From Patescibacteria group bacterium (GTDB lineage Bacteria > Patescibacteriota > Microgenomatia > Levybacterales > UBA12049): a DNA stretch of 48,876 nucleotides. The stretch covers positions 1,035,226 through 1,084,101 of the forward strand of contig BPJB01000001.1 of NCBI GenBank assembly GCA_026004395.1, in the 5' to 3' direction. The position numbers were made by a program, and so were the translations under genes. Positions 1 to 48,876 of this stretch are shown here, piece by piece (the first letter of the stretch is position 1; every line of letters starts with the position of its first letter). The notes under the pieces were generated by a model. It saw nothing but the letters and a program-made list of their open reading frames with translations, ran no database searches and was not told where the DNA came from.

Positions 1-2
1 TA

Positions 3-461
3 CCCATGCAAGAGGATCCTCAAGTTTTTGCCGAACAAGACAAAAAATATAATTTTAATACAATCTTTTTTGCCCATACTGACCAAACACCCTGGGCTGA
101 AACCTTCCTTAAAGCAATTCTTTCCAATCCTACCTGGAAAGTTGTATATCTTGACCCCTACGTTATTATTCTTGTAAAAGATAAACCATCCAATAAAAAA
201 ATTATCAGTCGTTTTGAAATCTCCAAAGATAAACTGCCGATGAACAATATTAATCAAAATGATCTTATCTCCCTTTATCGAGCAGTAAGTTTTTATCAAA
301 AAATAGGCTCCTCATCTGCTGCTATTCCTCTTCTTCAAGCTATTCTTGAAAAAAATCCTTACGACTGTCCTGCACTCTCCTATCTTAGTTCAACGCTTAG
401 TGCAATTAACCATCCAGGAGCAGTTCTCTACATACAACGTCATCAAACATTCTGTAGGTAA
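3..461 (+). CDS. C-terminal fragment of a hypothetical protein with a TPR-like tail. The frame is open to the window edge.
   Basis: The ORF frame has no stop back to base 3, so the gene probably starts upstream of the window. The tail (LISLYRAVSFYQKIGSSSAAIPLLQAILEKNPYDCPA) looks TPR-like. No catalytic motif recognised. Confidence 0.4.
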   Translation, partial: PMQEDPQVFAEQDKKYNFNTIFFAHTDQTPWAETFLKAILSNPTWKVVYLDPYVIILVKDKPSNKKIISRFEISKDKLPMNNINQNDLISLYRAVSFYQKIGSSSAAIPLLQAILEKNPYDCPALSYLSSTLSAINHPGAVLYIQRHQTFCR

Positions 462-472
462 TGCAAAAACCA

Positions 473-481
473 TGCTACAAT
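473..481 (+). promoter_or_regulatory. Extended -10 element TGCTACAAT upstream of the ATPase gene
   Basis: TGnTAnAAT match. The hexamer at 476-481 lies 11 nt before the ATG at 493, implying a very short leader. No good -35. Confidence 0.35.
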
Positions 482-492
482 AGAACAAACGC

Positions 493-2856
493 ATGGAACA
501 GCTTGGCTTAACTACCTACCAAGTACACAAAATCCAACAAATAGTTGGCTTTAACGAAATTCGTACAGAGCAGCAGTTCTCTCCCATTCGACTTTTTCTC
601 TCTCAATTTCCTAGTGTTATTAATGGCATTCTAGCTATTGCTGCTCTGTTTTCCTTCATCATAGGAGACACGCTTGATAGCATATTCATCCTTGCCATTA
701 TTATTCTTGATAGTATTTTTGGCTTTATTCAAGAGTATAAGGCAGAAAAATCGCTTGAGAAACTTCGCTCATATACTTCTCCTGAAGCAAGAGTCGTAAG
801 AGATGGCAAAGAAATTCAGATTCCGAGCAAAAATCTTGTCCCTGGCGATATTGTTATCCTTTCCGAAGGAGATCGAGTACCAGCAGACGGAAAACTTCTA
901 GAAACACAACATATTGAACTTGACGAGTCGATTCTCACAGGTGAATCGCTCCCTGTCAATAAAGAAGAAGGACAAGAGGTAAATCTTGGAATGCTCGTCA
1001 CAAAAGGACGTGGGAGGATGCTCGTTGAGTCTATTGGGATGAAGACAAAGTTTGGGCAAATAGCCCAGACACTTACGTCAATTGAGGCAGAAAAGACACC
1101 GCTACAGATACAGTTGACAAAACTTGGTCGAACCCTTTCTTTCGTCGCAGTTTGCATAGCGTTTCTTATTGTTCCTCTTGGATTAATGCAAGGGAAAACC
1201 CTTTCTCCACTTCTCCTGTTAGCAACAAGTATTGCAATTGCTGCTGTTCCGGTATCGCTTCCTGCCGTTATTACTGTTGCTCTTGCTCTAGGAACAAGTC
1301 GTATGGCAAAAAGAAAAGCTATCGTACGAAAAATGCCATCTGTTGAAACACTTGGAGCAGTACAGATAATCCTCGTTGATAAAACAGGGACATTGACGGA
1401 AAATTGTATGAAAGTTAAGAAAGTATGGGCAAGAAGTAAAGAAAGTCTTCCACACATTTACCAAGCATGTGTCCTCGGCAATACTGCATCACTTATTCAA
1501 CAAGCTGGCGGCACGTTTGATATTGTTGGTGATAAAACGGATGGAGCCCTTCTCGTGTGGGCAAAAAACAACTATAGCACTATCGATAAAATTATTGCAG
1601 AAGGAAAAGTTATTGATGAATTTGTCTTTGATGCTAAGACAAAAATGATAACAACAGTCTGGCAAAAAAATGGAGAAAACTTCACGTTTGTACGAGGCGC
1701 CCCTGAAACTATACTTGAAAGAAGCAAACTTTCTCAGCAAGAACGTCATGAAATGAAAAAAAAATATGAAGATCTTGCAAAAGAAGGCCTTCGTATTATA
1801 GCGTTTGCTACTAAAACAACTGGTGGCAATCGCATGATGAAAAGAGAAGACCATGAAAAAGACCTCACTTTCCTTGGATTTGTAGGAATTTACGATCCTC
1901 CTCGCGCAGAGGTTAAAACCGCTATTGCACAAGCACGAAAAGCAGGAATTAGAACCATTATGGTTACAGGAGATAATGAGTTGACAGCTCTTGCTATTGG
2001 AAAAGAAATTGGACTTATTGAAAACGATGAAGATGTGATTACAGGGGAAGAGCTTGAGAAGATATCTGATTCAGACCTTCTCCCAATACTTGCAAAAGTA
2101 CGTATTTTTGCTAGAACAAAGCCGCATGACAAATTAAGGATAACAACACTTCTGCAAAAGCAGGGTTTTGTTGTGGGTGTAACAGGAGATGGTGTCAATG
2201 ATGCTTTAGCACTCAAAAAGGCAGATGTTGGTGTCGCTATGGGCGAATCAGGGACAGATGTTGCAAAAGAAGCAAGCGATATTGTGATCGCAGATGATAA
2301 CTTTGCAACAATAGTCAGAGCTATTGAAGAAGGAAGAACCATTTATAGAAATATTCTCAAGTCGATAACCTATCTGCTTACTGGAAATACTTCAGAACTA
2401 TTTCTTGTCTTCTTTGCAACACTTCTTGAGCTTCCATCTCCTTTATCGCCTACGCAAATTCTTTGGATAAACCTCGTAACAGATGGTCTACCAGCTCTTG
2501 CTTTAGCAAGTGACAATAAAGACCCTCAAGCTCTAAAACAAAAACCTAGAAATCCAAATGTCCCCATCCTCACCCCTAAACGTATGATGCTTACAATCTC
2601 TACTGGAATTAGCTTAAGTATTTTTTTTCTTCTTGTTTTTGGTTACTTTTACCAAGGGACCACTGAGACAGTTGCTCGGACAGTAACATTTAATGTTCTT
2701 GTTTTCTCTCATATGGCACTAGCCTTTTTAGTTCGAGGACGATTATTCCTTAAACCGAGTAAGTTTCTCCTCGTAACAGTACTTGCAACGTTTATATTAC
2801 AAATAATTGTTACGACAACACCACTTTTCCAGAAGATATTTGAGATAGGATTTTAA
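493..2856 (+). CDS. Cation-transporting P-type ATPase, type II-like
   Basis: Motifs present: DKTGTLT phosphorylation site, TGES, MVTGDN, GDGVNDALAL hinge, and a WINLVTDGLPALAL TM6 resembling SERCA/PMCA-type pumps. Confidence 0.9.
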   Translation: MEQLGLTTYQVHKIQQIVGFNEIRTEQQFSPIRLFLSQFPSVINGILAIAALFSFIIGDTLDSIFILAIIILDSIFGFIQEYKAEKSLEKLRSYTSPEARVVRDGKEIQIPSKNLVPGDIVILSEGDRVPADGKLLETQHIELDESILTGESLPVNKEEGQEVNLGMLVTKGRGRMLVESIGMKTKFGQIAQTLTSIEAEKTPLQIQLTKLGRTLSFVAVCIAFLIVPLGLMQGKTLSPLLLLATSIAIAAVPVSLPAVITVALALGTSRMAKRKAIVRKMPSVETLGAVQIILVDKTGTLTENCMKVKKVWARSKESLPHIYQACVLGNTASLIQQAGGTFDIVGDKTDGALLVWAKNNYSTIDKIIAEGKVIDEFVFDAKTKMITTVWQKNGENFTFVRGAPETILERSKLSQQERHEMKKKYEDLAKEGLRIIAFATKTTGGNRMMKREDHEKDLTFLGFVGIYDPPRAEVKTAIAQARKAGIRTIMVTGDNELTALAIGKEIGLIENDEDVITGEELEKISDSDLLPILAKVRIFARTKPHDKLRITTLLQKQGFVVGVTGDGVNDALALKKADVGVAMGESGTDVAKEASDIVIADDNFATIVRAIEEGRTIYRNILKSITYLLTGNTSELFLVFFATLLELPSPLSPTQILWINLVTDGLPALALASDNKDPQALKQKPRNPNVPILTPKRMMLTISTGISLSIFFLLVFGYFYQGTTETVARTVTFNVLVFSHMALAFLVRGRLFLKPSKFLLVTVLATFILQIIVTTTPLFQKIFEIGF

Positions 2857-2859
2857 TAA

Positions 2860-3897
2860 TTAAAGAAGACGCTGTTGTGAAGATTGATTTTCTTTTTTCT
2901 CTAATCCAAAATGGTCATATGCAAGTTTGGTTACTATCCTACCTCGAGGTGATCTTTTAATAAATCCAATTTGAAGAAGATAAGGCTCAACCATATCCTC
3001 AAGGGTCCCTATATCCTCTGCAATACTGGAAGCGATTGTTTCAATACCCACTGGTCCCCCATTATGCTTCTCTATAATAGATCGCAGATATTTTATATCC
3101 AGCAGATCAAGACCCAAATGATCAATCTCAAGCATTCTTAAAGCCTCTGCTGTAATTTTGGGAGTTATTTTACCTTCTGCATTTACCTGAGCAAAATCGC
3201 GTACCCTTTTGAGAAGTTTTAGGGCAATACGAGGAGTTCCGCGTGATCGAATAGACAACTCATGAATGCTTTCAGAATCAATATTAACAGCGAGTTTCTT
3301 GGCTGCACGCTTTATAATCACACCTAATTCCTCAGGATTATAAAAATTAAGCCTATGCACAACACCAAATCTATCACGAAGCGGAGCTGAAATAAGACCC
3401 ACTCTGGTAGTTGCACCAACAATAGTAAACTGTGGCAGATCAAGTCTTAAAGTACGAGCTGAGGGACCTTTACCTAAGATAATATCCAAAGCATAATCCT
3501 CCATTGCCGGATACAGTGTCTCTTCCACCAGCTTGTTTAATCTATGAATTTCATCAATAAATAACACATCTCCTTTTTCCAAATTTGTGAGAATTGATGC
3601 CAGATCTCCAGCTCTTTCAATGGCAGGACCTGATGTCACACGAATATTGCTACCCATTTCTTTGGCAATAATATGTGAAAGGGTAGTTTTACCCAATCCC
3701 GGGGGTCCGTAAAGCAAAATGTGCTCCAACGCTTCTCCTCGTTTTTTAGCAGCTTCAATCGCAATTTTAAGAGAACGTTTAGTATTTTCCTGGCCAATAA
3801 ACTCATCCCAACTTCCAACACGAAGAGAGGTGATGATCACTTCCTCTTCTGGCGTTTGCTCTTGAACTCTGTCAGTTATTTTTAATCCTTTAGACAT
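2860..3897 (-). CDS. ruvB: Holliday junction branch migration ATPase RuvB
   Basis: Walker [18 protein letters not shown] Walker B/sensor region, typical RuvB length, located downstream of ruvA. Confidence 0.95.
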
Positions 3898-3946
3898 ATA
3901 ACTGGTTTTAATTCTATCATTACTCAGCGCAATAAATTTAGTTACT

Positions 3947-4522
3947 TTATTTACCTAATTCCTTAAGCGCTAGTCTGATTATTTCTTCTGTTGTCAATCC
4001 ATCACCTGTAATCTTGCGTATAGCATTCTGTGCCTCGTGATGAGTAAATCCAAAATTTTTAAGTGCCGCAATAGCTTCCTGTTGTTCATTAGTAACCTCA
4101 TCAGAGAGATCAAGATCATCAACTCCTCCAAGTTTATTTTTCAACTCAATTATAATTTTTTGAGCATTTTTCTTTCCAAGTCTAGGAACAGCTGTAAAAA
4201 ATCCAACATCTCCTTTAATAATCGCATTGACAATGTCCCCTCTTTGACCGATAGAAAAAATACCCAAAGCGGATTTACATCCTACACCAGACACATTAAT
4301 CAACATTTGAAATAACTTTAAATCCTCAGGAGAGGAAAAACCATACAATTCGAGAGCATCATCACGTATATAAGTATGAGTATATAACTTTACCGTCTCA
4401 CCTACTTGGTGTGCTGCAAATAATGCGTGTGATACAAACACATTGTACCCTACTCCATGAACATCAATTACCATTATGGGAGAATCTTTTAATGTAATTA
4501 CGCCTTGAAGCATGCCAATCAT
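3947..4522 (-). CDS. ruvA: Holliday junction DNA-binding protein RuvA
   Basis: The N-terminus MIGMLQGVI matches the canonical RuvA start (MIGxLxG), so I prefer the ATG at 4522 over the GTG at 4558 used by the ORF track. HhH-like GVGxKxA region present. Confidence 0.88.
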
Positions 4523-4560
4523 AGGAGGTATTGGCATTATACCATAGTAAGAAAACACTT

Positions 4561-5049
4561 TTAGCGTCTTTTAACATCTAGCGTAAATGCATGCGTTAAA
4601 GCAATAGCAAGAGCATCTGTAGTATCATCAGGTTTAGGAATTTTATTAAGATGCAAAAGTATTTTTACCATTTGACCAATCTGAGATTTTTCTGCGCGAC
4701 CGTATCCAGTAAGAGCAATTTTTACTTGAAGAGGTGTATAAATACCAACAGATAAATTATGTTGTGCAGCCAATAGCAGCACCACTCCCCGTGCTTGACC
4801 AACGATAAATGCAGTCTTCGCATTGGTATTAAAAAATAATTCTTCCAGGGCAATTGCATCAGGTTTTTCGTTATTCAGAATAGCTTGTAACTTGTAATAG
4901 ATCTCAGCAAGTCGTTGTTCAACAGGAAGATGATTGTCAGTTTCAATACATCCATAATTTTTTGCCTCTATATTATTTTTATTTCTTTGTACCCCTATCA
5001 CACCCCACCCCATTCTACCAAGTCCAGGATCAATTCCAAGAATTTTCAT
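4561..5049 (-). CDS. ruvC: Crossover junction endodeoxyribonuclease RuvC
   Basis: MKILGIDPGL start is typical of RuvC, and a C-terminal DDxxDALAIAL motif is present. The ORF-track N-terminal extension to 5145 is hydrophobic junk, so the ATG at 5049 is preferred. Confidence 0.88.
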   Translation of the reverse strand: MKILGIDPGLGRMGWGVIGVQRNKNNIEAKNYGCIETDNHLPVEQRLAEIYYKLQAILNNEKPDAIALEELFFNTNAKTAFIVGQARGVVLLLAAQHNLSVGIYTPLQVKIALTGYGRAEKSQIGQMVKILLHLNKIPKPDDTTDALAIALTHAFTLDVKRR

Positions 5050-5129
5050 TGCTTCATTGTTACATGGCTTTTTGGTTTTTGCAAGAATCAAGAATATTAA
5101 ATTTAAATAAAAATTAGCTATCCCATAGT

Positions 5130-5158
5130 TTGACAATGTTTGCAATCTATGGTATAAA
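5130..5158 (+). promoter_or_regulatory. Sigma70-type promoter for rplY
   Basis: TTGACA (5130-5135), a 17-nt spacer ending in TGG (extended -10), then TATAAA (5153-5158). The ORF-track ATG at 5158 sits inside the -10, which supports the ATG at 5176. Confidence 0.5.
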
Positions 5159-5175
5159 TGGTTTATAGTTTAAAT

Positions 5176-5844
5176 ATGAAACGACCAACACTCTCAGCGA
5201 CGATACGAACCCTCCTTGGGAAAAAGGTTAAAAAACTTCGAAGAGAGGGCATTCTTCCAGCTAATGTTTATGGAAAAGATATTCCCTCAACTGCACTTCA
5301 AGTAAATCTAAAAGAATTCACTGATATCTATAAAGAAGTTGGTGAAACTGGGCTTGTAGATCTGGAAGTAGATGGGAAGAAACGTCCGGTGCTTATCAAA
5401 AATGTCCAATTTGAATTCCGGAATAATACTCCTCTACATGCTGATTTCTATCAAGTGAACCTTAAAGAAAAAGTGAAGAGTATGATTCCCATTGAGTTAG
5501 TAGGAGAAGCTAAAGCAGTAGCTGAAAATATTGGAACTCTTATTCACCCTCTAAGTGAAGTTGAGGTTGAGGCTCTTCCTGCTAATCTTCCTGAAAAAAT
5601 TGAGGTTAATATTGAAAATCTAGCCAATATTGATGATCATATACTTGTAAGCGATCTGCAGGTCCCAGAGGGTGTCACAATACTTACGGATCCCGGACAG
5701 GTAATTGCCAAAATATCGGAGATTGTGGTGGAGGAAACACCTCAACCAGAAGCTGAAGAGGGTGCCACTGAATCAGCTGAGGGAGCACAAGAGACTACTG
5801 AAAGTGAAGAAAAACAGTCTGAAAATCAAGAAAAAAGCGAGTAA
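5176..5844 (+). CDS. rplY: 50S ribosomal protein L25 / general stress protein Ctc, with an acidic C-terminal tail
   Basis: The N-terminus MKRPTLSATIRTLLGKKVKKLRREGILPANVYGK is typical of L25/Ctc. Long-form Ctc architecture. Confidence 0.88.
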   Translation: MKRPTLSATIRTLLGKKVKKLRREGILPANVYGKDIPSTALQVNLKEFTDIYKEVGETGLVDLEVDGKKRPVLIKNVQFEFRNNTPLHADFYQVNLKEKVKSMIPIELVGEAKAVAENIGTLIHPLSEVEVEALPANLPEKIEVNIENLANIDDHILVSDLQVPEGVTILTDPGQVIAKISEIVVEETPQPEAEEGATESAEGAQETTESEEKQSENQEKSE

Positions 5845-6252
5845 TTATTCTTCCAGTCCCACTTCTTTGGCGAATCTTCTTCCTTCTTCAAAATTAGGAT
5901 CAATTAAAAAAACCTCCCGTAAATACTCTTTTGTTTTCTCTTTTTCTCCAAGCTGAAAAGATAATATTGCAAGCTTAAAATACGCATCTCTATAGCCTTG
6001 ATGTCTTTTAACCACCTCTTCCCAATAGGCTCTCTCTTCTTTAATATAAGATTCCTGAGCATGCGCTCTACGAAGCAATGAAAGAGATTGGAGTATTTCA
6101 TAGCCTTTGATTGTTGCTGCCATGGCCAAAAATCCGCTTACAAAACTAACAGTCGTTATTTTGAGATAAAACATTGTTTTCTCAGAAAGTAGTTCGGGAA
6201 AATATCGGTAAATGTTCGGGAATTGCAGAAACCTAGAAAAAAGCTGATTCAT
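5845..6252 (-). CDS. Hypothetical small membrane-anchored protein with a TPR-like C-terminus
   Basis: One hydrophobic helix (VSFVSGFLAMAATI) followed by a TPR-like repeat (YFKLAILSFQLGEKEKTKEYLREVFLIDPN). Its stop abuts the rplY stop. Confidence 0.45.
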   Translation of the reverse strand: MNQLFSRFLQFPNIYRYFPELLSEKTMFYLKITTVSFVSGFLAMAATIKGYEILQSLSLLRRAHAQESYIKEERAYWEEVVKRHQGYRDAYFKLAILSFQLGEKEKTKEYLREVFLIDPNFEEGRRFAKEVGLEE

Positions 6253-6280
6253 AGATAGTATTATATCACTCTTTATAAAT

Positions 6281-8383
6281 TCACCTACCAGCAGGCCAGG
6301 AAGAAATCATGATTGAGTCTTCAGAGTCAATTAACTTTTGATAGATTGCCTCTGTAACAAATGGCATAAAAGGATGCAGAAGTTTAAGTTGGGTTATAAA
6401 AAGAGAAACAAGAATCACCAATGATTCTTCATTGATTCGCGTTTTTACGTCCTCAATATATTTATCTGCAAATTCATGCCAGATAAATTCATACAATCTT
6501 TCTGCTGCCAAATTAAATTGATATGCATCAATATAGCGCGTAATCTCTGATGCTAAATGTTCTACTTTCTGTACCCACTCTCTGTCATTTGAGTGTATTG
6601 CTAATTTTTTCAGTTCACTGAATGAAGGAATTTTCTTTAAGGTTTTGTTTTGATCTTGCTTCATATGAATAAATCTTGCCATATTCCAGAGTTTATTTGT
6701 AAATTTACGAGCAGCATCAAGCTTGGAATACGAAAGGCTTTGATCATTTCCGGTTGCGTTACCATAGATCAGCGCCAATCTAACTGCGTCAGCACCATAA
6801 CGCTCAATAAGTTCTAGAGGATTGACCACATTCCCCTTGCTCTTGCTCATTTTTTTGCCATAGGGATCATTTACCAGTCCATGAAATAAAACATGTTTGA
6901 ACGGAACTTTGCCAGTCATATATAGTCCCAGCATCACCATTCGCGACACCCACGCGCGCAAAAGATCATATCCTGTCTCTAAAACGTCTGTTGGGTAAAA
7001 CTTCTCAAAATCACCAGCTCGTGTGGTCTGAAGTGTCACATACGGCCATTGACCCGAGGAAAACCAGGTATCAAAAGTATCTGAATCTTGTTCCCATTCA
7101 TCTCCTTGCGGTTTTTCGCCCTCAGTTACAATCCATTGTCCTGTTTTAACATTTTTAAAAGCTGGAATCCTGATTCCCCAGACAATCTGACGAGAGATAT
7201 TCCAGTCTCTAAGATTCTCAAGCCAGGTAAAGTACTGTGATTCAAAAGATTTTGGGAAAATCTTTATTTTTCCATCACGCACTGCTTCAATAGCGATTTT
7301 TTTAAGCAATGCAACTTTAACGAACCACTGTTCCTTCGGTAGAGGCTCAATAACTGTTTTGCATTTATAACATAACCCAACTCTATGGACATACTCCTCG
7401 TCTATTTTTTCAATAAGACCCTTTCTCTTCATCTCCTCCACAATTGCAGATCGCGCCTTACTCACTGAGAGACCGGCAAATTTCCCTGCGTGTTCATTCA
7501 ACTTACCATCATAGCCAATTACTTGTTTTAAAGGAAGTCCATGTCGTTTGCCAATCTCAAAATCAGTGAAATCATGCGCTGGTGTCACTTTCACAACACC
7601 GGTACCAAACGCAGGATCAACAGCTGTGTCCGCTACCACTTTTATCGTTGCCGGGCCTAAAACAGTTTCTATTTTAATTTCCTTTCCAATATACTTTTGA
7701 TAACGCTTATCGGAAGGATGAACAGCAACTCCAGTATCACCAAATTTTGTTTCAGGACGAGTGGTTGCGATGGTAAGTGGTCCGTATTTTATGTAATAAA
7801 GTGGGTCTTTTCTCTCCTCATAGATTACTTCTAAATCAGAAAAGGATGTTCCATCTTTAGTGCAGAAATTCACTAGACGATAATCTCTATATACCAATCC
7901 TTCATCATACATTTTTTTAAAAGTTTTACAGACAAGTTTTTTAATATCAGGCTCAAGGGTGTACTTCTCTCTGCTCCAATCAAGAGAAAATCCGAGCTTG
8001 CGCAGCTGATTCTGAATTCTTCCTTTATTCTCTTCAACATAAGAGAAGATCATCTGATAAAGCGTATCTTGATCATAATCGAAACGAGACTTTCCCTCAG
8101 CTTGAAGTTTTTTTTCAAATACAAACTGTGTCTCAATCCCAGCATGATCCGTTCCTGGAAGCCATAAAGCAGCATATCCTTTCATCCGATGATAACGGAT
8201 TAAGATATCCTCAACAGTAAACATAGCATGACCAAAATGAAGATCGCCATTCGCATTTGGTGGAGGAAGAATAATACAGTATGGTTGTCCTTGAGGATTT
8301 ATTTCTGGCTGAAAATATCCTCTCTCTTCCCATTGCTTGTAAATTTTATCTTCAACATCTTTATGATTATAAACCTTATCCAT
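6281..8383 (-). CDS. valS: Valine--tRNA ligase, short form of 700 aa
   Basis: HIGH-type motif PPPNANGDLHFGHA, KMSKS motif KMSKSKGN, editing-domain TTRPET motif, and WNISRQIVWGIRIP typical of ValRS. Confidence 0.9.
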   Translation of the reverse strand: MDKVYNHKDVEDKIYKQWEERGYFQPEINPQGQPYCIILPPPNANGDLHFGHAMFTVEDILIRYHRMKGYAALWLPGTDHAGIETQFVFEKKLQAEGKSRFDYDQDTLYQMIFSYVEENKGRIQNQLRKLGFSLDWSREKYTLEPDIKKLVCKTFKKMYDEGLVYRDYRLVNFCTKDGTSFSDLEVIYEERKDPLYYIKYGPLTIATTRPETKFGDTGVAVHPSDKRYQKYIGKEIKIETVLGPATIKVVADTAVDPAFGTGVVKVTPAHDFTDFEIGKRHGLPLKQVIGYDGKLNEHAGKFAGLSVSKARSAIVEEMKRKGLIEKIDEEYVHRVGLCYKCKTVIEPLPKEQWFVKVALLKKIAIEAVRDGKIKIFPKSFESQYFTWLENLRDWNISRQIVWGIRIPAFKNVKTGQWIVTEGEKPQGDEWEQDSDTFDTWFSSGQWPYVTLQTTRAGDFEKFYPTDVLETGYDLLRAWVSRMVMLGLYMTGKVPFKHVLFHGLVNDPYGKKMSKSKGNVVNPLELIERYGADAVRLALIYGNATGNDQSLSYSKLDAARKFTNKLWNMARFIHMKQDQNKTLKKIPSFSELKKLAIHSNDREWVQKVEHLASEITRYIDAYQFNLAAERLYEFIWHEFADKYIEDVKTRINEESLVILVSLFITQLKLLHPFMPFVTEAIYQKLIDSEDSIMISSWPAGR

Positions 8384-8516
8384 ATGCTTAGCTAAATTTT
8401 TTTATTAACATCATTAATCTCAACTAAAAAATTGAGTTGATCTAAAGTTGATTGTACCACCTTTCTGAGGCTAACACAATTATTTCTTCGGAAATAAATC
8501 GGAGATTACTCGGGAA

Positions 8517-9824
8517 TTATGCTCGTTCTGTCAAAATGTAGCCGCGCGTTCGAACAGTTCTTATCTCAAATGGACTTGCTTGCTGTTTTAACTTTGCGCG
8601 AACACGAGCTACAAGCCTATCAATTGACCAGTCAGAAACTCCAAATTCTTTATACTCCGGCCAAACTGCATCAATAATCTCCTCTCTTTCACAAATTTCA
8701 CCTAAATGATCTTGCAAGAAAGTGAAAAGTAAATGTTCCTTCTTGCTAAAAACAAGTTCTCTCTCCTTCTGAGAAGTATGATGAATAATAAAAGATATAT
8801 ATTGGGCAAAAAGAGGACTAAAAACTTCAAGAGAATTATTCATCTGCTTTACCATACCCACATCAAAAATATATTGTGCTTGTTTCTTTTCCTCCTCACC
8901 CAATTTTTCTTTTTTAACTATACGCGAAAGCACATCCTGTTCCTCAGATCTCAGACTCTCCCAAAGCTCTTCTGAAACAAGCGTTACTCTCTCATCTTGA
9001 GACATAATAGATGCCAATTTCTCTTTTGAGATATTGCCTTCTTTTTGCAATTCATTAAGCAGAATAAGCGCTAATTGTAGGTATTGAGCATGTCCACCTG
9101 TCAAACGAACAATCTCCTTGATGAGTTCTTCTTTTAAGGAAAGACTATAACGATCTTTAGAAAAACTAATGCTAATAACCGCGTCATCATAAGATAGCGG
9201 TTTTATATATAAAAAATGGGAAAACGCAGTCAAGTCCGCTCTAGTAAATGCCTGAGGTGAAAGTGCATCCAAAGCTCGAAAACTGGTAAAAACGTACGCT
9301 AGCTTTCCCTGAGTTGCATCTCGTAAACCTTGAAGATTATCAAAAAATTCAGGGGTTACAACGTCTTTAATACGATCAAAGCGCAGTAGAAAAAGTGTTG
9401 GAATATAGTTTGCTGCAACCAATAACTGAAGGGCTTTTCTCACACCATCCATTAAGAGAAAAAGGTCATTGGTCTGAATGGATGAAAGAAACAACGAAGA
9501 TATCTTCTCGTGAACAGCGGATGCAGCTTGTCTTTTTTCCACCTGGTCGACAATACGTTTAAAAGTAAGCGTCCAGAAGGGATAAATTTCTCTCTCAACA
9601 AGATCGTTTAAATCAACAGGAATGAGCAGATGATTTTTTTCTTTAATAAAAAGCTTGTGTGTTTGCTCATGTGTGAGAAAAAAACGCAGGAAATTACTTA
9701 TTCCAACTCTCTTCATGCCAATAAGATCAACAGAGTGTCTGAGTCGAATATGTTCTCCCAAAGTCAAAGCATCATGCTCTCTAAAAGAAGAAGGATATGC
9801 TGATTCCACAACAGAAGATTCCAT
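8517..9824 (-). CDS. Transcriptional regulator: degenerate P-loop NTPase-like N-domain plus C-terminal OmpR/PhoB-type winged helix
   Basis: C-terminus (LLFTFLQDHLGEICEREEIIDAVW...WSIDRLVARVRAKL...IRTVRTRGYIL) matches the Trans_reg_C pattern. The N-domain is paralogous to ORF 42757-44091, sharing FLLRFDRI/FLFDRFDE and LTGGH blocks. The Walker A position reads GMKRVGIS. Confidence 0.7.
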   Translation of the reverse strand: MESSVVESAYPSSFREHDALTLGEHIRLRHSVDLIGMKRVGISNFLRFFLTHEQTHKLFIKEKNHLLIPVDLNDLVEREIYPFWTLTFKRIVDQVEKRQAASAVHEKISSLFLSSIQTNDLFLLMDGVRKALQLLVAANYIPTLFLLRFDRIKDVVTPEFFDNLQGLRDATQGKLAYVFTSFRALDALSPQAFTRADLTAFSHFLYIKPLSYDDAVISISFSKDRYSLSLKEELIKEIVRLTGGHAQYLQLALILLNELQKEGNISKEKLASIMSQDERVTLVSEELWESLRSEEQDVLSRIVKKEKLGEEEKKQAQYIFDVGMVKQMNNSLEVFSPLFAQYISFIIHHTSQKERELVFSKKEHLLFTFLQDHLGEICEREEIIDAVWPEYKEFGVSDWSIDRLVARVRAKLKQQASPFEIRTVRTRGYILTERA

Positions 9825-9830
9825 GTGCGT

Positions 9831-9859
9831 ATTGTAGGAATTTTTTACAATTTAATCAA
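9831..9859 (-). promoter_or_regulatory. Promoter of the 435-aa regulator with leaderless geometry
   Basis: On the minus strand: TTGATT (9859-9854), 17-nt spacer, TACAAT (9836-9831), then exactly 6 nt to the ATG at 9824. Confidence 0.5.
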
Positions 9860-9877
9860 TGCACTATTTCCCCCACC

Positions 9878-11236
9878 TCAACTCTGACGAAGATGAGAAT
9901 AAACCAGTGATAATTTACTTATACCTCTTACACCGGACGCAGGATAAAAGTGAAGATCATTTCCTGGAAGAAGACGATCTAAAGTCTGTTCAACAGTGGG
10001 TTGAACATTATATCCTTTCCAAAAAACAGAACCCTCAACCGGAAGATGTACTGTACCTCCTTCATAACCCGCAGCAGTAACTGCAGATCCAATCATTACC
10101 CCAATAACTTGTCCTGCCTGTCTCATACCTCCTCTGCAACTTCTCAGAAGAATTCCATATTCTTCCAAAGATAAAGATGGTATTTTTTCTCTGAGCTTAA
10201 GATAATCCAGATTACAACTTGCAATATCACTCACAAATGTTCCGTTCTCACCATCGCGTAACATCTCAGCAAGATCTTCAGCATGTGTCCTGTTAAGTAT
10301 TCCTTTTTCTCCAAGAAGCAACATTGCTGCTGCAATACGAAAACGTATCCTGTCTCCTCCAACCCATATCTTGGTCAATGGTTTATCTGAGCCCACATAA
10401 CCTCTCTCTGCCATCTTCTCAAGTATGGCATCCTTTTTAAAAACCACTGTATTGCTCTCTTGTAAATTAAATCGCCCAATAGCTGCGTTGCTTCCTGTAC
10501 CAAATACAAAACCCACAGGTATTACTACATCAGATTGAGAACTAGAAACATCATGCACAACAGCATTGGTATCGTTTTGAAAATAAACTTCAGTCACTTG
10601 AGGAAATCCTCGATAAGAAAGCGCTGTGAGAAGCTTCTCTCCCAGATAAGGTTGGTCTTCAGGGGAAAGTGAAGTATCAAGATCAGTAATTCTCCAATTT
10701 GATGGCTGTTCATAGATTTGTCCATCAAAACCCCTCTCTGTTTTGGATGAACGATAAGCAAACCCCACTGACCCACCTACTGCTGTAATATCCGACACAT
10801 CGCGATCGCCTATGCCATGAGCCATATGATCAGCTATAAGTCCGACAAATTCATCTAAAGTATGTGCACGTTGTGTTTTGGGGATAGATCCGTTATTGAT
10901 AACCTCAAGATCAACATCTACTCCTTCTTTTTTTTCAGCAATTGCTGTTAACCAGCTTGTTCCTCCATATGCACCCGCTAAAACCCTTTTACCCTTCGGA
11001 ACAGAAGATATTTGTTCACGAGTTATTGGCTCAACACACGATGGAATAGCAGGAACACCTCCATCAGATGTTGTTGGCTCTCCTTGACGAGTGATACCAA
11101 TCTGAATCTGACGTGTGAGTTTTTTATAGGCATCAGTTAGTTCTTGAGGGGAAAATTCTCTCAGCCCTATTTCAGTGAGCGCGTCTGTTTCATTGAACAA
11201 ATGACAATCCTTGCGCTCCTTAAGATAAGATAACAT
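9878..11236 (-). CDS. Hexokinase-family (ASKHA fold) sugar kinase-like protein, divergent
   Basis: Order-conserved blocks against eukaryote-type hexokinase: LAGAYGGTS (phosphate-1), SVGFAYRS, QNDTNAV, GFVFGTGSNAA (phosphate-2), VEGSVFWKGY (adenosine). Confidence 0.6.
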   Translation of the reverse strand: MLSYLKERKDCHLFNETDALTEIGLREFSPQELTDAYKKLTRQIQIGITRQGEPTTSDGGVPAIPSCVEPITREQISSVPKGKRVLAGAYGGTSWLTAIAEKKEGVDVDLEVINNGSIPKTQRAHTLDEFVGLIADHMAHGIGDRDVSDITAVGGSVGFAYRSSKTERGFDGQIYEQPSNWRITDLDTSLSPEDQPYLGEKLLTALSYRGFPQVTEVYFQNDTNAVVHDVSSSQSDVVIPVGFVFGTGSNAAIGRFNLQESNTVVFKKDAILEKMAERGYVGSDKPLTKIWVGGDRIRFRIAAAMLLLGEKGILNRTHAEDLAEMLRDGENGTFVSDIASCNLDYLKLREKIPSLSLEEYGILLRSCRGGMRQAGQVIGVMIGSAVTAAGYEGGTVHLPVEGSVFWKGYNVQPTVEQTLDRLLPGNDLHFYPASGVRGISKLSLVYSHLRQS

Positions 11237-11244
11237 AGATTGTT

Positions 11245-11250
11245 ATTATA
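11245..11250 (-). promoter_or_regulatory. Perfect -10 (TATAAT) for the hexokinase-like gene
   Basis: Minus-strand TATAAT lies 8 nt upstream of the ATG at 11236. There is no good -35. The heptamer repeat array starts at the -35 position. Confidence 0.45.
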
Positions 11251-11269
11251 ACTTAACAAATTAGATGAG

Positions 11270-11310
11270 CTTGACATGAGTCTGACACCAAATCTGACAA
11301 AAATCTGACA
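11270..11310. promoter_or_regulatory. Four direct heptamer repeats with 11-12 bp periodicity, pho-box-like operator array
   Basis: CTTGACA at 11270, then TCTGACA at 11281, 11293 and 11304. The last two are identical over 10 nt (AAATCTGACA). Read on the minus strand the core is TGTCA(G/A)(A/G). Confidence 0.55.
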
Positions 11311-11342
11311 TTTATAAATGACTTTTTTTCATTATGATAAAC

Positions 11343-11351
11343 TGTTATACT
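11343..11351 (+). promoter_or_regulatory. Extended -10 (TGTTATACT) for the aldolase gene
   Basis: TGn+TATACT lies 8 nt before the ATG at 11360. This supports 11360 as the start rather than 11318. Confidence 0.4.
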
Positions 11352-11359
11352 CCTTATCA

Positions 11360-12685
11360 ATGCAACAGGTTTTTACTTCTAAAAAAGATCTACAAACAAT
11401 ATTCAGTCCTATACTTACTTTCTCTCCTTTGAAAATCCATGACAGAACAAAACTTACTGAGTTTGGTATTGACATACTCGTTTATAACGCTGTTTTTGCC
11501 AAAAAAAACATTGCATCTATCTGTCATCAACTTATTTCTGATATTGCTACGATCTATCAAATTAGACCCTCTTCAATCCGTAGTCTTTATACGGCGTTTG
11601 GGAGAGAAGATATAAAAGGGTTCACTGTACCAGCAATAAATATCCGCACATTAACTTATGATATTGCCCGTGTTATCTTCAGACTCATGATTGCTCAAAA
11701 AATTGGTCCTGTAATTTTTGAAATCGCACGCTCTGAAATTGAATACACTCATCAACGTCCCCAAGAATACGCAACTGTAATTCTAGCAGCAGCAATTAAA
11801 GAAGGGTATCAAGGACCAATTTTTCTTCAAGGAGATCATTATCAGTTTAGTAAAAAACACTTTGAGGAAGACAAATATGGTGAGATACAACAGCTAAAAG
11901 ACCTTATCCGTGAATCAATCGAGGCAAAGTTTTTTAATATTGATATAGACGCATCAACACTTGTAGATTACACCCAAAAAGATCTTTTTCAACAACAACA
12001 GCTAAACAGTGAAATGACAGCAACTCTGACCAATTATATCCATCAAGTTCAACCACAAAATATTGATATCGCAACTGGAGGAGAAATCGGACATATAGGA
12101 GGCAGAAATAGCACACCGGAAGATTTGATAGCCTTTATGAAGGGGTATCAAGAAAAAGTGCCAACAGGAGGGATAATAAAAGTTAGTGTTCAGACTGGAA
12201 CAAAACATGGTGGAGTTATTCTCCCCAACGGCACTCTGCAAAAAGTTAACCTTGACTTCTCTGTCATTAAAAAAATCAGTAAAATTGCACGAGAGAAATA
12301 CCAGCTAGGAGGAGTAGTCCAACATGGTGCATCTACCTTACCATTAGAATACTTTGATTTTTTTGTCCAAAATGAGACTCTAGAAATTCATCTCGCAACC
12401 GAATGGCAAAATATCGTCTTTGATAAAATGCCAGACGATCTGAGAGAAAAGATGTATTCATACGTTTGGGAAAACTTTGCTCAGGAGAGACAAAAAGAAT
12501 GGACTGATGAACAATTTTTATACAACGTACGCAAAAAAGCTCTGGGACCTTTTAAGCAAGTACTGTGGGATCTTTCTGATGATGAAAAAGCTCCTATCCT
12601 CAACACCCTCTCTCAGACTTTCTCACTCATTTTTGAAAAGCTTGGTATTTTCAATACTCAACACATTGTTCAAAAATATATCTAA
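11360..12685 (+). CDS. fba: Class II fructose-bisphosphate aldolase family protein
   Basis: Blocks typical of F_bP_aldolase class II: PAINIRT, FLQGDH, NIDIDAS, GGEIGHIGG, VQTGTKHGG, VQHGAST. The ORF-track start at 11318 overlaps a TATAAA element. Confidence 0.8.
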   Translation: MQQVFTSKKDLQTIFSPILTFSPLKIHDRTKLTEFGIDILVYNAVFAKKNIASICHQLISDIATIYQIRPSSIRSLYTAFGREDIKGFTVPAINIRTLTYDIARVIFRLMIAQKIGPVIFEIARSEIEYTHQRPQEYATVILAAAIKEGYQGPIFLQGDHYQFSKKHFEEDKYGEIQQLKDLIRESIEAKFFNIDIDASTLVDYTQKDLFQQQQLNSEMTATLTNYIHQVQPQNIDIATGGEIGHIGGRNSTPEDLIAFMKGYQEKVPTGGIIKVSVQTGTKHGGVILPNGTLQKVNLDFSVIKKISKIAREKYQLGGVVQHGASTLPLEYFDFFVQNETLEIHLATEWQNIVFDKMPDDLREKMYSYVWENFAQERQKEWTDEQFLYNVRKKALGPFKQVLWDLSDDEKAPILNTLSQTFSLIFEKLGIFNTQHIVQKYI

Positions 12686-12836
12686 AAATTTTAAGTTTTC
12701 ATTTTTTAATACAATAAATCTGTAATCGAATTAATCTAAAATAGAAAAGATAGAAGTGGTCATTTACCAACTTCACATAGTTAATTGATAATCTCTCTTG
12801 CGCCATATTTTTTAAACAGTTAGAGTTAATATAAAG

Positions 12837-14018
12837 ATGATAAAATACATTGACGAACACCCAATTTCTGAAAAACGAATTCTGCTGAGAGTTGATTTTA
12901 ATGTATCTCTTAATCCTAGACACCAAATTGCAGATGATGTACGTATAAGACAATCTTTGCCAACAATTGAGTTTCTGCTCAAACACAACAATAAACTTAT
13001 TCTCATATCTCACTTAGGAAGACCACATGGATTGGATCTCAAACTTTCTCTTGAACCTGTAAAAAAACGTTTACAGGAGTTGCTTCCTGACAAAACTATT
13101 TATCTTTTACGTGATTTCTCAGAACAGGAAAGAGAAATTCTACGAAACCAGAAAGCAAATGAGATTATTTTACTTGAGAATATTCGCTTTTTTGAAGAAG
13201 AAGATATGAATGATGAGAAGTTTGCTAAAAATCTTGCTCAACTTGCTGATGTCTATGTCAATGATGCCTTTGCTGTATCACATCGAAAAGCAGCATCCAT
13301 TGTTGCAATTACTCAATTTCTTCCATCTTATGCAGGCCTTCTTCTAAAAAAAGAGGTTGAGACGCTAAGTAAAGCAATCAATCATCCTCAAAAACCATTT
13401 GTTGTTGTTTTAGGAGGAGCAAAAATTTCAACAAAAATAAAATTAATCCACAAACTTATAACACTAGCAGATTTCCTACTTTTAGGAGGTGGCCTTGCCA
13501 ATACTTTTCTCCTTGCTCTTGGAATAGAAGTAGGACGAAGTCTTACTGAACCACAAGAAATAGATGAAGCAAAATCAGTTTTAAGATTGGCAGGGGAGAA
13601 GCAAACAAAAATCCTCCTTCCTGAAGACGTGATAATTGGCGATCATCAGGGAAAGCATACGACATATAAAAAAGTTCAGATGTTGACCAAACACGACACA
13701 ATATTTGATATTGGACCTCAAACAATGGCGCTTTTTGGTCAAGCAATTCTGCAAGCAAAAACAATTATCTGGAATGGACCTGTTGGTCGTTTTGAAGTTG
13801 ATGCCTATCGAAGAGGAACTGATTTTATTTATTATGCTATTGCAGCAAACGAAAGCGCAATCTCCATAGTTGGAGGAGGAGAGACGCTGGCTGCGCTTTC
13901 GCAAAAAGAACATCTTGAGAAAATAACACATATCTCAACAGGAGGAGCTGCTATGCTTGAATTTATTGAAAATGGCACCCTACCTGGGATTGAGGCGTTA
14001 AAAAAATGTCCTTTTTAG
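12837..14018 (+). CDS. pgk: Phosphoglycerate kinase
   Basis: RVDFNVSL, ISHLGRP, the GGAKISTKI hinge region and C-terminal STGGAAMLEF are all canonical PGK motifs. Confidence 0.95.
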   Translation: MIKYIDEHPISEKRILLRVDFNVSLNPRHQIADDVRIRQSLPTIEFLLKHNNKLILISHLGRPHGLDLKLSLEPVKKRLQELLPDKTIYLLRDFSEQEREILRNQKANEIILLENIRFFEEEDMNDEKFAKNLAQLADVYVNDAFAVSHRKAASIVAITQFLPSYAGLLLKKEVETLSKAINHPQKPFVVVLGGAKISTKIKLIHKLITLADFLLLGGGLANTFLLALGIEVGRSLTEPQEIDEAKSVLRLAGEKQTKILLPEDVIIGDHQGKHTTYKKVQMLTKHDTIFDIGPQTMALFGQAILQAKTIIWNGPVGRFEVDAYRRGTDFIYYAIAANESAISIVGGGETLAALSQKEHLEKITHISTGGAAMLEFIENGTLPGIEALKKCPF

Positions 14019-14068
14019 TCTTTTGTCAGGATTTTGTTTTTTCCCCGTCATAGCATCGTCATGCCATC

Positions 14069-14395
14069 ATGTTACAAACATGTTATCTTACTCCTATGAG
14101 TGAAGTATTAAATCCGGCAGGATCAGAAAAACAAATCAATACTACTTTATTAAACAAGGATAAAAGTGATCCCAAACAAACACAGAAAGAGAATATAGTA
14201 TTTGCAAAAGAGATGGTTAAGCCTGATTTTTCATCTAATGAATCCTTACAAATCCCCTCTACTATTAATGATGGCGGATACAATACTGATAAGGCAAAAC
14301 GTATTGATTATGGATATCCGATCCATCTTGATCAACCGATACATTTTGGTGATGTTTTTGAAGATACTGATTATTACGATAAATTCCAAACCTAA
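14069..14395 (+). CDS. Hypothetical small soluble protein
   Basis: Only an ORF of 108 aa in an otherwise empty gap. No recognisable motif. The start may be the internal ATG (MSEVLNP). Confidence 0.3.
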   Translation: MLQTCYLTPMSEVLNPAGSEKQINTTLLNKDKSDPKQTQKENIVFAKEMVKPDFSSNESLQIPSTINDGGYNTDKAKRIDYGYPIHLDQPIHFGDVFEDTDYYDKFQT

Positions 14396-14402
14396 CAATA
14401 GT

Positions 14403-17198
14403 TTAACGCCGAGTGAAGTTTATGTGCAGTAGCTGATCTGTTGTAAGTTTACTACTATAACGCAGTTTGCCTCCCAAATCATTTACAGGATGCGTTGTTG
14501 AGAGTATTTTTGCTGAAAGAGGATACGCAATTGACAAAGAATAAGGATCATCAATAATCCCTGGCTGCTTACTCACCCATAAATTATAGGAGAAGGTTTG
14601 CTCCCATACAGGAAGCACTTCGGCAAGCTTATATCTTACTGTTAATTTTTTGCTTGCTTTTATGGGAATATTAATCATCATTCCAAATACAGTTCGACCG
14701 TTTTCCGTTGATTGTTCAACTTCCAGTCCAGAAGGTGGAATGAATTTTGAAGAGGTATAGACCTTAGGATCAGTCACTGCAGGAGGAGTTTGTTGCAACT
14801 TATCATTTATTAGTACCTCTTCTAAAAATGCTCCTTTAGGAACCAAAAAGCGAACATATGCTTTATATTCTCCTCCAAAAGAAGAGTTCTGAGTACTAGT
14901 ATTGGTGTACAAAATGGAGACAGTATTAATTATATGACCTTCACCATCAATTGCTACTTGATGATCAATTTTCCGTCTTAAATAAAAGTTGCTTTTATTA
15001 AGTCCAATGTTTGCCTCATTGATTGATAAAAAGTCATTGATGAGATTTTCTTTGTTTTCACGATATTCTTTAACTGTTGCTGAGAGTTGATTAAGAGAAT
15101 ACAACTTTTGTATGGTAGGATCTGCAAACGCAAAAAGCAGATGCTTTTGTTCAATTCCTTTGATAACGACTCTGATTAATTTCCCCCATTCTCCTTTATT
15201 TTGCAATAGACGCGCTTCAATCGCATGACGTAAAGTATTAAGAAAATCTTTTTTCTGTGTTGAGCCTGGGAAAAAATCTTTCTCCACATGGCGTTGTGTA
15301 ACCAAAAATATATTATCCTTATTTACAGTTTCATTATAATCAGGAAGTTCCAATGGTCCGATCTCCTCTAAAAGCATGCTCAGCAAAGTAACATCAATGG
15401 CTATTATGCCATCTACCTCTCTTCCTGTTTCTAACTTAAAAAAATTAGCAACATTGGCAGCACTCGTTGGAAAATCAGGGGAATAGTTACTATCTCTTAA
15501 ATACCAATGATTAACACCCATATATCTTTGCAATGCAAAAGGGGGATCAATATGTTGTCTAAATTTTCCATCCGCATCGTAAACATCAAACACTTCCAAT
15601 GACTGTATCTGTCCTTTTTCTATCTCTAATATTCCATAAGATCCAATAAAACCACCCGTAGGTCTAAGCTCAAAATTATTTTGCAATAAAACAAGATAAG
15701 TTTGTTTTTTATCAAATCCTAAAAGGGCAGGATAGGACTCGCTGGTGTTCAGAAAAAGCGTAATTGCTTTCTCCATTGATGCTAGCTTCTTCTTATAAGA
15801 AGAAGCTAGCCTACCTTCTGCCTGTAAGCGATAGATTTTGCTTATCGCTTCTTTTACTTGACTCATTCCTACAAGAAAATCGTCTTTGGGGTTTTTACTT
15901 TTTGCGTTAAAAACACTGGTTATTTTTTCTATGCCTCCTACGCCAAGGATCACGCTTTCAGCAAGATCACCTCCTGTATGGATCATTGTCTGAAATCCGA
16001 TTATTTCTTCTGATACTCCAAATACCTTGAGTACAGAGTGAAGAATATTGGATGAGTGATCAGCAATAGTGAAAAAAGATGCAGACGCATTTGCGTAGCG
16101 CTCAGCAGTAGGCAACTCCCCCTTTTCAATCGTCTTCTGAGCTTGAATAAGAAAGAATCCTCCAAGCAGTGCACATCCCACGCTGGATAAAATAGGCAAG
16201 GAAAGCATAAAAGAGAAAAGAGATAAAAAGAGAAATACTGATCTTTTTTGTCTGCTCTGAAAAAGTTGAGAAGTCTTAGTATGGCTTTTCTCCTTTGAAG
16301 AAGAGAGGGGTGTATGGGTAAGATCAATCTGCTTTAATCTTCTCTCCAAAGGATAAGCTGAGAAAACTGGTATTCCATCAGGGAGAGTAACTTGTGGCAG
16401 AGATTGTCTTTGCTTTACAAAATCGACTGATAGGAGCGGGTAGAGCTTTTGAAGAATACGTGCAACTGTTAGTTGTGTAACTCCGTGGATTGGATAAATG
16501 AGAAATACAGAAGAAAGAGGAGAATCTGAAAAAACAATCTCCAGAACAGCATCCACTACATCTGCATCCAGTATGGGATAAAGCATATCAAGACCCGAGT
16601 TAGGAAGATCTATCCGACCGTAAGTCTTAGCATTAAAAAGAAGACTCTTTACTGGAGAAGTGGGGGATAGAGATTGACCAAACACATCACCATAAACAAG
16701 AATCTGTACTTTTTCATAATGACTAAAAAGTATTCTCGGAAGATCTTTTTTAAAATGAAAAATATCAGTAAGAACAATAAGCTTTGCCTGTGAATCTTTC
16801 GCTTTTTTAATAAATGAAGGAATTGCATCCAGCAGCTCTTTCTCACCCTGATAAAAAAGGAAAATAAAAGGAAAACTATTATCAGGAATAACAGGAATCT
16901 TTTTTAGAAACGGGACATGAATAATGTTTTTTAATGGTTTTGATTCTTGAGAGCTAACCAAGAGAGTCAAATGCTTCTCCTGCAGTTTCTCTGCCAATAG
17001 AGGACCGATCTCTCCCTTTTTATCCACTATAAGAATTGGTCGATCGTTATCAGATTTTGCAAATATAGGTGAGGTCATAGGCAGTAGTATCATTGTAGCG
17101 TAGTCTGTCAAAATCCCCAAGAGATGTTTTTGCAAATAGATTACATTGATAACCCAATTCGAAAATTTTTCTTTTGCGAATGATGAAAAGATTGTCAA
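14403..17198 (-). CDS. DUF4012-type membrane-anchored envelope protein
   Basis: LLGFDKKQTYLVLLQNNFELRPTGGFIGSYGILEIEKGQI matches the signature block I recall for DUF4012. A central TM helix (VFLFLSLFSFMLSLPILSSVGCALLGGFFLI) is present. The start is uncertain: a TTG at 17198, with in-frame ATGs 35-40 codons later. Confidence 0.7.
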   Translation of the reverse strand: MTIFSSFAKEKFSNWVINVIYLQKHLLGILTDYATMILLPMTSPIFAKSDNDRPILIVDKKGEIGPLLAEKLQEKHLTLLVSSQESKPLKNIIHVPFLKKIPVIPDNSFPFIFLFYQGEKELLDAIPSFIKKAKDSQAKLIVLTDIFHFKKDLPRILFSHYEKVQILVYGDVFGQSLSPTSPVKSLLFNAKTYGRIDLPNSGLDMLYPILDADVVDAVLEIVFSDSPLSSVFLIYPIHGVTQLTVARILQKLYPLLSVDFVKQRQSLPQVTLPDGIPVFSAYPLERRLKQIDLTHTPLSSSKEKSHTKTSQLFQSRQKRSVFLFLSLFSFMLSLPILSSVGCALLGGFFLIQAQKTIEKGELPTAERYANASASFFTIADHSSNILHSVLKVFGVSEEIIGFQTMIHTGGDLAESVILGVGGIEKITSVFNAKSKNPKDDFLVGMSQVKEAISKIYRLQAEGRLASSYKKKLASMEKAITLFLNTSESYPALLGFDKKQTYLVLLQNNFELRPTGGFIGSYGILEIEKGQIQSLEVFDVYDADGKFRQHIDPPFALQRYMGVNHWYLRDSNYSPDFPTSAANVANFFKLETGREVDGIIAIDVTLLSMLLEEIGPLELPDYNETVNKDNIFLVTQRHVEKDFFPGSTQKKDFLNTLRHAIEARLLQNKGEWGKLIRVVIKGIEQKHLLFAFADPTIQKLYSLNQLSATVKEYRENKENLINDFLSINEANIGLNKSNFYLRRKIDHQVAIDGEGHIINTVSILYTNTSTQNSSFGGEYKAYVRFLVPKGAFLEEVLINDKLQQTPPAVTDPKVYTSSKFIPPSGLEVEQSTENGRTVFGMMINIPIKASKKLTVRYKLAEVLPVWEQTFSYNLWVSKQPGIIDDPYSLSIAYPLSAKILSTTHPVNDLGGKLRYSSKLTTDQLLHINFTRR

Positions 17199-17254
17199 TA
17201 AGCTCTAATTTAGAATATATTCGATGAAATTTTACTTCTTGTAAATCAAATCTT

Positions 17255-18589
17255 TTACCCTTTTAAAGAAAAGCGAGAGAGCATAAATGCTATAAGAAGC
17301 GAGAGTAATATTCTGCCCTGATGGAGAGTATACAGATAATGATCAAACATTCCCAAAAATATAATGAGGAAAAAAAGTGCAAATTTTCCTTCTCTAACCA
17401 AAGAAGGGGAATCTTTGATCCTTTTAAAAAGCCGGACAAGAAATATAACCATACTGAGAACACCGACAATTCCCATCTCTGACCAAACCAAGAAAAATAC
17501 GTTATGAACAGGTTGTAATATTTGGTATCTGCTCTCAATCTTTCCTAGCTGAATAAGGTAATTTTGCAGTCCCACGCCAAAAAGAGGGTAAGAGTCAATT
17601 ATGCTCATTGCTTGATTAATTTGTGTAAAACGAGATATAACCGATTCATCTGTCATTTTGAGCTCTAAAAAACGCGGTGAAAGACCAAACAGGATTAACA
17701 CTAGCGCTGATACTAATAAGAGAATAATTCCTCCTGTTAGAATATGTATTCTCAGAGTTTTCATTCTTAGAACATAAAAGATCAGCACAAGAAAAAATGC
17801 CACAATTGCACTTCTGCTCATACTCAATAAAAGTGCCATCAGACTAAGGAAAACTGCACCAAGAATAAATAACGCAGTTTTATTTATAACTTTCTTTTGC
17901 AAGTAGGGATGCAATCCCCAATAAATAGCAACTGTTATAACAGCTGTAAGAAACCCACCAAGTACGTTAGGATGAGGGAAAGTAGCATATGGTCGAAGTA
18001 CTAATGAACCAGACAGAGATGCATTGGCAATACCGGGTGTTTGTGCACTAAAAGACCGCTCGCCCAAAAAATACAGCCATCCTCCAACAGATTTCTGGAG
18101 AAAAAATTGAACAAAAGCAAGAGCTGATATCCAAATGGCTGCAAGCAGAAGAACACGAAGACTCTTTCTCAACATCCCTTTCTTAGAAAGAAGATGCGCT
18201 GATAAATAACTGAATAAACCATATTCACTAAAACGTATTATCCCTATTATGGTATTGAGCGGTTCTATAGAAAAGATTAAATTAACAAGAGCAAAAAAAA
18301 TTATCATTCCAAAAAGCGGCGAACGAAAAAAACGCCAAGGGAACTCTTTGAGTGAAAAAGCGCAAAAAAGGATAATTAAAATATCTGTAAAATATAACGT
18401 GGGAGCTAAAAAATCAATGCGTAGTCCTGAAACTGTTGCGAATGCTGGCCAAAAATGCTTTCCTAGTTGAACCGGAAGAAGTAATAATATAAGTAAAAAA
18501 AGAGTGTGGGAAGGATTACTCGCGAGGCTTGACCACCAATACACGATCCTTGCCCTCACCCATTGACTCGGTTGTGACACGGTCATCAT
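17255..18589 (-). CDS. O-antigen ligase / Wzy-like polytopic membrane protein
   Basis: About 10 hydrophobic helices and an LSMSRSAIVAFFLVLIF block typical of the Wzy_C family. The start overlaps the jag 3' end. No in-frame ATG/GTG/TTG occurs between the jag stop and residue 94. Confidence 0.65.
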   Translation of the reverse strand: MMTVSQPSQWVRARIVYWWSSLASNPSHTLFLLILLLLPVQLGKHFWPAFATVSGLRIDFLAPTLYFTDILIILFCAFSLKEFPWRFFRSPLFGMIIFFALVNLIFSIEPLNTIIGIIRFSEYGLFSYLSAHLLSKKGMLRKSLRVLLLAAIWISALAFVQFFLQKSVGGWLYFLGERSFSAQTPGIANASLSGSLVLRPYATFPHPNVLGGFLTAVITVAIYWGLHPYLQKKVINKTALFILGAVFLSLMALLLSMSRSAIVAFFLVLIFYVLRMKTLRIHILTGGIILLLVSALVLILFGLSPRFLELKMTDESVISRFTQINQAMSIIDSYPLFGVGLQNYLIQLGKIESRYQILQPVHNVFFLVWSEMGIVGVLSMVIFLVRLFKRIKDSPSLVREGKFALFFLIIFLGMFDHYLYTLHQGRILLSLLIAFMLSRFSLKG

Positions 18590-18974
18590 TGGAAAGAAGC
18601 AGATGAATTACACGACGTTCCCAAGATTTAAGAGAAGATAGTGTGTGGGCTCTTCCTTCCTGAAGAACTCTTTCTTTTGTTTGCAAAGCAAGCCGTTGCA
18701 AATACTCACTCCTATTTTTCTTGTAATCACCAACTTCCACTGAGATACGAATAAATTTACCCAATTTTTTAGAAATCATTAAAGAAAGAATCAGCTGTAA
18801 TGCTTCCAGAATCTCTCCGTGATAACCTATCAAAATACCGCTATCTTCTGAACTCAAAACCACATCTGCTCCTTCCTTAGAAACTGAGACATCAGCTGTT
18901 GCATTAACATCTAGTTTTGCAAGAAGCTCTTCTACTGTCTGTTTAATTACCTGCTGTTCGTTTTGCTCTGTCAT
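18516..18974 (-). CDS. jag: Jag/KhpB-type RNA-binding protein (KH + R3H)
   Basis: Position directly downstream of yidC. KH-like GYHGEILEALQLI block and an R3H-like C-terminal region. An AAGGAG Shine-Dalgarno lies 5 nt upstream of the ATG. Confidence 0.8.
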   Translation of the reverse strand: MTEQNEQQVIKQTVEELLAKLDVNATADVSVSKEGADVVLSSEDSGILIGYHGEILEALQLILSLMISKKLGKFIRISVEVGDYKKNRSEYLQRLALQTKERVLQEGRAHTLSSLKSWERRVIHLLLSNDDRVTTESMGEGKDRVLVVKPRE

Positions 18975-18992
18975 AGATCTCCTTCTAAAAAA

Positions 18993-19838
18993 TCATTTTT
19001 TCTTAGAGTTATTTTTTTCCTTACTTAATCCTAGTTTTAAGATAAAGGGACTAAGCCCTCCCCATCCTTGTATTTTATATTGTTGTATGATACCAAAAAC
19101 TGTGAAAGTAATCCAGTAGAGAGAAAGTCCCACTGGAAATGTATAGGAGAAAAAACCAATCATCAGTGGGAAAATATACGTTGACTGAGTTTGAAATGCT
19201 GCTGCAAAATCACTTGAGGCATCAGAAGTTTTTTTGGTCTTCTGATCACTTTTTTTAACAGAGCTTGTTGCAAACATCATTTTGGACTGCAAAAACTGAG
19301 TAAAACCCGTAAGAAAAGGGATAAAGAGTACCCATACACCTAAAATGTTTATAAGCTGAGAAGGAGTCTGACCAAGAGGAATACCGAAAAAATGTGTATC
19401 CCACATTGTTTTCAGTTTAAGTACATCTATATACACCAATTTATTAATCTCATTTAATGTCGTATGTTTAACCACATGCTGGAGTACTGAATATAATCCC
19501 CAAATCACCGGCAACTGGATCAAAACAGGAAGACAACCTGCTGCGGGATTAATACCATATTTTTTATAAAGAAGCATTGTTTCAGCTTGTAGCCGTTGAG
19601 GATTGTTTTTGTATTGTTTTTTTAATTTTGTCAAAAGAGGGGCAATCTCCTGCATTTTTTGGGAAGCTTTCAACTGCTGCGACATCAGAGGAAGAAGAAG
19701 AAAGCGAATCGCAACAGTAAGAAGAATGATAGCAAAACCAAGCGCAGATGGAACATGAAAAAGAAGCAATAGTTGATAAATTGCGATAAGTAAATTCGTA
19801 ATTGGTTGAACAATAAATAATTCAAATATGTTTCCCAT
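18993..19838 (-). CDS. yidC: Membrane protein insertase YidC (short, Gram-positive-like form)
   Basis: Blocks SQQLKASQKMQEIAPLLTKLKKQYKNNPQRLQAETMLLYKKYGINP and GCLPVLIQLPV are typical of the YidC/Oxa1 family. Synteny with yidD and rnpA. Confidence 0.92.
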   Translation of the reverse strand: MGNIFELFIVQPITNLLIAIYQLLLLFHVPSALGFAIILLTVAIRFLLLPLMSQQLKASQKMQEIAPLLTKLKKQYKNNPQRLQAETMLLYKKYGINPAAGCLPVLIQLPVIWGLYSVLQHVVKHTTLNEINKLVYIDVLKLKTMWDTHFFGIPLGQTPSQLINILGVWVLFIPFLTGFTQFLQSKMMFATSSVKKSDQKTKKTSDASSDFAAAFQTQSTYIFPLMIGFFSYTFPVGLSLYWITFTVFGIIQQYKIQGWGGLSPFILKLGLSKEKNNSKKK

Positions 19839-20049
19839 GATTAATCCTTAAAAAAGGTTGACAGGAGAGAAGCCTTTTTAAAGCCATCCGTGATCCTTGT
19901 ATTATACCATGTCTTTTAATAACAACAATCGCATAATCCGAACAACTTAGATTGTATCTGCACATTCTCTGTACTCCGAATATTTGTTTAAGAAAAGGAG
20001 ATAAAAAAAATTGATATGCTTTTATCACTCCTATAAAAAAATATTTCAT
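19822..20049 (-). CDS. yidD: Membrane protein insertion efficiency factor YidD
   Basis: YQFFLSPFL...CRYNLSCSDYA...HGIIQG...KRLLSCQPF is the canonical YidD pattern. It overlaps yidC by 17 nt and rnpA by 4 nt. Confidence 0.9.
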   Translation of the reverse strand: MKYFFIGVIKAYQFFLSPFLKQIFGVQRMCRYNLSCSDYAIVVIKRHGIIQGSRMALKRLLSCQPFLRINHGKHI

Positions 20050-20366
20050 ATGATCAATCGTCCTTTCCTCATCAGATCTTCAAGAAGTAAACGAGCATCG
20101 AAATTTTCAGGGTGTTTTTTAACAATTGCAATCATATCATATGAATCAGTTAGTTGAGGATAGAGCTCTCTAAAAGCGTCATAAAAAGAACGTCTAATTT
20201 TATTACGAACAACAGCTCTTTTATCTATCTTTTTGGAAACAATAACTCTAAAGCGGGAATGTCCTTGGTTGTTTTTTATAACTTTAAGCACAAGAGAAGA
20301 ATTACTAAAAACAATTGGATTGGCAAGACGAATACGTGCGGGGAGACGGAGTTCTCGTTTAAGCAT
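20046..20366 (-). CDS. rnpA: Ribonuclease P protein component
   Basis: Basic 106-aa protein immediately downstream of rpmH (2-nt gap) and upstream of yidD. RNase P protein-like RRSFY/KKIDKRAVVRNKIRR region. Confidence 0.85.
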   Translation of the reverse strand: MLKRELRLPARIRLANPIVFSNSSLVLKVIKNNQGHSRFRVIVSKKIDKRAVVRNKIRRSFYDAFRELYPQLTDSYDMIAIVKKHPENFDARLLLEDLMRKGRLII

Positions 20367-20368
20367 GA

Positions 20369-20503
20369 TTAAACAGTAAGCTGTAATCTTCCTTTTTCCC
20401 GACGACGCTTTAACACTTTTCTACCGCTATGAGTTGCGGATTTTGCGCGAAAACCATGCTTTCTTTTTCTTTTAACCTTTTTAAGCTTAACAATTTTTTC
20501 CAT
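20369..20503 (-). CDS. rpmH: 50S ribosomal protein L34. Not in the ORF track because it is under 60 aa.
   Basis: Manual translation of the minus strand from the ATG at 20503 gives [44 protein letters not shown] followed by TAA at 20371-20369. The [10 protein letters not shown]...GRKVLKRRR core is canonical L34. Confidence 0.9.
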
Positions 20504-20520
20504 AGCTTATCCTTGAATAA

Positions 20521-20549
20521 AGTATAACAAAAAAATGAATGATTGACAA
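20521..20549 (-). promoter_or_regulatory. Sigma70-type promoter for rpmH-rnpA-yidD-yidC-jag
   Basis: On the minus strand: TTGTCA (20549-20544), a 17-nt spacer ending in TGT (extended -10), then TATACT (20526-20521). It lies 17 nt upstream of the ATG, and the leader contains AAGGA. Confidence 0.5.
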
Positions 20550-20707
20550 TTTATTGGTAGCGTATTGTTGTCATACTTACTTAAAATATCAAACAATCAC
20601 AGCTGCTTAATCATTTTGTCAGTTTAAAAAGATTTTGTATCTAATCTATTTTTTCTTTTAATAATATTCAATTACGAATACTTTCTGCTTACAAAATGTT
20701 ATAAGAC

Positions 20708-20736
20708 TTGACAGCAGTTATCCACATTTGTACACT
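20708..20736 (+). promoter_or_regulatory. dnaA promoter with a perfect DnaA box in the spacer
   Basis: TTGACA (20708-20713), 17-nt spacer, TACACT (20731-20736). The spacer contains TTATCCACA (20718-20726), the exact consensus DnaA box, suggesting autoregulation. Confidence 0.55.
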
Positions 20737-20781
20737 GCAAATTACTCTTTGCCCACTAGCACTTATATAAATCACTTGTTT

Positions 20782-22140
20782 ATGAAAAACGAATTAAACA
20801 CACTCTGGAAAACTGTACTTTCTGATCTTGAGAAAAAAGTGTCGCGAGCTAATTTTTTGACTTTTGTTAAAACCCTTCACCTTATCTCACTGGAGGACCG
20901 GATTGCAACTATCGCTACACCCTCAACTATGGTAATGAGCCTAATGGAAAAACGTTTCCAAAAGGATATCAAAGAATCTTTAAAAAAACACACAGGTGAA
21001 GATATTGATGTTATATTTATTGTCAAAGGAGTACCTTCTCCATCACATATAGATCAGAAAGAAGGTACACTTTTTTCTTCTCTTATATCATCTCCACCAA
21101 AACCTCAAACACTCTCTATTGGCCATCCTCCGCGAGTTAGGGCAGATTATACATTTGAAACATTTGCAGTATCTAGCAGCAATCAACTTGCATTCACTGC
21201 TGCGCAAAAAGTAGCTTCTGTGCCGACAACATATAATCCTTTATTTATTTATGGACCAGTTGGGGTAGGAAAGACACATTTAATGCATGCTGTTGCTAAC
21301 CATCTCTATCAACTTCACCCTGATCGCAAAATAATATATATAACAAGCGAAGAATTTACAAATGAGGTGGTGGAAGCTATCAGAACCAACAGTACGGCGC
21401 AAATGAAAAAAAGATTCCGATCAGCCTCCCTTCTTTTGATAGATGATATCCAGTTTATTGAAGGAAAAGAAAGAGTTCAAGAAGAACTGTTTCATACCTT
21501 TAATACCCTAATAGATAATGGTGCACAAATTTGCCTGACATCTGATCGAGCACCAGAAGAAATAAAAAAACTTGAAAAAAGGCTCTTAAGTCGCTTTGCA
21601 GGAGGATTGACTGTTGATATTGCTGAGCCTGATTTTGAACTTAAAACTGCTATACTTTTGAAAAAAGCAGAGAAGTTTGGCTATTCACTACCCATTGATG
21701 TAGCAAAAATTATTGCTGATCGCGTCCAGGATGTTAGAAGTTTGGAAGGTCTTCTTCTTCGTGTCATAACGCATGCCTCAACGCTAAATGGAGATATTAC
21801 CATAGAGACAGCGCGTCGGGCTATTGGAGAAGCTAAAGAGGAACAACGTGGACATATTCATGCAGAAGATATTATCAAAACTGTATGTAATTATTATGGT
21901 ATCAAGCCAACAGCTCTGAAAGGACCAAAAAGAGAAGCATCACTAGTAAAAGCAAGACAAATCACAATGTATCTTCTAAAAGTAGAGCTTGGATTAACTT
22001 TTGTTGAAATTGGCAACCTGCTTGGAGGCAGAGACCATACAACTGTTATACACGGTGTGGAAAAAATTGAAAAACTTGTGGAAAACAAGGCTAAAATTTC
22101 TGAGGATATTATGGGGATAAGAAAAACACTTAATGGGTAA
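20782..22140 (+). CDS. dnaA: Chromosomal replication initiator protein DnaA
   Basis: Walker A GPVGVGKTHL, Walker B LLLIDDIQF, and a domain IV helix-turn-helix (LGGRDHTTVIHGVEKI). The ORF-track TTG start at 20728 lies inside the promoter, so the ATG at 20782 (MKNELNTLWK) is preferred. Confidence 0.93.
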   Translation: MKNELNTLWKTVLSDLEKKVSRANFLTFVKTLHLISLEDRIATIATPSTMVMSLMEKRFQKDIKESLKKHTGEDIDVIFIVKGVPSPSHIDQKEGTLFSSLISSPPKPQTLSIGHPPRVRADYTFETFAVSSSNQLAFTAAQKVASVPTTYNPLFIYGPVGVGKTHLMHAVANHLYQLHPDRKIIYITSEEFTNEVVEAIRTNSTAQMKKRFRSASLLLIDDIQFIEGKERVQEELFHTFNTLIDNGAQICLTSDRAPEEIKKLEKRLLSRFAGGLTVDIAEPDFELKTAILLKKAEKFGYSLPIDVAKIIADRVQDVRSLEGLLLRVITHASTLNGDITIETARRAIGEAKEEQRGHIHAEDIIKTVCNYYGIKPTALKGPKREASLVKARQITMYLLKVELGLTFVEIGNLLGGRDHTTVIHGVEKIEKLVENKAKISEDIMGIRKTLNG

Positions 22141-22403
22141 AACTGAAGGAAAAATCATTTTTTGGGTTTTCAGATTTTTTTCCCCAATTTTATCCCCAAC
22201 ATATACACAAAACAGAATATTCACTAAATAAAAAAATATTCTCACATATAGGATTTGCGAGTTTTTCTTTTATTAAAAATAATTGTTTGAGAAAAGAGGG
22301 TTATTTACAAATTTTATTAATTTCTTAATAACTTTATAGGGCAATTTAATCTTGCATTTTTCCACTTATCCATATACACTACTACAACAACAGATATGTA
22401 TTT
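22141..22403. other. Candidate oriC (dnaA-dnaN intergenic region with DnaA-box cluster and AT-rich stretches)
   Basis: Same-orientation boxes: TTATCCCCA 22190-22198 (8/9), ATATACACA 22201-22209 (7/9), TTATTTACA 22301-22309 (7/9), TTATCCATA 22366-22374 (8/9). Long A/T runs lie between them. Confidence 0.5.
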
Positions 22404-23510
22404 ATGAAAGTTAATATTCTTGCAGAAAATCTACAAAAAAAATTATCTTTTGTAAATCACGCTATTTCTATTAGAAACGATCTTCCAATACTTCTTAATA
22501 TTCTTATTGAAGCAGAGGGTAATAAAATAAAACTGAGTAGCACTGATCTTGAAATAGGTATTCAAACAACTCTTCCTGCAGATGTTCTTGAAGAAGGAGG
22601 AACAACAGTTCCCGCTCGACCATTTACAGAGCTTATTAATTCTCTTCCTAATGAAGCAATAACACTTGAGACAGAGGATAGATTGCTTAAGGTAACAAGT
22701 AAAAAAACAAAAAGTTCTTTCCAAACAATACCCAAGGAAGATTTCCCCAAACTATTTGAGGAAAAAGGCGAGCTTTTAGCTGATATACCTTTCCTTTCAT
22801 TAAAAAGAGATTGTTCAATGGTAGTGTTTTCTGCGAGTACTGATACTACAAGACCTGCCCTATCAGGAATATTGATGAGGAAAGAAGAGTCAGGATTTAT
22901 CTTTGTAGCAACAGATGGTTATAGACTTTCATTAAAACATTTAACATCCAATGGTTTAAAAGGTGAAGACCAGTCAATAATTGTTCCAGCTCGTGTATTT
23001 AGAGAAGTTCTTTCAATGAAAGAAGATGCAGAAAATATTCAGATCTATGTCTCTAAAGGAAGCAATCAAGTAATTTTTGAACAAAACGATACGCTTCTTG
23101 TTGGAAGATTAATTGAGGCAGAGTATCCTAATTATCAGCGCATTATTCCCTCAGATCATGCCTCTCATGTTGTTTTTGATCGTGAAGAGTTGTTAAGGGC
23201 TGTTAAAATTTGCTCTATTTTTGCCAGAGAAGCAGCAAACATCATTAAACTTTCACTGAGAAAGACAAGCATTATTGTTTCATCGCATACTCCTTCAGTT
23301 GGAGAAAATATGGTTGAGACTGATGCACAACTTACAGGTGAGGAGAATGAAATTGCTTTTAATGCTCGATATCTTTTGGATGTGCTTTCTAATGTACCTG
23401 CATCTGAGATGGTTTTTGAGATGACAGGGCCTTTGAATCCCGGTGTATTTAAAATAAAAGACGATGAGTCATTTCTTCACTTGATTATGCCTATTCGTGT
23501 TCAAGAGTAG
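22404..23510 (+). CDS. dnaN: DNA polymerase III beta sliding clamp
   Basis: Position after dnaA. Three-domain length (368 aa). Typical blocks LSSTDLEIGI, ATDGYRLS and LIEAEYPNYQRIIP. Confidence 0.93.
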   Translation: MKVNILAENLQKKLSFVNHAISIRNDLPILLNILIEAEGNKIKLSSTDLEIGIQTTLPADVLEEGGTTVPARPFTELINSLPNEAITLETEDRLLKVTSKKTKSSFQTIPKEDFPKLFEEKGELLADIPFLSLKRDCSMVVFSASTDTTRPALSGILMRKEESGFIFVATDGYRLSLKHLTSNGLKGEDQSIIVPARVFREVLSMKEDAENIQIYVSKGSNQVIFEQNDTLLVGRLIEAEYPNYQRIIPSDHASHVVFDREELLRAVKICSIFAREAANIIKLSLRKTSIIVSSHTPSVGENMVETDAQLTGEENEIAFNARYLLDVLSNVPASEMVFEMTGPLNPGVFKIKDDESFLHLIMPIRVQE

Positions 23511-23513
23511 ATT

Positions 23514-24140
23514 TTAGAGTGTTGGTTGATACTTAATAACTACCTTAGATGATGAAGTAAGTCCATTACTTCGTAACCACGACAATGCTTCTTGCCGATA
23601 GCGCAAAGTGTCTTGGGTAAATGTTGAGCTATCCTTTTTGGCAAAAGTAGTAATAAGTATATAGTCATCACTATCTTTGTACTCTATTACAAATGTTTTT
23701 TGAGGCGACCAATAAGGCAGCTTATCCCAAAAGGGCTCTTTTTTTAATTTCTCAAGATACTCAGGGTTTTGGGTTGGAATAAGAGGGACTTCCTCTGTTT
23801 GCGGTAGATTGCTTTCTGATGGCACTTTAGGAATAAGAGTGAAAGTAATGCGTTGATATTTTTCTGAGAGTTTTATTACTTTTTCCTCAGAAACATATCC
23901 TTCTAAGGAAAGAGTAATTCGAAGTTGTTTTCCGCGTGGAAGATCTTTTAAAGTAAGTGGTGTCTTTGCATCTAGTTTTTTACCATCAAGAGTAACCTCT
24001 GCTCCGGAAGGATTACTTTCGATTAAAATCTGGGATTTCTTCTCAGGCAAAAACAGCAATCCGATAATAATAACACAGACTATTGAGAGGATAACAACGA
24101 ATCCTATACGCAGAAGAAAAACAATATTTGAGTTATTCAT
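23514..24140 (-). CDS. Membrane-anchored PEGA-domain protein
   Basis: N-terminal TM helix, then IESNPSGAEVTLDGKKLDAKTPLTLKDLPRGKQLRITLSLEGY, which matches the PEGA pattern. The start lies 1 nt after the upstream stop (TAATATG). Confidence 0.6.
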   Translation of the reverse strand: MNNSNIVFLLRIGFVVILSIVCVIIIGLLFLPEKKSQILIESNPSGAEVTLDGKKLDAKTPLTLKDLPRGKQLRITLSLEGYVSEEKVIKLSEKYQRITFTLIPKVPSESNLPQTEEVPLIPTQNPEYLEKLKKEPFWDKLPYWSPQKTFVIEYKDSDDYILITTFAKKDSSTFTQDTLRYRQEALSWLRSNGLTSSSKVVIKYQPTL

Positions 24141-24141
24141 A

Positions 24142-25014
24142 TTAATATTCTACACCTTGAAAATATGCCTGCTTTACAGCATTATAAGTGCAGGGAAAAT
24201 CCTTTTTTAAGTTTTTAGATGCACCACGATAATCAGCAATAACCTCCTCTGCAGCAGTCATATAAAAAGCAAGAATTTCTGAGTTATTTTCATTCCAGTT
24301 AGTAAATCCGTAATTACTAACTATCTCACCGCAACTCTCAACTTGACGATAAGCATCGTTTCCACCTAGATATCCAGCCAATCCTCCATTAGGAAGTCCT
24401 CCTGATGCAGAGTGTCCTATTTCATGAGCAAAAAGCCACTCCATTACAAGTTGTGAGGCGGCGTTGTTAATATCATTGGTAATCACAATAAGGCGCGAGT
24501 TTGGTTTTGTTCCATACTGGGGATACACCTGACCAGCATAATATCCCCACGTGCCATCATTGCAAGCAAGAGGATAACAAGTAGCACGAGTTATCTCCAG
24601 AATATAATTTCCAATTGCCAAAGCACGATATGAAGGAGCGGCATATATTCTCTGTACAACATTCCAGAGAGCAGTTAGTTGTTCTTTAGTCCAGCCATTA
24701 GATGGAGGGCTATAGCCGCTTTCTGTAGGACACACTTTATAGTCGTTGCATAATTTGCTTTTCATTTGTTGAACATCTGCAGGTGGCGGCTCTCCTACAT
24801 TTCCACTTCCTACGGTGGGAGAGTTGGTGTTTAGTGTGTTTTCTTTACATCCTAGTTCATCCTCGCTCACCCCTTCTACTGTTCCCACTTTGGTGACACA
24901 ATAACCACTTCGAGCTTCTTGAGCATAAGTTGTTGGCAGAATAAAATGTACCAAGATTATGTTGATTATGACTATCCAAAAATATTTGCAATATTTATTG
25001 AATGAGTATTTCAT
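24142..25014 (-). CDS. Secreted Cys-rich putative zinc metalloprotease (HExxH)
   Basis: Signal peptide ending TTYA/QEA. HEIGH at 24412-24426. About 10 cysteines. A strong GGGAGGA Shine-Dalgarno lies 7 nt upstream of the ATG at 25014, so that start is preferred over 25035. Confidence 0.55.
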   Translation of the reverse strand: MKYSFNKYCKYFWIVIINIILVHFILPTTYAQEARSGYCVTKVGTVEGVSEDELGCKENTLNTNSPTVGSGNVGEPPPADVQQMKSKLCNDYKVCPTESGYSPPSNGWTKEQLTALWNVVQRIYAAPSYRALAIGNYILEITRATCYPLACNDGTWGYYAGQVYPQYGTKPNSRLIVITNDINNAASQLVMEWLFAHEIGHSASGGLPNGGLAGYLGGNDAYRQVESCGEIVSNYGFTNWNENNSEILAFYMTAAEEVIADYRGASKNLKKDFPCTYNAVKQAYFQGVEY

Positions 25015-25027
25015 GAATGAATCCTCC

Positions 25028-25525
25028 CTAATCAAGAATATCCGGAACTTTTAATAAAGGAACTTTTATTTGGTATTCAGTTATAAGTCTTTGTTTATTA
25101 TCAAAAATTTTGATTGTGTACAGCACATCAGGTTTCCAGAACTCAGGCGGATCGGGAAAAATTATAAGACTGTTTGCAGTATCTCCTCTCTGAACTTTCA
25201 GAGGAAGTGGAGGAGATGCAATCACTTTTACATCACTAGGAGTAATGTCTTGGGAAAAAGTCACCTCAATTTTTTGTGAAGGATTTTTAATTGTTTTTCC
25301 TGTAGAATCCTCTTTTGGTGATGTGGTTATTGTTTGAATAGGAGAGCGAGAAGCTGGAAAAGAAGAAAATGAAGATTCTTTTTTGGGTGAAGGAGTGGGG
25401 GATGGAGATTGCTTTTCTCTAGGGTTCGGAAACAAATTCATAACAAGAACAAGAAGAATTATCAAGGTAATAATAGCAAGGATAATAGTGAAAAAAAATA
25501 ATGTTTTTGGGAATTTTAGAATCAT
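25028..25525 (-). CDS. Membrane-anchored protein with a Pro/Ser linker and an Ig-like beta domain
   Basis: N-terminal TM helix, an SPSPTPSPKK linker, and a beta-rich C-terminus resembling bacterial Ig-like domains. Its ATG overlaps the upstream TGA (TGATG), implying translational coupling. Confidence 0.5.
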   Translation of the reverse strand: MILKFPKTLFFFTIILAIITLIILLVLVMNLFPNPREKQSPSPTPSPKKESSFSSFPASRSPIQTITTSPKEDSTGKTIKNPSQKIEVTFSQDITPSDVKVIASPPLPLKVQRGDTANSLIIFPDPPEFWKPDVLYTIKIFDNKQRLITEYQIKVPLLKVPDILD

Positions 25526-28500
25526 CAATTACATTTTACGTACTGATCTGCGTTCCTGCAACCTTGTATTCCGTCAAACCCACATGGACCTCCAATTCCT
25601 ATTTGAAAATGAACATGTGGACCGGAGTTAAAGACTTGAAAAGATCCCGAATATCCAACAACATCTCCAGATTTATAGTATTTATCAACCTCAACTGGAT
25701 TGCTTTTTCTACTGTGATGAAACTGCATCCAAATAGGTTCATCAGTGATATCATCGCTGCAGCTGACAATCTGAATAACCTGATCTGGCTCTTTACCTGT
25801 TTGATTATTATATCCTTTACAGGTGACAGAATGTGCTTCACCATTTATCGAGATTTTAGGAATATAAACAGGCCCATTTAAAGGATTAGTAATATCAATA
25901 GCATAACTTGCAGAATCAACTCCAGCAGCGCAGTAATCACACACTCCTCCATACATGCTACAAACGCTTGCTTGGTAGGATGCAGTGCAATGACATGCAG
26001 GAGCAACTGCGCTTCCCTGCTTTGTACCGCAGGTGATAGGTCCTACTCCAGGGCAAGTGGCATTGGGATTGGGTGGATTAGTTGTTGATGTGGTTTTTTC
26101 TCCTGATTGGGGATTTCCTTGCCCTCCTATAGCTCGAGCTATGGCTCTACTGCTGTAGAAAAGGTCATTTCTGACAAGGGGTAGAATAGTAATCGTAAAT
26201 TCTTGAGGTGCAAAGGTTGATACTGTGCCTGTGTTATCACTCATTGGTATTCCTTTATATTTATCAGCAAGCGCTTTTGCTCTGTTGGAGAATGTTTGCA
26301 TGAACTGTTTATAGTAGGGTGCCCATCCCTCCATTGTGGATCGCCAGTTATCATTTGCTGCTATATCTGATGCAATTTCTCTTGCGAGAGCTATTGCACC
26401 AAGGTCTTTATCCATAAGAAGAATAGCAATTGCTTGTTGAGCAGAGCTGTCTCCACTTTGTGCACGGCTAGCAAGCGTCGTCAAAGCTATTTCCGGAAAG
26501 GATGGGGGGTTGGTAATTTTGCCACCAGAGTCATTGATGACTCTTTGTCCTACTTCTTTCACTTTGGATGGATTAGATGCGCTTCCTTGTCCATATGCAG
26601 CTTCAAAATCCTCGACAATATGTGATGTTGCTTGGGAGACTTGAATACCATATCCTACCTGCCATCCTCCTGAGTAGTACCCTCCTATACACCCTCGATT
26701 GATCTCTTTGTGTGTGTCTTGACAGTTCCAGAAAAAGCGATAACCTCCAATTCCCTCAACAGCGCCTGTCCAGATCACAGAAAGAAAAGGATCAATATAT
26801 TTGGGATCACCATTTTTGACTTTTGTACGCAGATAGCTTTGGTATTTGGCAACTAATGATCCCAGTGTATTCATATCATTCATCTGACTTTCGGAAAAAT
26901 TGATATCAGATGGACCATTGGGAGGTGGAAGATTGTAAGGAGACTGCGTATATTTATTAAAGTTCACAGATGAAGCCTGCGATGTGCTAGGAGTTCCTGT
27001 TAGTTGTCCACTGGATGATCCTGATTGATTGTTGATCATTCCTTGATTTTCTCTTACTGACCAAATAACAGCTGTGACTTTTTCTAAACCATTGGGGAGT
27101 ATCTCTTTTTTTGTTGTATATTTTCCTGATGCACTAATAAAAAGAGCATTTTCAGGTATCGGATCTGTAACAATAATATCCTCTGCCTGACCCTCATATA
27201 CAACGCGAATAGTATAAGTAATTTGTGATTCTTTGATACGCTCTGCTATTTTTTGGAGTTCTTGCTGGTACTTATCAACAGTGTCGCCAACTGCTTTTAG
27301 ACTATCACTAATTGCTTCAAAAAGATTGGTATCCATTGCCGCTAAAACCCTTGCAGATGTTGATGCACCTTGGACAGTTGCACAGTTTCTCCCTCTGCAG
27401 AATGTCTGAGATTCAGGATTGGTTACTTGCTGATCAGTGGTATTTTTAGAAACTTCAGTAAAGCGTCCTTGCATCTCGGTGGTGGATTCGTCTCCACCTA
27501 TTGTTAATAGCAATATCAGCAAAATAAGCAGTATAGCAATAACTATCCAAGTTGCTGGATGAGCTAGCAGAGGAGCAGCTCTTGCTGCAAGTCCTCCAAT
27601 TCTTGCAGCACTGCTTATTCCCAATCTTCCTGCTTGTCCAACTCTTGCTCCTAACATTCTCGTGAGTTGTTTTTGAGGAAGTGGTGGTCTAGAAAATGAT
27701 CGCAGTGGTCTATTAGCAGATCTTGAACGAGAGGGAGAAGAGCTGCGATCATCGGTACTCTTTTCTGCTGATTGTGTTAGGTTTTGGGATCTATTTTCCT
27801 TTTTGTTTGATGAAGAGGATGAAGAGGAAGAAGAATTATCATCTTCATCAGAAGATTCTTCTTCTCCAATCACTTTTTCATTATCAGAAACAAGATTTTC
27901 ACTGGAATCTATACTTATCTTTCTGCTGTCCAAATCAACAGGAGAAGAAGGAGATTGTTTATTTTCTGAAGTTGATGAGATGGTAGTTTGTTTTTTTAAT
28001 AATCCGACCACAAAATTAAGCGCGTTGTCAAATTGAGCATAGGCTGAAGCTTTTTTAGGAAAATGTTCTGCAAAATAGCGGTAATAGGGAAGAATTGCTT
28101 CAATAGTTGCCCGCTGCAGAGGAATAGGAGGAGTAGTGGGTGATCTTTCCCAATCTTCCAAAACACGATTCATTGCTTTATCAACTTCAGCCTTTAGTTT
28201 TTGGAAAATAGGATCACTTTCTGGACTAACTTTTCCTGTTTGGTCTTGATAAATTTTATTTGCCTCTTGATCTTTATATTTCTGAGCAAGCTGCGGGAAT
28301 TGTCTGACGAATAAAGCAAGAGTATCTTTATCAAGCGATGAGGATCCTTTTCCCAATATATAATCTTGACCTTTGACACTGTTGATTGATTCATGGTTTT
28401 CTGCTTCCCAGCGTTTGATTTGTTCTTCCCTAAGTTGTTGATAAGAGGGATCTTGTTTGATTTCCTCACTAAAGGGGATTTCTATATTGAAGTCAGAAAG

Positions 28501-29361
28501 CGGTTGAAATGCTGCCTTTTGGGAAACGAGTATGGAATCTCGTGTAGGAGATGTAATAAAAACAAAGGGTACAAGCTCTGCGTCTATTTGAGTAGAAGGC
28601 AAAATTTGTTTTTCAGGGGTATCCAGCTCAGAATCGTCACCTGTTTGATTGACACCTGTTTTATCAGAAGTAGTATTCGTTCCATCAGCTTGATATGGGG
28701 TGGGTTGATTGTTTTCTGAGGGTGCTTGTTCCGCGTCAGTAAAGGAGGGCATGGTATTGAAAACAACTATTTTAAGAGGAGGCTGGAAATAGCGAAGGTT
28801 TACCACCCTGTGGATAGTTCTATTGTTGAATTTAGTAAGTGCAGGGTGTTGAAACTCGAGAAGATAGCGTTTGAGAAAAAGAGGTTTTGTTCGGAATCTG
28901 CCCTCTGAATTGGTCATCTGTTGATCTATTTCTTTTTTGGTTGGAATGTCTTTTACAATAATTGTTGCTCCAGCCAGAGGAATTTCTTTGTTGTTTTTAT
29001 CTTTTATTACTAGTGATCCAGAGATTGCTTTGAACGATAAGTAAGGAAGAGGTTGTTTTTTATTTTGCTTTTCATCCTGCGATTTTTCTACTTCGTCTTC
29101 AATTTGTTTAAGGATTGCTTCTTGTACATCCTCTTGAGTACTTAATGGACCCAAAAGCCATAAATCCTCAATACGAACAGTTGGAAATTCTTGATGAAAT
29201 TCTTCAAGTGGTTGTTGGTGGTTTTCACAAAATTCTCTCCATTGTTTTTTTGATGAGATAGAAATAAGAAAAGGAAATTTTTCCAAGAGTTCAGACCATG
29301 CTTGAGAGTACTCAAATGCAATCTTGGGATTAACTTTTAGATATTTAAGAGCTTTATCCAT
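25525..29361 (-). CDS. 1278-aa bitopic protein: about 600-aa cytoplasmic N-region, one TM helix, extracellular region ending in an M23 (LytM) peptidase domain. Candidate T4SS cell-wall hydrolase (VirB1/PrgK analog).
   Basis: C-terminus carries AIDI...GDVVGYSGS...GPHVHFQI (HxH at 25609-25617), typical of Peptidase_M23. An Arg-rich segment precedes the TM helix WIVIAILLILLILLLTIGG (about 27490-27560) and an acidic segment follows it. A poly-Ser/acidic tract is present, and an N-terminal CarboxypepD_reg-like beta domain. Confidence 0.65.
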   Translation of the reverse strand: MDKALKYLKVNPKIAFEYSQAWSELLEKFPFLISISSKKQWREFCENHQQPLEEFHQEFPTVRIEDLWLLGPLSTQEDVQEAILKQIEDEVEKSQDEKQNKKQPLPYLSFKAISGSLVIKDKNNKEIPLAGATIIVKDIPTKKEIDQQMTNSEGRFRTKPLFLKRYLLEFQHPALTKFNNRTIHRVVNLRYFQPPLKIVVFNTMPSFTDAEQAPSENNQPTPYQADGTNTTSDKTGVNQTGDDSELDTPEKQILPSTQIDAELVPFVFITSPTRDSILVSQKAAFQPLSDFNIEIPFSEEIKQDPSYQQLREEQIKRWEAENHESINSVKGQDYILGKGSSSLDKDTLALFVRQFPQLAQKYKDQEANKIYQDQTGKVSPESDPIFQKLKAEVDKAMNRVLEDWERSPTTPPIPLQRATIEAILPYYRYFAEHFPKKASAYAQFDNALNFVVGLLKKQTTISSTSENKQSPSSPVDLDSRKISIDSSENLVSDNEKVIGEEESSDEDDNSSSSSSSSSNKKENRSQNLTQSAEKSTDDRSSSPSRSRSANRPLRSFSRPPLPQKQLTRMLGARVGQAGRLGISSAARIGGLAARAAPLLAHPATWIVIAILLILLILLLTIGGDESTTEMQGRFTEVSKNTTDQQVTNPESQTFCRGRNCATVQGASTSARVLAAMDTNLFEAISDSLKAVGDTVDKYQQELQKIAERIKESQITYTIRVVYEGQAEDIIVTDPIPENALFISASGKYTTKKEILPNGLEKVTAVIWSVRENQGMINNQSGSSSGQLTGTPSTSQASSVNFNKYTQSPYNLPPPNGPSDINFSESQMNDMNTLGSLVAKYQSYLRTKVKNGDPKYIDPFLSVIWTGAVEGIGGYRFFWNCQDTHKEINRGCIGGYYSGGWQVGYGIQVSQATSHIVEDFEAAYGQGSASNPSKVKEVGQRVINDSGGKITNPPSFPEIALTTLASRAQSGDSSAQQAIAILLMDKDLGAIALAREIASDIAANDNWRSTMEGWAPYYKQFMQTFSNRAKALADKYKGIPMSDNTGTVSTFAPQEFTITILPLVRNDLFYSSRAIARAIGGQGNPQSGEKTTSTTNPPNPNATCPGVGPITCGTKQGSAVAPACHCTASYQASVCSMYGGVCDYCAAGVDSASYAIDITNPLNGPVYIPKISINGEAHSVTCKGYNNQTGKEPDQVIQIVSCSDDITDEPIWMQFHHSRKSNPVEVDKYYKSGDVVGYSGSFQVFNSGPHVHFQIGIGGPCGFDGIQGCRNADQYVKCN

Positions 29362-29423
29362 GGCAGGGGAAGATAAGAAATATCCTTACTCTTTTCTTAT
29401 ACTAGCAAAAATTAATTAGATTG

Positions 29424-31403
29424 CTAAGAGGAGCCTGGTTGGTTAGTAGTTTGTTGTAGAGATCCTTCTGTTAAAGGAGTAGGAGGAGAAGGCGGTAAGT
29501 TTTCATTAGAAGATGGAGTAGAGGGAATTGAGGAATAAGATGTTGTTAAAGTACCATTAGAATCTTCATTTGTTGGGATTTGGCTGGCTGTTGCATTCTC
29601 TTGAGAAAGATTTTGTTGCTCTCGCTCAATAATTTCTTGGGGATTGGAGGTTATTAACTCATGCTCAAAAGGAGCAGCGAGTACTTTCATCGCAACGTGA
29701 TTTTGACCCGCAAAGAAAAGACCTTCTCCTATATCTGCTGAAAGAAGAAGCTCTCTTTCTCCCTCAGAAAGATAAAAAGTCTCTCCCACTATATCTACTT
29801 CAGCCGTTCCTTGTTTAAGAAGAATTTGAATAGATGAGTTGGTAAGAACAGCTTTTCCATAATCTGTTTTGAGAAAGTCTTCAACATCCTGTGTGGCAGT
29901 TGTTAATCCTAGATAGTATTTGCGTGCGCGTTTGGCAATTGAGTAGACAAATGAGGCAGAATCTTCGTATTTCATCATGTACCAACCCTCATCAAGTATA
30001 AGAAGACGTTTCTTAAGTGATTTCTTAACTTTTGTCCAGACAAAATCAAGGATAATATGCATGGCAACTGGCCGCAGTTCTTCTTCTAAGTTACGGATAG
30101 AGAAGACAGTTAACGGATTGGTAATATCAAAGTTTGAGGGTTGGTTGAAGATTCCAGCAGCACTTCCTTTGATGAATTTTTCAAGTCTGAAGGCGATTTC
30201 TTTTGCTGCTTGTGTTTCCATTCCAAGGAGTGTTTTGTAGAGGTCTTCCAAAAGAGGTGGTTCTTTTTTCTGTGTTTCAGGGTCTGGTGTAATTCCTTTT
30301 TGTCTGTAGGTTTCAACTAGCGCTTTATCCAAAATTGCATCGTGTTCTGCATCAAGTTCTCCGGTAATTAGTTTCAAAAGCCCATGCAAAGAGAGAATTT
30401 TTAACCCAAGTTCATTTTCACCGGGTTCATATAATTGTGAGAGATCAAAAGGATTAATTTTTACGGGCGCTGATGAACTGAATGAGACAATTTCTCCCCC
30501 TAGTGATTTGGTAAGTGTTTCATATTCTCCCTCAGGATCAATCACAATAACTTCTGTTCCTAACATAAACTGTCTCATAATTTCAAGTTTAATAAGATAC
30601 GATTTACCGGAGCCTGATTTTCCTAAGACTACTTCATTCGCATTTTCCAGTGAAAAGCGATCAAAAATAATTAAAGATCCATTCTGTTGGTTGATGCCGT
30701 ACATGACTCCTTTATTTTGTGTGAGAACAGCCGATGTAAACGGGAAGGTAGAGGCAAGAGAGGTCGTATCCATATTGCGTGTTATAAAGAGTTTATCTTG
30801 ACCATAAGGTATAGTTGATTTAAATCCCTCTTCCATCTGCAAAGTTGCGGATTTTGCTGAAATAAGAAGAGATGAGAGTGTGGTTTTTAGCTGCTTTGAA
30901 GCCTCTTCAAGTTCGTTGAGATTATCTGCTGAGAGTGTAAGATAAAAACTAAATTGAAAAAATCTCTCAACTCCCTTGGCAAGCTCTTCTTGAAGAGCGA
31001 GTGCATCTTCAAGTGCTGCTTCTACTCGAGGGTCAGCAGGTCTGCCTTGTTCTGCTTCGGATTCGATTGTTGCCTCCATCTCTGCAATCTTTCTTTTTAG
31101 ATCATCCAAAACATCTGATGCTGATGTTGGGTAACAAAACATAGCGATATCTAGTGTATGGTCAAAATCAATGATTGGCTCAAGCCATCCTGGGGAGACA
31201 AAGCGGGGGTAGCCAACAACAAAAAGTGTGGTAAAGAATTTTTCTCCAACGCGAATGTATTTGAAATCAACTTCAACCGAAGAAGGAGCGATGATATCTA
31301 CAAGCGATACCATTCCTTTCTCAAGATTGGCTATTCCAGGAGTCGGGTGGGTTTTGTGTGTAATTTGAGATTGTTGTGTTTTTTTTCCTCCAAAAAGTTT
31401 CAT
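29424..31403 (-). CDS. virB4: VirB4-family type IV secretion ATPase
   Basis: Walker A GKSGSGKS and Walker B LLILDEGW. The N-domain block VDIIAPSSVEVDFKYIRVGEKFFTTLFVVGYP is typical of VirB4/TraE/PrgJ-like ATPases. S/T/P-rich C-terminal tail. Confidence 0.8.
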   Translation of the reverse strand: MKLFGGKKTQQSQITHKTHPTPGIANLEKGMVSLVDIIAPSSVEVDFKYIRVGEKFFTTLFVVGYPRFVSPGWLEPIIDFDHTLDIAMFCYPTSASDVLDDLKRKIAEMEATIESEAEQGRPADPRVEAALEDALALQEELAKGVERFFQFSFYLTLSADNLNELEEASKQLKTTLSSLLISAKSATLQMEEGFKSTIPYGQDKLFITRNMDTTSLASTFPFTSAVLTQNKGVMYGINQQNGSLIIFDRFSLENANEVVLGKSGSGKSYLIKLEIMRQFMLGTEVIVIDPEGEYETLTKSLGGEIVSFSSSAPVKINPFDLSQLYEPGENELGLKILSLHGLLKLITGELDAEHDAILDKALVETYRQKGITPDPETQKKEPPLLEDLYKTLLGMETQAAKEIAFRLEKFIKGSAAGIFNQPSNFDITNPLTVFSIRNLEEELRPVAMHIILDFVWTKVKKSLKKRLLILDEGWYMMKYEDSASFVYSIAKRARKYYLGLTTATQDVEDFLKTDYGKAVLTNSSIQILLKQGTAEVDIVGETFYLSEGERELLLSADIGEGLFFAGQNHVAMKVLAAPFEHELITSNPQEIIEREQQNLSQENATASQIPTNEDSNGTLTTSYSSIPSTPSSNENLPPSPPTPLTEGSLQQTTNQPGSS

Positions 31404-31406
31404 ACT

Positions 31407-32066
31407 TTACGCTGGTTTGATAATGGGTGTGTTAATATCCATCTCAGCTTGTGAAGCTTGAATGGGTGAATCATTAAAAATATCATAATACAGCTTGATC
31501 AGATCTTCTTTTTCAAGCGTTCTTGATGAAATAGCTAGCTTTGCAAGCTGTGCGTGTAAGGATTCTGCTTTACTAAGAAGTGTTTTTTTGGCTGCTTCAA
31601 CTAAGGCGTATTTTTCAGATTCATTTTTACCAAACGTTTGTTTGACGCCACTTAAACCAGCTTCCAAAGATGAGAAAGGTATAACAATATAGAACGCTTT
31701 ATTAAGAACAACATTGACTCTTACCATCTCTCTTACAAATTCGCGGTAAAGCTTGATGTGTTGGGAAAGAAGCTCGTTTTTGGTCATTCTTTCTGCCTCT
31801 TCAAGGTCTTTTATATAGGAGGAGATATCCATGCGTTTATTGCGGATAATAATTTGAATGGGAAAGGTTAAAGAGTTAAGCAGTGCAGCATAGGCGTAGA
31901 TTCTTGCATCCTGTTCTTTTTTGGAGAGAAGTGTAAAATTGCTAGCGGTGATCTCAATAACCAGCGCTGCGTTCCCACCAGTAAAAATTACTATATTATC
32001 AACAATGTCAACAATCTCTGTAAATTTTTGTGTTGTAGCATGTGTTTTTTGAGCAGGTGACTTCAT
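31407..32066 (-). CDS. Stand-alone protein resembling the VirB4 N-terminal domain
   Basis: Colinear similarity to the first ~200 aa of the adjacent VirB4, for example IVDNIVIFTGGNAALVIEITASNF versus APSSVEVDFKYIRVGEKFFTTLFV. No P-loop. The ATG at 32066 is preferred over the TTG at 32099. Confidence 0.45.
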   Translation of the reverse strand: MKSPAQKTHATTQKFTEIVDIVDNIVIFTGGNAALVIEITASNFTLLSKKEQDARIYAYAALLNSLTFPIQIIIRNKRMDISSYIKDLEEAERMTKNELLSQHIKLYREFVREMVRVNVVLNKAFYIVIPFSSLEAGLSGVKQTFGKNESEKYALVEAAKKTLLSKAESLHAQLAKLAISSRTLEKEDLIKLYYDIFNDSPIQASQAEMDINTPIIKPA

Positions 32067-32117
32067 ACTAAATCTTATCTTTATGCTAAACTCAAGCAAT
32101 CTTTTATTTACAATATT

Positions 32118-33335
32118 TTAACCAAATAATTCACGCCTCAGTTCTTCTCTGGCATCTGTAGATATAACTTCAAGGGGCAACATGACTTCTCCTTTAGCCT
32201 CAATTTCTACTGTGTCAAAGCGATGAATACCTCTAGGATCTTCAAACTCAGCTGTATAAACGCCGTTTGCAAGTGGAGTGGCTGATGCAAACTGACCCAA
32301 GCCGTTAGTTTTGAAAGCTCTTACAGGGTTACCATCTTTATCTTTAATCTCAATTAGTATATTGGGTAATAAATTACCGCGTGGATCTTTGACGATGCCC
32401 ATAATAATATTAGGAGCATCAGGCAGTTTCGGAAGACCTACTTTCACAGCTTGGTCTTTGGGGATACTATGTACATGCTGTGATTTTTCGGCAACTTTTG
32501 TCTTCTCTATAACTTTTTGTTGTTGGGAAAGCTCCATTTGTTGTTTGAGTTTCTTAAGTTCTTCTTCTAGCTGTTGTTTTTGTGCCAGGATATCATTGAG
32601 TTGTTTTTCTAGGGCTTCGACCTCATTATGGATTGTTTCTGTGGGTTGATTTGCTTGTTGAAGTTGAGCCTCTTCTTGTTTGGCGTTCTCAAGCTCTTTT
32701 TTAATAGCCTCTGCTTCTTTTTCAAGCTCATGTTCAAGATCTTCGGGAGATTGTGCGATCTTAGTTCTAAGCATCTCCTCCTCAGAGAGCTGATGAGTTT
32801 TATCCGTGTTATCACTTCTAATGGATATAAGTTGTGCAGTAGTTATCTGAGGATTAAAGATAGATTGCAGGAAGGCTTCTTCTTTTTCATCCAGAACGCT
32901 GCGATTTTTGTGCATAACAGATTGTAGATATGCGGCAAGTTCACGTTCTCGTTTTTCTTTTTCTTTATCATGCTGTTTTGCTTTTTGATCCAAGTCTTTT
33001 CTTAGAGAGGAAAGATCAATTGTGGATATGGCTAAAGTCCCACCAGATTTTACATAAATGTACTGTGTTGGGCTAAAGAGTGCTTTGAAAAAATTGGCAA
33101 TCATCAAATCCATTGGCCGTCCTTCAATAGGGAGAAAGGCAAGAGCAGCTCCCACCCCAGCACAAAGTGGGATAAAGATAATCTTGATGAGGATAAATAT
33201 GGGAGAATAATAGAAGATGACTGCCAGCACAGACCCAGCAGCTACATAGGCAAATTGTTTGACAGTCATGTTTCCGATAAGCCGGAACTGAAATCCTGTC
33301 ACATCTTGTGGTATAGGATGGTTTTCCATAATCAA
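32118..33335 (-). CDS. VirB3/PrgI-like membrane protein with a coiled coil and a C-terminal CarboxypepD_reg-like domain
   Basis: N-terminus PIPQDVTGFQFRLIGNMTVKQFAYVAAG plus two TM helices resembles the PrgI/VirB3 family. Next comes a Glu/Lys/Gln coiled coil. The C-terminus GIVKDPRGNLLPNILIEIKDKDGNPVRAFKTNGLGQF...GVYTAEF fits the carboxypeptidase-regulatory fold. Confidence 0.5.
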   Translation of the reverse strand: MIMENHPIPQDVTGFQFRLIGNMTVKQFAYVAAGSVLAVIFYYSPIFILIKIIFIPLCAGVGAALAFLPIEGRPMDLMIANFFKALFSPTQYIYVKSGGTLAISTIDLSSLRKDLDQKAKQHDKEKEKRERELAAYLQSVMHKNRSVLDEKEEAFLQSIFNPQITTAQLISIRSDNTDKTHQLSEEEMLRTKIAQSPEDLEHELEKEAEAIKKELENAKQEEAQLQQANQPTETIHNEVEALEKQLNDILAQKQQLEEELKKLKQQMELSQQQKVIEKTKVAEKSQHVHSIPKDQAVKVGLPKLPDAPNIIMGIVKDPRGNLLPNILIEIKDKDGNPVRAFKTNGLGQFASATPLANGVYTAEFEDPRGIHRFDTVEIEAKGEVMLPLEVISTDAREELRRELFG

Positions 33336-33472
33336 TTCAAAAGTTAAGTCTCAAAGTACAATTAAGATAAATAGGTACTACTATTCATCACAGTGTATAA
33401 CGTGAAAAATCTACTTTCAAGATTATCAAAATGGGTCAAATAATTATCTAACTAGTACGGTTTTTGTGAAAA

Positions 33473-34801
33473 TTATTTTTCTGGAATGGATTTTGCAGCC
33501 TCAGCAATTACAAGGATTGATAACAAAAGTAGAATCCCAATACCTAAAGATGTTCCTTTAGCAATCTCTTTGAGATTGGCTCTTAGATGTTCAAGTTTTT
33601 TTTGTGCTTCTTCGTTATTTTCAGCTTGTTGAATAAGATCTCCTGCAATAGTTGAGATAAGAGCATCAATATCTCCAGATCTAATTGCAGTGATAATTTT
33701 TTTTGCTTTATCTTTATCTATCAAACCATTTTCCATACTGGTCAGATACGACTCAAATAGATTATTGCTTTCTAGATCAGAGCTAAATTTTTCCCAAAGC
33801 AGGAGTTGAGACTTTAGATCCTCAGCCTGTTTTTGATCTGTTGGATTGCTACTTCCTTCCAGTCTAGCAATTTCTGTTTTTAATGATGCGATGTGGTGAT
33901 CAATGCCATTTTTATTACATCCTAAAACATTAAGAATATGTTGAAGAGATTTTACATCTGCGAGATTTTGCCGCTGAAGTAAAACATGAATTTCTTGCAG
34001 ACTTTTCTTTTGTTCCTCTGAGAGAGAAGAATTTTCTTTTGTTACGTTAGCTATGAGCTGGTCAATATCATCCGCCGTGATAATACCATTAGATTCTGCA
34101 GTTGTTGTAATAATTTTATTGATTTCTTGAGAATCAATATTTTCTGGAATATTTCCTTCATTCAAAATCACTTCTTTTTGCAGATTAAGTAATTGTCTCT
34201 CATCGCTACTAAAAAGCGTGTCTATTTTGTCAGATTCTACTAATCTTTGTGCTGCAAGAATGTCTTTTACAGGGATGATTCTTCCCACCTCAGATCCGTG
34301 TACGGTCAAAACTGTACAGGTAAATGTATCATCAGCATTTCTTCTTTTGATACTCAGTAAACGCTCCTTTTTTTGACTATCCGTTGGTACATATACCTCA
34401 TTCCCTTGAGCAAAGGATATATCAACCTCTTTTCCTATATCAATTTTGCTTAAAAGATCGAGCTGATAAAGTGCATTCTCTGCAGGAGTTAGCTGTTGAC
34501 CGTGATCAATTTTTTTACGTATTTCTCTTATTTTTCTATTGATCAGGGCATCTCCCAAAAGGAGGATCTCCTCTTTTTGTCTTTCTCTTGTTACCTCACG
34601 GCTTTCTTGTTTTTTTTCTGTCTCAGCTTCTTCTTTTTGCGTATCTTGAGAGGGTGATTCTCTGGTAGAAGACTCAGGATTGGTGTTAAAAGGATTAATG
34701 TCCAAATCATCTATTCCTTCTTTATTATCTTGAGAGTTATTTGGACTGGACGATTCTGGATGCAAAGATTGTTCATGTTGATCAACTGGTTTTGAGTCCA
34801 T
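33473..34801 (-). CDS. Tail-anchored acidic coiled-coil protein, hypothetical
   Basis: 442 aa. Disordered acidic N-terminus, long helical region, single C-terminal TM helix (SLGIGILLLLSILVIAEAA). No known motif. Confidence 0.5.
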   Translation of the reverse strand: MDSKPVDQHEQSLHPESSSPNNSQDNKEGIDDLDINPFNTNPESSTRESPSQDTQKEEAETEKKQESREVTRERQKEEILLLGDALINRKIREIRKKIDHGQQLTPAENALYQLDLLSKIDIGKEVDISFAQGNEVYVPTDSQKKERLLSIKRRNADDTFTCTVLTVHGSEVGRIIPVKDILAAQRLVESDKIDTLFSSDERQLLNLQKEVILNEGNIPENIDSQEINKIITTTAESNGIITADDIDQLIANVTKENSSLSEEQKKSLQEIHVLLQRQNLADVKSLQHILNVLGCNKNGIDHHIASLKTEIARLEGSSNPTDQKQAEDLKSQLLLWEKFSSDLESNNLFESYLTSMENGLIDKDKAKKIITAIRSGDIDALISTIAGDLIQQAENNEEAQKKLEHLRANLKEIAKGTSLGIGILLLLSILVIAEAAKSIPEK

Positions 34802-34814
34802 AGTTTGATAATAC

Positions 34815-34843
34815 TTGATTCAACTGCCTATATCAACTATGAT
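34815..34843 (+). promoter_or_regulatory. Promoter of the 946-aa gene with near-leaderless geometry
   Basis: TTGATT (34815-34820), 17-nt spacer, TATGAT (34838-34843), then 8 nt to the ATG at 34852. Confidence 0.45.
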
Positions 34844-34851
34844 TTTTATAT

Positions 34852-37692
34852 ATGGCTGATATAACAGTGCCCGAGTCTGCTGTAGCATCTGATAAATCCA
34901 AAACCTCAAAAAAACAAGCACCCTCAGAGCCTGAGAGCACTCTTAAATTTCGTTTAAATGAGTTTCGATCCATAGAATCTCCGGGGAACGCCTTAGATAA
35001 AGCAAAACGTGAAAGAGGAGAATTTGAGGCTCAATGGGTAACAATAAAGGAAAGAACACTCAATCAATACAAAACTTATCTTGCTAATTATATGAAGAAT
35101 CTGCAAGAGTTTTCTGAGGGTCCAGGAAAGGAGATTCTAAATCAACCAGGTCATGAGCATGAGAAGCTGCTTTTGCAGATTTTAGGAGGTGAAGATCCTG
35201 CTGAACGTGAGAGAAAAATCTCAGCCTTTCTTGAAAGTCCAGAAGGATGGATGTTAGCAACCTTGGTTATGGAACATCAATCAGCGCTGAAGCTCTATGC
35301 ATTGGGGCTTTACGCTGCAACAGAAGCAAAAAATCCGGAGCCAACTGTTCCCGAAGAGGAGAAAATTTTTACAGGGGATGGAAAAATGGAAAAAGTAAGA
35401 GAATTTTGGATAAATAAAATCAGACCGCAATTTAAAAAAGCAGATCTTAGAGAAATGCTGTTCAGAGGAGTAGGAGTTGGTATTTTAACCTATTTGCAGT
35501 CAGGTAATCCAATTTGGGGAGTTGGCTCTGCTACTGCTATTATTGGCGCTGAGGCAGGAGCGAAAGGATTGATTGATGCTTTCCGCAGAGGGGAGGTAAT
35601 AGATCTGAAGCGGTCCAAAGATGCACTTCTGGCAATGAAAAGTGATCCTAACACAGTTTTGTATATGCGCAAAATGTACGGCATAGATCTTGATGATTTT
35701 CAAGTTACACAAGCTGGTGACATACAGCTTAGGGCTGGCATACTTGCATCTACCCGTATGGATGAATTACAAAAAGAGGCAGTACAAGGATTGTATACAA
35801 GGTGGAGTTTTTATGAAAACTTGGGTATTCCCCGGTCAAAGATAGACATTCTTCCCGAACAATTTATTTTCAAATATGCTCAAGGAGAGACTCCAGAACA
35901 GACTGATGTGAGGATGCAGCAGCGGCTTAGAGAGATAGTTAACCCGCAGAATATGAATCCGCAGGATGTCCAAGATAATCTAAGGCGTCTCAACAGAGCA
36001 CGATCCCAAGTTATGACAGAGATGATAAGAGACTATATTAAACGACAGGATACGCCTCTAGATTATGCAGGACCAATTACGTCTTTAAGAAGCAAAAAAG
36101 ACGCCTACGAAGGATCAACAATCAAAGAACAAAAGACGAAAGCAGAAAGAGAAGAAATAGCAGAACTTGAGAAAGAAAGAGAAGAAATCAGGTCTGAAAG
36201 AGAAAGATTCACCATTGTGGATCAGAAGAGGCAAGAGCTTCAAGATATAGAAAGAAAATTAAGAGATTTGGGTGTGAGTAGCTTGCCTGATAACCCTACA
36301 ATTGATGAGGTAGAACAAGTTATCGATGTTGAAATAAATAGTTTGGAGATAAATCTTGACCCCAACAATCCCTCAAGTCCTGTTGCTCAAAAGGAAGATG
36401 TATTGGCCAACAAAATGAATTTTATCAACACCACAATTGGTCAATTGCTTACTCAAGGAGGGAGACCCCAATTTAGCAGACAAAATGCCATCTTAGAACT
36501 TGTTGAGGAACGTGCAAAAAATCTTTATGATCAGCAGATTGCAGAATTAACTGAGGAAATCAACAAGATAAAAGAAAAAATAGAGAGACTCAAATCAATA
36601 AAAGAAGAATACAGGCAGAAAAGAAAAGAGTTAATGGATGAGGAGAGAAAGGCTATAGTTTATGCATCCAAAGAACTTAATGAGATTTATGCTGAGTACG
36701 CATTTATCATTAATACACAGAATGCAACTATTACAGATGCTGATCTTGCAGCACTTTCTTTAGATCAATTGAAAGCAAAACTTAAAGCTCCTCCATACAG
36801 TGCTAGAACTCAAAATCTTTCAGATGAAGAGTTACACGAGATTATTTATAGAGCAAAAGCCAAAAAGAAAGGAGAAGAGTTAGAGTCTAATTATCCTAGC
36901 AATTCTCAACAACTCAGAGCATATGAAGAAATTACTCAACCGGGAAGACCACTGTCAGCAAATGATTTATTAACTAAATCAGATACAGAATTAATCACAA
37001 TTCTTAATAATTCTTATACAGGTGTCTTTTCTAATCCATCTTTTCCTCAAGGACCTCAAGGCCCTGATATGCGGCAGATTTTAGCCTTGGCAAAAGAGGA
37101 AGCCCGACGCAAAATGCTTCTCTGGTATGAAGCCAAACTGGATGCTCGAATAGAAGACATCGATCGAAGAATAAATGTGTTAAATAAAACGATAGAAGGA
37201 GTTGATGGGTTTGAGCAGGAAAAGGCAGTTATAAATACTGCACTTGATCTTCTTGATAGGCAATCAGTGCTGTTTACTGCAGTAAGAGAGCTGGGAGCTC
37301 TAGATGAAAAAAGCGAAAAATACTTCGATATCTCTAGAATCAGAGCAGATGATCCAACATATTCGCAGGCTGAAAGAAATCTTAAAACAGCAAATAATCA
37401 ACAAATAGAGAAAGGATATTATGCAATAATGGATCTGCTTTTTGACTACCAGCAACGATCAGATAGAGAGGAGTATTTTAAGATCATATCATCTGTATTA
37501 CCTCCTGATAAACTGGCCCAATTATTAAATGAACATTTTCACTTACGAAGAAGCAGAAATCCTACACTTCGTGTTATACTGACAGAGCTTTCAGCTAGGA
37601 TTAATAATGGGACACTTGATTGGAGAGATCTTCGTCAGGGAGTGATCTTTATTACAGATAAACTTACACACGAAGCATTATCATTACCATAA
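34852..37692 (+). CDS. Large hypothetical coiled-coil protein (946 aa) with one Gly-zipper-like hydrophobic segment
   Basis: Long uninterrupted ORF. Glu/Lys/Arg-rich heptad-like stretches. Hydrophobic segment GVGVGILTYLQSGNPIWGVGSATAIIGAEAGAKG. No recognised catalytic motif. Confidence 0.55.
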   Translation: MADITVPESAVASDKSKTSKKQAPSEPESTLKFRLNEFRSIESPGNALDKAKRERGEFEAQWVTIKERTLNQYKTYLANYMKNLQEFSEGPGKEILNQPGHEHEKLLLQILGGEDPAERERKISAFLESPEGWMLATLVMEHQSALKLYALGLYAATEAKNPEPTVPEEEKIFTGDGKMEKVREFWINKIRPQFKKADLREMLFRGVGVGILTYLQSGNPIWGVGSATAIIGAEAGAKGLIDAFRRGEVIDLKRSKDALLAMKSDPNTVLYMRKMYGIDLDDFQVTQAGDIQLRAGILASTRMDELQKEAVQGLYTRWSFYENLGIPRSKIDILPEQFIFKYAQGETPEQTDVRMQQRLREIVNPQNMNPQDVQDNLRRLNRARSQVMTEMIRDYIKRQDTPLDYAGPITSLRSKKDAYEGSTIKEQKTKAEREEIAELEKEREEIRSERERFTIVDQKRQELQDIERKLRDLGVSSLPDNPTIDEVEQVIDVEINSLEINLDPNNPSSPVAQKEDVLANKMNFINTTIGQLLTQGGRPQFSRQNAILELVEERAKNLYDQQIAELTEEINKIKEKIERLKSIKEEYRQKRKELMDEERKAIVYASKELNEIYAEYAFIINTQNATITDADLAALSLDQLKAKLKAPPYSARTQNLSDEELHEIIYRAKAKKKGEELESNYPSNSQQLRAYEEITQPGRPLSANDLLTKSDTELITILNNSYTGVFSNPSFPQGPQGPDMRQILALAKEEARRKMLLWYEAKLDARIEDIDRRINVLNKTIEGVDGFEQEKAVINTALDLLDRQSVLFTAVRELGALDEKSEKYFDISRIRADDPTYSQAERNLKTANNQQIEKGYYAIMDLLFDYQQRSDREEYFKIISSVLPPDKLAQLLNEHFHLRRSRNPTLRVILTELSARINNGTLDWRDLRQGVIFITDKLTHEALSLP

Positions 37693-37693
37693 T

Positions 37694-38056
37694 ATGGATT
37701 TTACGACAAAAACAATTATCAAGATTTTACCTTTTGAGAGAGAGTTTAAAGAACAGCTGCTTTTGGCGTTTGATACAATGGATCCTGATAGAAAGATCAC
37801 AGTTGAGAGAGCGGTCTGGGATCTTTATGATGCTATTTATGAATTAAAACTGCAAGAGAATATAAATATTGCATTGCAAAATGCATTGGTGAATAAGGAA
37901 AAATTAGATTCTGAATTTTATAAAAGAGTGAAAAAAAAGACAGAAATGGAGCTTCTATCCTCAACTGCAACCACTGTTATGCAATCTGATTTGACGCAAG
38001 CTCGAGAAAAACTAGAACAACTTCTTCAAGAGAAGCAAACGGACACTGATTCGTAA
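37694..38056 (+). CDS. Hypothetical small helical protein, translationally coupled to the 946-aa gene
   Basis: The ATG lies 1 nt after the upstream TAA. 120 aa, helical, no motif. Confidence 0.45.
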   Translation: MDFTTKTIIKILPFEREFKEQLLLAFDTMDPDRKITVERAVWDLYDAIYELKLQENINIALQNALVNKEKLDSEFYKRVKKKTEMELLSSTATTVMQSDLTQAREKLEQLLQEKQTDTDS

Positions 38057-38172
38057 AACTACCCCGAAAATCTAGATAAATTAATACACAAAAATTTATT
38101 TAATTAAATGTTTTTCCGATTATTAGTTTTTAGCGTATATTTACTGAAAAAATTTAGTTTGTATCATCTTAG

Positions 38173-38496
38173 TTAAGTACAAGTGTTAAACCCGAAGTTT
38201 TGAATACACTTGACACCTGTAATATTACCAATAAGGACGACGATCAGAAAAGCACTCAAAACAAGTATAAGCCCAATGATAGCAAAAGTCAGAGTTTTAC
38301 GCGCACCTTCGACCTGTTTGGCATCACCACGTGATGTAATATATTTTATTCCTGAGAAGATAATAAAAACAACAGCAGTGATGCCTGAAAGAGCTATTGC
38401 CCAGAAAACAATATTTTGAAAAAGAGGAATAACGCATTGCAAGGTTGGGATATTATCAACAAGACAGCTTGTGCCATCAGGAAGTGTCCAATTCAT
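38173..38496 (-). CDS. VirB2/TrbC-like T4SS pilin paralog (107 aa, no signal peptide)
   Basis: Two TM helices flank the charged loop IKYITSRGDAKQVEGARKT. A CX9C motif (CLVDNIPTLQC) precedes TM1. The upstream sequence TTGTAT-17-TAGACT lies 6 nt from the ATG. Confidence 0.6.
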   Translation of the reverse strand: MNWTLPDGTSCLVDNIPTLQCVIPLFQNIVFWAIALSGITAVVFIIFSGIKYITSRGDAKQVEGARKTLTFAIIGLILVLSAFLIVVLIGNITGVKCIQNFGFNTCT

Positions 38497-38566
38497 GTAT
38501 CTAGTCTAAAATAAAGAAAATAAGAATACAAGGGTTTGGTAAGGAAAATTACTAAACTGATTGTTA

Positions 38567-38989
38567 CTACTGGCCTATTAAGCCGGGTATTTCAAATCCT
38601 GTTCCACCTATCCCTAATCCTTCAAACCCGAAGAAGGTTTTGAGCACCAGATTGATAATCAGGAATGAGCCAAAGACTACAATCAATCCGATTATCGCAC
38701 CGATAATCGTATAACGTGCTGACTCGACTTTGGTCTTATCACCACCTGATGTGATCCATTTGATTCCTCCCCAGATGAGGAAGATAATAGCTACCAATGC
38801 ACCTGCTATCAAAAGATAAGTGAGAATGGTATTGAAAAGTTTATCAGCAGTAGTAGTGGTGCAGAGTCCTTGTAGCTTGTCTTGTGTAGGGCAGAAACTT
38901 GCCGCCAAGGCCTTATTGGGCAGAAACATTAAAGCAGATGATCCCAAGATAGAAGTTGTTGTTATAGCTTTATTGATATTGATGTTCAT
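38567..38989 (-). CDS. VirB2/TrbC-like T4SS pilin paralog (140 aa, with signal peptide)
   Basis: Signal peptide ending ALA/AS, then a CX9C motif (CPTQDKLQGLC). Core sequence LLIAGALVAIIFLIWGGIKWITSGGDKTKVESARYTIIGAIIGLIVVFGSFLI. Confidence 0.65.
   Translation of the reverse strand: MNININKAITTTSILGSSALMFLPNKALAASFCPTQDKLQGLCTTTTADKLFNTILTYLLIAGALVAIIFLIWGGIKWITSGGDKTKVESARYTIIGAIIGLIVVFGSFLIINLVLKTFFGFEGLGIGGTGFEIPGLIGQ
38646..38830. repeat. 185-bp near-identical segment, copy A, inside the 140-aa pilin gene
   Basis: Aligns base for base with 39057-39241 at an offset of 411 nt, with 6 mismatches counted by eye. It covers only the TM1-loop-TM2 core. Confidence 0.85.
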
Positions 38990-38992
38990 ATT

Positions 38993-39433
38993 CTAGTTTG
39001 TTAAAGATGGTGGTTCAAGCTGGGTAACGTCTGAAACTTTAAACAAAGTATTAGTTACCAGATTGATAATCAGGAATGAGGCGAAGACTATGATCAATCC
39101 GATTATCGCACCGATAATCGTATAACGTGCTGACTCGACTTTGGTCTTATCACCACGTGATGTGATCCATTTGATTCCTCCCCAGATGAGGAAGATAATA
39201 GCTACCAATGCACCTGCTATCAAAAGATAAGTGAAAATGGTGCCAATTATTCCATTAAAGGTGGCATTTGCTAGCTTAGTACAGTTTCCAGAACCAAATA
39301 TATTTTCTGGACATAAGGTTACATTTTGACTTTGAGCCAGTATTGGAGAAGCTGTAGTCAGGTAAAGCGAAAAAGTGGCTGCTGTTATAAGTAATTTGCG
39401 GGCAGAAATCATATCTAGATTTATCATAGGCAT
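38993..39433 (-). CDS. VirB2/TrbC-like T4SS pilin paralog (146 aa, with signal peptide)
   Basis: Signal peptide ending ILA/QS, a CX9C motif (CPENIFGSGNC), and the same core as the 140-aa paralog. The stop lies 3 nt before the next ATG. Confidence 0.65.
   Translation of the reverse strand: MPMINLDMISARKLLITAATFSLYLTTASPILAQSQNVTLCPENIFGSGNCTKLANATFNGIIGTIFTYLLIAGALVAIIFLIWGGIKWITSRGDKTKVESARYTIIGAIIGLIIVFASFLIINLVTNTLFKVSDVTQLEPPSLTN
39057..39241. repeat. 185-bp near-identical segment, copy B, inside the 146-aa pilin gene
   Basis: See copy A at 38646-38830. Confidence 0.85.
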
Positions 39434-39586
39434 ATAAAAAATGAAATGTCAAGTGGCTAAATTTGAAGTCTAATTAAAAAAATCTGTTTTTAGTAGAGAA
39501 AAATGATATTTTCAAAAAAAGCCATCAATACTGATATTTGATATCACAAGATAAGATAAATTGATTTAATGACATTTGGCATGACT

Positions 39587-39613
39587 ATCTAGATGGACAA
39601 CTTCATCCTAGAT
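39587..39613 (-). other. Stem-loop immediately after the stop of the first pilin gene
   Basis: ATCTAGATG / CATC(C)TAGAT arms form 9 bp with one bulge and an 8-nt loop, starting 3 nt past the stop at 39616. No U-tract follows, so it is not a canonical intrinsic terminator. Confidence 0.3.
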
Positions 39614-39615
39614 GA

Positions 39616-39960
39616 TTATTTTTTGAGTAGTTCTACCCCAAAAAGGGTGTTGGATATAAAAGAGACAATCAAAAATGATAACAACGCAATAATCATTCCT
39701 ACCAGAGAATAAATAATAGTTTTGCGTGCATTGGTGACTTTGGTCTTGTCTCCCTCAGATGTGATCCATTTGATCCCTCCCCAGATGAGGAAAGATAGCG
39801 CTAGGATGACAGCACCAACAAGAAGCCACGATAATCCGTTTTGGATGAGTCTTATCCCTCCCTCGCCCTCACCTAGACCACCAACGGGTATTCCTGTAGG
39901 AGCTGTTATCTCTTGTTCGCCGATTTTCAGTGCGAGAAGGTCAGTCATAGTGTTATTCAT
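39616..39960 (-). CDS. VirB2/TrbC-like T4SS pilin paralog (114 aa, no signal peptide, no Cys)
   Basis: Core LLVGAVILALSFLIWGGIKWITSEGDKTKVTNARKTIIYSLVGMIIALLSFLI. Gly/Glu-rich N-terminal tail. Confidence 0.62.
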   Translation of the reverse strand: MNNTMTDLLALKIGEQEITAPTGIPVGGLGEGEGGIRLIQNGLSWLLVGAVILALSFLIWGGIKWITSEGDKTKVTNARKTIIYSLVGMIIALLSFLIVSFISNTLFGVELLKK

Positions 39961-39969
39961 AGTATATAG

Positions 39970-39975
39970 ATTATA
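39970..39975 (-). promoter_or_regulatory. Perfect -10 (TATAAT) upstream of the first pilin gene
   Basis: Minus-strand TATAAT lies 9 nt before the ATG at 39960. The -35 is weak. Confidence 0.35.
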
Positions 39976-40044
39976 GGGAGTAGCGTGTAGTTTATGACAG
40001 CGATACTCCTTCGATTTTCATTCGCAATCTTTTTGTCATAGTAT

Positions 40045-40365
40045 TTAGCATACGTAATACTTCAATGAGTAAATGATTGCAGGAGAGAAGTCGGTTTCAT
40101 CAAGAAACTGAAGCTCTTTTGCGATAATAAGTTGGGTTTCTAGTTCTCTCGCGGATCCAAAAGCGAGAGGATATTTCCTTGATGATTTTCTTGCATAGCC
40201 CTCAGCAGTATTTGAGGGAATTGGCATTGCACATCTTCTCATCTGCTTTGTTAGATCAGAGAGTTGAGGTTTTGGGAAATTTTCCGTTATCATATAGATT
40301 AGTTTTACTAATTCAATTGCTTTTTGCAACACTATTAATTCTTTATAGCTGTTAATATACGACAT
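40045..40365 (-). CDS. Four-helix-bundle protein (23S rRNA intervening-sequence protein family)
   Basis: YKELIVLQKAIELVKLIYMITENFPK...LTKQMRRCAMPIPSNTAEGYARK...GSARELETQL matches the family signature. Confidence 0.75.
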   Translation of the reverse strand: MSYINSYKELIVLQKAIELVKLIYMITENFPKPQLSDLTKQMRRCAMPIPSNTAEGYARKSSRKYPLAFGSARELETQLIIAKELQFLDETDFSPAIIYSLKYYVC

Positions 40366-40402
40366 AGAACGCAACTACTCACTACTTTCTATACGCTATC
40401 TT

Positions 40403-42685
40403 CTAGCCTGAAAACCCAGGAATGTTAAGGATGTCAACACCGATCACCTCAAGAATAACAAGAGAGAAAATCAAAAAGAGTAAGCCAATAATTGCGGAGG
40501 TGATTCGATCCTTTGCCTCTGTTATTTTCTCAGGATTACCTTGTGATGTCATCAGTTGATAACCTGATCTGATGATAAGCAGTAAAACAATACCTCCTGA
40601 TATACTCAAGAGCACACGCAGGAGATCTTTGATGAACTTGCCTGGTTCAGATGAAAATGCTCCAAATGGTGTGATAACACCAGCACATTTAACTATTTTT
40701 TTTTGATTTTCTTTACGAGCGTTGAGATCCGAGGTAAAATCAGGACTTTTAGGATCAGCTAGATTTCTAGGCTCCCGAATTGGATTGCCATTTGCATCAA
40801 GATCCTCTGCATAATATCCATATAAACAAGGTGGAGCATCGCCTGAAATATATCCACATGCACTGCCTACGCAAATTACAAGAATTCTTAAAGGTTGATC
40901 TATCGTGTCGCCAATAATCCACGTAGCGATTTGTTTACCTACTAAAACGCCTCCTACCGCGCCACCAATTACTGTTGCACCTAAAGAAAATGGACCGGTA
41001 CCCATACCCAAAAGGGCCCCCCCCGCTCCAAATGCGCTTTCCAATAGTAATGATCCATGTTTTTCAGTCCAGCTCAGTTCTTCTTGTGCTCTCATAAGTG
41101 TAACTGTATAAATTCCATCCATTAATTTTGGAAGAGGAGGTGAGCTAATTACTTTTTCAGCACTTTCTGGAACAAAGCTTGTAATAATATATTGTGCATT
41201 TTTATCTAGGTTATCTATATTTTTCAGACATCTTTCATTGTTTATTTTTTCTTGTCCTTTAAACATCCCATTGCGTTCTTCATCTGAGATAACAATGTAG
41301 TAGCAAATATCATCAGCATTATTAAGATGTGTTAATTTAATTGACCATTCTTTACCTACCTCAATTGGATTAGTAAGTAAAATTATATCCTCTAAGTTTC
41401 CACCAATCTGATTTACTGTTATTGTTACTGGATTTGAAAAAACATCCTCATTAGGAGAACATTTGGCCCTAAGAATAAATTTTTTATTTTTATCATTCTC
41501 ATCAAATGGATTTATTGTGACATCTCTCCCGGGAGTTATATCTATAATTCTTAGTTGATAATCTTTGGTCACGAGCTCATTATTTTCATTATAGAAAATA
41601 ATTTTTGCATTTTGAGTTTCTGGCGGGCATCCATCAACCCTGACTATTATAGGGTTTTTTTCATAAAAAATATCACCACCATTCTCTGGTTTAACGGTGA
41701 GAATAATACCTTCACCTCTTACATCCATTGATTTTGTAAGCGGTTCAAAAGCATTGTTGTCACTATTTACGGTGAATTGATATGTATCAAGGTATAGTTC
41801 AGCAGATTGGGGACCAGCCCTTGCTATGAGTGGTGGTCTTCTAATTGCATCAGGTTTAAGGACAATTTTTAGAGATGCATTAAAATAATTGCCTTCAACT
41901 GCTGTACAATTAACTGATGGAAAGATTTTTTCCACAGTATCATCTCTATCTTTTAACTCACAACTTGCATTATTGTTGACCACAAGTTTAAATTTTTTTG
42001 AAAAAGATTTATCATCCTTTTTAATTTCTTTCCTCTTAACATTTATAGAGTATGATCCAACAGGTAAGCCGTTAATAGTCATTGTTGGCTCTGAAAGCCA
42101 GGGAGCTTCAGAAGGAAGAACAAGAGAACTTTGTATTCTAGGATTGATAATATTAAATGAAAATGGTTGATAAGTTTTTGATCCATCCGTACTTATAACT
42201 CCGACCCAAAATTGTTGTGGTAGTTGGTCTATGTTTATTCGTGATGAATTAATATAAGCAGTTACATGTATGTACCCTGTTTTATTATCGATTGTCTGTA
42301 TGCTGCATGTAGGTTTTTTGCCGTCATTTGTCATAAAGATAGAATCATGTCCGCTTTGATCTGAAATGATGCAATAACCATTATTAATATCCATTGTAAG
42401 CGACAGCGTTTGAAAAGCTTGTTTTAAATTTTCTGTCCTTGATATTTTTAAATAAAGACTTAAATTTTGAGTGTTCCCGTCAATAAGGGGAATATTCGCA
42501 TAAGTGAATGCACCAGTTTCTCCGTATTCCAATTCTCCGTCCTCTAAACCATTGAATGGATAGACCTGGATAGTTCGCTGTTGAGCATGTGCTGTATTAG
42601 GTGCAAAAAAAATTGTAAAAATTATAAAAAGGAAAAAAAGAAAAACTTTTCGATTTTGTAGCAAAAAATGCTTCAACCAGGACAT
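40403..42685 (-). CDS. Large secreted beta-rich protein with a Gly-zipper segment and a C-terminal VirB2-like pilin module
   Basis: Signal peptide ending TAHA/QQ, followed by about 550 aa of beta-rich sequence. A Gly-rich segment GAGGALLGMGTGPFSLGATVIGGAVGGVLVG follows. The last ~80 aa (LLRVLLSISGGIVLLLIIRSGYQLMTSQGNPEKITEAKDRITSAIIGLLFLIFSLVILEVIG) are colinear with the small pilins. The ATG at 42685 is preferred over the TTG at 42703. Confidence 0.65.
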   Translation of the reverse strand: MSWLKHFLLQNRKVFLFFLFIIFTIFFAPNTAHAQQRTIQVYPFNGLEDGELEYGETGAFTYANIPLIDGNTQNLSLYLKISRTENLKQAFQTLSLTMDINNGYCIISDQSGHDSIFMTNDGKKPTCSIQTIDNKTGYIHVTAYINSSRINIDQLPQQFWVGVISTDGSKTYQPFSFNIINPRIQSSLVLPSEAPWLSEPTMTINGLPVGSYSINVKRKEIKKDDKSFSKKFKLVVNNNASCELKDRDDTVEKIFPSVNCTAVEGNYFNASLKIVLKPDAIRRPPLIARAGPQSAELYLDTYQFTVNSDNNAFEPLTKSMDVRGEGIILTVKPENGGDIFYEKNPIIVRVDGCPPETQNAKIIFYNENNELVTKDYQLRIIDITPGRDVTINPFDENDKNKKFILRAKCSPNEDVFSNPVTITVNQIGGNLEDIILLTNPIEVGKEWSIKLTHLNNADDICYYIVISDEERNGMFKGQEKINNERCLKNIDNLDKNAQYIITSFVPESAEKVISSPPLPKLMDGIYTVTLMRAQEELSWTEKHGSLLLESAFGAGGALLGMGTGPFSLGATVIGGAVGGVLVGKQIATWIIGDTIDQPLRILVICVGSACGYISGDAPPCLYGYYAEDLDANGNPIREPRNLADPKSPDFTSDLNARKENQKKIVKCAGVITPFGAFSSEPGKFIKDLLRVLLSISGGIVLLLIIRSGYQLMTSQGNPEKITEAKDRITSAIIGLLFLIFSLVILEVIGVDILNIPGFSG

Positions 42686-42756
42686 AATTTTATCGTAGCG
42701 CAATGCAACTTGTTATGCAATTAAATAAAATGGTGTTTTTGATGTACAATAACTTT

Positions 42757-44091
42757 ATGATAATAAATACAAAGCATTTCGAATCTTTATATCCTGCTGA
42801 TACGAGGGAGAGGGAGCTTTCGGAGATAGTTACATTGATCAGAGAAGGCAATTCCTGCCAGATTATTGGTATTCCGGGAGTAGGAAGATCAAGCCTTTTG
42901 GGACTACTTTCCTACAACAGAGACGTTCGCCTTAAGCACTTTCCTACCAAACATGGGTTTGTCCATTTTGTCATGGTCAATTTCTCAGAAGTGAGGAAAA
43001 GACCTTTATTTGATGTGATGAAGCTTATCTTTCTTAATCTGACTCAGTCTCTGAGGGAGAGAAGCATGGTAGAGGAATATGAAGTAGTTGATAAATTATT
43101 TAAAGATGCTCTAGCGTACAATGATGAGCTAGTGCTCACTCAGGGCATAAAAAATGCTGTTGATTATCTCTCGCTGGAGAAAAAATTCACATTAATATTC
43201 CTTTTTGATAGGTTTGATGAGTACGTGCCAGCACTCACTTCTCAGTTTTTTACCAATCTTCGTTCTCTAAGAGATCGTGCCAAGTATCGTTTTTCCTGTA
43301 TCTTTTCTCTCACGCGTCCTCTGGAGGATACAATTGAGCCGCTTCTTTTTGCTGATTTCAGCGATTTTGTAACAGGACATTTTGTGTATCTGTCCTTGTA
43401 TGATAAGCCTAGCGTTGATTTCCGATTTGATTACTTGGAAAAAATCACAGGCAAGCATCTTGCTAATACTGTTAGAGGAAAGATAGTAGATCTTACAGGG
43501 GGCCATATCCGCTTAAGCAAACTTGCAGCCGAGTCTCTCTTGGCGCAAGAGGTAGCACCTGATAATATCGAAGAATTTCTTCTTAGCCAAAGAACAATTC
43601 AAAGTGCGCTTCTGACTATCTGGCAAAGTCTTTCTCCTTTTGATCAGCAAATACTCAAAACACGATCTTTTTTTTCAAAAGATACAGATGATCTGCAGTA
43701 TCTAATAAAAGTAGGATTAATAGCAGATGGCAAGATTGCAATTCCTCTTCTTGAGAAGTATATCCAGTTCTCAGATTACTTATTGCAAGATGAGAAAATA
43801 ATTTACGATTCTTTGACCAATACTATCCATAAAGGAGAGAGTGTATTGTCAGATTATCTCACCAAATCAGAGTTTCGTCTCTTGCGGCACCTTCTGCAAA
43901 ATCCAGAGAGAGTAATTGAGAGAGAGGAAATTGTCTCAGTAGTCTGGCAGGATGCCAAATCAACAGCAGGTGTAAGTGAGCAGGCTATAGATCAGCTTAT
44001 CTTTAGACTACGAAGAAAAGTTGAGGTTGATCCTAACAATCCAAAGCATATTTTGACTGTGAAAGGGAGAGGAATTCGTTTTCAAGCATAA
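42757..44091 (+). CDS. Transcriptional regulator: P-loop NTPase-like N-domain plus C-terminal OmpR/PhoB-type winged helix
   Basis: Walker-A-like GIPGVGRS (42868-42891, Arg in place of Lys) and Walker-B-like LIFLFDRFDE. C-terminus SEFRLLRHLLQNPERVIEREEIVSVVW...AIDQLIFRLRRKV...ILTVKGRGIRF matches Trans_reg_C. A TACAAT lies exactly 6 nt upstream of the ATG at 42757. Confidence 0.7.
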   Translation: MIINTKHFESLYPADTRERELSEIVTLIREGNSCQIIGIPGVGRSSLLGLLSYNRDVRLKHFPTKHGFVHFVMVNFSEVRKRPLFDVMKLIFLNLTQSLRERSMVEEYEVVDKLFKDALAYNDELVLTQGIKNAVDYLSLEKKFTLIFLFDRFDEYVPALTSQFFTNLRSLRDRAKYRFSCIFSLTRPLEDTIEPLLFADFSDFVTGHFVYLSLYDKPSVDFRFDYLEKITGKHLANTVRGKIVDLTGGHIRLSKLAAESLLAQEVAPDNIEEFLLSQRTIQSALLTIWQSLSPFDQQILKTRSFFSKDTDDLQYLIKVGLIADGKIAIPLLEKYIQFSDYLLQDEKIIYDSLTNTIHKGESVLSDYLTKSEFRLLRHLLQNPERVIEREEIVSVVWQDAKSTAGVSEQAIDQLIFRLRRKVEVDPNNPKHILTVKGRGIRFQA

Positions 44092-44296
44092 ATTAAAGAT
44101 ATTTGAGTATTAGGAGTATCTCATTTAAACAAAACTTAACTTTAAGCACGATTATTTATTGCCTTATTTCTCTTTGATTTTGTGATTGCTTTAAATAAAT
44201 ATGAGATTGAGTTTTTAAGCTTCTATCCATAAATTTTTGCCTCTTTTTGGTTTAGAGTAAAAAATAATCATCCATAATCAGTGTTTTGTGTTTGTG

Positions 44297-44332
44297 TTTT
44301 GGTTGATACAAAATTTTTGGTTGAGATAAAAT
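44297..44332. repeat. Two tandem 18-bp direct repeats
   Basis: TTTTGGTTGATACAAAAT (44297-44314) is followed immediately by TTTTGGTTGAGATAAAAT (44315-44332), 16/18 identical. A looser third copy lies around 44245-44265. Confidence 0.7.
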
Positions 44333-44392
44333 CTATTTTTTTTAAAACATCTGTTTTGAGTAGTTAGATCAATAGCCATAATTTATACACAT

Positions 44393-44405
44393 ATCAAATA
44401 TTGAT
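44393..44405. promoter_or_regulatory. 13-bp perfect palindrome ATCAA-ATA-TTGAT, possible operator
   Basis: Seen directly, about 87 nt upstream of the ATG at 44492. Short AT-rich palindromes can occur by chance in this composition. Confidence 0.25.
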
Positions 44406-44491
44406 TAACTTACCTGCTATGTAATCAACCTAAAAGATTTTTATAAGCTTTTTCTCAAGTTAAATTGTTCTCTTCCTCCTATACTGCAGGC

Positions 44492-47035
44492 ATGAAAGAG
44501 CGTAATTTAGGACAATTAAATCAAGAAAAATTGACAGGACAAGGGTCAAATATCTATGCTAATAGTGGAGAAAAATCTATGCCTGATGAAAAACGAGTAG
44601 AACCGCCAGAAACAGCGATTATAAATACTCCTCTAAGTGAAACTCCAGATGAGGGTGGAAGACGCGTAGAATCAGTAAGAGAACCAATAACTGTTAGAGA
44701 GGGAATACTTCCCCAAACATCAGAAATTATTGGTGAAGGTGAAAACTATGAACTACCTCCTCTTACCCCAAAACAACAAACATTAATGGCTGAGTATAAG
44801 CGTCGTCATCCTAATGCTTCAGAGGAGCAGATTTTAGAAGCAGAGAAATTGATAAGAGGCGGTATTAATCCTCTTTCCGAAGAGCAAGAGCGACGTTTTG
44901 AAGGTATACCGCAAAATTTTAATGAACTCATAGAGGAAATTATGAAAAATTCTGATCCTAAATGGAGCAGAGGTGGCGAATACAGTCTTGTTAAGACAGT
45001 AAAAGACGAAAAGACGGGAAAAGACAAAGAAATAATTGATCAAGCAAATTTCCTAAGATGGGTGAGAGATAGAATGCTTTATTTTCATAATGAGTCTCCA
45101 GATGAGCAGTTTAGTCTTTTTGCCAAAGTCCGTCTCCAAAGAGAAGTTCGTGATATCTCCATAGGAGAAATGATAGAGTATGAGGATCGCTATTTTCGTG
45201 ATAAAGATAGAAATCAGTACAAAGAACTGGTTGATCAACTGCGAAAAGAACTTTGGCAGTTCTCCATGTTTCGTCTTAATGATTTGAAATATAAAGCTGT
45301 AATGGGTAGTGATACAGAACTGCCCAAAGCTATTCAAGAAATGTTTTATTATAACTTCGCTACCAAGACAGTGTGGGGTGGTAAGAGTGCTCTTGCTTGG
45401 GTTTTGACAATGCCTGATGCTTTCACTTCAAATCCTATTACTGAAGAACATCGAAAGGCAAGAACTACTCCTGAACAACCAGAGCTAGATACAGCAACAG
45501 GTCAGGCTCTCAATACAGCTTTTTTGACGTATTATTATATCTCAGATATAGATATGTTGAGAGTTATTCTAGGAGAGGATGCGCCTCTTCTTGATAAAGA
45601 AGAGATTAAAAAAATAATTAGACAACGAGCAGCCAAAAAATTTGGTGAGACTGATGAGGGAGCAAAGGCATTAATTCAAGATAGAGACGGATTAGTAGCC
45701 AAGCTTTTTGATAAAACTGAAGAGTTTAATGAAGAAGATCTTCGTGATTTTATTAATATCTTTAATTCTCCTGAAAAGCATACTGAGATTATTGGAGTAG
45801 TAAATGATTTGATTGCCTTATCTATCAAGAAAAAATACTCCAAGAGTAATATTAATATTGAGGAGATGAATATTGAATATGCACGAACATTTGCAGGATT
45901 CATGGCGCGTATGTTTGGCGCAGGTTATAGAAATGATTTGAAAGCAAATGCCAATGATGCAGGAGCAAAACCCGGCAATCTCATGCGCTACCGTCTAAAG
46001 CAGGTTGAAGAAGGAAGACGTGGAGGAGCATTTGGAACTCCATATAACGTGTATTTTCTTAAAGAACTGATGGTTGATTTTCTTTCAGGATCGCGTACAG
46101 AGTCTCTAGTGTTAAGTGATGATGGAACATATTTTGTTGATAGTCAAGGTAAAAAGCACTATTACACCCCTTTAGAAGTAATGTTGGAGATGGAAAAAAT
46201 GCTGGATGATCCTGATTTTAAGTCAACAAAAATTCATGAACTTGCGAAACGTCTTCTTTTTCCAGACAATACCATGCGTCAGTATGCAGGAAATCATGTC
46301 ATCAGAGCATTCTCGATGTTTACTGATATTACTGAAGCGACAGAAATTAACTGGAGTAAGTTTATTACTTATGATCCATTTGGAAGAGTTGTTTTCAACC
46401 GAAAGGAGTTTGAGACTGAGGTCAAAGAGAATTTTTTTAAGAAGATGCGCTATGCGTGGTCAACATATGGACAGCTTGATTTTAGTAAATCTGTAAGAAC
46501 ACAAGTAGAAAAGGTAGTAAATGGGAAAAAGGTCAGCACATGGGAATGGCAGCCTCTGGCAAGTAGAATGTTTGGATATGAGATCTTGAATACTCCTGAA
46601 TTTTGGGCAACAGATGAAAAAGGAAGAGTACTCTATGATGAAAATGGCAATCACCTTATAGATTATTTCAAGGTCAATGCAGATAAGACCAAGCTCTGGA
46701 AGAGAGTTGCATTAGCACGTATAGCTGCTGAACTTTATTCGCATCGTAATCTATATTCAACAGATCCTCGTTATAATTTTTTCTTTTATGAACAGGTTAT
46801 TGAAGCTCTAAGAAGTATTCCCTCAGAGATTGTTGGCGATGAGTTTGATTTGAGAAGCGTTAAGACAGGAGGCCAGTTTTTTAGCGATGAGGATCTGGAA
46901 TGGCTGAGAAAGCATTCCTCAACTACCTGGTGGGAGTTATATCGAGGAGCACTTATTAGTGATGTCTTTCAAGGAAGTATTAAAGGATATAGAAAAGCAA
47001 TTAGCCTTTTTCTAAGAATGATTATTGAGCAGTAA
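44492..47035 (+). CDS. Large soluble hypothetical protein (847 aa from the ATG at 44492)
   Basis: Long uninterrupted ORF with no TM helix, no signal peptide and no recognised motif. A TATACT (44480-44485) lies exactly 6 nt before the ATG. Confidence 0.55.
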   Translation: MKERNLGQLNQEKLTGQGSNIYANSGEKSMPDEKRVEPPETAIINTPLSETPDEGGRRVESVREPITVREGILPQTSEIIGEGENYELPPLTPKQQTLMAEYKRRHPNASEEQILEAEKLIRGGINPLSEEQERRFEGIPQNFNELIEEIMKNSDPKWSRGGEYSLVKTVKDEKTGKDKEIIDQANFLRWVRDRMLYFHNESPDEQFSLFAKVRLQREVRDISIGEMIEYEDRYFRDKDRNQYKELVDQLRKELWQFSMFRLNDLKYKAVMGSDTELPKAIQEMFYYNFATKTVWGGKSALAWVLTMPDAFTSNPITEEHRKARTTPEQPELDTATGQALNTAFLTYYYISDIDMLRVILGEDAPLLDKEEIKKIIRQRAAKKFGETDEGAKALIQDRDGLVAKLFDKTEEFNEEDLRDFINIFNSPEKHTEIIGVVNDLIALSIKKKYSKSNINIEEMNIEYARTFAGFMARMFGAGYRNDLKANANDAGAKPGNLMRYRLKQVEEGRRGGAFGTPYNVYFLKELMVDFLSGSRTESLVLSDDGTYFVDSQGKKHYYTPLEVMLEMEKMLDDPDFKSTKIHELAKRLLFPDNTMRQYAGNHVIRAFSMFTDITEATEINWSKFITYDPFGRVVFNRKEFETEVKENFFKKMRYAWSTYGQLDFSKSVRTQVEKVVNGKKVSTWEWQPLASRMFGYEILNTPEFWATDEKGRVLYDENGNHLIDYFKVNADKTKLWKRVALARIAAELYSHRNLYSTDPRYNFFFYEQVIEALRSIPSEIVGDEFDLRSVKTGGQFFSDEDLEWLRKHSSTTWWELYRGALISDVFQGSIKGYRKAISLFLRMIIEQ

Positions 47036-47143
47036 AGTAACTAAAGTTTTAAAAGACATTTTATCTTATTTTTATTTATAGAAATAGATTTTATTTTCAA
47101 CCTATAAATTGATCTATGATTCTCAGATTCTTGATATCAGTTA

Positions 47144-48876
47144 CTAAGATTCGGTGTCTGGTGTCTGGATGGGCCGAGGATGAACTAGATTTCGCCTTGC
47201 TAGATCATCGAAGTTTTGTCTTCCCCTATAAAGGAAATTCATTGGCGTTATTCTGTTAAGACGTATTTTCTGTCCTATTCGTGTATTTCTAACTTTATCA
47301 AAGGCTTTTAATCCAGTAGCTGCTAGGAATCCTGCTTCTCCTCTTCGTGTATCAAGCCTCAAGGATCGAGAGATCACCCCTGCAATAGGAGGCATTGTGA
47401 CTGCCGCTCCTCTACCAAAACCTTTATAAATTGCAGGTGTTACATATTTGTTGGGTTGAGTCTTCAGAGCATCTCTAAGTAGATGAAGAATCTCAGGTGT
47501 GACAAAGATTATCCCAACAGCAATGAGATTGCCGAAGTTGTCAAGAGCATTGGGATTGGCAAGAAGAGGCGGGATAAAAGTGTTGGCAGAAGGGTTGTTG
47601 AGCCCTTCCTGGACATAAATCACCCTTGCAGCCACAATCATGGCAACAGCAGCAGGGAAGACCAGAAGGTGCGCTGCCATAAAGCGGAGCCACGATGTAA
47701 AACCAAGTGAATTACCAGGCAAAAGTCCTGCACCAATCCATAAAGGAGCAGAGATGGCACCAATAATTACATAAATAAATGCTCTAAGCAACAAAAACCA
47801 AAGTCTGAAAAGAGCAATAATTATAGCAGCAAGAACAATGATAATTGTCAACATACTTATTAACCATTTCACTGCACCAAAAAAACCAGCCTTTGCACAA
47901 TCCATCACAGTGTCGAGTTTAGGAATTATTGTTTGAATACCAAAAACTTTATGGTATGATTGATTACATTTCATGTCTTTATCCTCGTTCCAACCTAAAA
48001 GCGCTATGATACCTCGTGAAAGTACATCTCCTATGCTTCCTGCTACATTCACTGAAATTCCCATAAATCCATCAACTGATCCTAAACAACCAGTTGCATT
48101 ACCAAAAAGCTCACTGGTGTAATTAATAGGATTATTTAGCAGATTTTTTGTTGCTATAAAATCTACTTTTTGGGGAACACCCTCTGCATTTTTTTTAGGT
48201 TCTCCTATACACGGTAGATTACCGCTTGTAAGAGTATTTATACCACCATATGTTGCAAGCCACATGCCGTCAATTAAAAGTCCGGCAATTGGATAGGAAA
48301 ATGTGATGAGGATGATAGTGACTATGATCTTGGGTAGTTGATTTTGGATAGACATTACTGTGCGTGGATCTATCTTTACCCTTAGCATAATACCAATTCC
48401 AATCAGTATAAAAATGATAATCAGGAAAATATAAGTAATATCGCGTATTCTTATCCACAAATCTCTAATCGCCTCAAGAGCAGTAAATCCAGATCCCGGA
48501 TCAGTCTGTGCATGTGTCTCTCTGACAACTCCAAAGTTTGATGCCAAATACTCAAGATAACTGGTACTGCTTAGTGGCTGTCTAAAAAGATAGGCAATAG
48601 CGCTGGTGGAAAAGCCGACAACACCTCCTATCTGAGGATTTTGGGGATCTATCTTGTAGGAGCGTAACTCTCCTGTTTGCGGATCAGGTATCAGACAGGT
48701 ATGGTAGGGATTAAGCACATCAAGTCCTGTGAGCTGGCAGATAAGTGCAGCTGAGATCTCAATAAGCTTTATTTGAGCTTTAGTACTATCTATAGTTAAG
48801 GGTGCTGCTGATGGATAAGTATTATTAGGATAGGGATCTACTCCCTGCGCAAAAGCATGAGATGCACTAAGACTAT
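47144..48876 (-). CDS. Polytopic membrane protein, VirB6/TrbL-like candidate. The 5' end lies beyond the window.
   Basis: At least 6 hydrophobic helices. My manual translation shows the frame stays open upstream of the GTG at 48718 to the window edge (...SLSASHAFAQGVDPYPNNTYPSAAPL...). That stretch looks like the end of a signal peptide, so the gene is truncated by the window. Confidence 0.5.
   Translation of the reverse strand, partial: SLSASHAFAQGVDPYPNNTYPSAAPLTIDSTKAQIKLIEISAALICQLTGLDVLNPYHTCLIPDPQTGELRSYKIDPQNPQIGGVVGFSTSAIAYLFRQPLSSTSYLEYLASNFGVVRETHAQTDPGSGFTALEAIRDLWIRIRDITYIFLIIIFILIGIGIMLRVKIDPRTVMSIQNQLPKIIVTIILITFSYPIAGLLIDGMWLATYGGINTLTSGNLPCIGEPKKNAEGVPQKVDFIATKNLLNNPINYTSELFGNATGCLGSVDGFMGISVNVAGSIGDVLSRGIIALLGWNEDKDMKCNQSYHKVFGIQTIIPKLDTVMDCAKAGFFGAVKWLISMLTIIIVLAAIIIALFRLWFLLLRAFIYVIIGAISAPLWIGAGLLPGNSLGFTSWLRFMAAHLLVFPAAVAMIVAARVIYVQEGLNNPSANTFIPPLLANPNALDNFGNLIAVGIIFVTPEILHLLRDALKTQPNKYVTPAIYKGFGRGAAVTMPPIAGVISRSLRLDTRRGEAGFLAATGLKAFDKVRNTRIGQKIRLNRITPMNFLYRGRQNFDDLARRNLVHPRPIQTPDTES

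Follow-up and report, generated by a model that had tools for sequence, protein, structure and literature searches.

The window analysed here, a 48,876-nucleotide stretch of DNA, very probably (roughly 80%) carries a native, chromosomally fixed T4SS of the Patescibacteria type from Candidatus Levybacteria (Microgenomates), the counterpart of SEML1_0005-0019 in S. epibionticum. This kind of T4SS, origin-adjacent, chromosomal and equipped with VirB2-like pilins, is already described; the window adds a Levybacteria copy and a few details. A monoderm-type T4SS with VirB2-like pilin arrays, without relaxase or coupling protein and adjoining dnaA/dnaN, was reported in 2023 (Wang et al., 2023, Cell, PMC10633639), and the same combination was later described phylum-wide (Quinonero-Coronel et al., 2025, Microb Genom, PMC12102498). 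The novelty implied by the initial annotation therefore does not stand, since the combination is published. Every secretion part that it named is nonetheless present at its position in HMM searches of the ORFs (Table 1).

Table 1. Features of the locus in window coordinates
Feature	Coordinates	Strand	Evidence or remark
dnaA and dnaN	20728..23510	+	Replication origin region; left border of the locus, conserved
PEGA-domain protein with membrane anchor, 208 aa	23514..24140	-	PEGA 5.1e-12; N-terminal TM helix
Secreted protein, 297 aa, HExxH motif (FAHEIGH)	24142..25035	-	Motif read from translation
Membrane-anchored 166-aa protein, possibly Ig-like	25028..25528	-	N-terminal TM helix
Bitopic 1278-aa protein, C-terminal M23-like domain	25525..29361	-	TM helix at residues 603-621
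VirB4 ATPase, monoderm (MPF_FATA) type	29424..31403	-	NF045971, P-loop_TraG, PDB 4ag5
TrsD-like protein, akin to the extended N-terminus of long VirB4 proteins	31407..32099	-	NF045975, NF041427
PrgI/VirB3-like membrane protein with coiled coil and C-terminal beta-sandwich extension	32118..33335	-	PF12666, CarboxypepD_reg
Variable slot: tail-anchored 442-aa protein (-), soluble 946-aa protein (+), 120-aa protein (+)	33473..38056		
Four small VirB2-like pilin genes	38173-38496, 38567-38989, 38993-39433, 39616-39960	-	PF18895
Four-helix-bundle (23S rRNA IVP/Avd-like) gene inside the pilin block	40045..40374	-	PF05635 3.1e-23; TIGR02436 7.6e-21
Pilin fusion: signal peptide, ectodomain of ~650 aa, C-terminal VirB2-like pilin domain	40403..42703	-	PF18895
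P-loop NTPase with OmpR/PhoB-type winged helix, regulator	42703..44091	+	Trans_reg_C 3.4e-18; AAA_16 weak
Soluble 856-aa protein (orf856), large uncharacterised family	44465..47035	+	Syntenic with VirB6
Divergent VirB6/TrbL-like polytopic membrane protein	47144..48876, cut by window end	-	Family, TM helices, Foldseek

Position and gene order argue for a fixed chromosomal locus. The dnaA gene is identified by Pfam Bac_DnaA (2.7e-64), dnaN by its translation and by matches of 51-70% identity beside dnaA in related loci, and the cumulative GC skew reaches its minimum at ~20-22 kb in the window. A search for VirB4 relatives confirmed 242, of which the best 80 are 69-88% identical; locus counts out of 80 refer to these. 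Informatively titled relatives are mostly Levybacteria/Levyibacteriota or Patescibacteria, and many titles are uninformative or apparently wrong. By sequence, the window's VirB4 would fall inside the published Patescibacteria clade. All 53 related loci with at least 8 kb downstream of virB4 have dnaN and dnaA there. TrsD and PrgI are encoded in 51/51 and pilins in 45/51, and all related loci long enough to tell keep one and the same order, dnaA-dnaN / virB4-trsD-prgI / pilins (53/53 and 51/51). GC content is the same as in the flanks, and an Rfam search of the window returns no match. The Levybacteria example is clean and complete, bounded by dnaN on the left side and by VirB6 and a tRNA-Ser on the right.

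The ATPase core follows the monoderm pattern. VirB4 scores 389 bits against NF045971, the CD1110 family (cut-off 325, E 3.6e-116), and also matches P-loop_TraG (5.4e-26); its best solved structure is Thermoanaerobacter VirB4 (4ag5, 3.2e-45), with TrwK at 1.9e-5. The VirB4-N-domain paralog of the initial annotation is TrsD-like, matching the N-terminal region of the Mycoplasma ICE VirB4 model NF045975 (positions 90-285 of 894, E 3e-11) and, weakly, the TrsD model NF041427 (E 0.017 over the full length). Its kinship with the VirB4 N-terminus is visible only through NF045975; pairwise BLASTP and hhalign against the window's own VirB4 N-terminus give no signal. The proposed VirB3/PrgI-like protein passes the PF12666 threshold (E 7.6e-7, 30 bits, cut-off 27) and carries a CarboxypepD_reg match (6.6e-5). 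The trsD-like gene adjoins virB4 in 51/51 related loci, as prgI adjoins trsD/virB4 in 51/51 Levybacteria loci, whereas VirB3 is seldom linked to virB4 in Microgenomatia in the published survey (PMC12102498). No VirB8-like protein was identified at the locus, unlike in S. epibionticum, which has an NTF2/VirB8-like gene (PMC10633639).

VirB6 is recognisable through its family. The initial annotation was right about a VirB6-like polytopic protein, with one correction: the gene is cut by the window end. In a 5.2-kb extension past that end it runs to window-equivalent position 48943 and encodes 599 aa, with a signal peptide and at least 5 TM helices. Pfam yields no match for the copy in the window. 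Among its 333 homologues, 10 of 36 sampled match TrbL/VirB6 PF04610 (best 5.6e-8), so the VirB6 assignment appears sound for the family rather than for this copy. A family profile finds nothing among PDB sequences, and the top PDB Foldseek matches of the AF2 model are to TrwI/VirB6, if weakly (probability 0.92, E 0.21). VirB6 is described as scarce in Microgenomatia (PMC12102498), in contrast to the divergent family found here; as this family mostly escapes standard HMMs, profile-based surveys under-count VirB6 in Microgenomates.

Left of virB4 lie membrane-anchored or secreted proteins whose assignments vary in firmness. The PEGA protein matches SEML1_0005 of the S. epibionticum T4SS cluster in position, and the 1278-aa protein occupies the position of SEML1_0006/0007. 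The latter is a candidate VirB1-type cell-wall hydrolase. Its C-terminus matches the M23 peptidase 5kqb (5.6e-5), but Pfam M23 gives 17 bits, below the cut-off of 28.7. Active M23 enzymes have HxxxD and HxH zinc-binding motifs; here HxH (PHVHF) and the Asp are kept, and the first His of HxxxD is Ser (SYAIDI), leaving one zinc ligand missing. The TM-anchored M23 hydrolase of the initial annotation is confirmed as a membrane-anchored M23-like protein. Of the predicted secreted Ig/HExxH/PEGA set, PEGA is clear; the HExxH motif is present with a weak M48 match (E 0.087) and a signal-peptide-like N-terminus; the Ig assignment falls below threshold (Big_5, E 0.0025, on the 166-aa protein). A homologue of the HExxH protein is detectable in 1 of the best 80 related loci.

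The pilin assignments are firm. All five modules, four small proteins and the C-terminus of the fusion, score above the gathering threshold of PF18895 (E 4e-8 to 8e-10; 2e-8 to 8e-10 for the four small pilins), as the initial annotation had proposed, and pil140 also passes TrbC/VirB2 PF04956 (1.9e-6). VirB2/TrbC pilins are typified by small size, a leader, two hydrophobic helices with a short polar loop, and PF04956 or PF18895, and the array agrees with this. Each module has two TM segments, and the motif GGIKWITS.GD..K is common to the pilins. A pilin profile finds no solved pilin among PDB sequences, only spurious helical matches. Adjacent pil140 and pil146 are 71% identical (94% over a 200-nt stretch), compared with at most 54% within the arrays of PMC12102498. 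Pilin arrays, with 1-7 ORFs each, are present in 57 of the best 80 related loci in addition to the window. Several VirB2-like pilins are unusual for a monoderm-type T4SS, but the contrast that the initial annotation drew with pilin-less monoderm T4SSs is too absolute: archaeal MPF_FATA-related systems carry VirB2-like pilins (PMC9905601), and all five modules match (E 1e-5 to 3e-7; 1e-5 to 5e-7 for the four small pilins) the Mycoplasma-ICE model NF045849, "Mbov_0395 pilin-like conjugal transfer protein", if below its curated cut-off.

The fusion (760-766 aa) has its pilin domain at residues 687-754 (PF18895 3.9e-8). Its N-terminal 680 aa find no homologue besides themselves in the homologue search. 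Comparison with the locus of a close relative, L082, shows 88% identity for the pilin domain but 26%, over ~230 aa, for the ectodomain, which is hypervariable and evolves very fast. Of 58 sources with pilin ORFs, 13 related loci and the window encode such fusions, 353-760 aa long. The four-helix-bundle gene next to it, found in 7 of the best 80 related loci, is probably not part of the machine. Because this Avd-like gene sits inside the pilin block, a DGR was looked for and rejected: the window has neither a reverse transcriptase nor a template/variable repeat pair.

Whether these pilins build a pilus is a matter of probability. For Patescibacteria T4SSs a pilus has yet to be observed, and a FEMS review still treats one as a possibility. 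The "pilins" might instead be short membrane or cell-wall channel subunits that form no extended pilus, with host contact made by type IV pili and other adhesins. This explanation, the strongest of the rivals though doubtful, could also apply to the pilin-like protein in ICEs of wall-less Mycoplasma, and all five modules match the model of that protein; it agrees with the lack of a reported filament and with type IV pili being the demonstrated adhesion organelle in Saccharibacteria. It accounts less well for multiple, diversified pilin paralogues that all score above the pilin family threshold, or for a hypervariable ectodomain of ~650 aa on a pilin, as would suit a structure exposed at the surface and under diversifying selection.

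The regulator and the large orphan proteins of the initial annotation are confirmed as present. The P-loop+wHTH gene is transcribed divergently from the pilin fusion, occurs in 31/51 related loci, is 87% identical in L082 and has a paralogue at 8517-9824. Proteins of the variable slot have no Pfam or NCBIfam match, and homologues in the same position occur in only 3-8 of the best 80 related loci. The orf856 family has 352 representatives in an exhaustive search; neither orf856 nor its family profile matches Pfam or PDB, its AF2 model is poor (pLDDT 52.8), and Foldseek gives only meaningless matches for it (probability at most 0.10). The protein evolves fast: its identity to the L082 counterpart is 24%, against 77-90% for the neighbouring genes.

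Comparison with known systems supports a Patescibacteria-type T4SS. The S. epibionticum ML1 cluster (PMC10633639) is likewise origin-proximal and chromosomal, shares the core order of PEGA, hydrolase and large protein, VirB4, TrsD-like and PrgI, includes VirB6 and a PF18895 pilin array, has an Hsp20 gene nearby and lacks relaxase and coupling protein. The window differs in class (Levybacteria/Microgenomates, not Saccharibacteria), in its hydrolase (M23-like versus lysozyme-like) and in VirB6, which lies beyond the pilins and has 599 rather than 1088 aa. It also has the pilin fusion, the P-loop+wHTH regulator and the 856-aa orphan, which are absent from the available parts of PMC10633639 and its supplement. 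The Patescibacteria VirB4 clade survey (PMC12102498) likewise describes MPF_FATA-type VirB4, TrsD and PrgI/VirB3 without relaxase, VirB2-like arrays of 2-11 genes that are frequent in Microgenomatia, M23 or LysM hydrolases in place of VirB1, and proximity to dnaA/dnaN/rnpA. The available parts of both papers do not contain the fast divergence of the fusion ectodomain and orf856 (~25% versus 77-90% for neighbours), the largely HMM-evading VirB6 family or the Mycoplasma-ICE pilin match.

The locus resembles Gram-positive MPF_FATA systems (pCF10 Prg, pGO1 Trs, C. difficile CTn2 CD1110) in a VirB4 above the CD1110-family cut-off, PrgI and TrsD homologues, a membrane-anchored cell-wall hydrolase and the lack of outer-membrane core genes. 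Those systems have relaxase, coupling protein and surface adhesins but no VirB2 pilins, and they lie on mobile elements; the window locus is the reverse in every respect. In the Mycoplasma ICE (Mbov_0395, Mbov_0397), the likeness extends beyond the pilin-like protein: TrsD-like protein and VirB4 together span positions 90-893 of the Mbov_0397 model, below the curated cut-off. Unlike the window locus, Mycoplasma ICEs are mobile elements that transfer DNA and encode a homologue of VirD4.

DNA uptake by a machine like archaeal Ced or H. pylori ComB, with host DNA serving as a nucleotide source or for transformation, is improbable. Ced uses VirB2-like pilins (PMC9905601), and the window's VirB4 matches the CedB model (2e-17), but far more weakly than it matches conjugative VirB4 models. 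A ComF-like gene lies ~5 kb right of VirB6, and these bacteria are unable to make nucleotides (PMC10633639); in S. epibionticum, however, transformation needs comEC, a gene that can be deleted without loss of viability, whereas the T4SS is essential; ComEC-coupled uptake therefore does not explain essentiality.

The absence of DNA-transfer genes, which the initial annotation had noted for 25 kb, holds throughout the 48.9-kb window: an HMM search finds no relaxase, T4CP, VirB11 or integrase among window ORFs of at least 100 aa. The rightward extension that it recommended likewise reveals none of the four among the called genes of 5.2 kb (L001), and the 10-kb right flank of L082 holds none of them either. 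A T4CP could be encoded elsewhere in the ~1.08-Mb genome, and VirD4 homologues lie far from virB4 in many genomes (PMC12102498). That possibility, the VirB4 score above the cut-off of a conjugal-transfer ATPase model and the tRNA genes directly right of VirB6 are what an ICE or ICE remnant with DNA-processing genes outside the window has in its favour, yet this reading is very improbable and already largely refuted by the missing genes, the position between dnaN and housekeeping genes in all related loci long enough (53/53), the lack of flanking att-like direct repeats at the locus, a base composition equal to that of the flanks, and a first tRNA-Ser on the + strand, whose 3' end therefore faces away from the locus.

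A native Patescibacteria-type T4SS might work as follows. A VirB4 hexamer would sit at the membrane with PrgI/VirB3, the TrsD-like protein and the divergent VirB6 channel subunit, while the M23-like membrane-anchored protein, perhaps with the HExxH protein, would remodel peptidoglycan. VirB4 would pull VirB2-like pilins from the membrane for polymerisation into a pilus or short conduit, on which the large fusion may display its fast-evolving ectodomain as a module for host-specific contact. Pilin expression may be under the control of the P-loop+wHTH protein. With neither relaxase nor coupling protein, the system would be used for exchange on contact with a host cell, either exporting protein or taking up host material, rather than for conjugation. 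We infer, as does the literature, attachment, uptake or effector delivery; the host-contact T4SS that the initial annotation envisaged for a CPR epibiont, distinct from classic conjugation, is supported in this sense and agrees with PMC10633639 and PMC12102498.

A more far-reaching combination can be offered only tentatively. The fusion might determine the host range of a genuine VirB2-type pilus in a monoderm, with a conserved pilin anchor and an ectodomain of ~650 aa that is replaced or diversified among close Levybacteria, and the signal-less orf856 might act as a translocated effector. On this view, the Mycoplasma-ICE pilin model matches all modules because the monoderm MPF_FATA lineage had pilin-like subunits ancestrally and did not borrow them from diderms.

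Few machines are known to be indispensable to the epibiotic life of Patescibacteria, a very large, mostly uncultured group; their T4SS is one. Essentiality for epibiotic growth comes from Tn-seq in S. epibionticum only, a Saccharibacterium in which most genes of the T4SS cluster are essential (PMC10633639). The window leaves the overall picture of this T4SS unchanged and provides three leads: the VirB6 family is one that standard-profile surveys under-count in Microgenomates, the hypervariable pilin-fusion ectodomain is a candidate host-recognition module, and the fast-evolving cytoplasmic orf856 family is a candidate substrate.

The T4SS/pilus-like locus that begins 4 bases past dnaN and runs to the right end of the window is real and was correctly read in the initial annotation, and it describes an already known kind of system. 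An origin-proximal T4SS cluster is reported in Candidatus Southlakia epibionticum (Saccharibacteria) with the same core order as in the window (PEGA protein, hydrolase, large protein, VirB4, TrsD-like protein, PrgI), together with VirB6 and six PF18895 pilins (Wang et al., 2023, PMC10633639). According to that account, the system resembles Gram-positive conjugative T4SSs, is unusual in its essential pilins, and is without a coupling protein or relaxase. Such T4SSs occur in 2,417 of 3,035 Patescibacteria genomes, and this survey reports TrsD, PrgI, VirB6, 441 pilin arrays and M23/LysM hydrolases, with relaxases rare and the T4SS near dnaA/dnaN (Quinonero-Coronel et al., 2025, PMC12102498). A FEMS review regards these systems as the sole monoderm exception with VirB2 and speculates that they are a conduit for uptake or signalling (FEMS review, 2025, PMC12857230). 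The match to these three sources makes the original reading sound yet already published.

The window is chromosomal DNA (GC ~37%) whose left 23 kb is filled with housekeeping genes (P-type ATPase, ruvCAB, L25, LeuRS, PGK and others). The same stretch includes a classical origin region, in which rpmH-rnpA-yidD-yidC-jag (minus strand) face dnaA-dnaN (plus strand), with the minimum of the cumulative GC skew in the same part of the window (see table). Transcription of the core T4SS operon runs against that of dnaA/dnaN and heads for the putative origin, so it would be head-on to replication; this opposite orientation recurs in all 12 related loci compared for gene order, and is unusual for genes presumed to be essential and highly expressed. 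In the left flank, the leucyl-tRNA synthetase is only 700 aa long and matches the editing domain in just a 40-residue fragment; this domain may be reduced. Nearby lies a second P-loop protein with an OmpR-type winged helix, its Walker A motif degenerate, which shares 27% identity across its whole length (E 1e-30) with the regulator of the T4SS locus and adjoins a 452-aa ORF without a family match.

Features of the window and its right extension, with positions in window coordinates
Feature	Position	Strand	Remark
Leucyl-tRNA synthetase	6281-8383	-	700 aa
Second P-loop + winged-helix protein	8517-9824	-	
Cumulative GC-skew minimum	~20-22 kb		
Putative origin	20400-20730		
Core T4SS operon	23514-33335	-	
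M23-like protein	25525-29361	-	1278 aa
Pilin repeat, first copy	38631-38830		200 nt
Pilin repeat, second copy	39042-39241		200 nt
23S-rRNA-IVP/four-helix-bundle gene	40045-40374	-	
Pilin fusion	40403-42703	-	
Start codons of fusion and regulator	42685-42703		
P-loop + winged-helix regulator	42703-44091	+	
tRNA genes right of VirB6	~49.1-53.7 kb		9309-13921 of contig L001

Conservation was assessed with a VirB4 scan using one genome per species, which returned 242 relatives. Among the best 80 of these, VirB4 identity is 69-88%, and informative titles are mostly Candidatus Levybacteria/Levyibacteriota (Microgenomates) or Patescibacteria, while many others are uninformative or seemingly wrong. 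Many of the closest loci (e.g., L003, L006 and L042) belong to bins with third-party annotation whose titles read 'uncultured Gammaproteobacteria', Sulfotelmatobacter or Methylomirabilota; these carry a Levybacteria-type locus with VirB4 identity of 74-88%, and their titles look wrong. dnaN and dnaA come after virB4 in all 53 loci with at least 8 kb available on that side (gap 0.3-6.1 kb). Ahead of virB4 stand TrsD and PrgI (51 of 51 loci), pilins (45 of 51) and the regulator (31 of 51). Species differ in the genes that separate dnaN from virB4 and in a trio of 442, 946 and 120 aa located between PrgI and the pilins. Given the constant synteny of dnaA, dnaN, virB4, TrsD and PrgI, the T4SS locus is a fixed native part of the chromosome, not an island.

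The VirB4 core proposed for the first minus-strand block is borne out by profile searches. The PrgI/VirB3-like protein matches PF12666 above threshold, and VirB4 exceeds the curated cut-off of the NCBIfam model 'CD1110 family VirB4-like conjugal transfer ATPase'; among solved structures its best match is the Gram-positive-type VirB4 4ag5 (3e-45; R388 TrwK, 2e-5). Between them, the 230-aa protein read as a VirB4-N-domain paralog aligns with positions 90-285 of the Mycoplasma ICE VirB4 model (3e-11), and the 659-aa VirB4 covers positions 292-893 of the same model; by this match the smaller protein is the 'TrsD-like' N-domain protein. Upstream of VirB4, the supposed membrane-anchored M23 hydrolase is indeed a single-pass membrane protein with a C-terminal M23-like domain (180 aa, cysteine-rich), but its first zinc-binding His is replaced: SYAIDI has Ser for the first His of HxxxD, while HxH is kept. 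It could be a hydrolase that is inactive or atypical. The proteins that follow it are one with an HExxH motif, an anchored one that is weakly Ig-like, and one with a PEGA domain.

Five pilin modules were claimed for the second block, and all five (four small proteins, plus the C-terminal end of the 760-766-aa fusion) score above the PF18895 T4SS_pilin threshold, one also above that of TrbC/VirB2. They have in common two hydrophobic helices and the loop motif GGIKWITS.GD..K, and all match the NCBIfam Mycoplasma-ICE 'pilin-like' model below its cut-off, a link not found by term search in Quinonero-Coronel et al. (PMC12102498). Two adjacent small pilin genes, pil140 and pil146, have 200 nt in common at 94% identity and differ in their N-terminal parts, which suggests recent duplication or gene conversion limited to the pilin domain. 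A 23S-rRNA-IVP/four-helix-bundle gene lies within this block, with a counterpart in the same slot of the related locus L004; it weakly matches the DGR Avd model (E 0.0018), and neither a reverse transcriptase nor a template/variable repeat was found nearby.

In a search of 5.8 billion protein clusters, the 680-aa N-terminal part of the pilin fusion matches only itself, and the 80 related loci contain no homologue. Pilin domains with more than 250 aa ahead of them occur in the window and 13 related loci, among 58 sources with pilin ORFs. In the close relative's locus L082, the attached pilin domain is 88% and the adjoining regulator 87% identical to the window; the fusion ectodomain aligns at only 26% over ~230 residues, in a protein of 582 aa versus 766 aa. 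This divergence pattern is what would be expected of an exposed recognition module. As first proposed, the plus-strand regulator is a P-loop plus winged-helix protein; its winged helix is of the OmpR type. Fusion and regulator genes are divergent, with start codons at most ~17 bp apart (base 42703 is common to both by longest-ORF calls), so that their promoters must lie inside each other's coding regions.

The VirB6-like assignment of the third block's polytopic protein is backed through its family: 10 of 36 sampled homologues match TrbL/VirB6, but the window copy has no Pfam match. Its AF2 model (pLDDT 76) has R388 TrwI/VirB6 chains as top PDB matches, all statistically weak. The gene is cut short by the window end and really encodes 599 aa with a signal peptide, as read from the public contig L001, which is 100% identical over 9.1 kb and adds 5.2 kb on the right. 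Adjoining VirB6, the plus-strand 856-aa protein orf856 is without a signal and is only 24% identical in L082; its family counts at least 352 representatives and has no known domain. Past VirB6 come a tRNA-Ser and then genes for a 206-aa membrane protein, GIY-YIG, NUDIX, HSP20, GDT1, VIT1 and a ComF-like protein, a flank that is the same in L082. Four tRNA-Ser (tga, cga, gga, gct) and one tRNA-Arg are interspersed among the GIY-YIG, NUDIX, HSP20, GDT1 and VIT1 genes; in S. epibionticum, too, an Hsp20 gene comes after the pilin array.

As initially noted, no window ORF has a family match to a relaxase, coupling protein, VirB11 or integrase, and the 5.2-kb extension likewise contains no relaxase, coupling-protein or other DNA-transfer or integration genes. 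The refuting outcome named in the initial annotation, such genes just past the window, is absent from that extension, and over this stretch an ordinary ICE is effectively excluded.

VirB6 and PrgI linkage are both scarce in Microgenomatia according to the survey (PMC12102498), whereas both are clear in this locus. These two features, the fast-diverging pilin fusion and orf856, the Mycoplasma-ICE link of the pilins and the recent pilin duplication seem additional to published accounts.

The identities and conservation of the T4SS parts are matters of observation, and from what is established for T4SSs it follows that they assemble into a VirB4-driven membrane complex. The pilins would form an external filament, the main rival here being a short channel with no pilus; the substrate would be protein or host material, not DNA, against the other main rival of a role in DNA import. 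The regulator would control the pilin block, and the pilin fusion may act as an adhesin.
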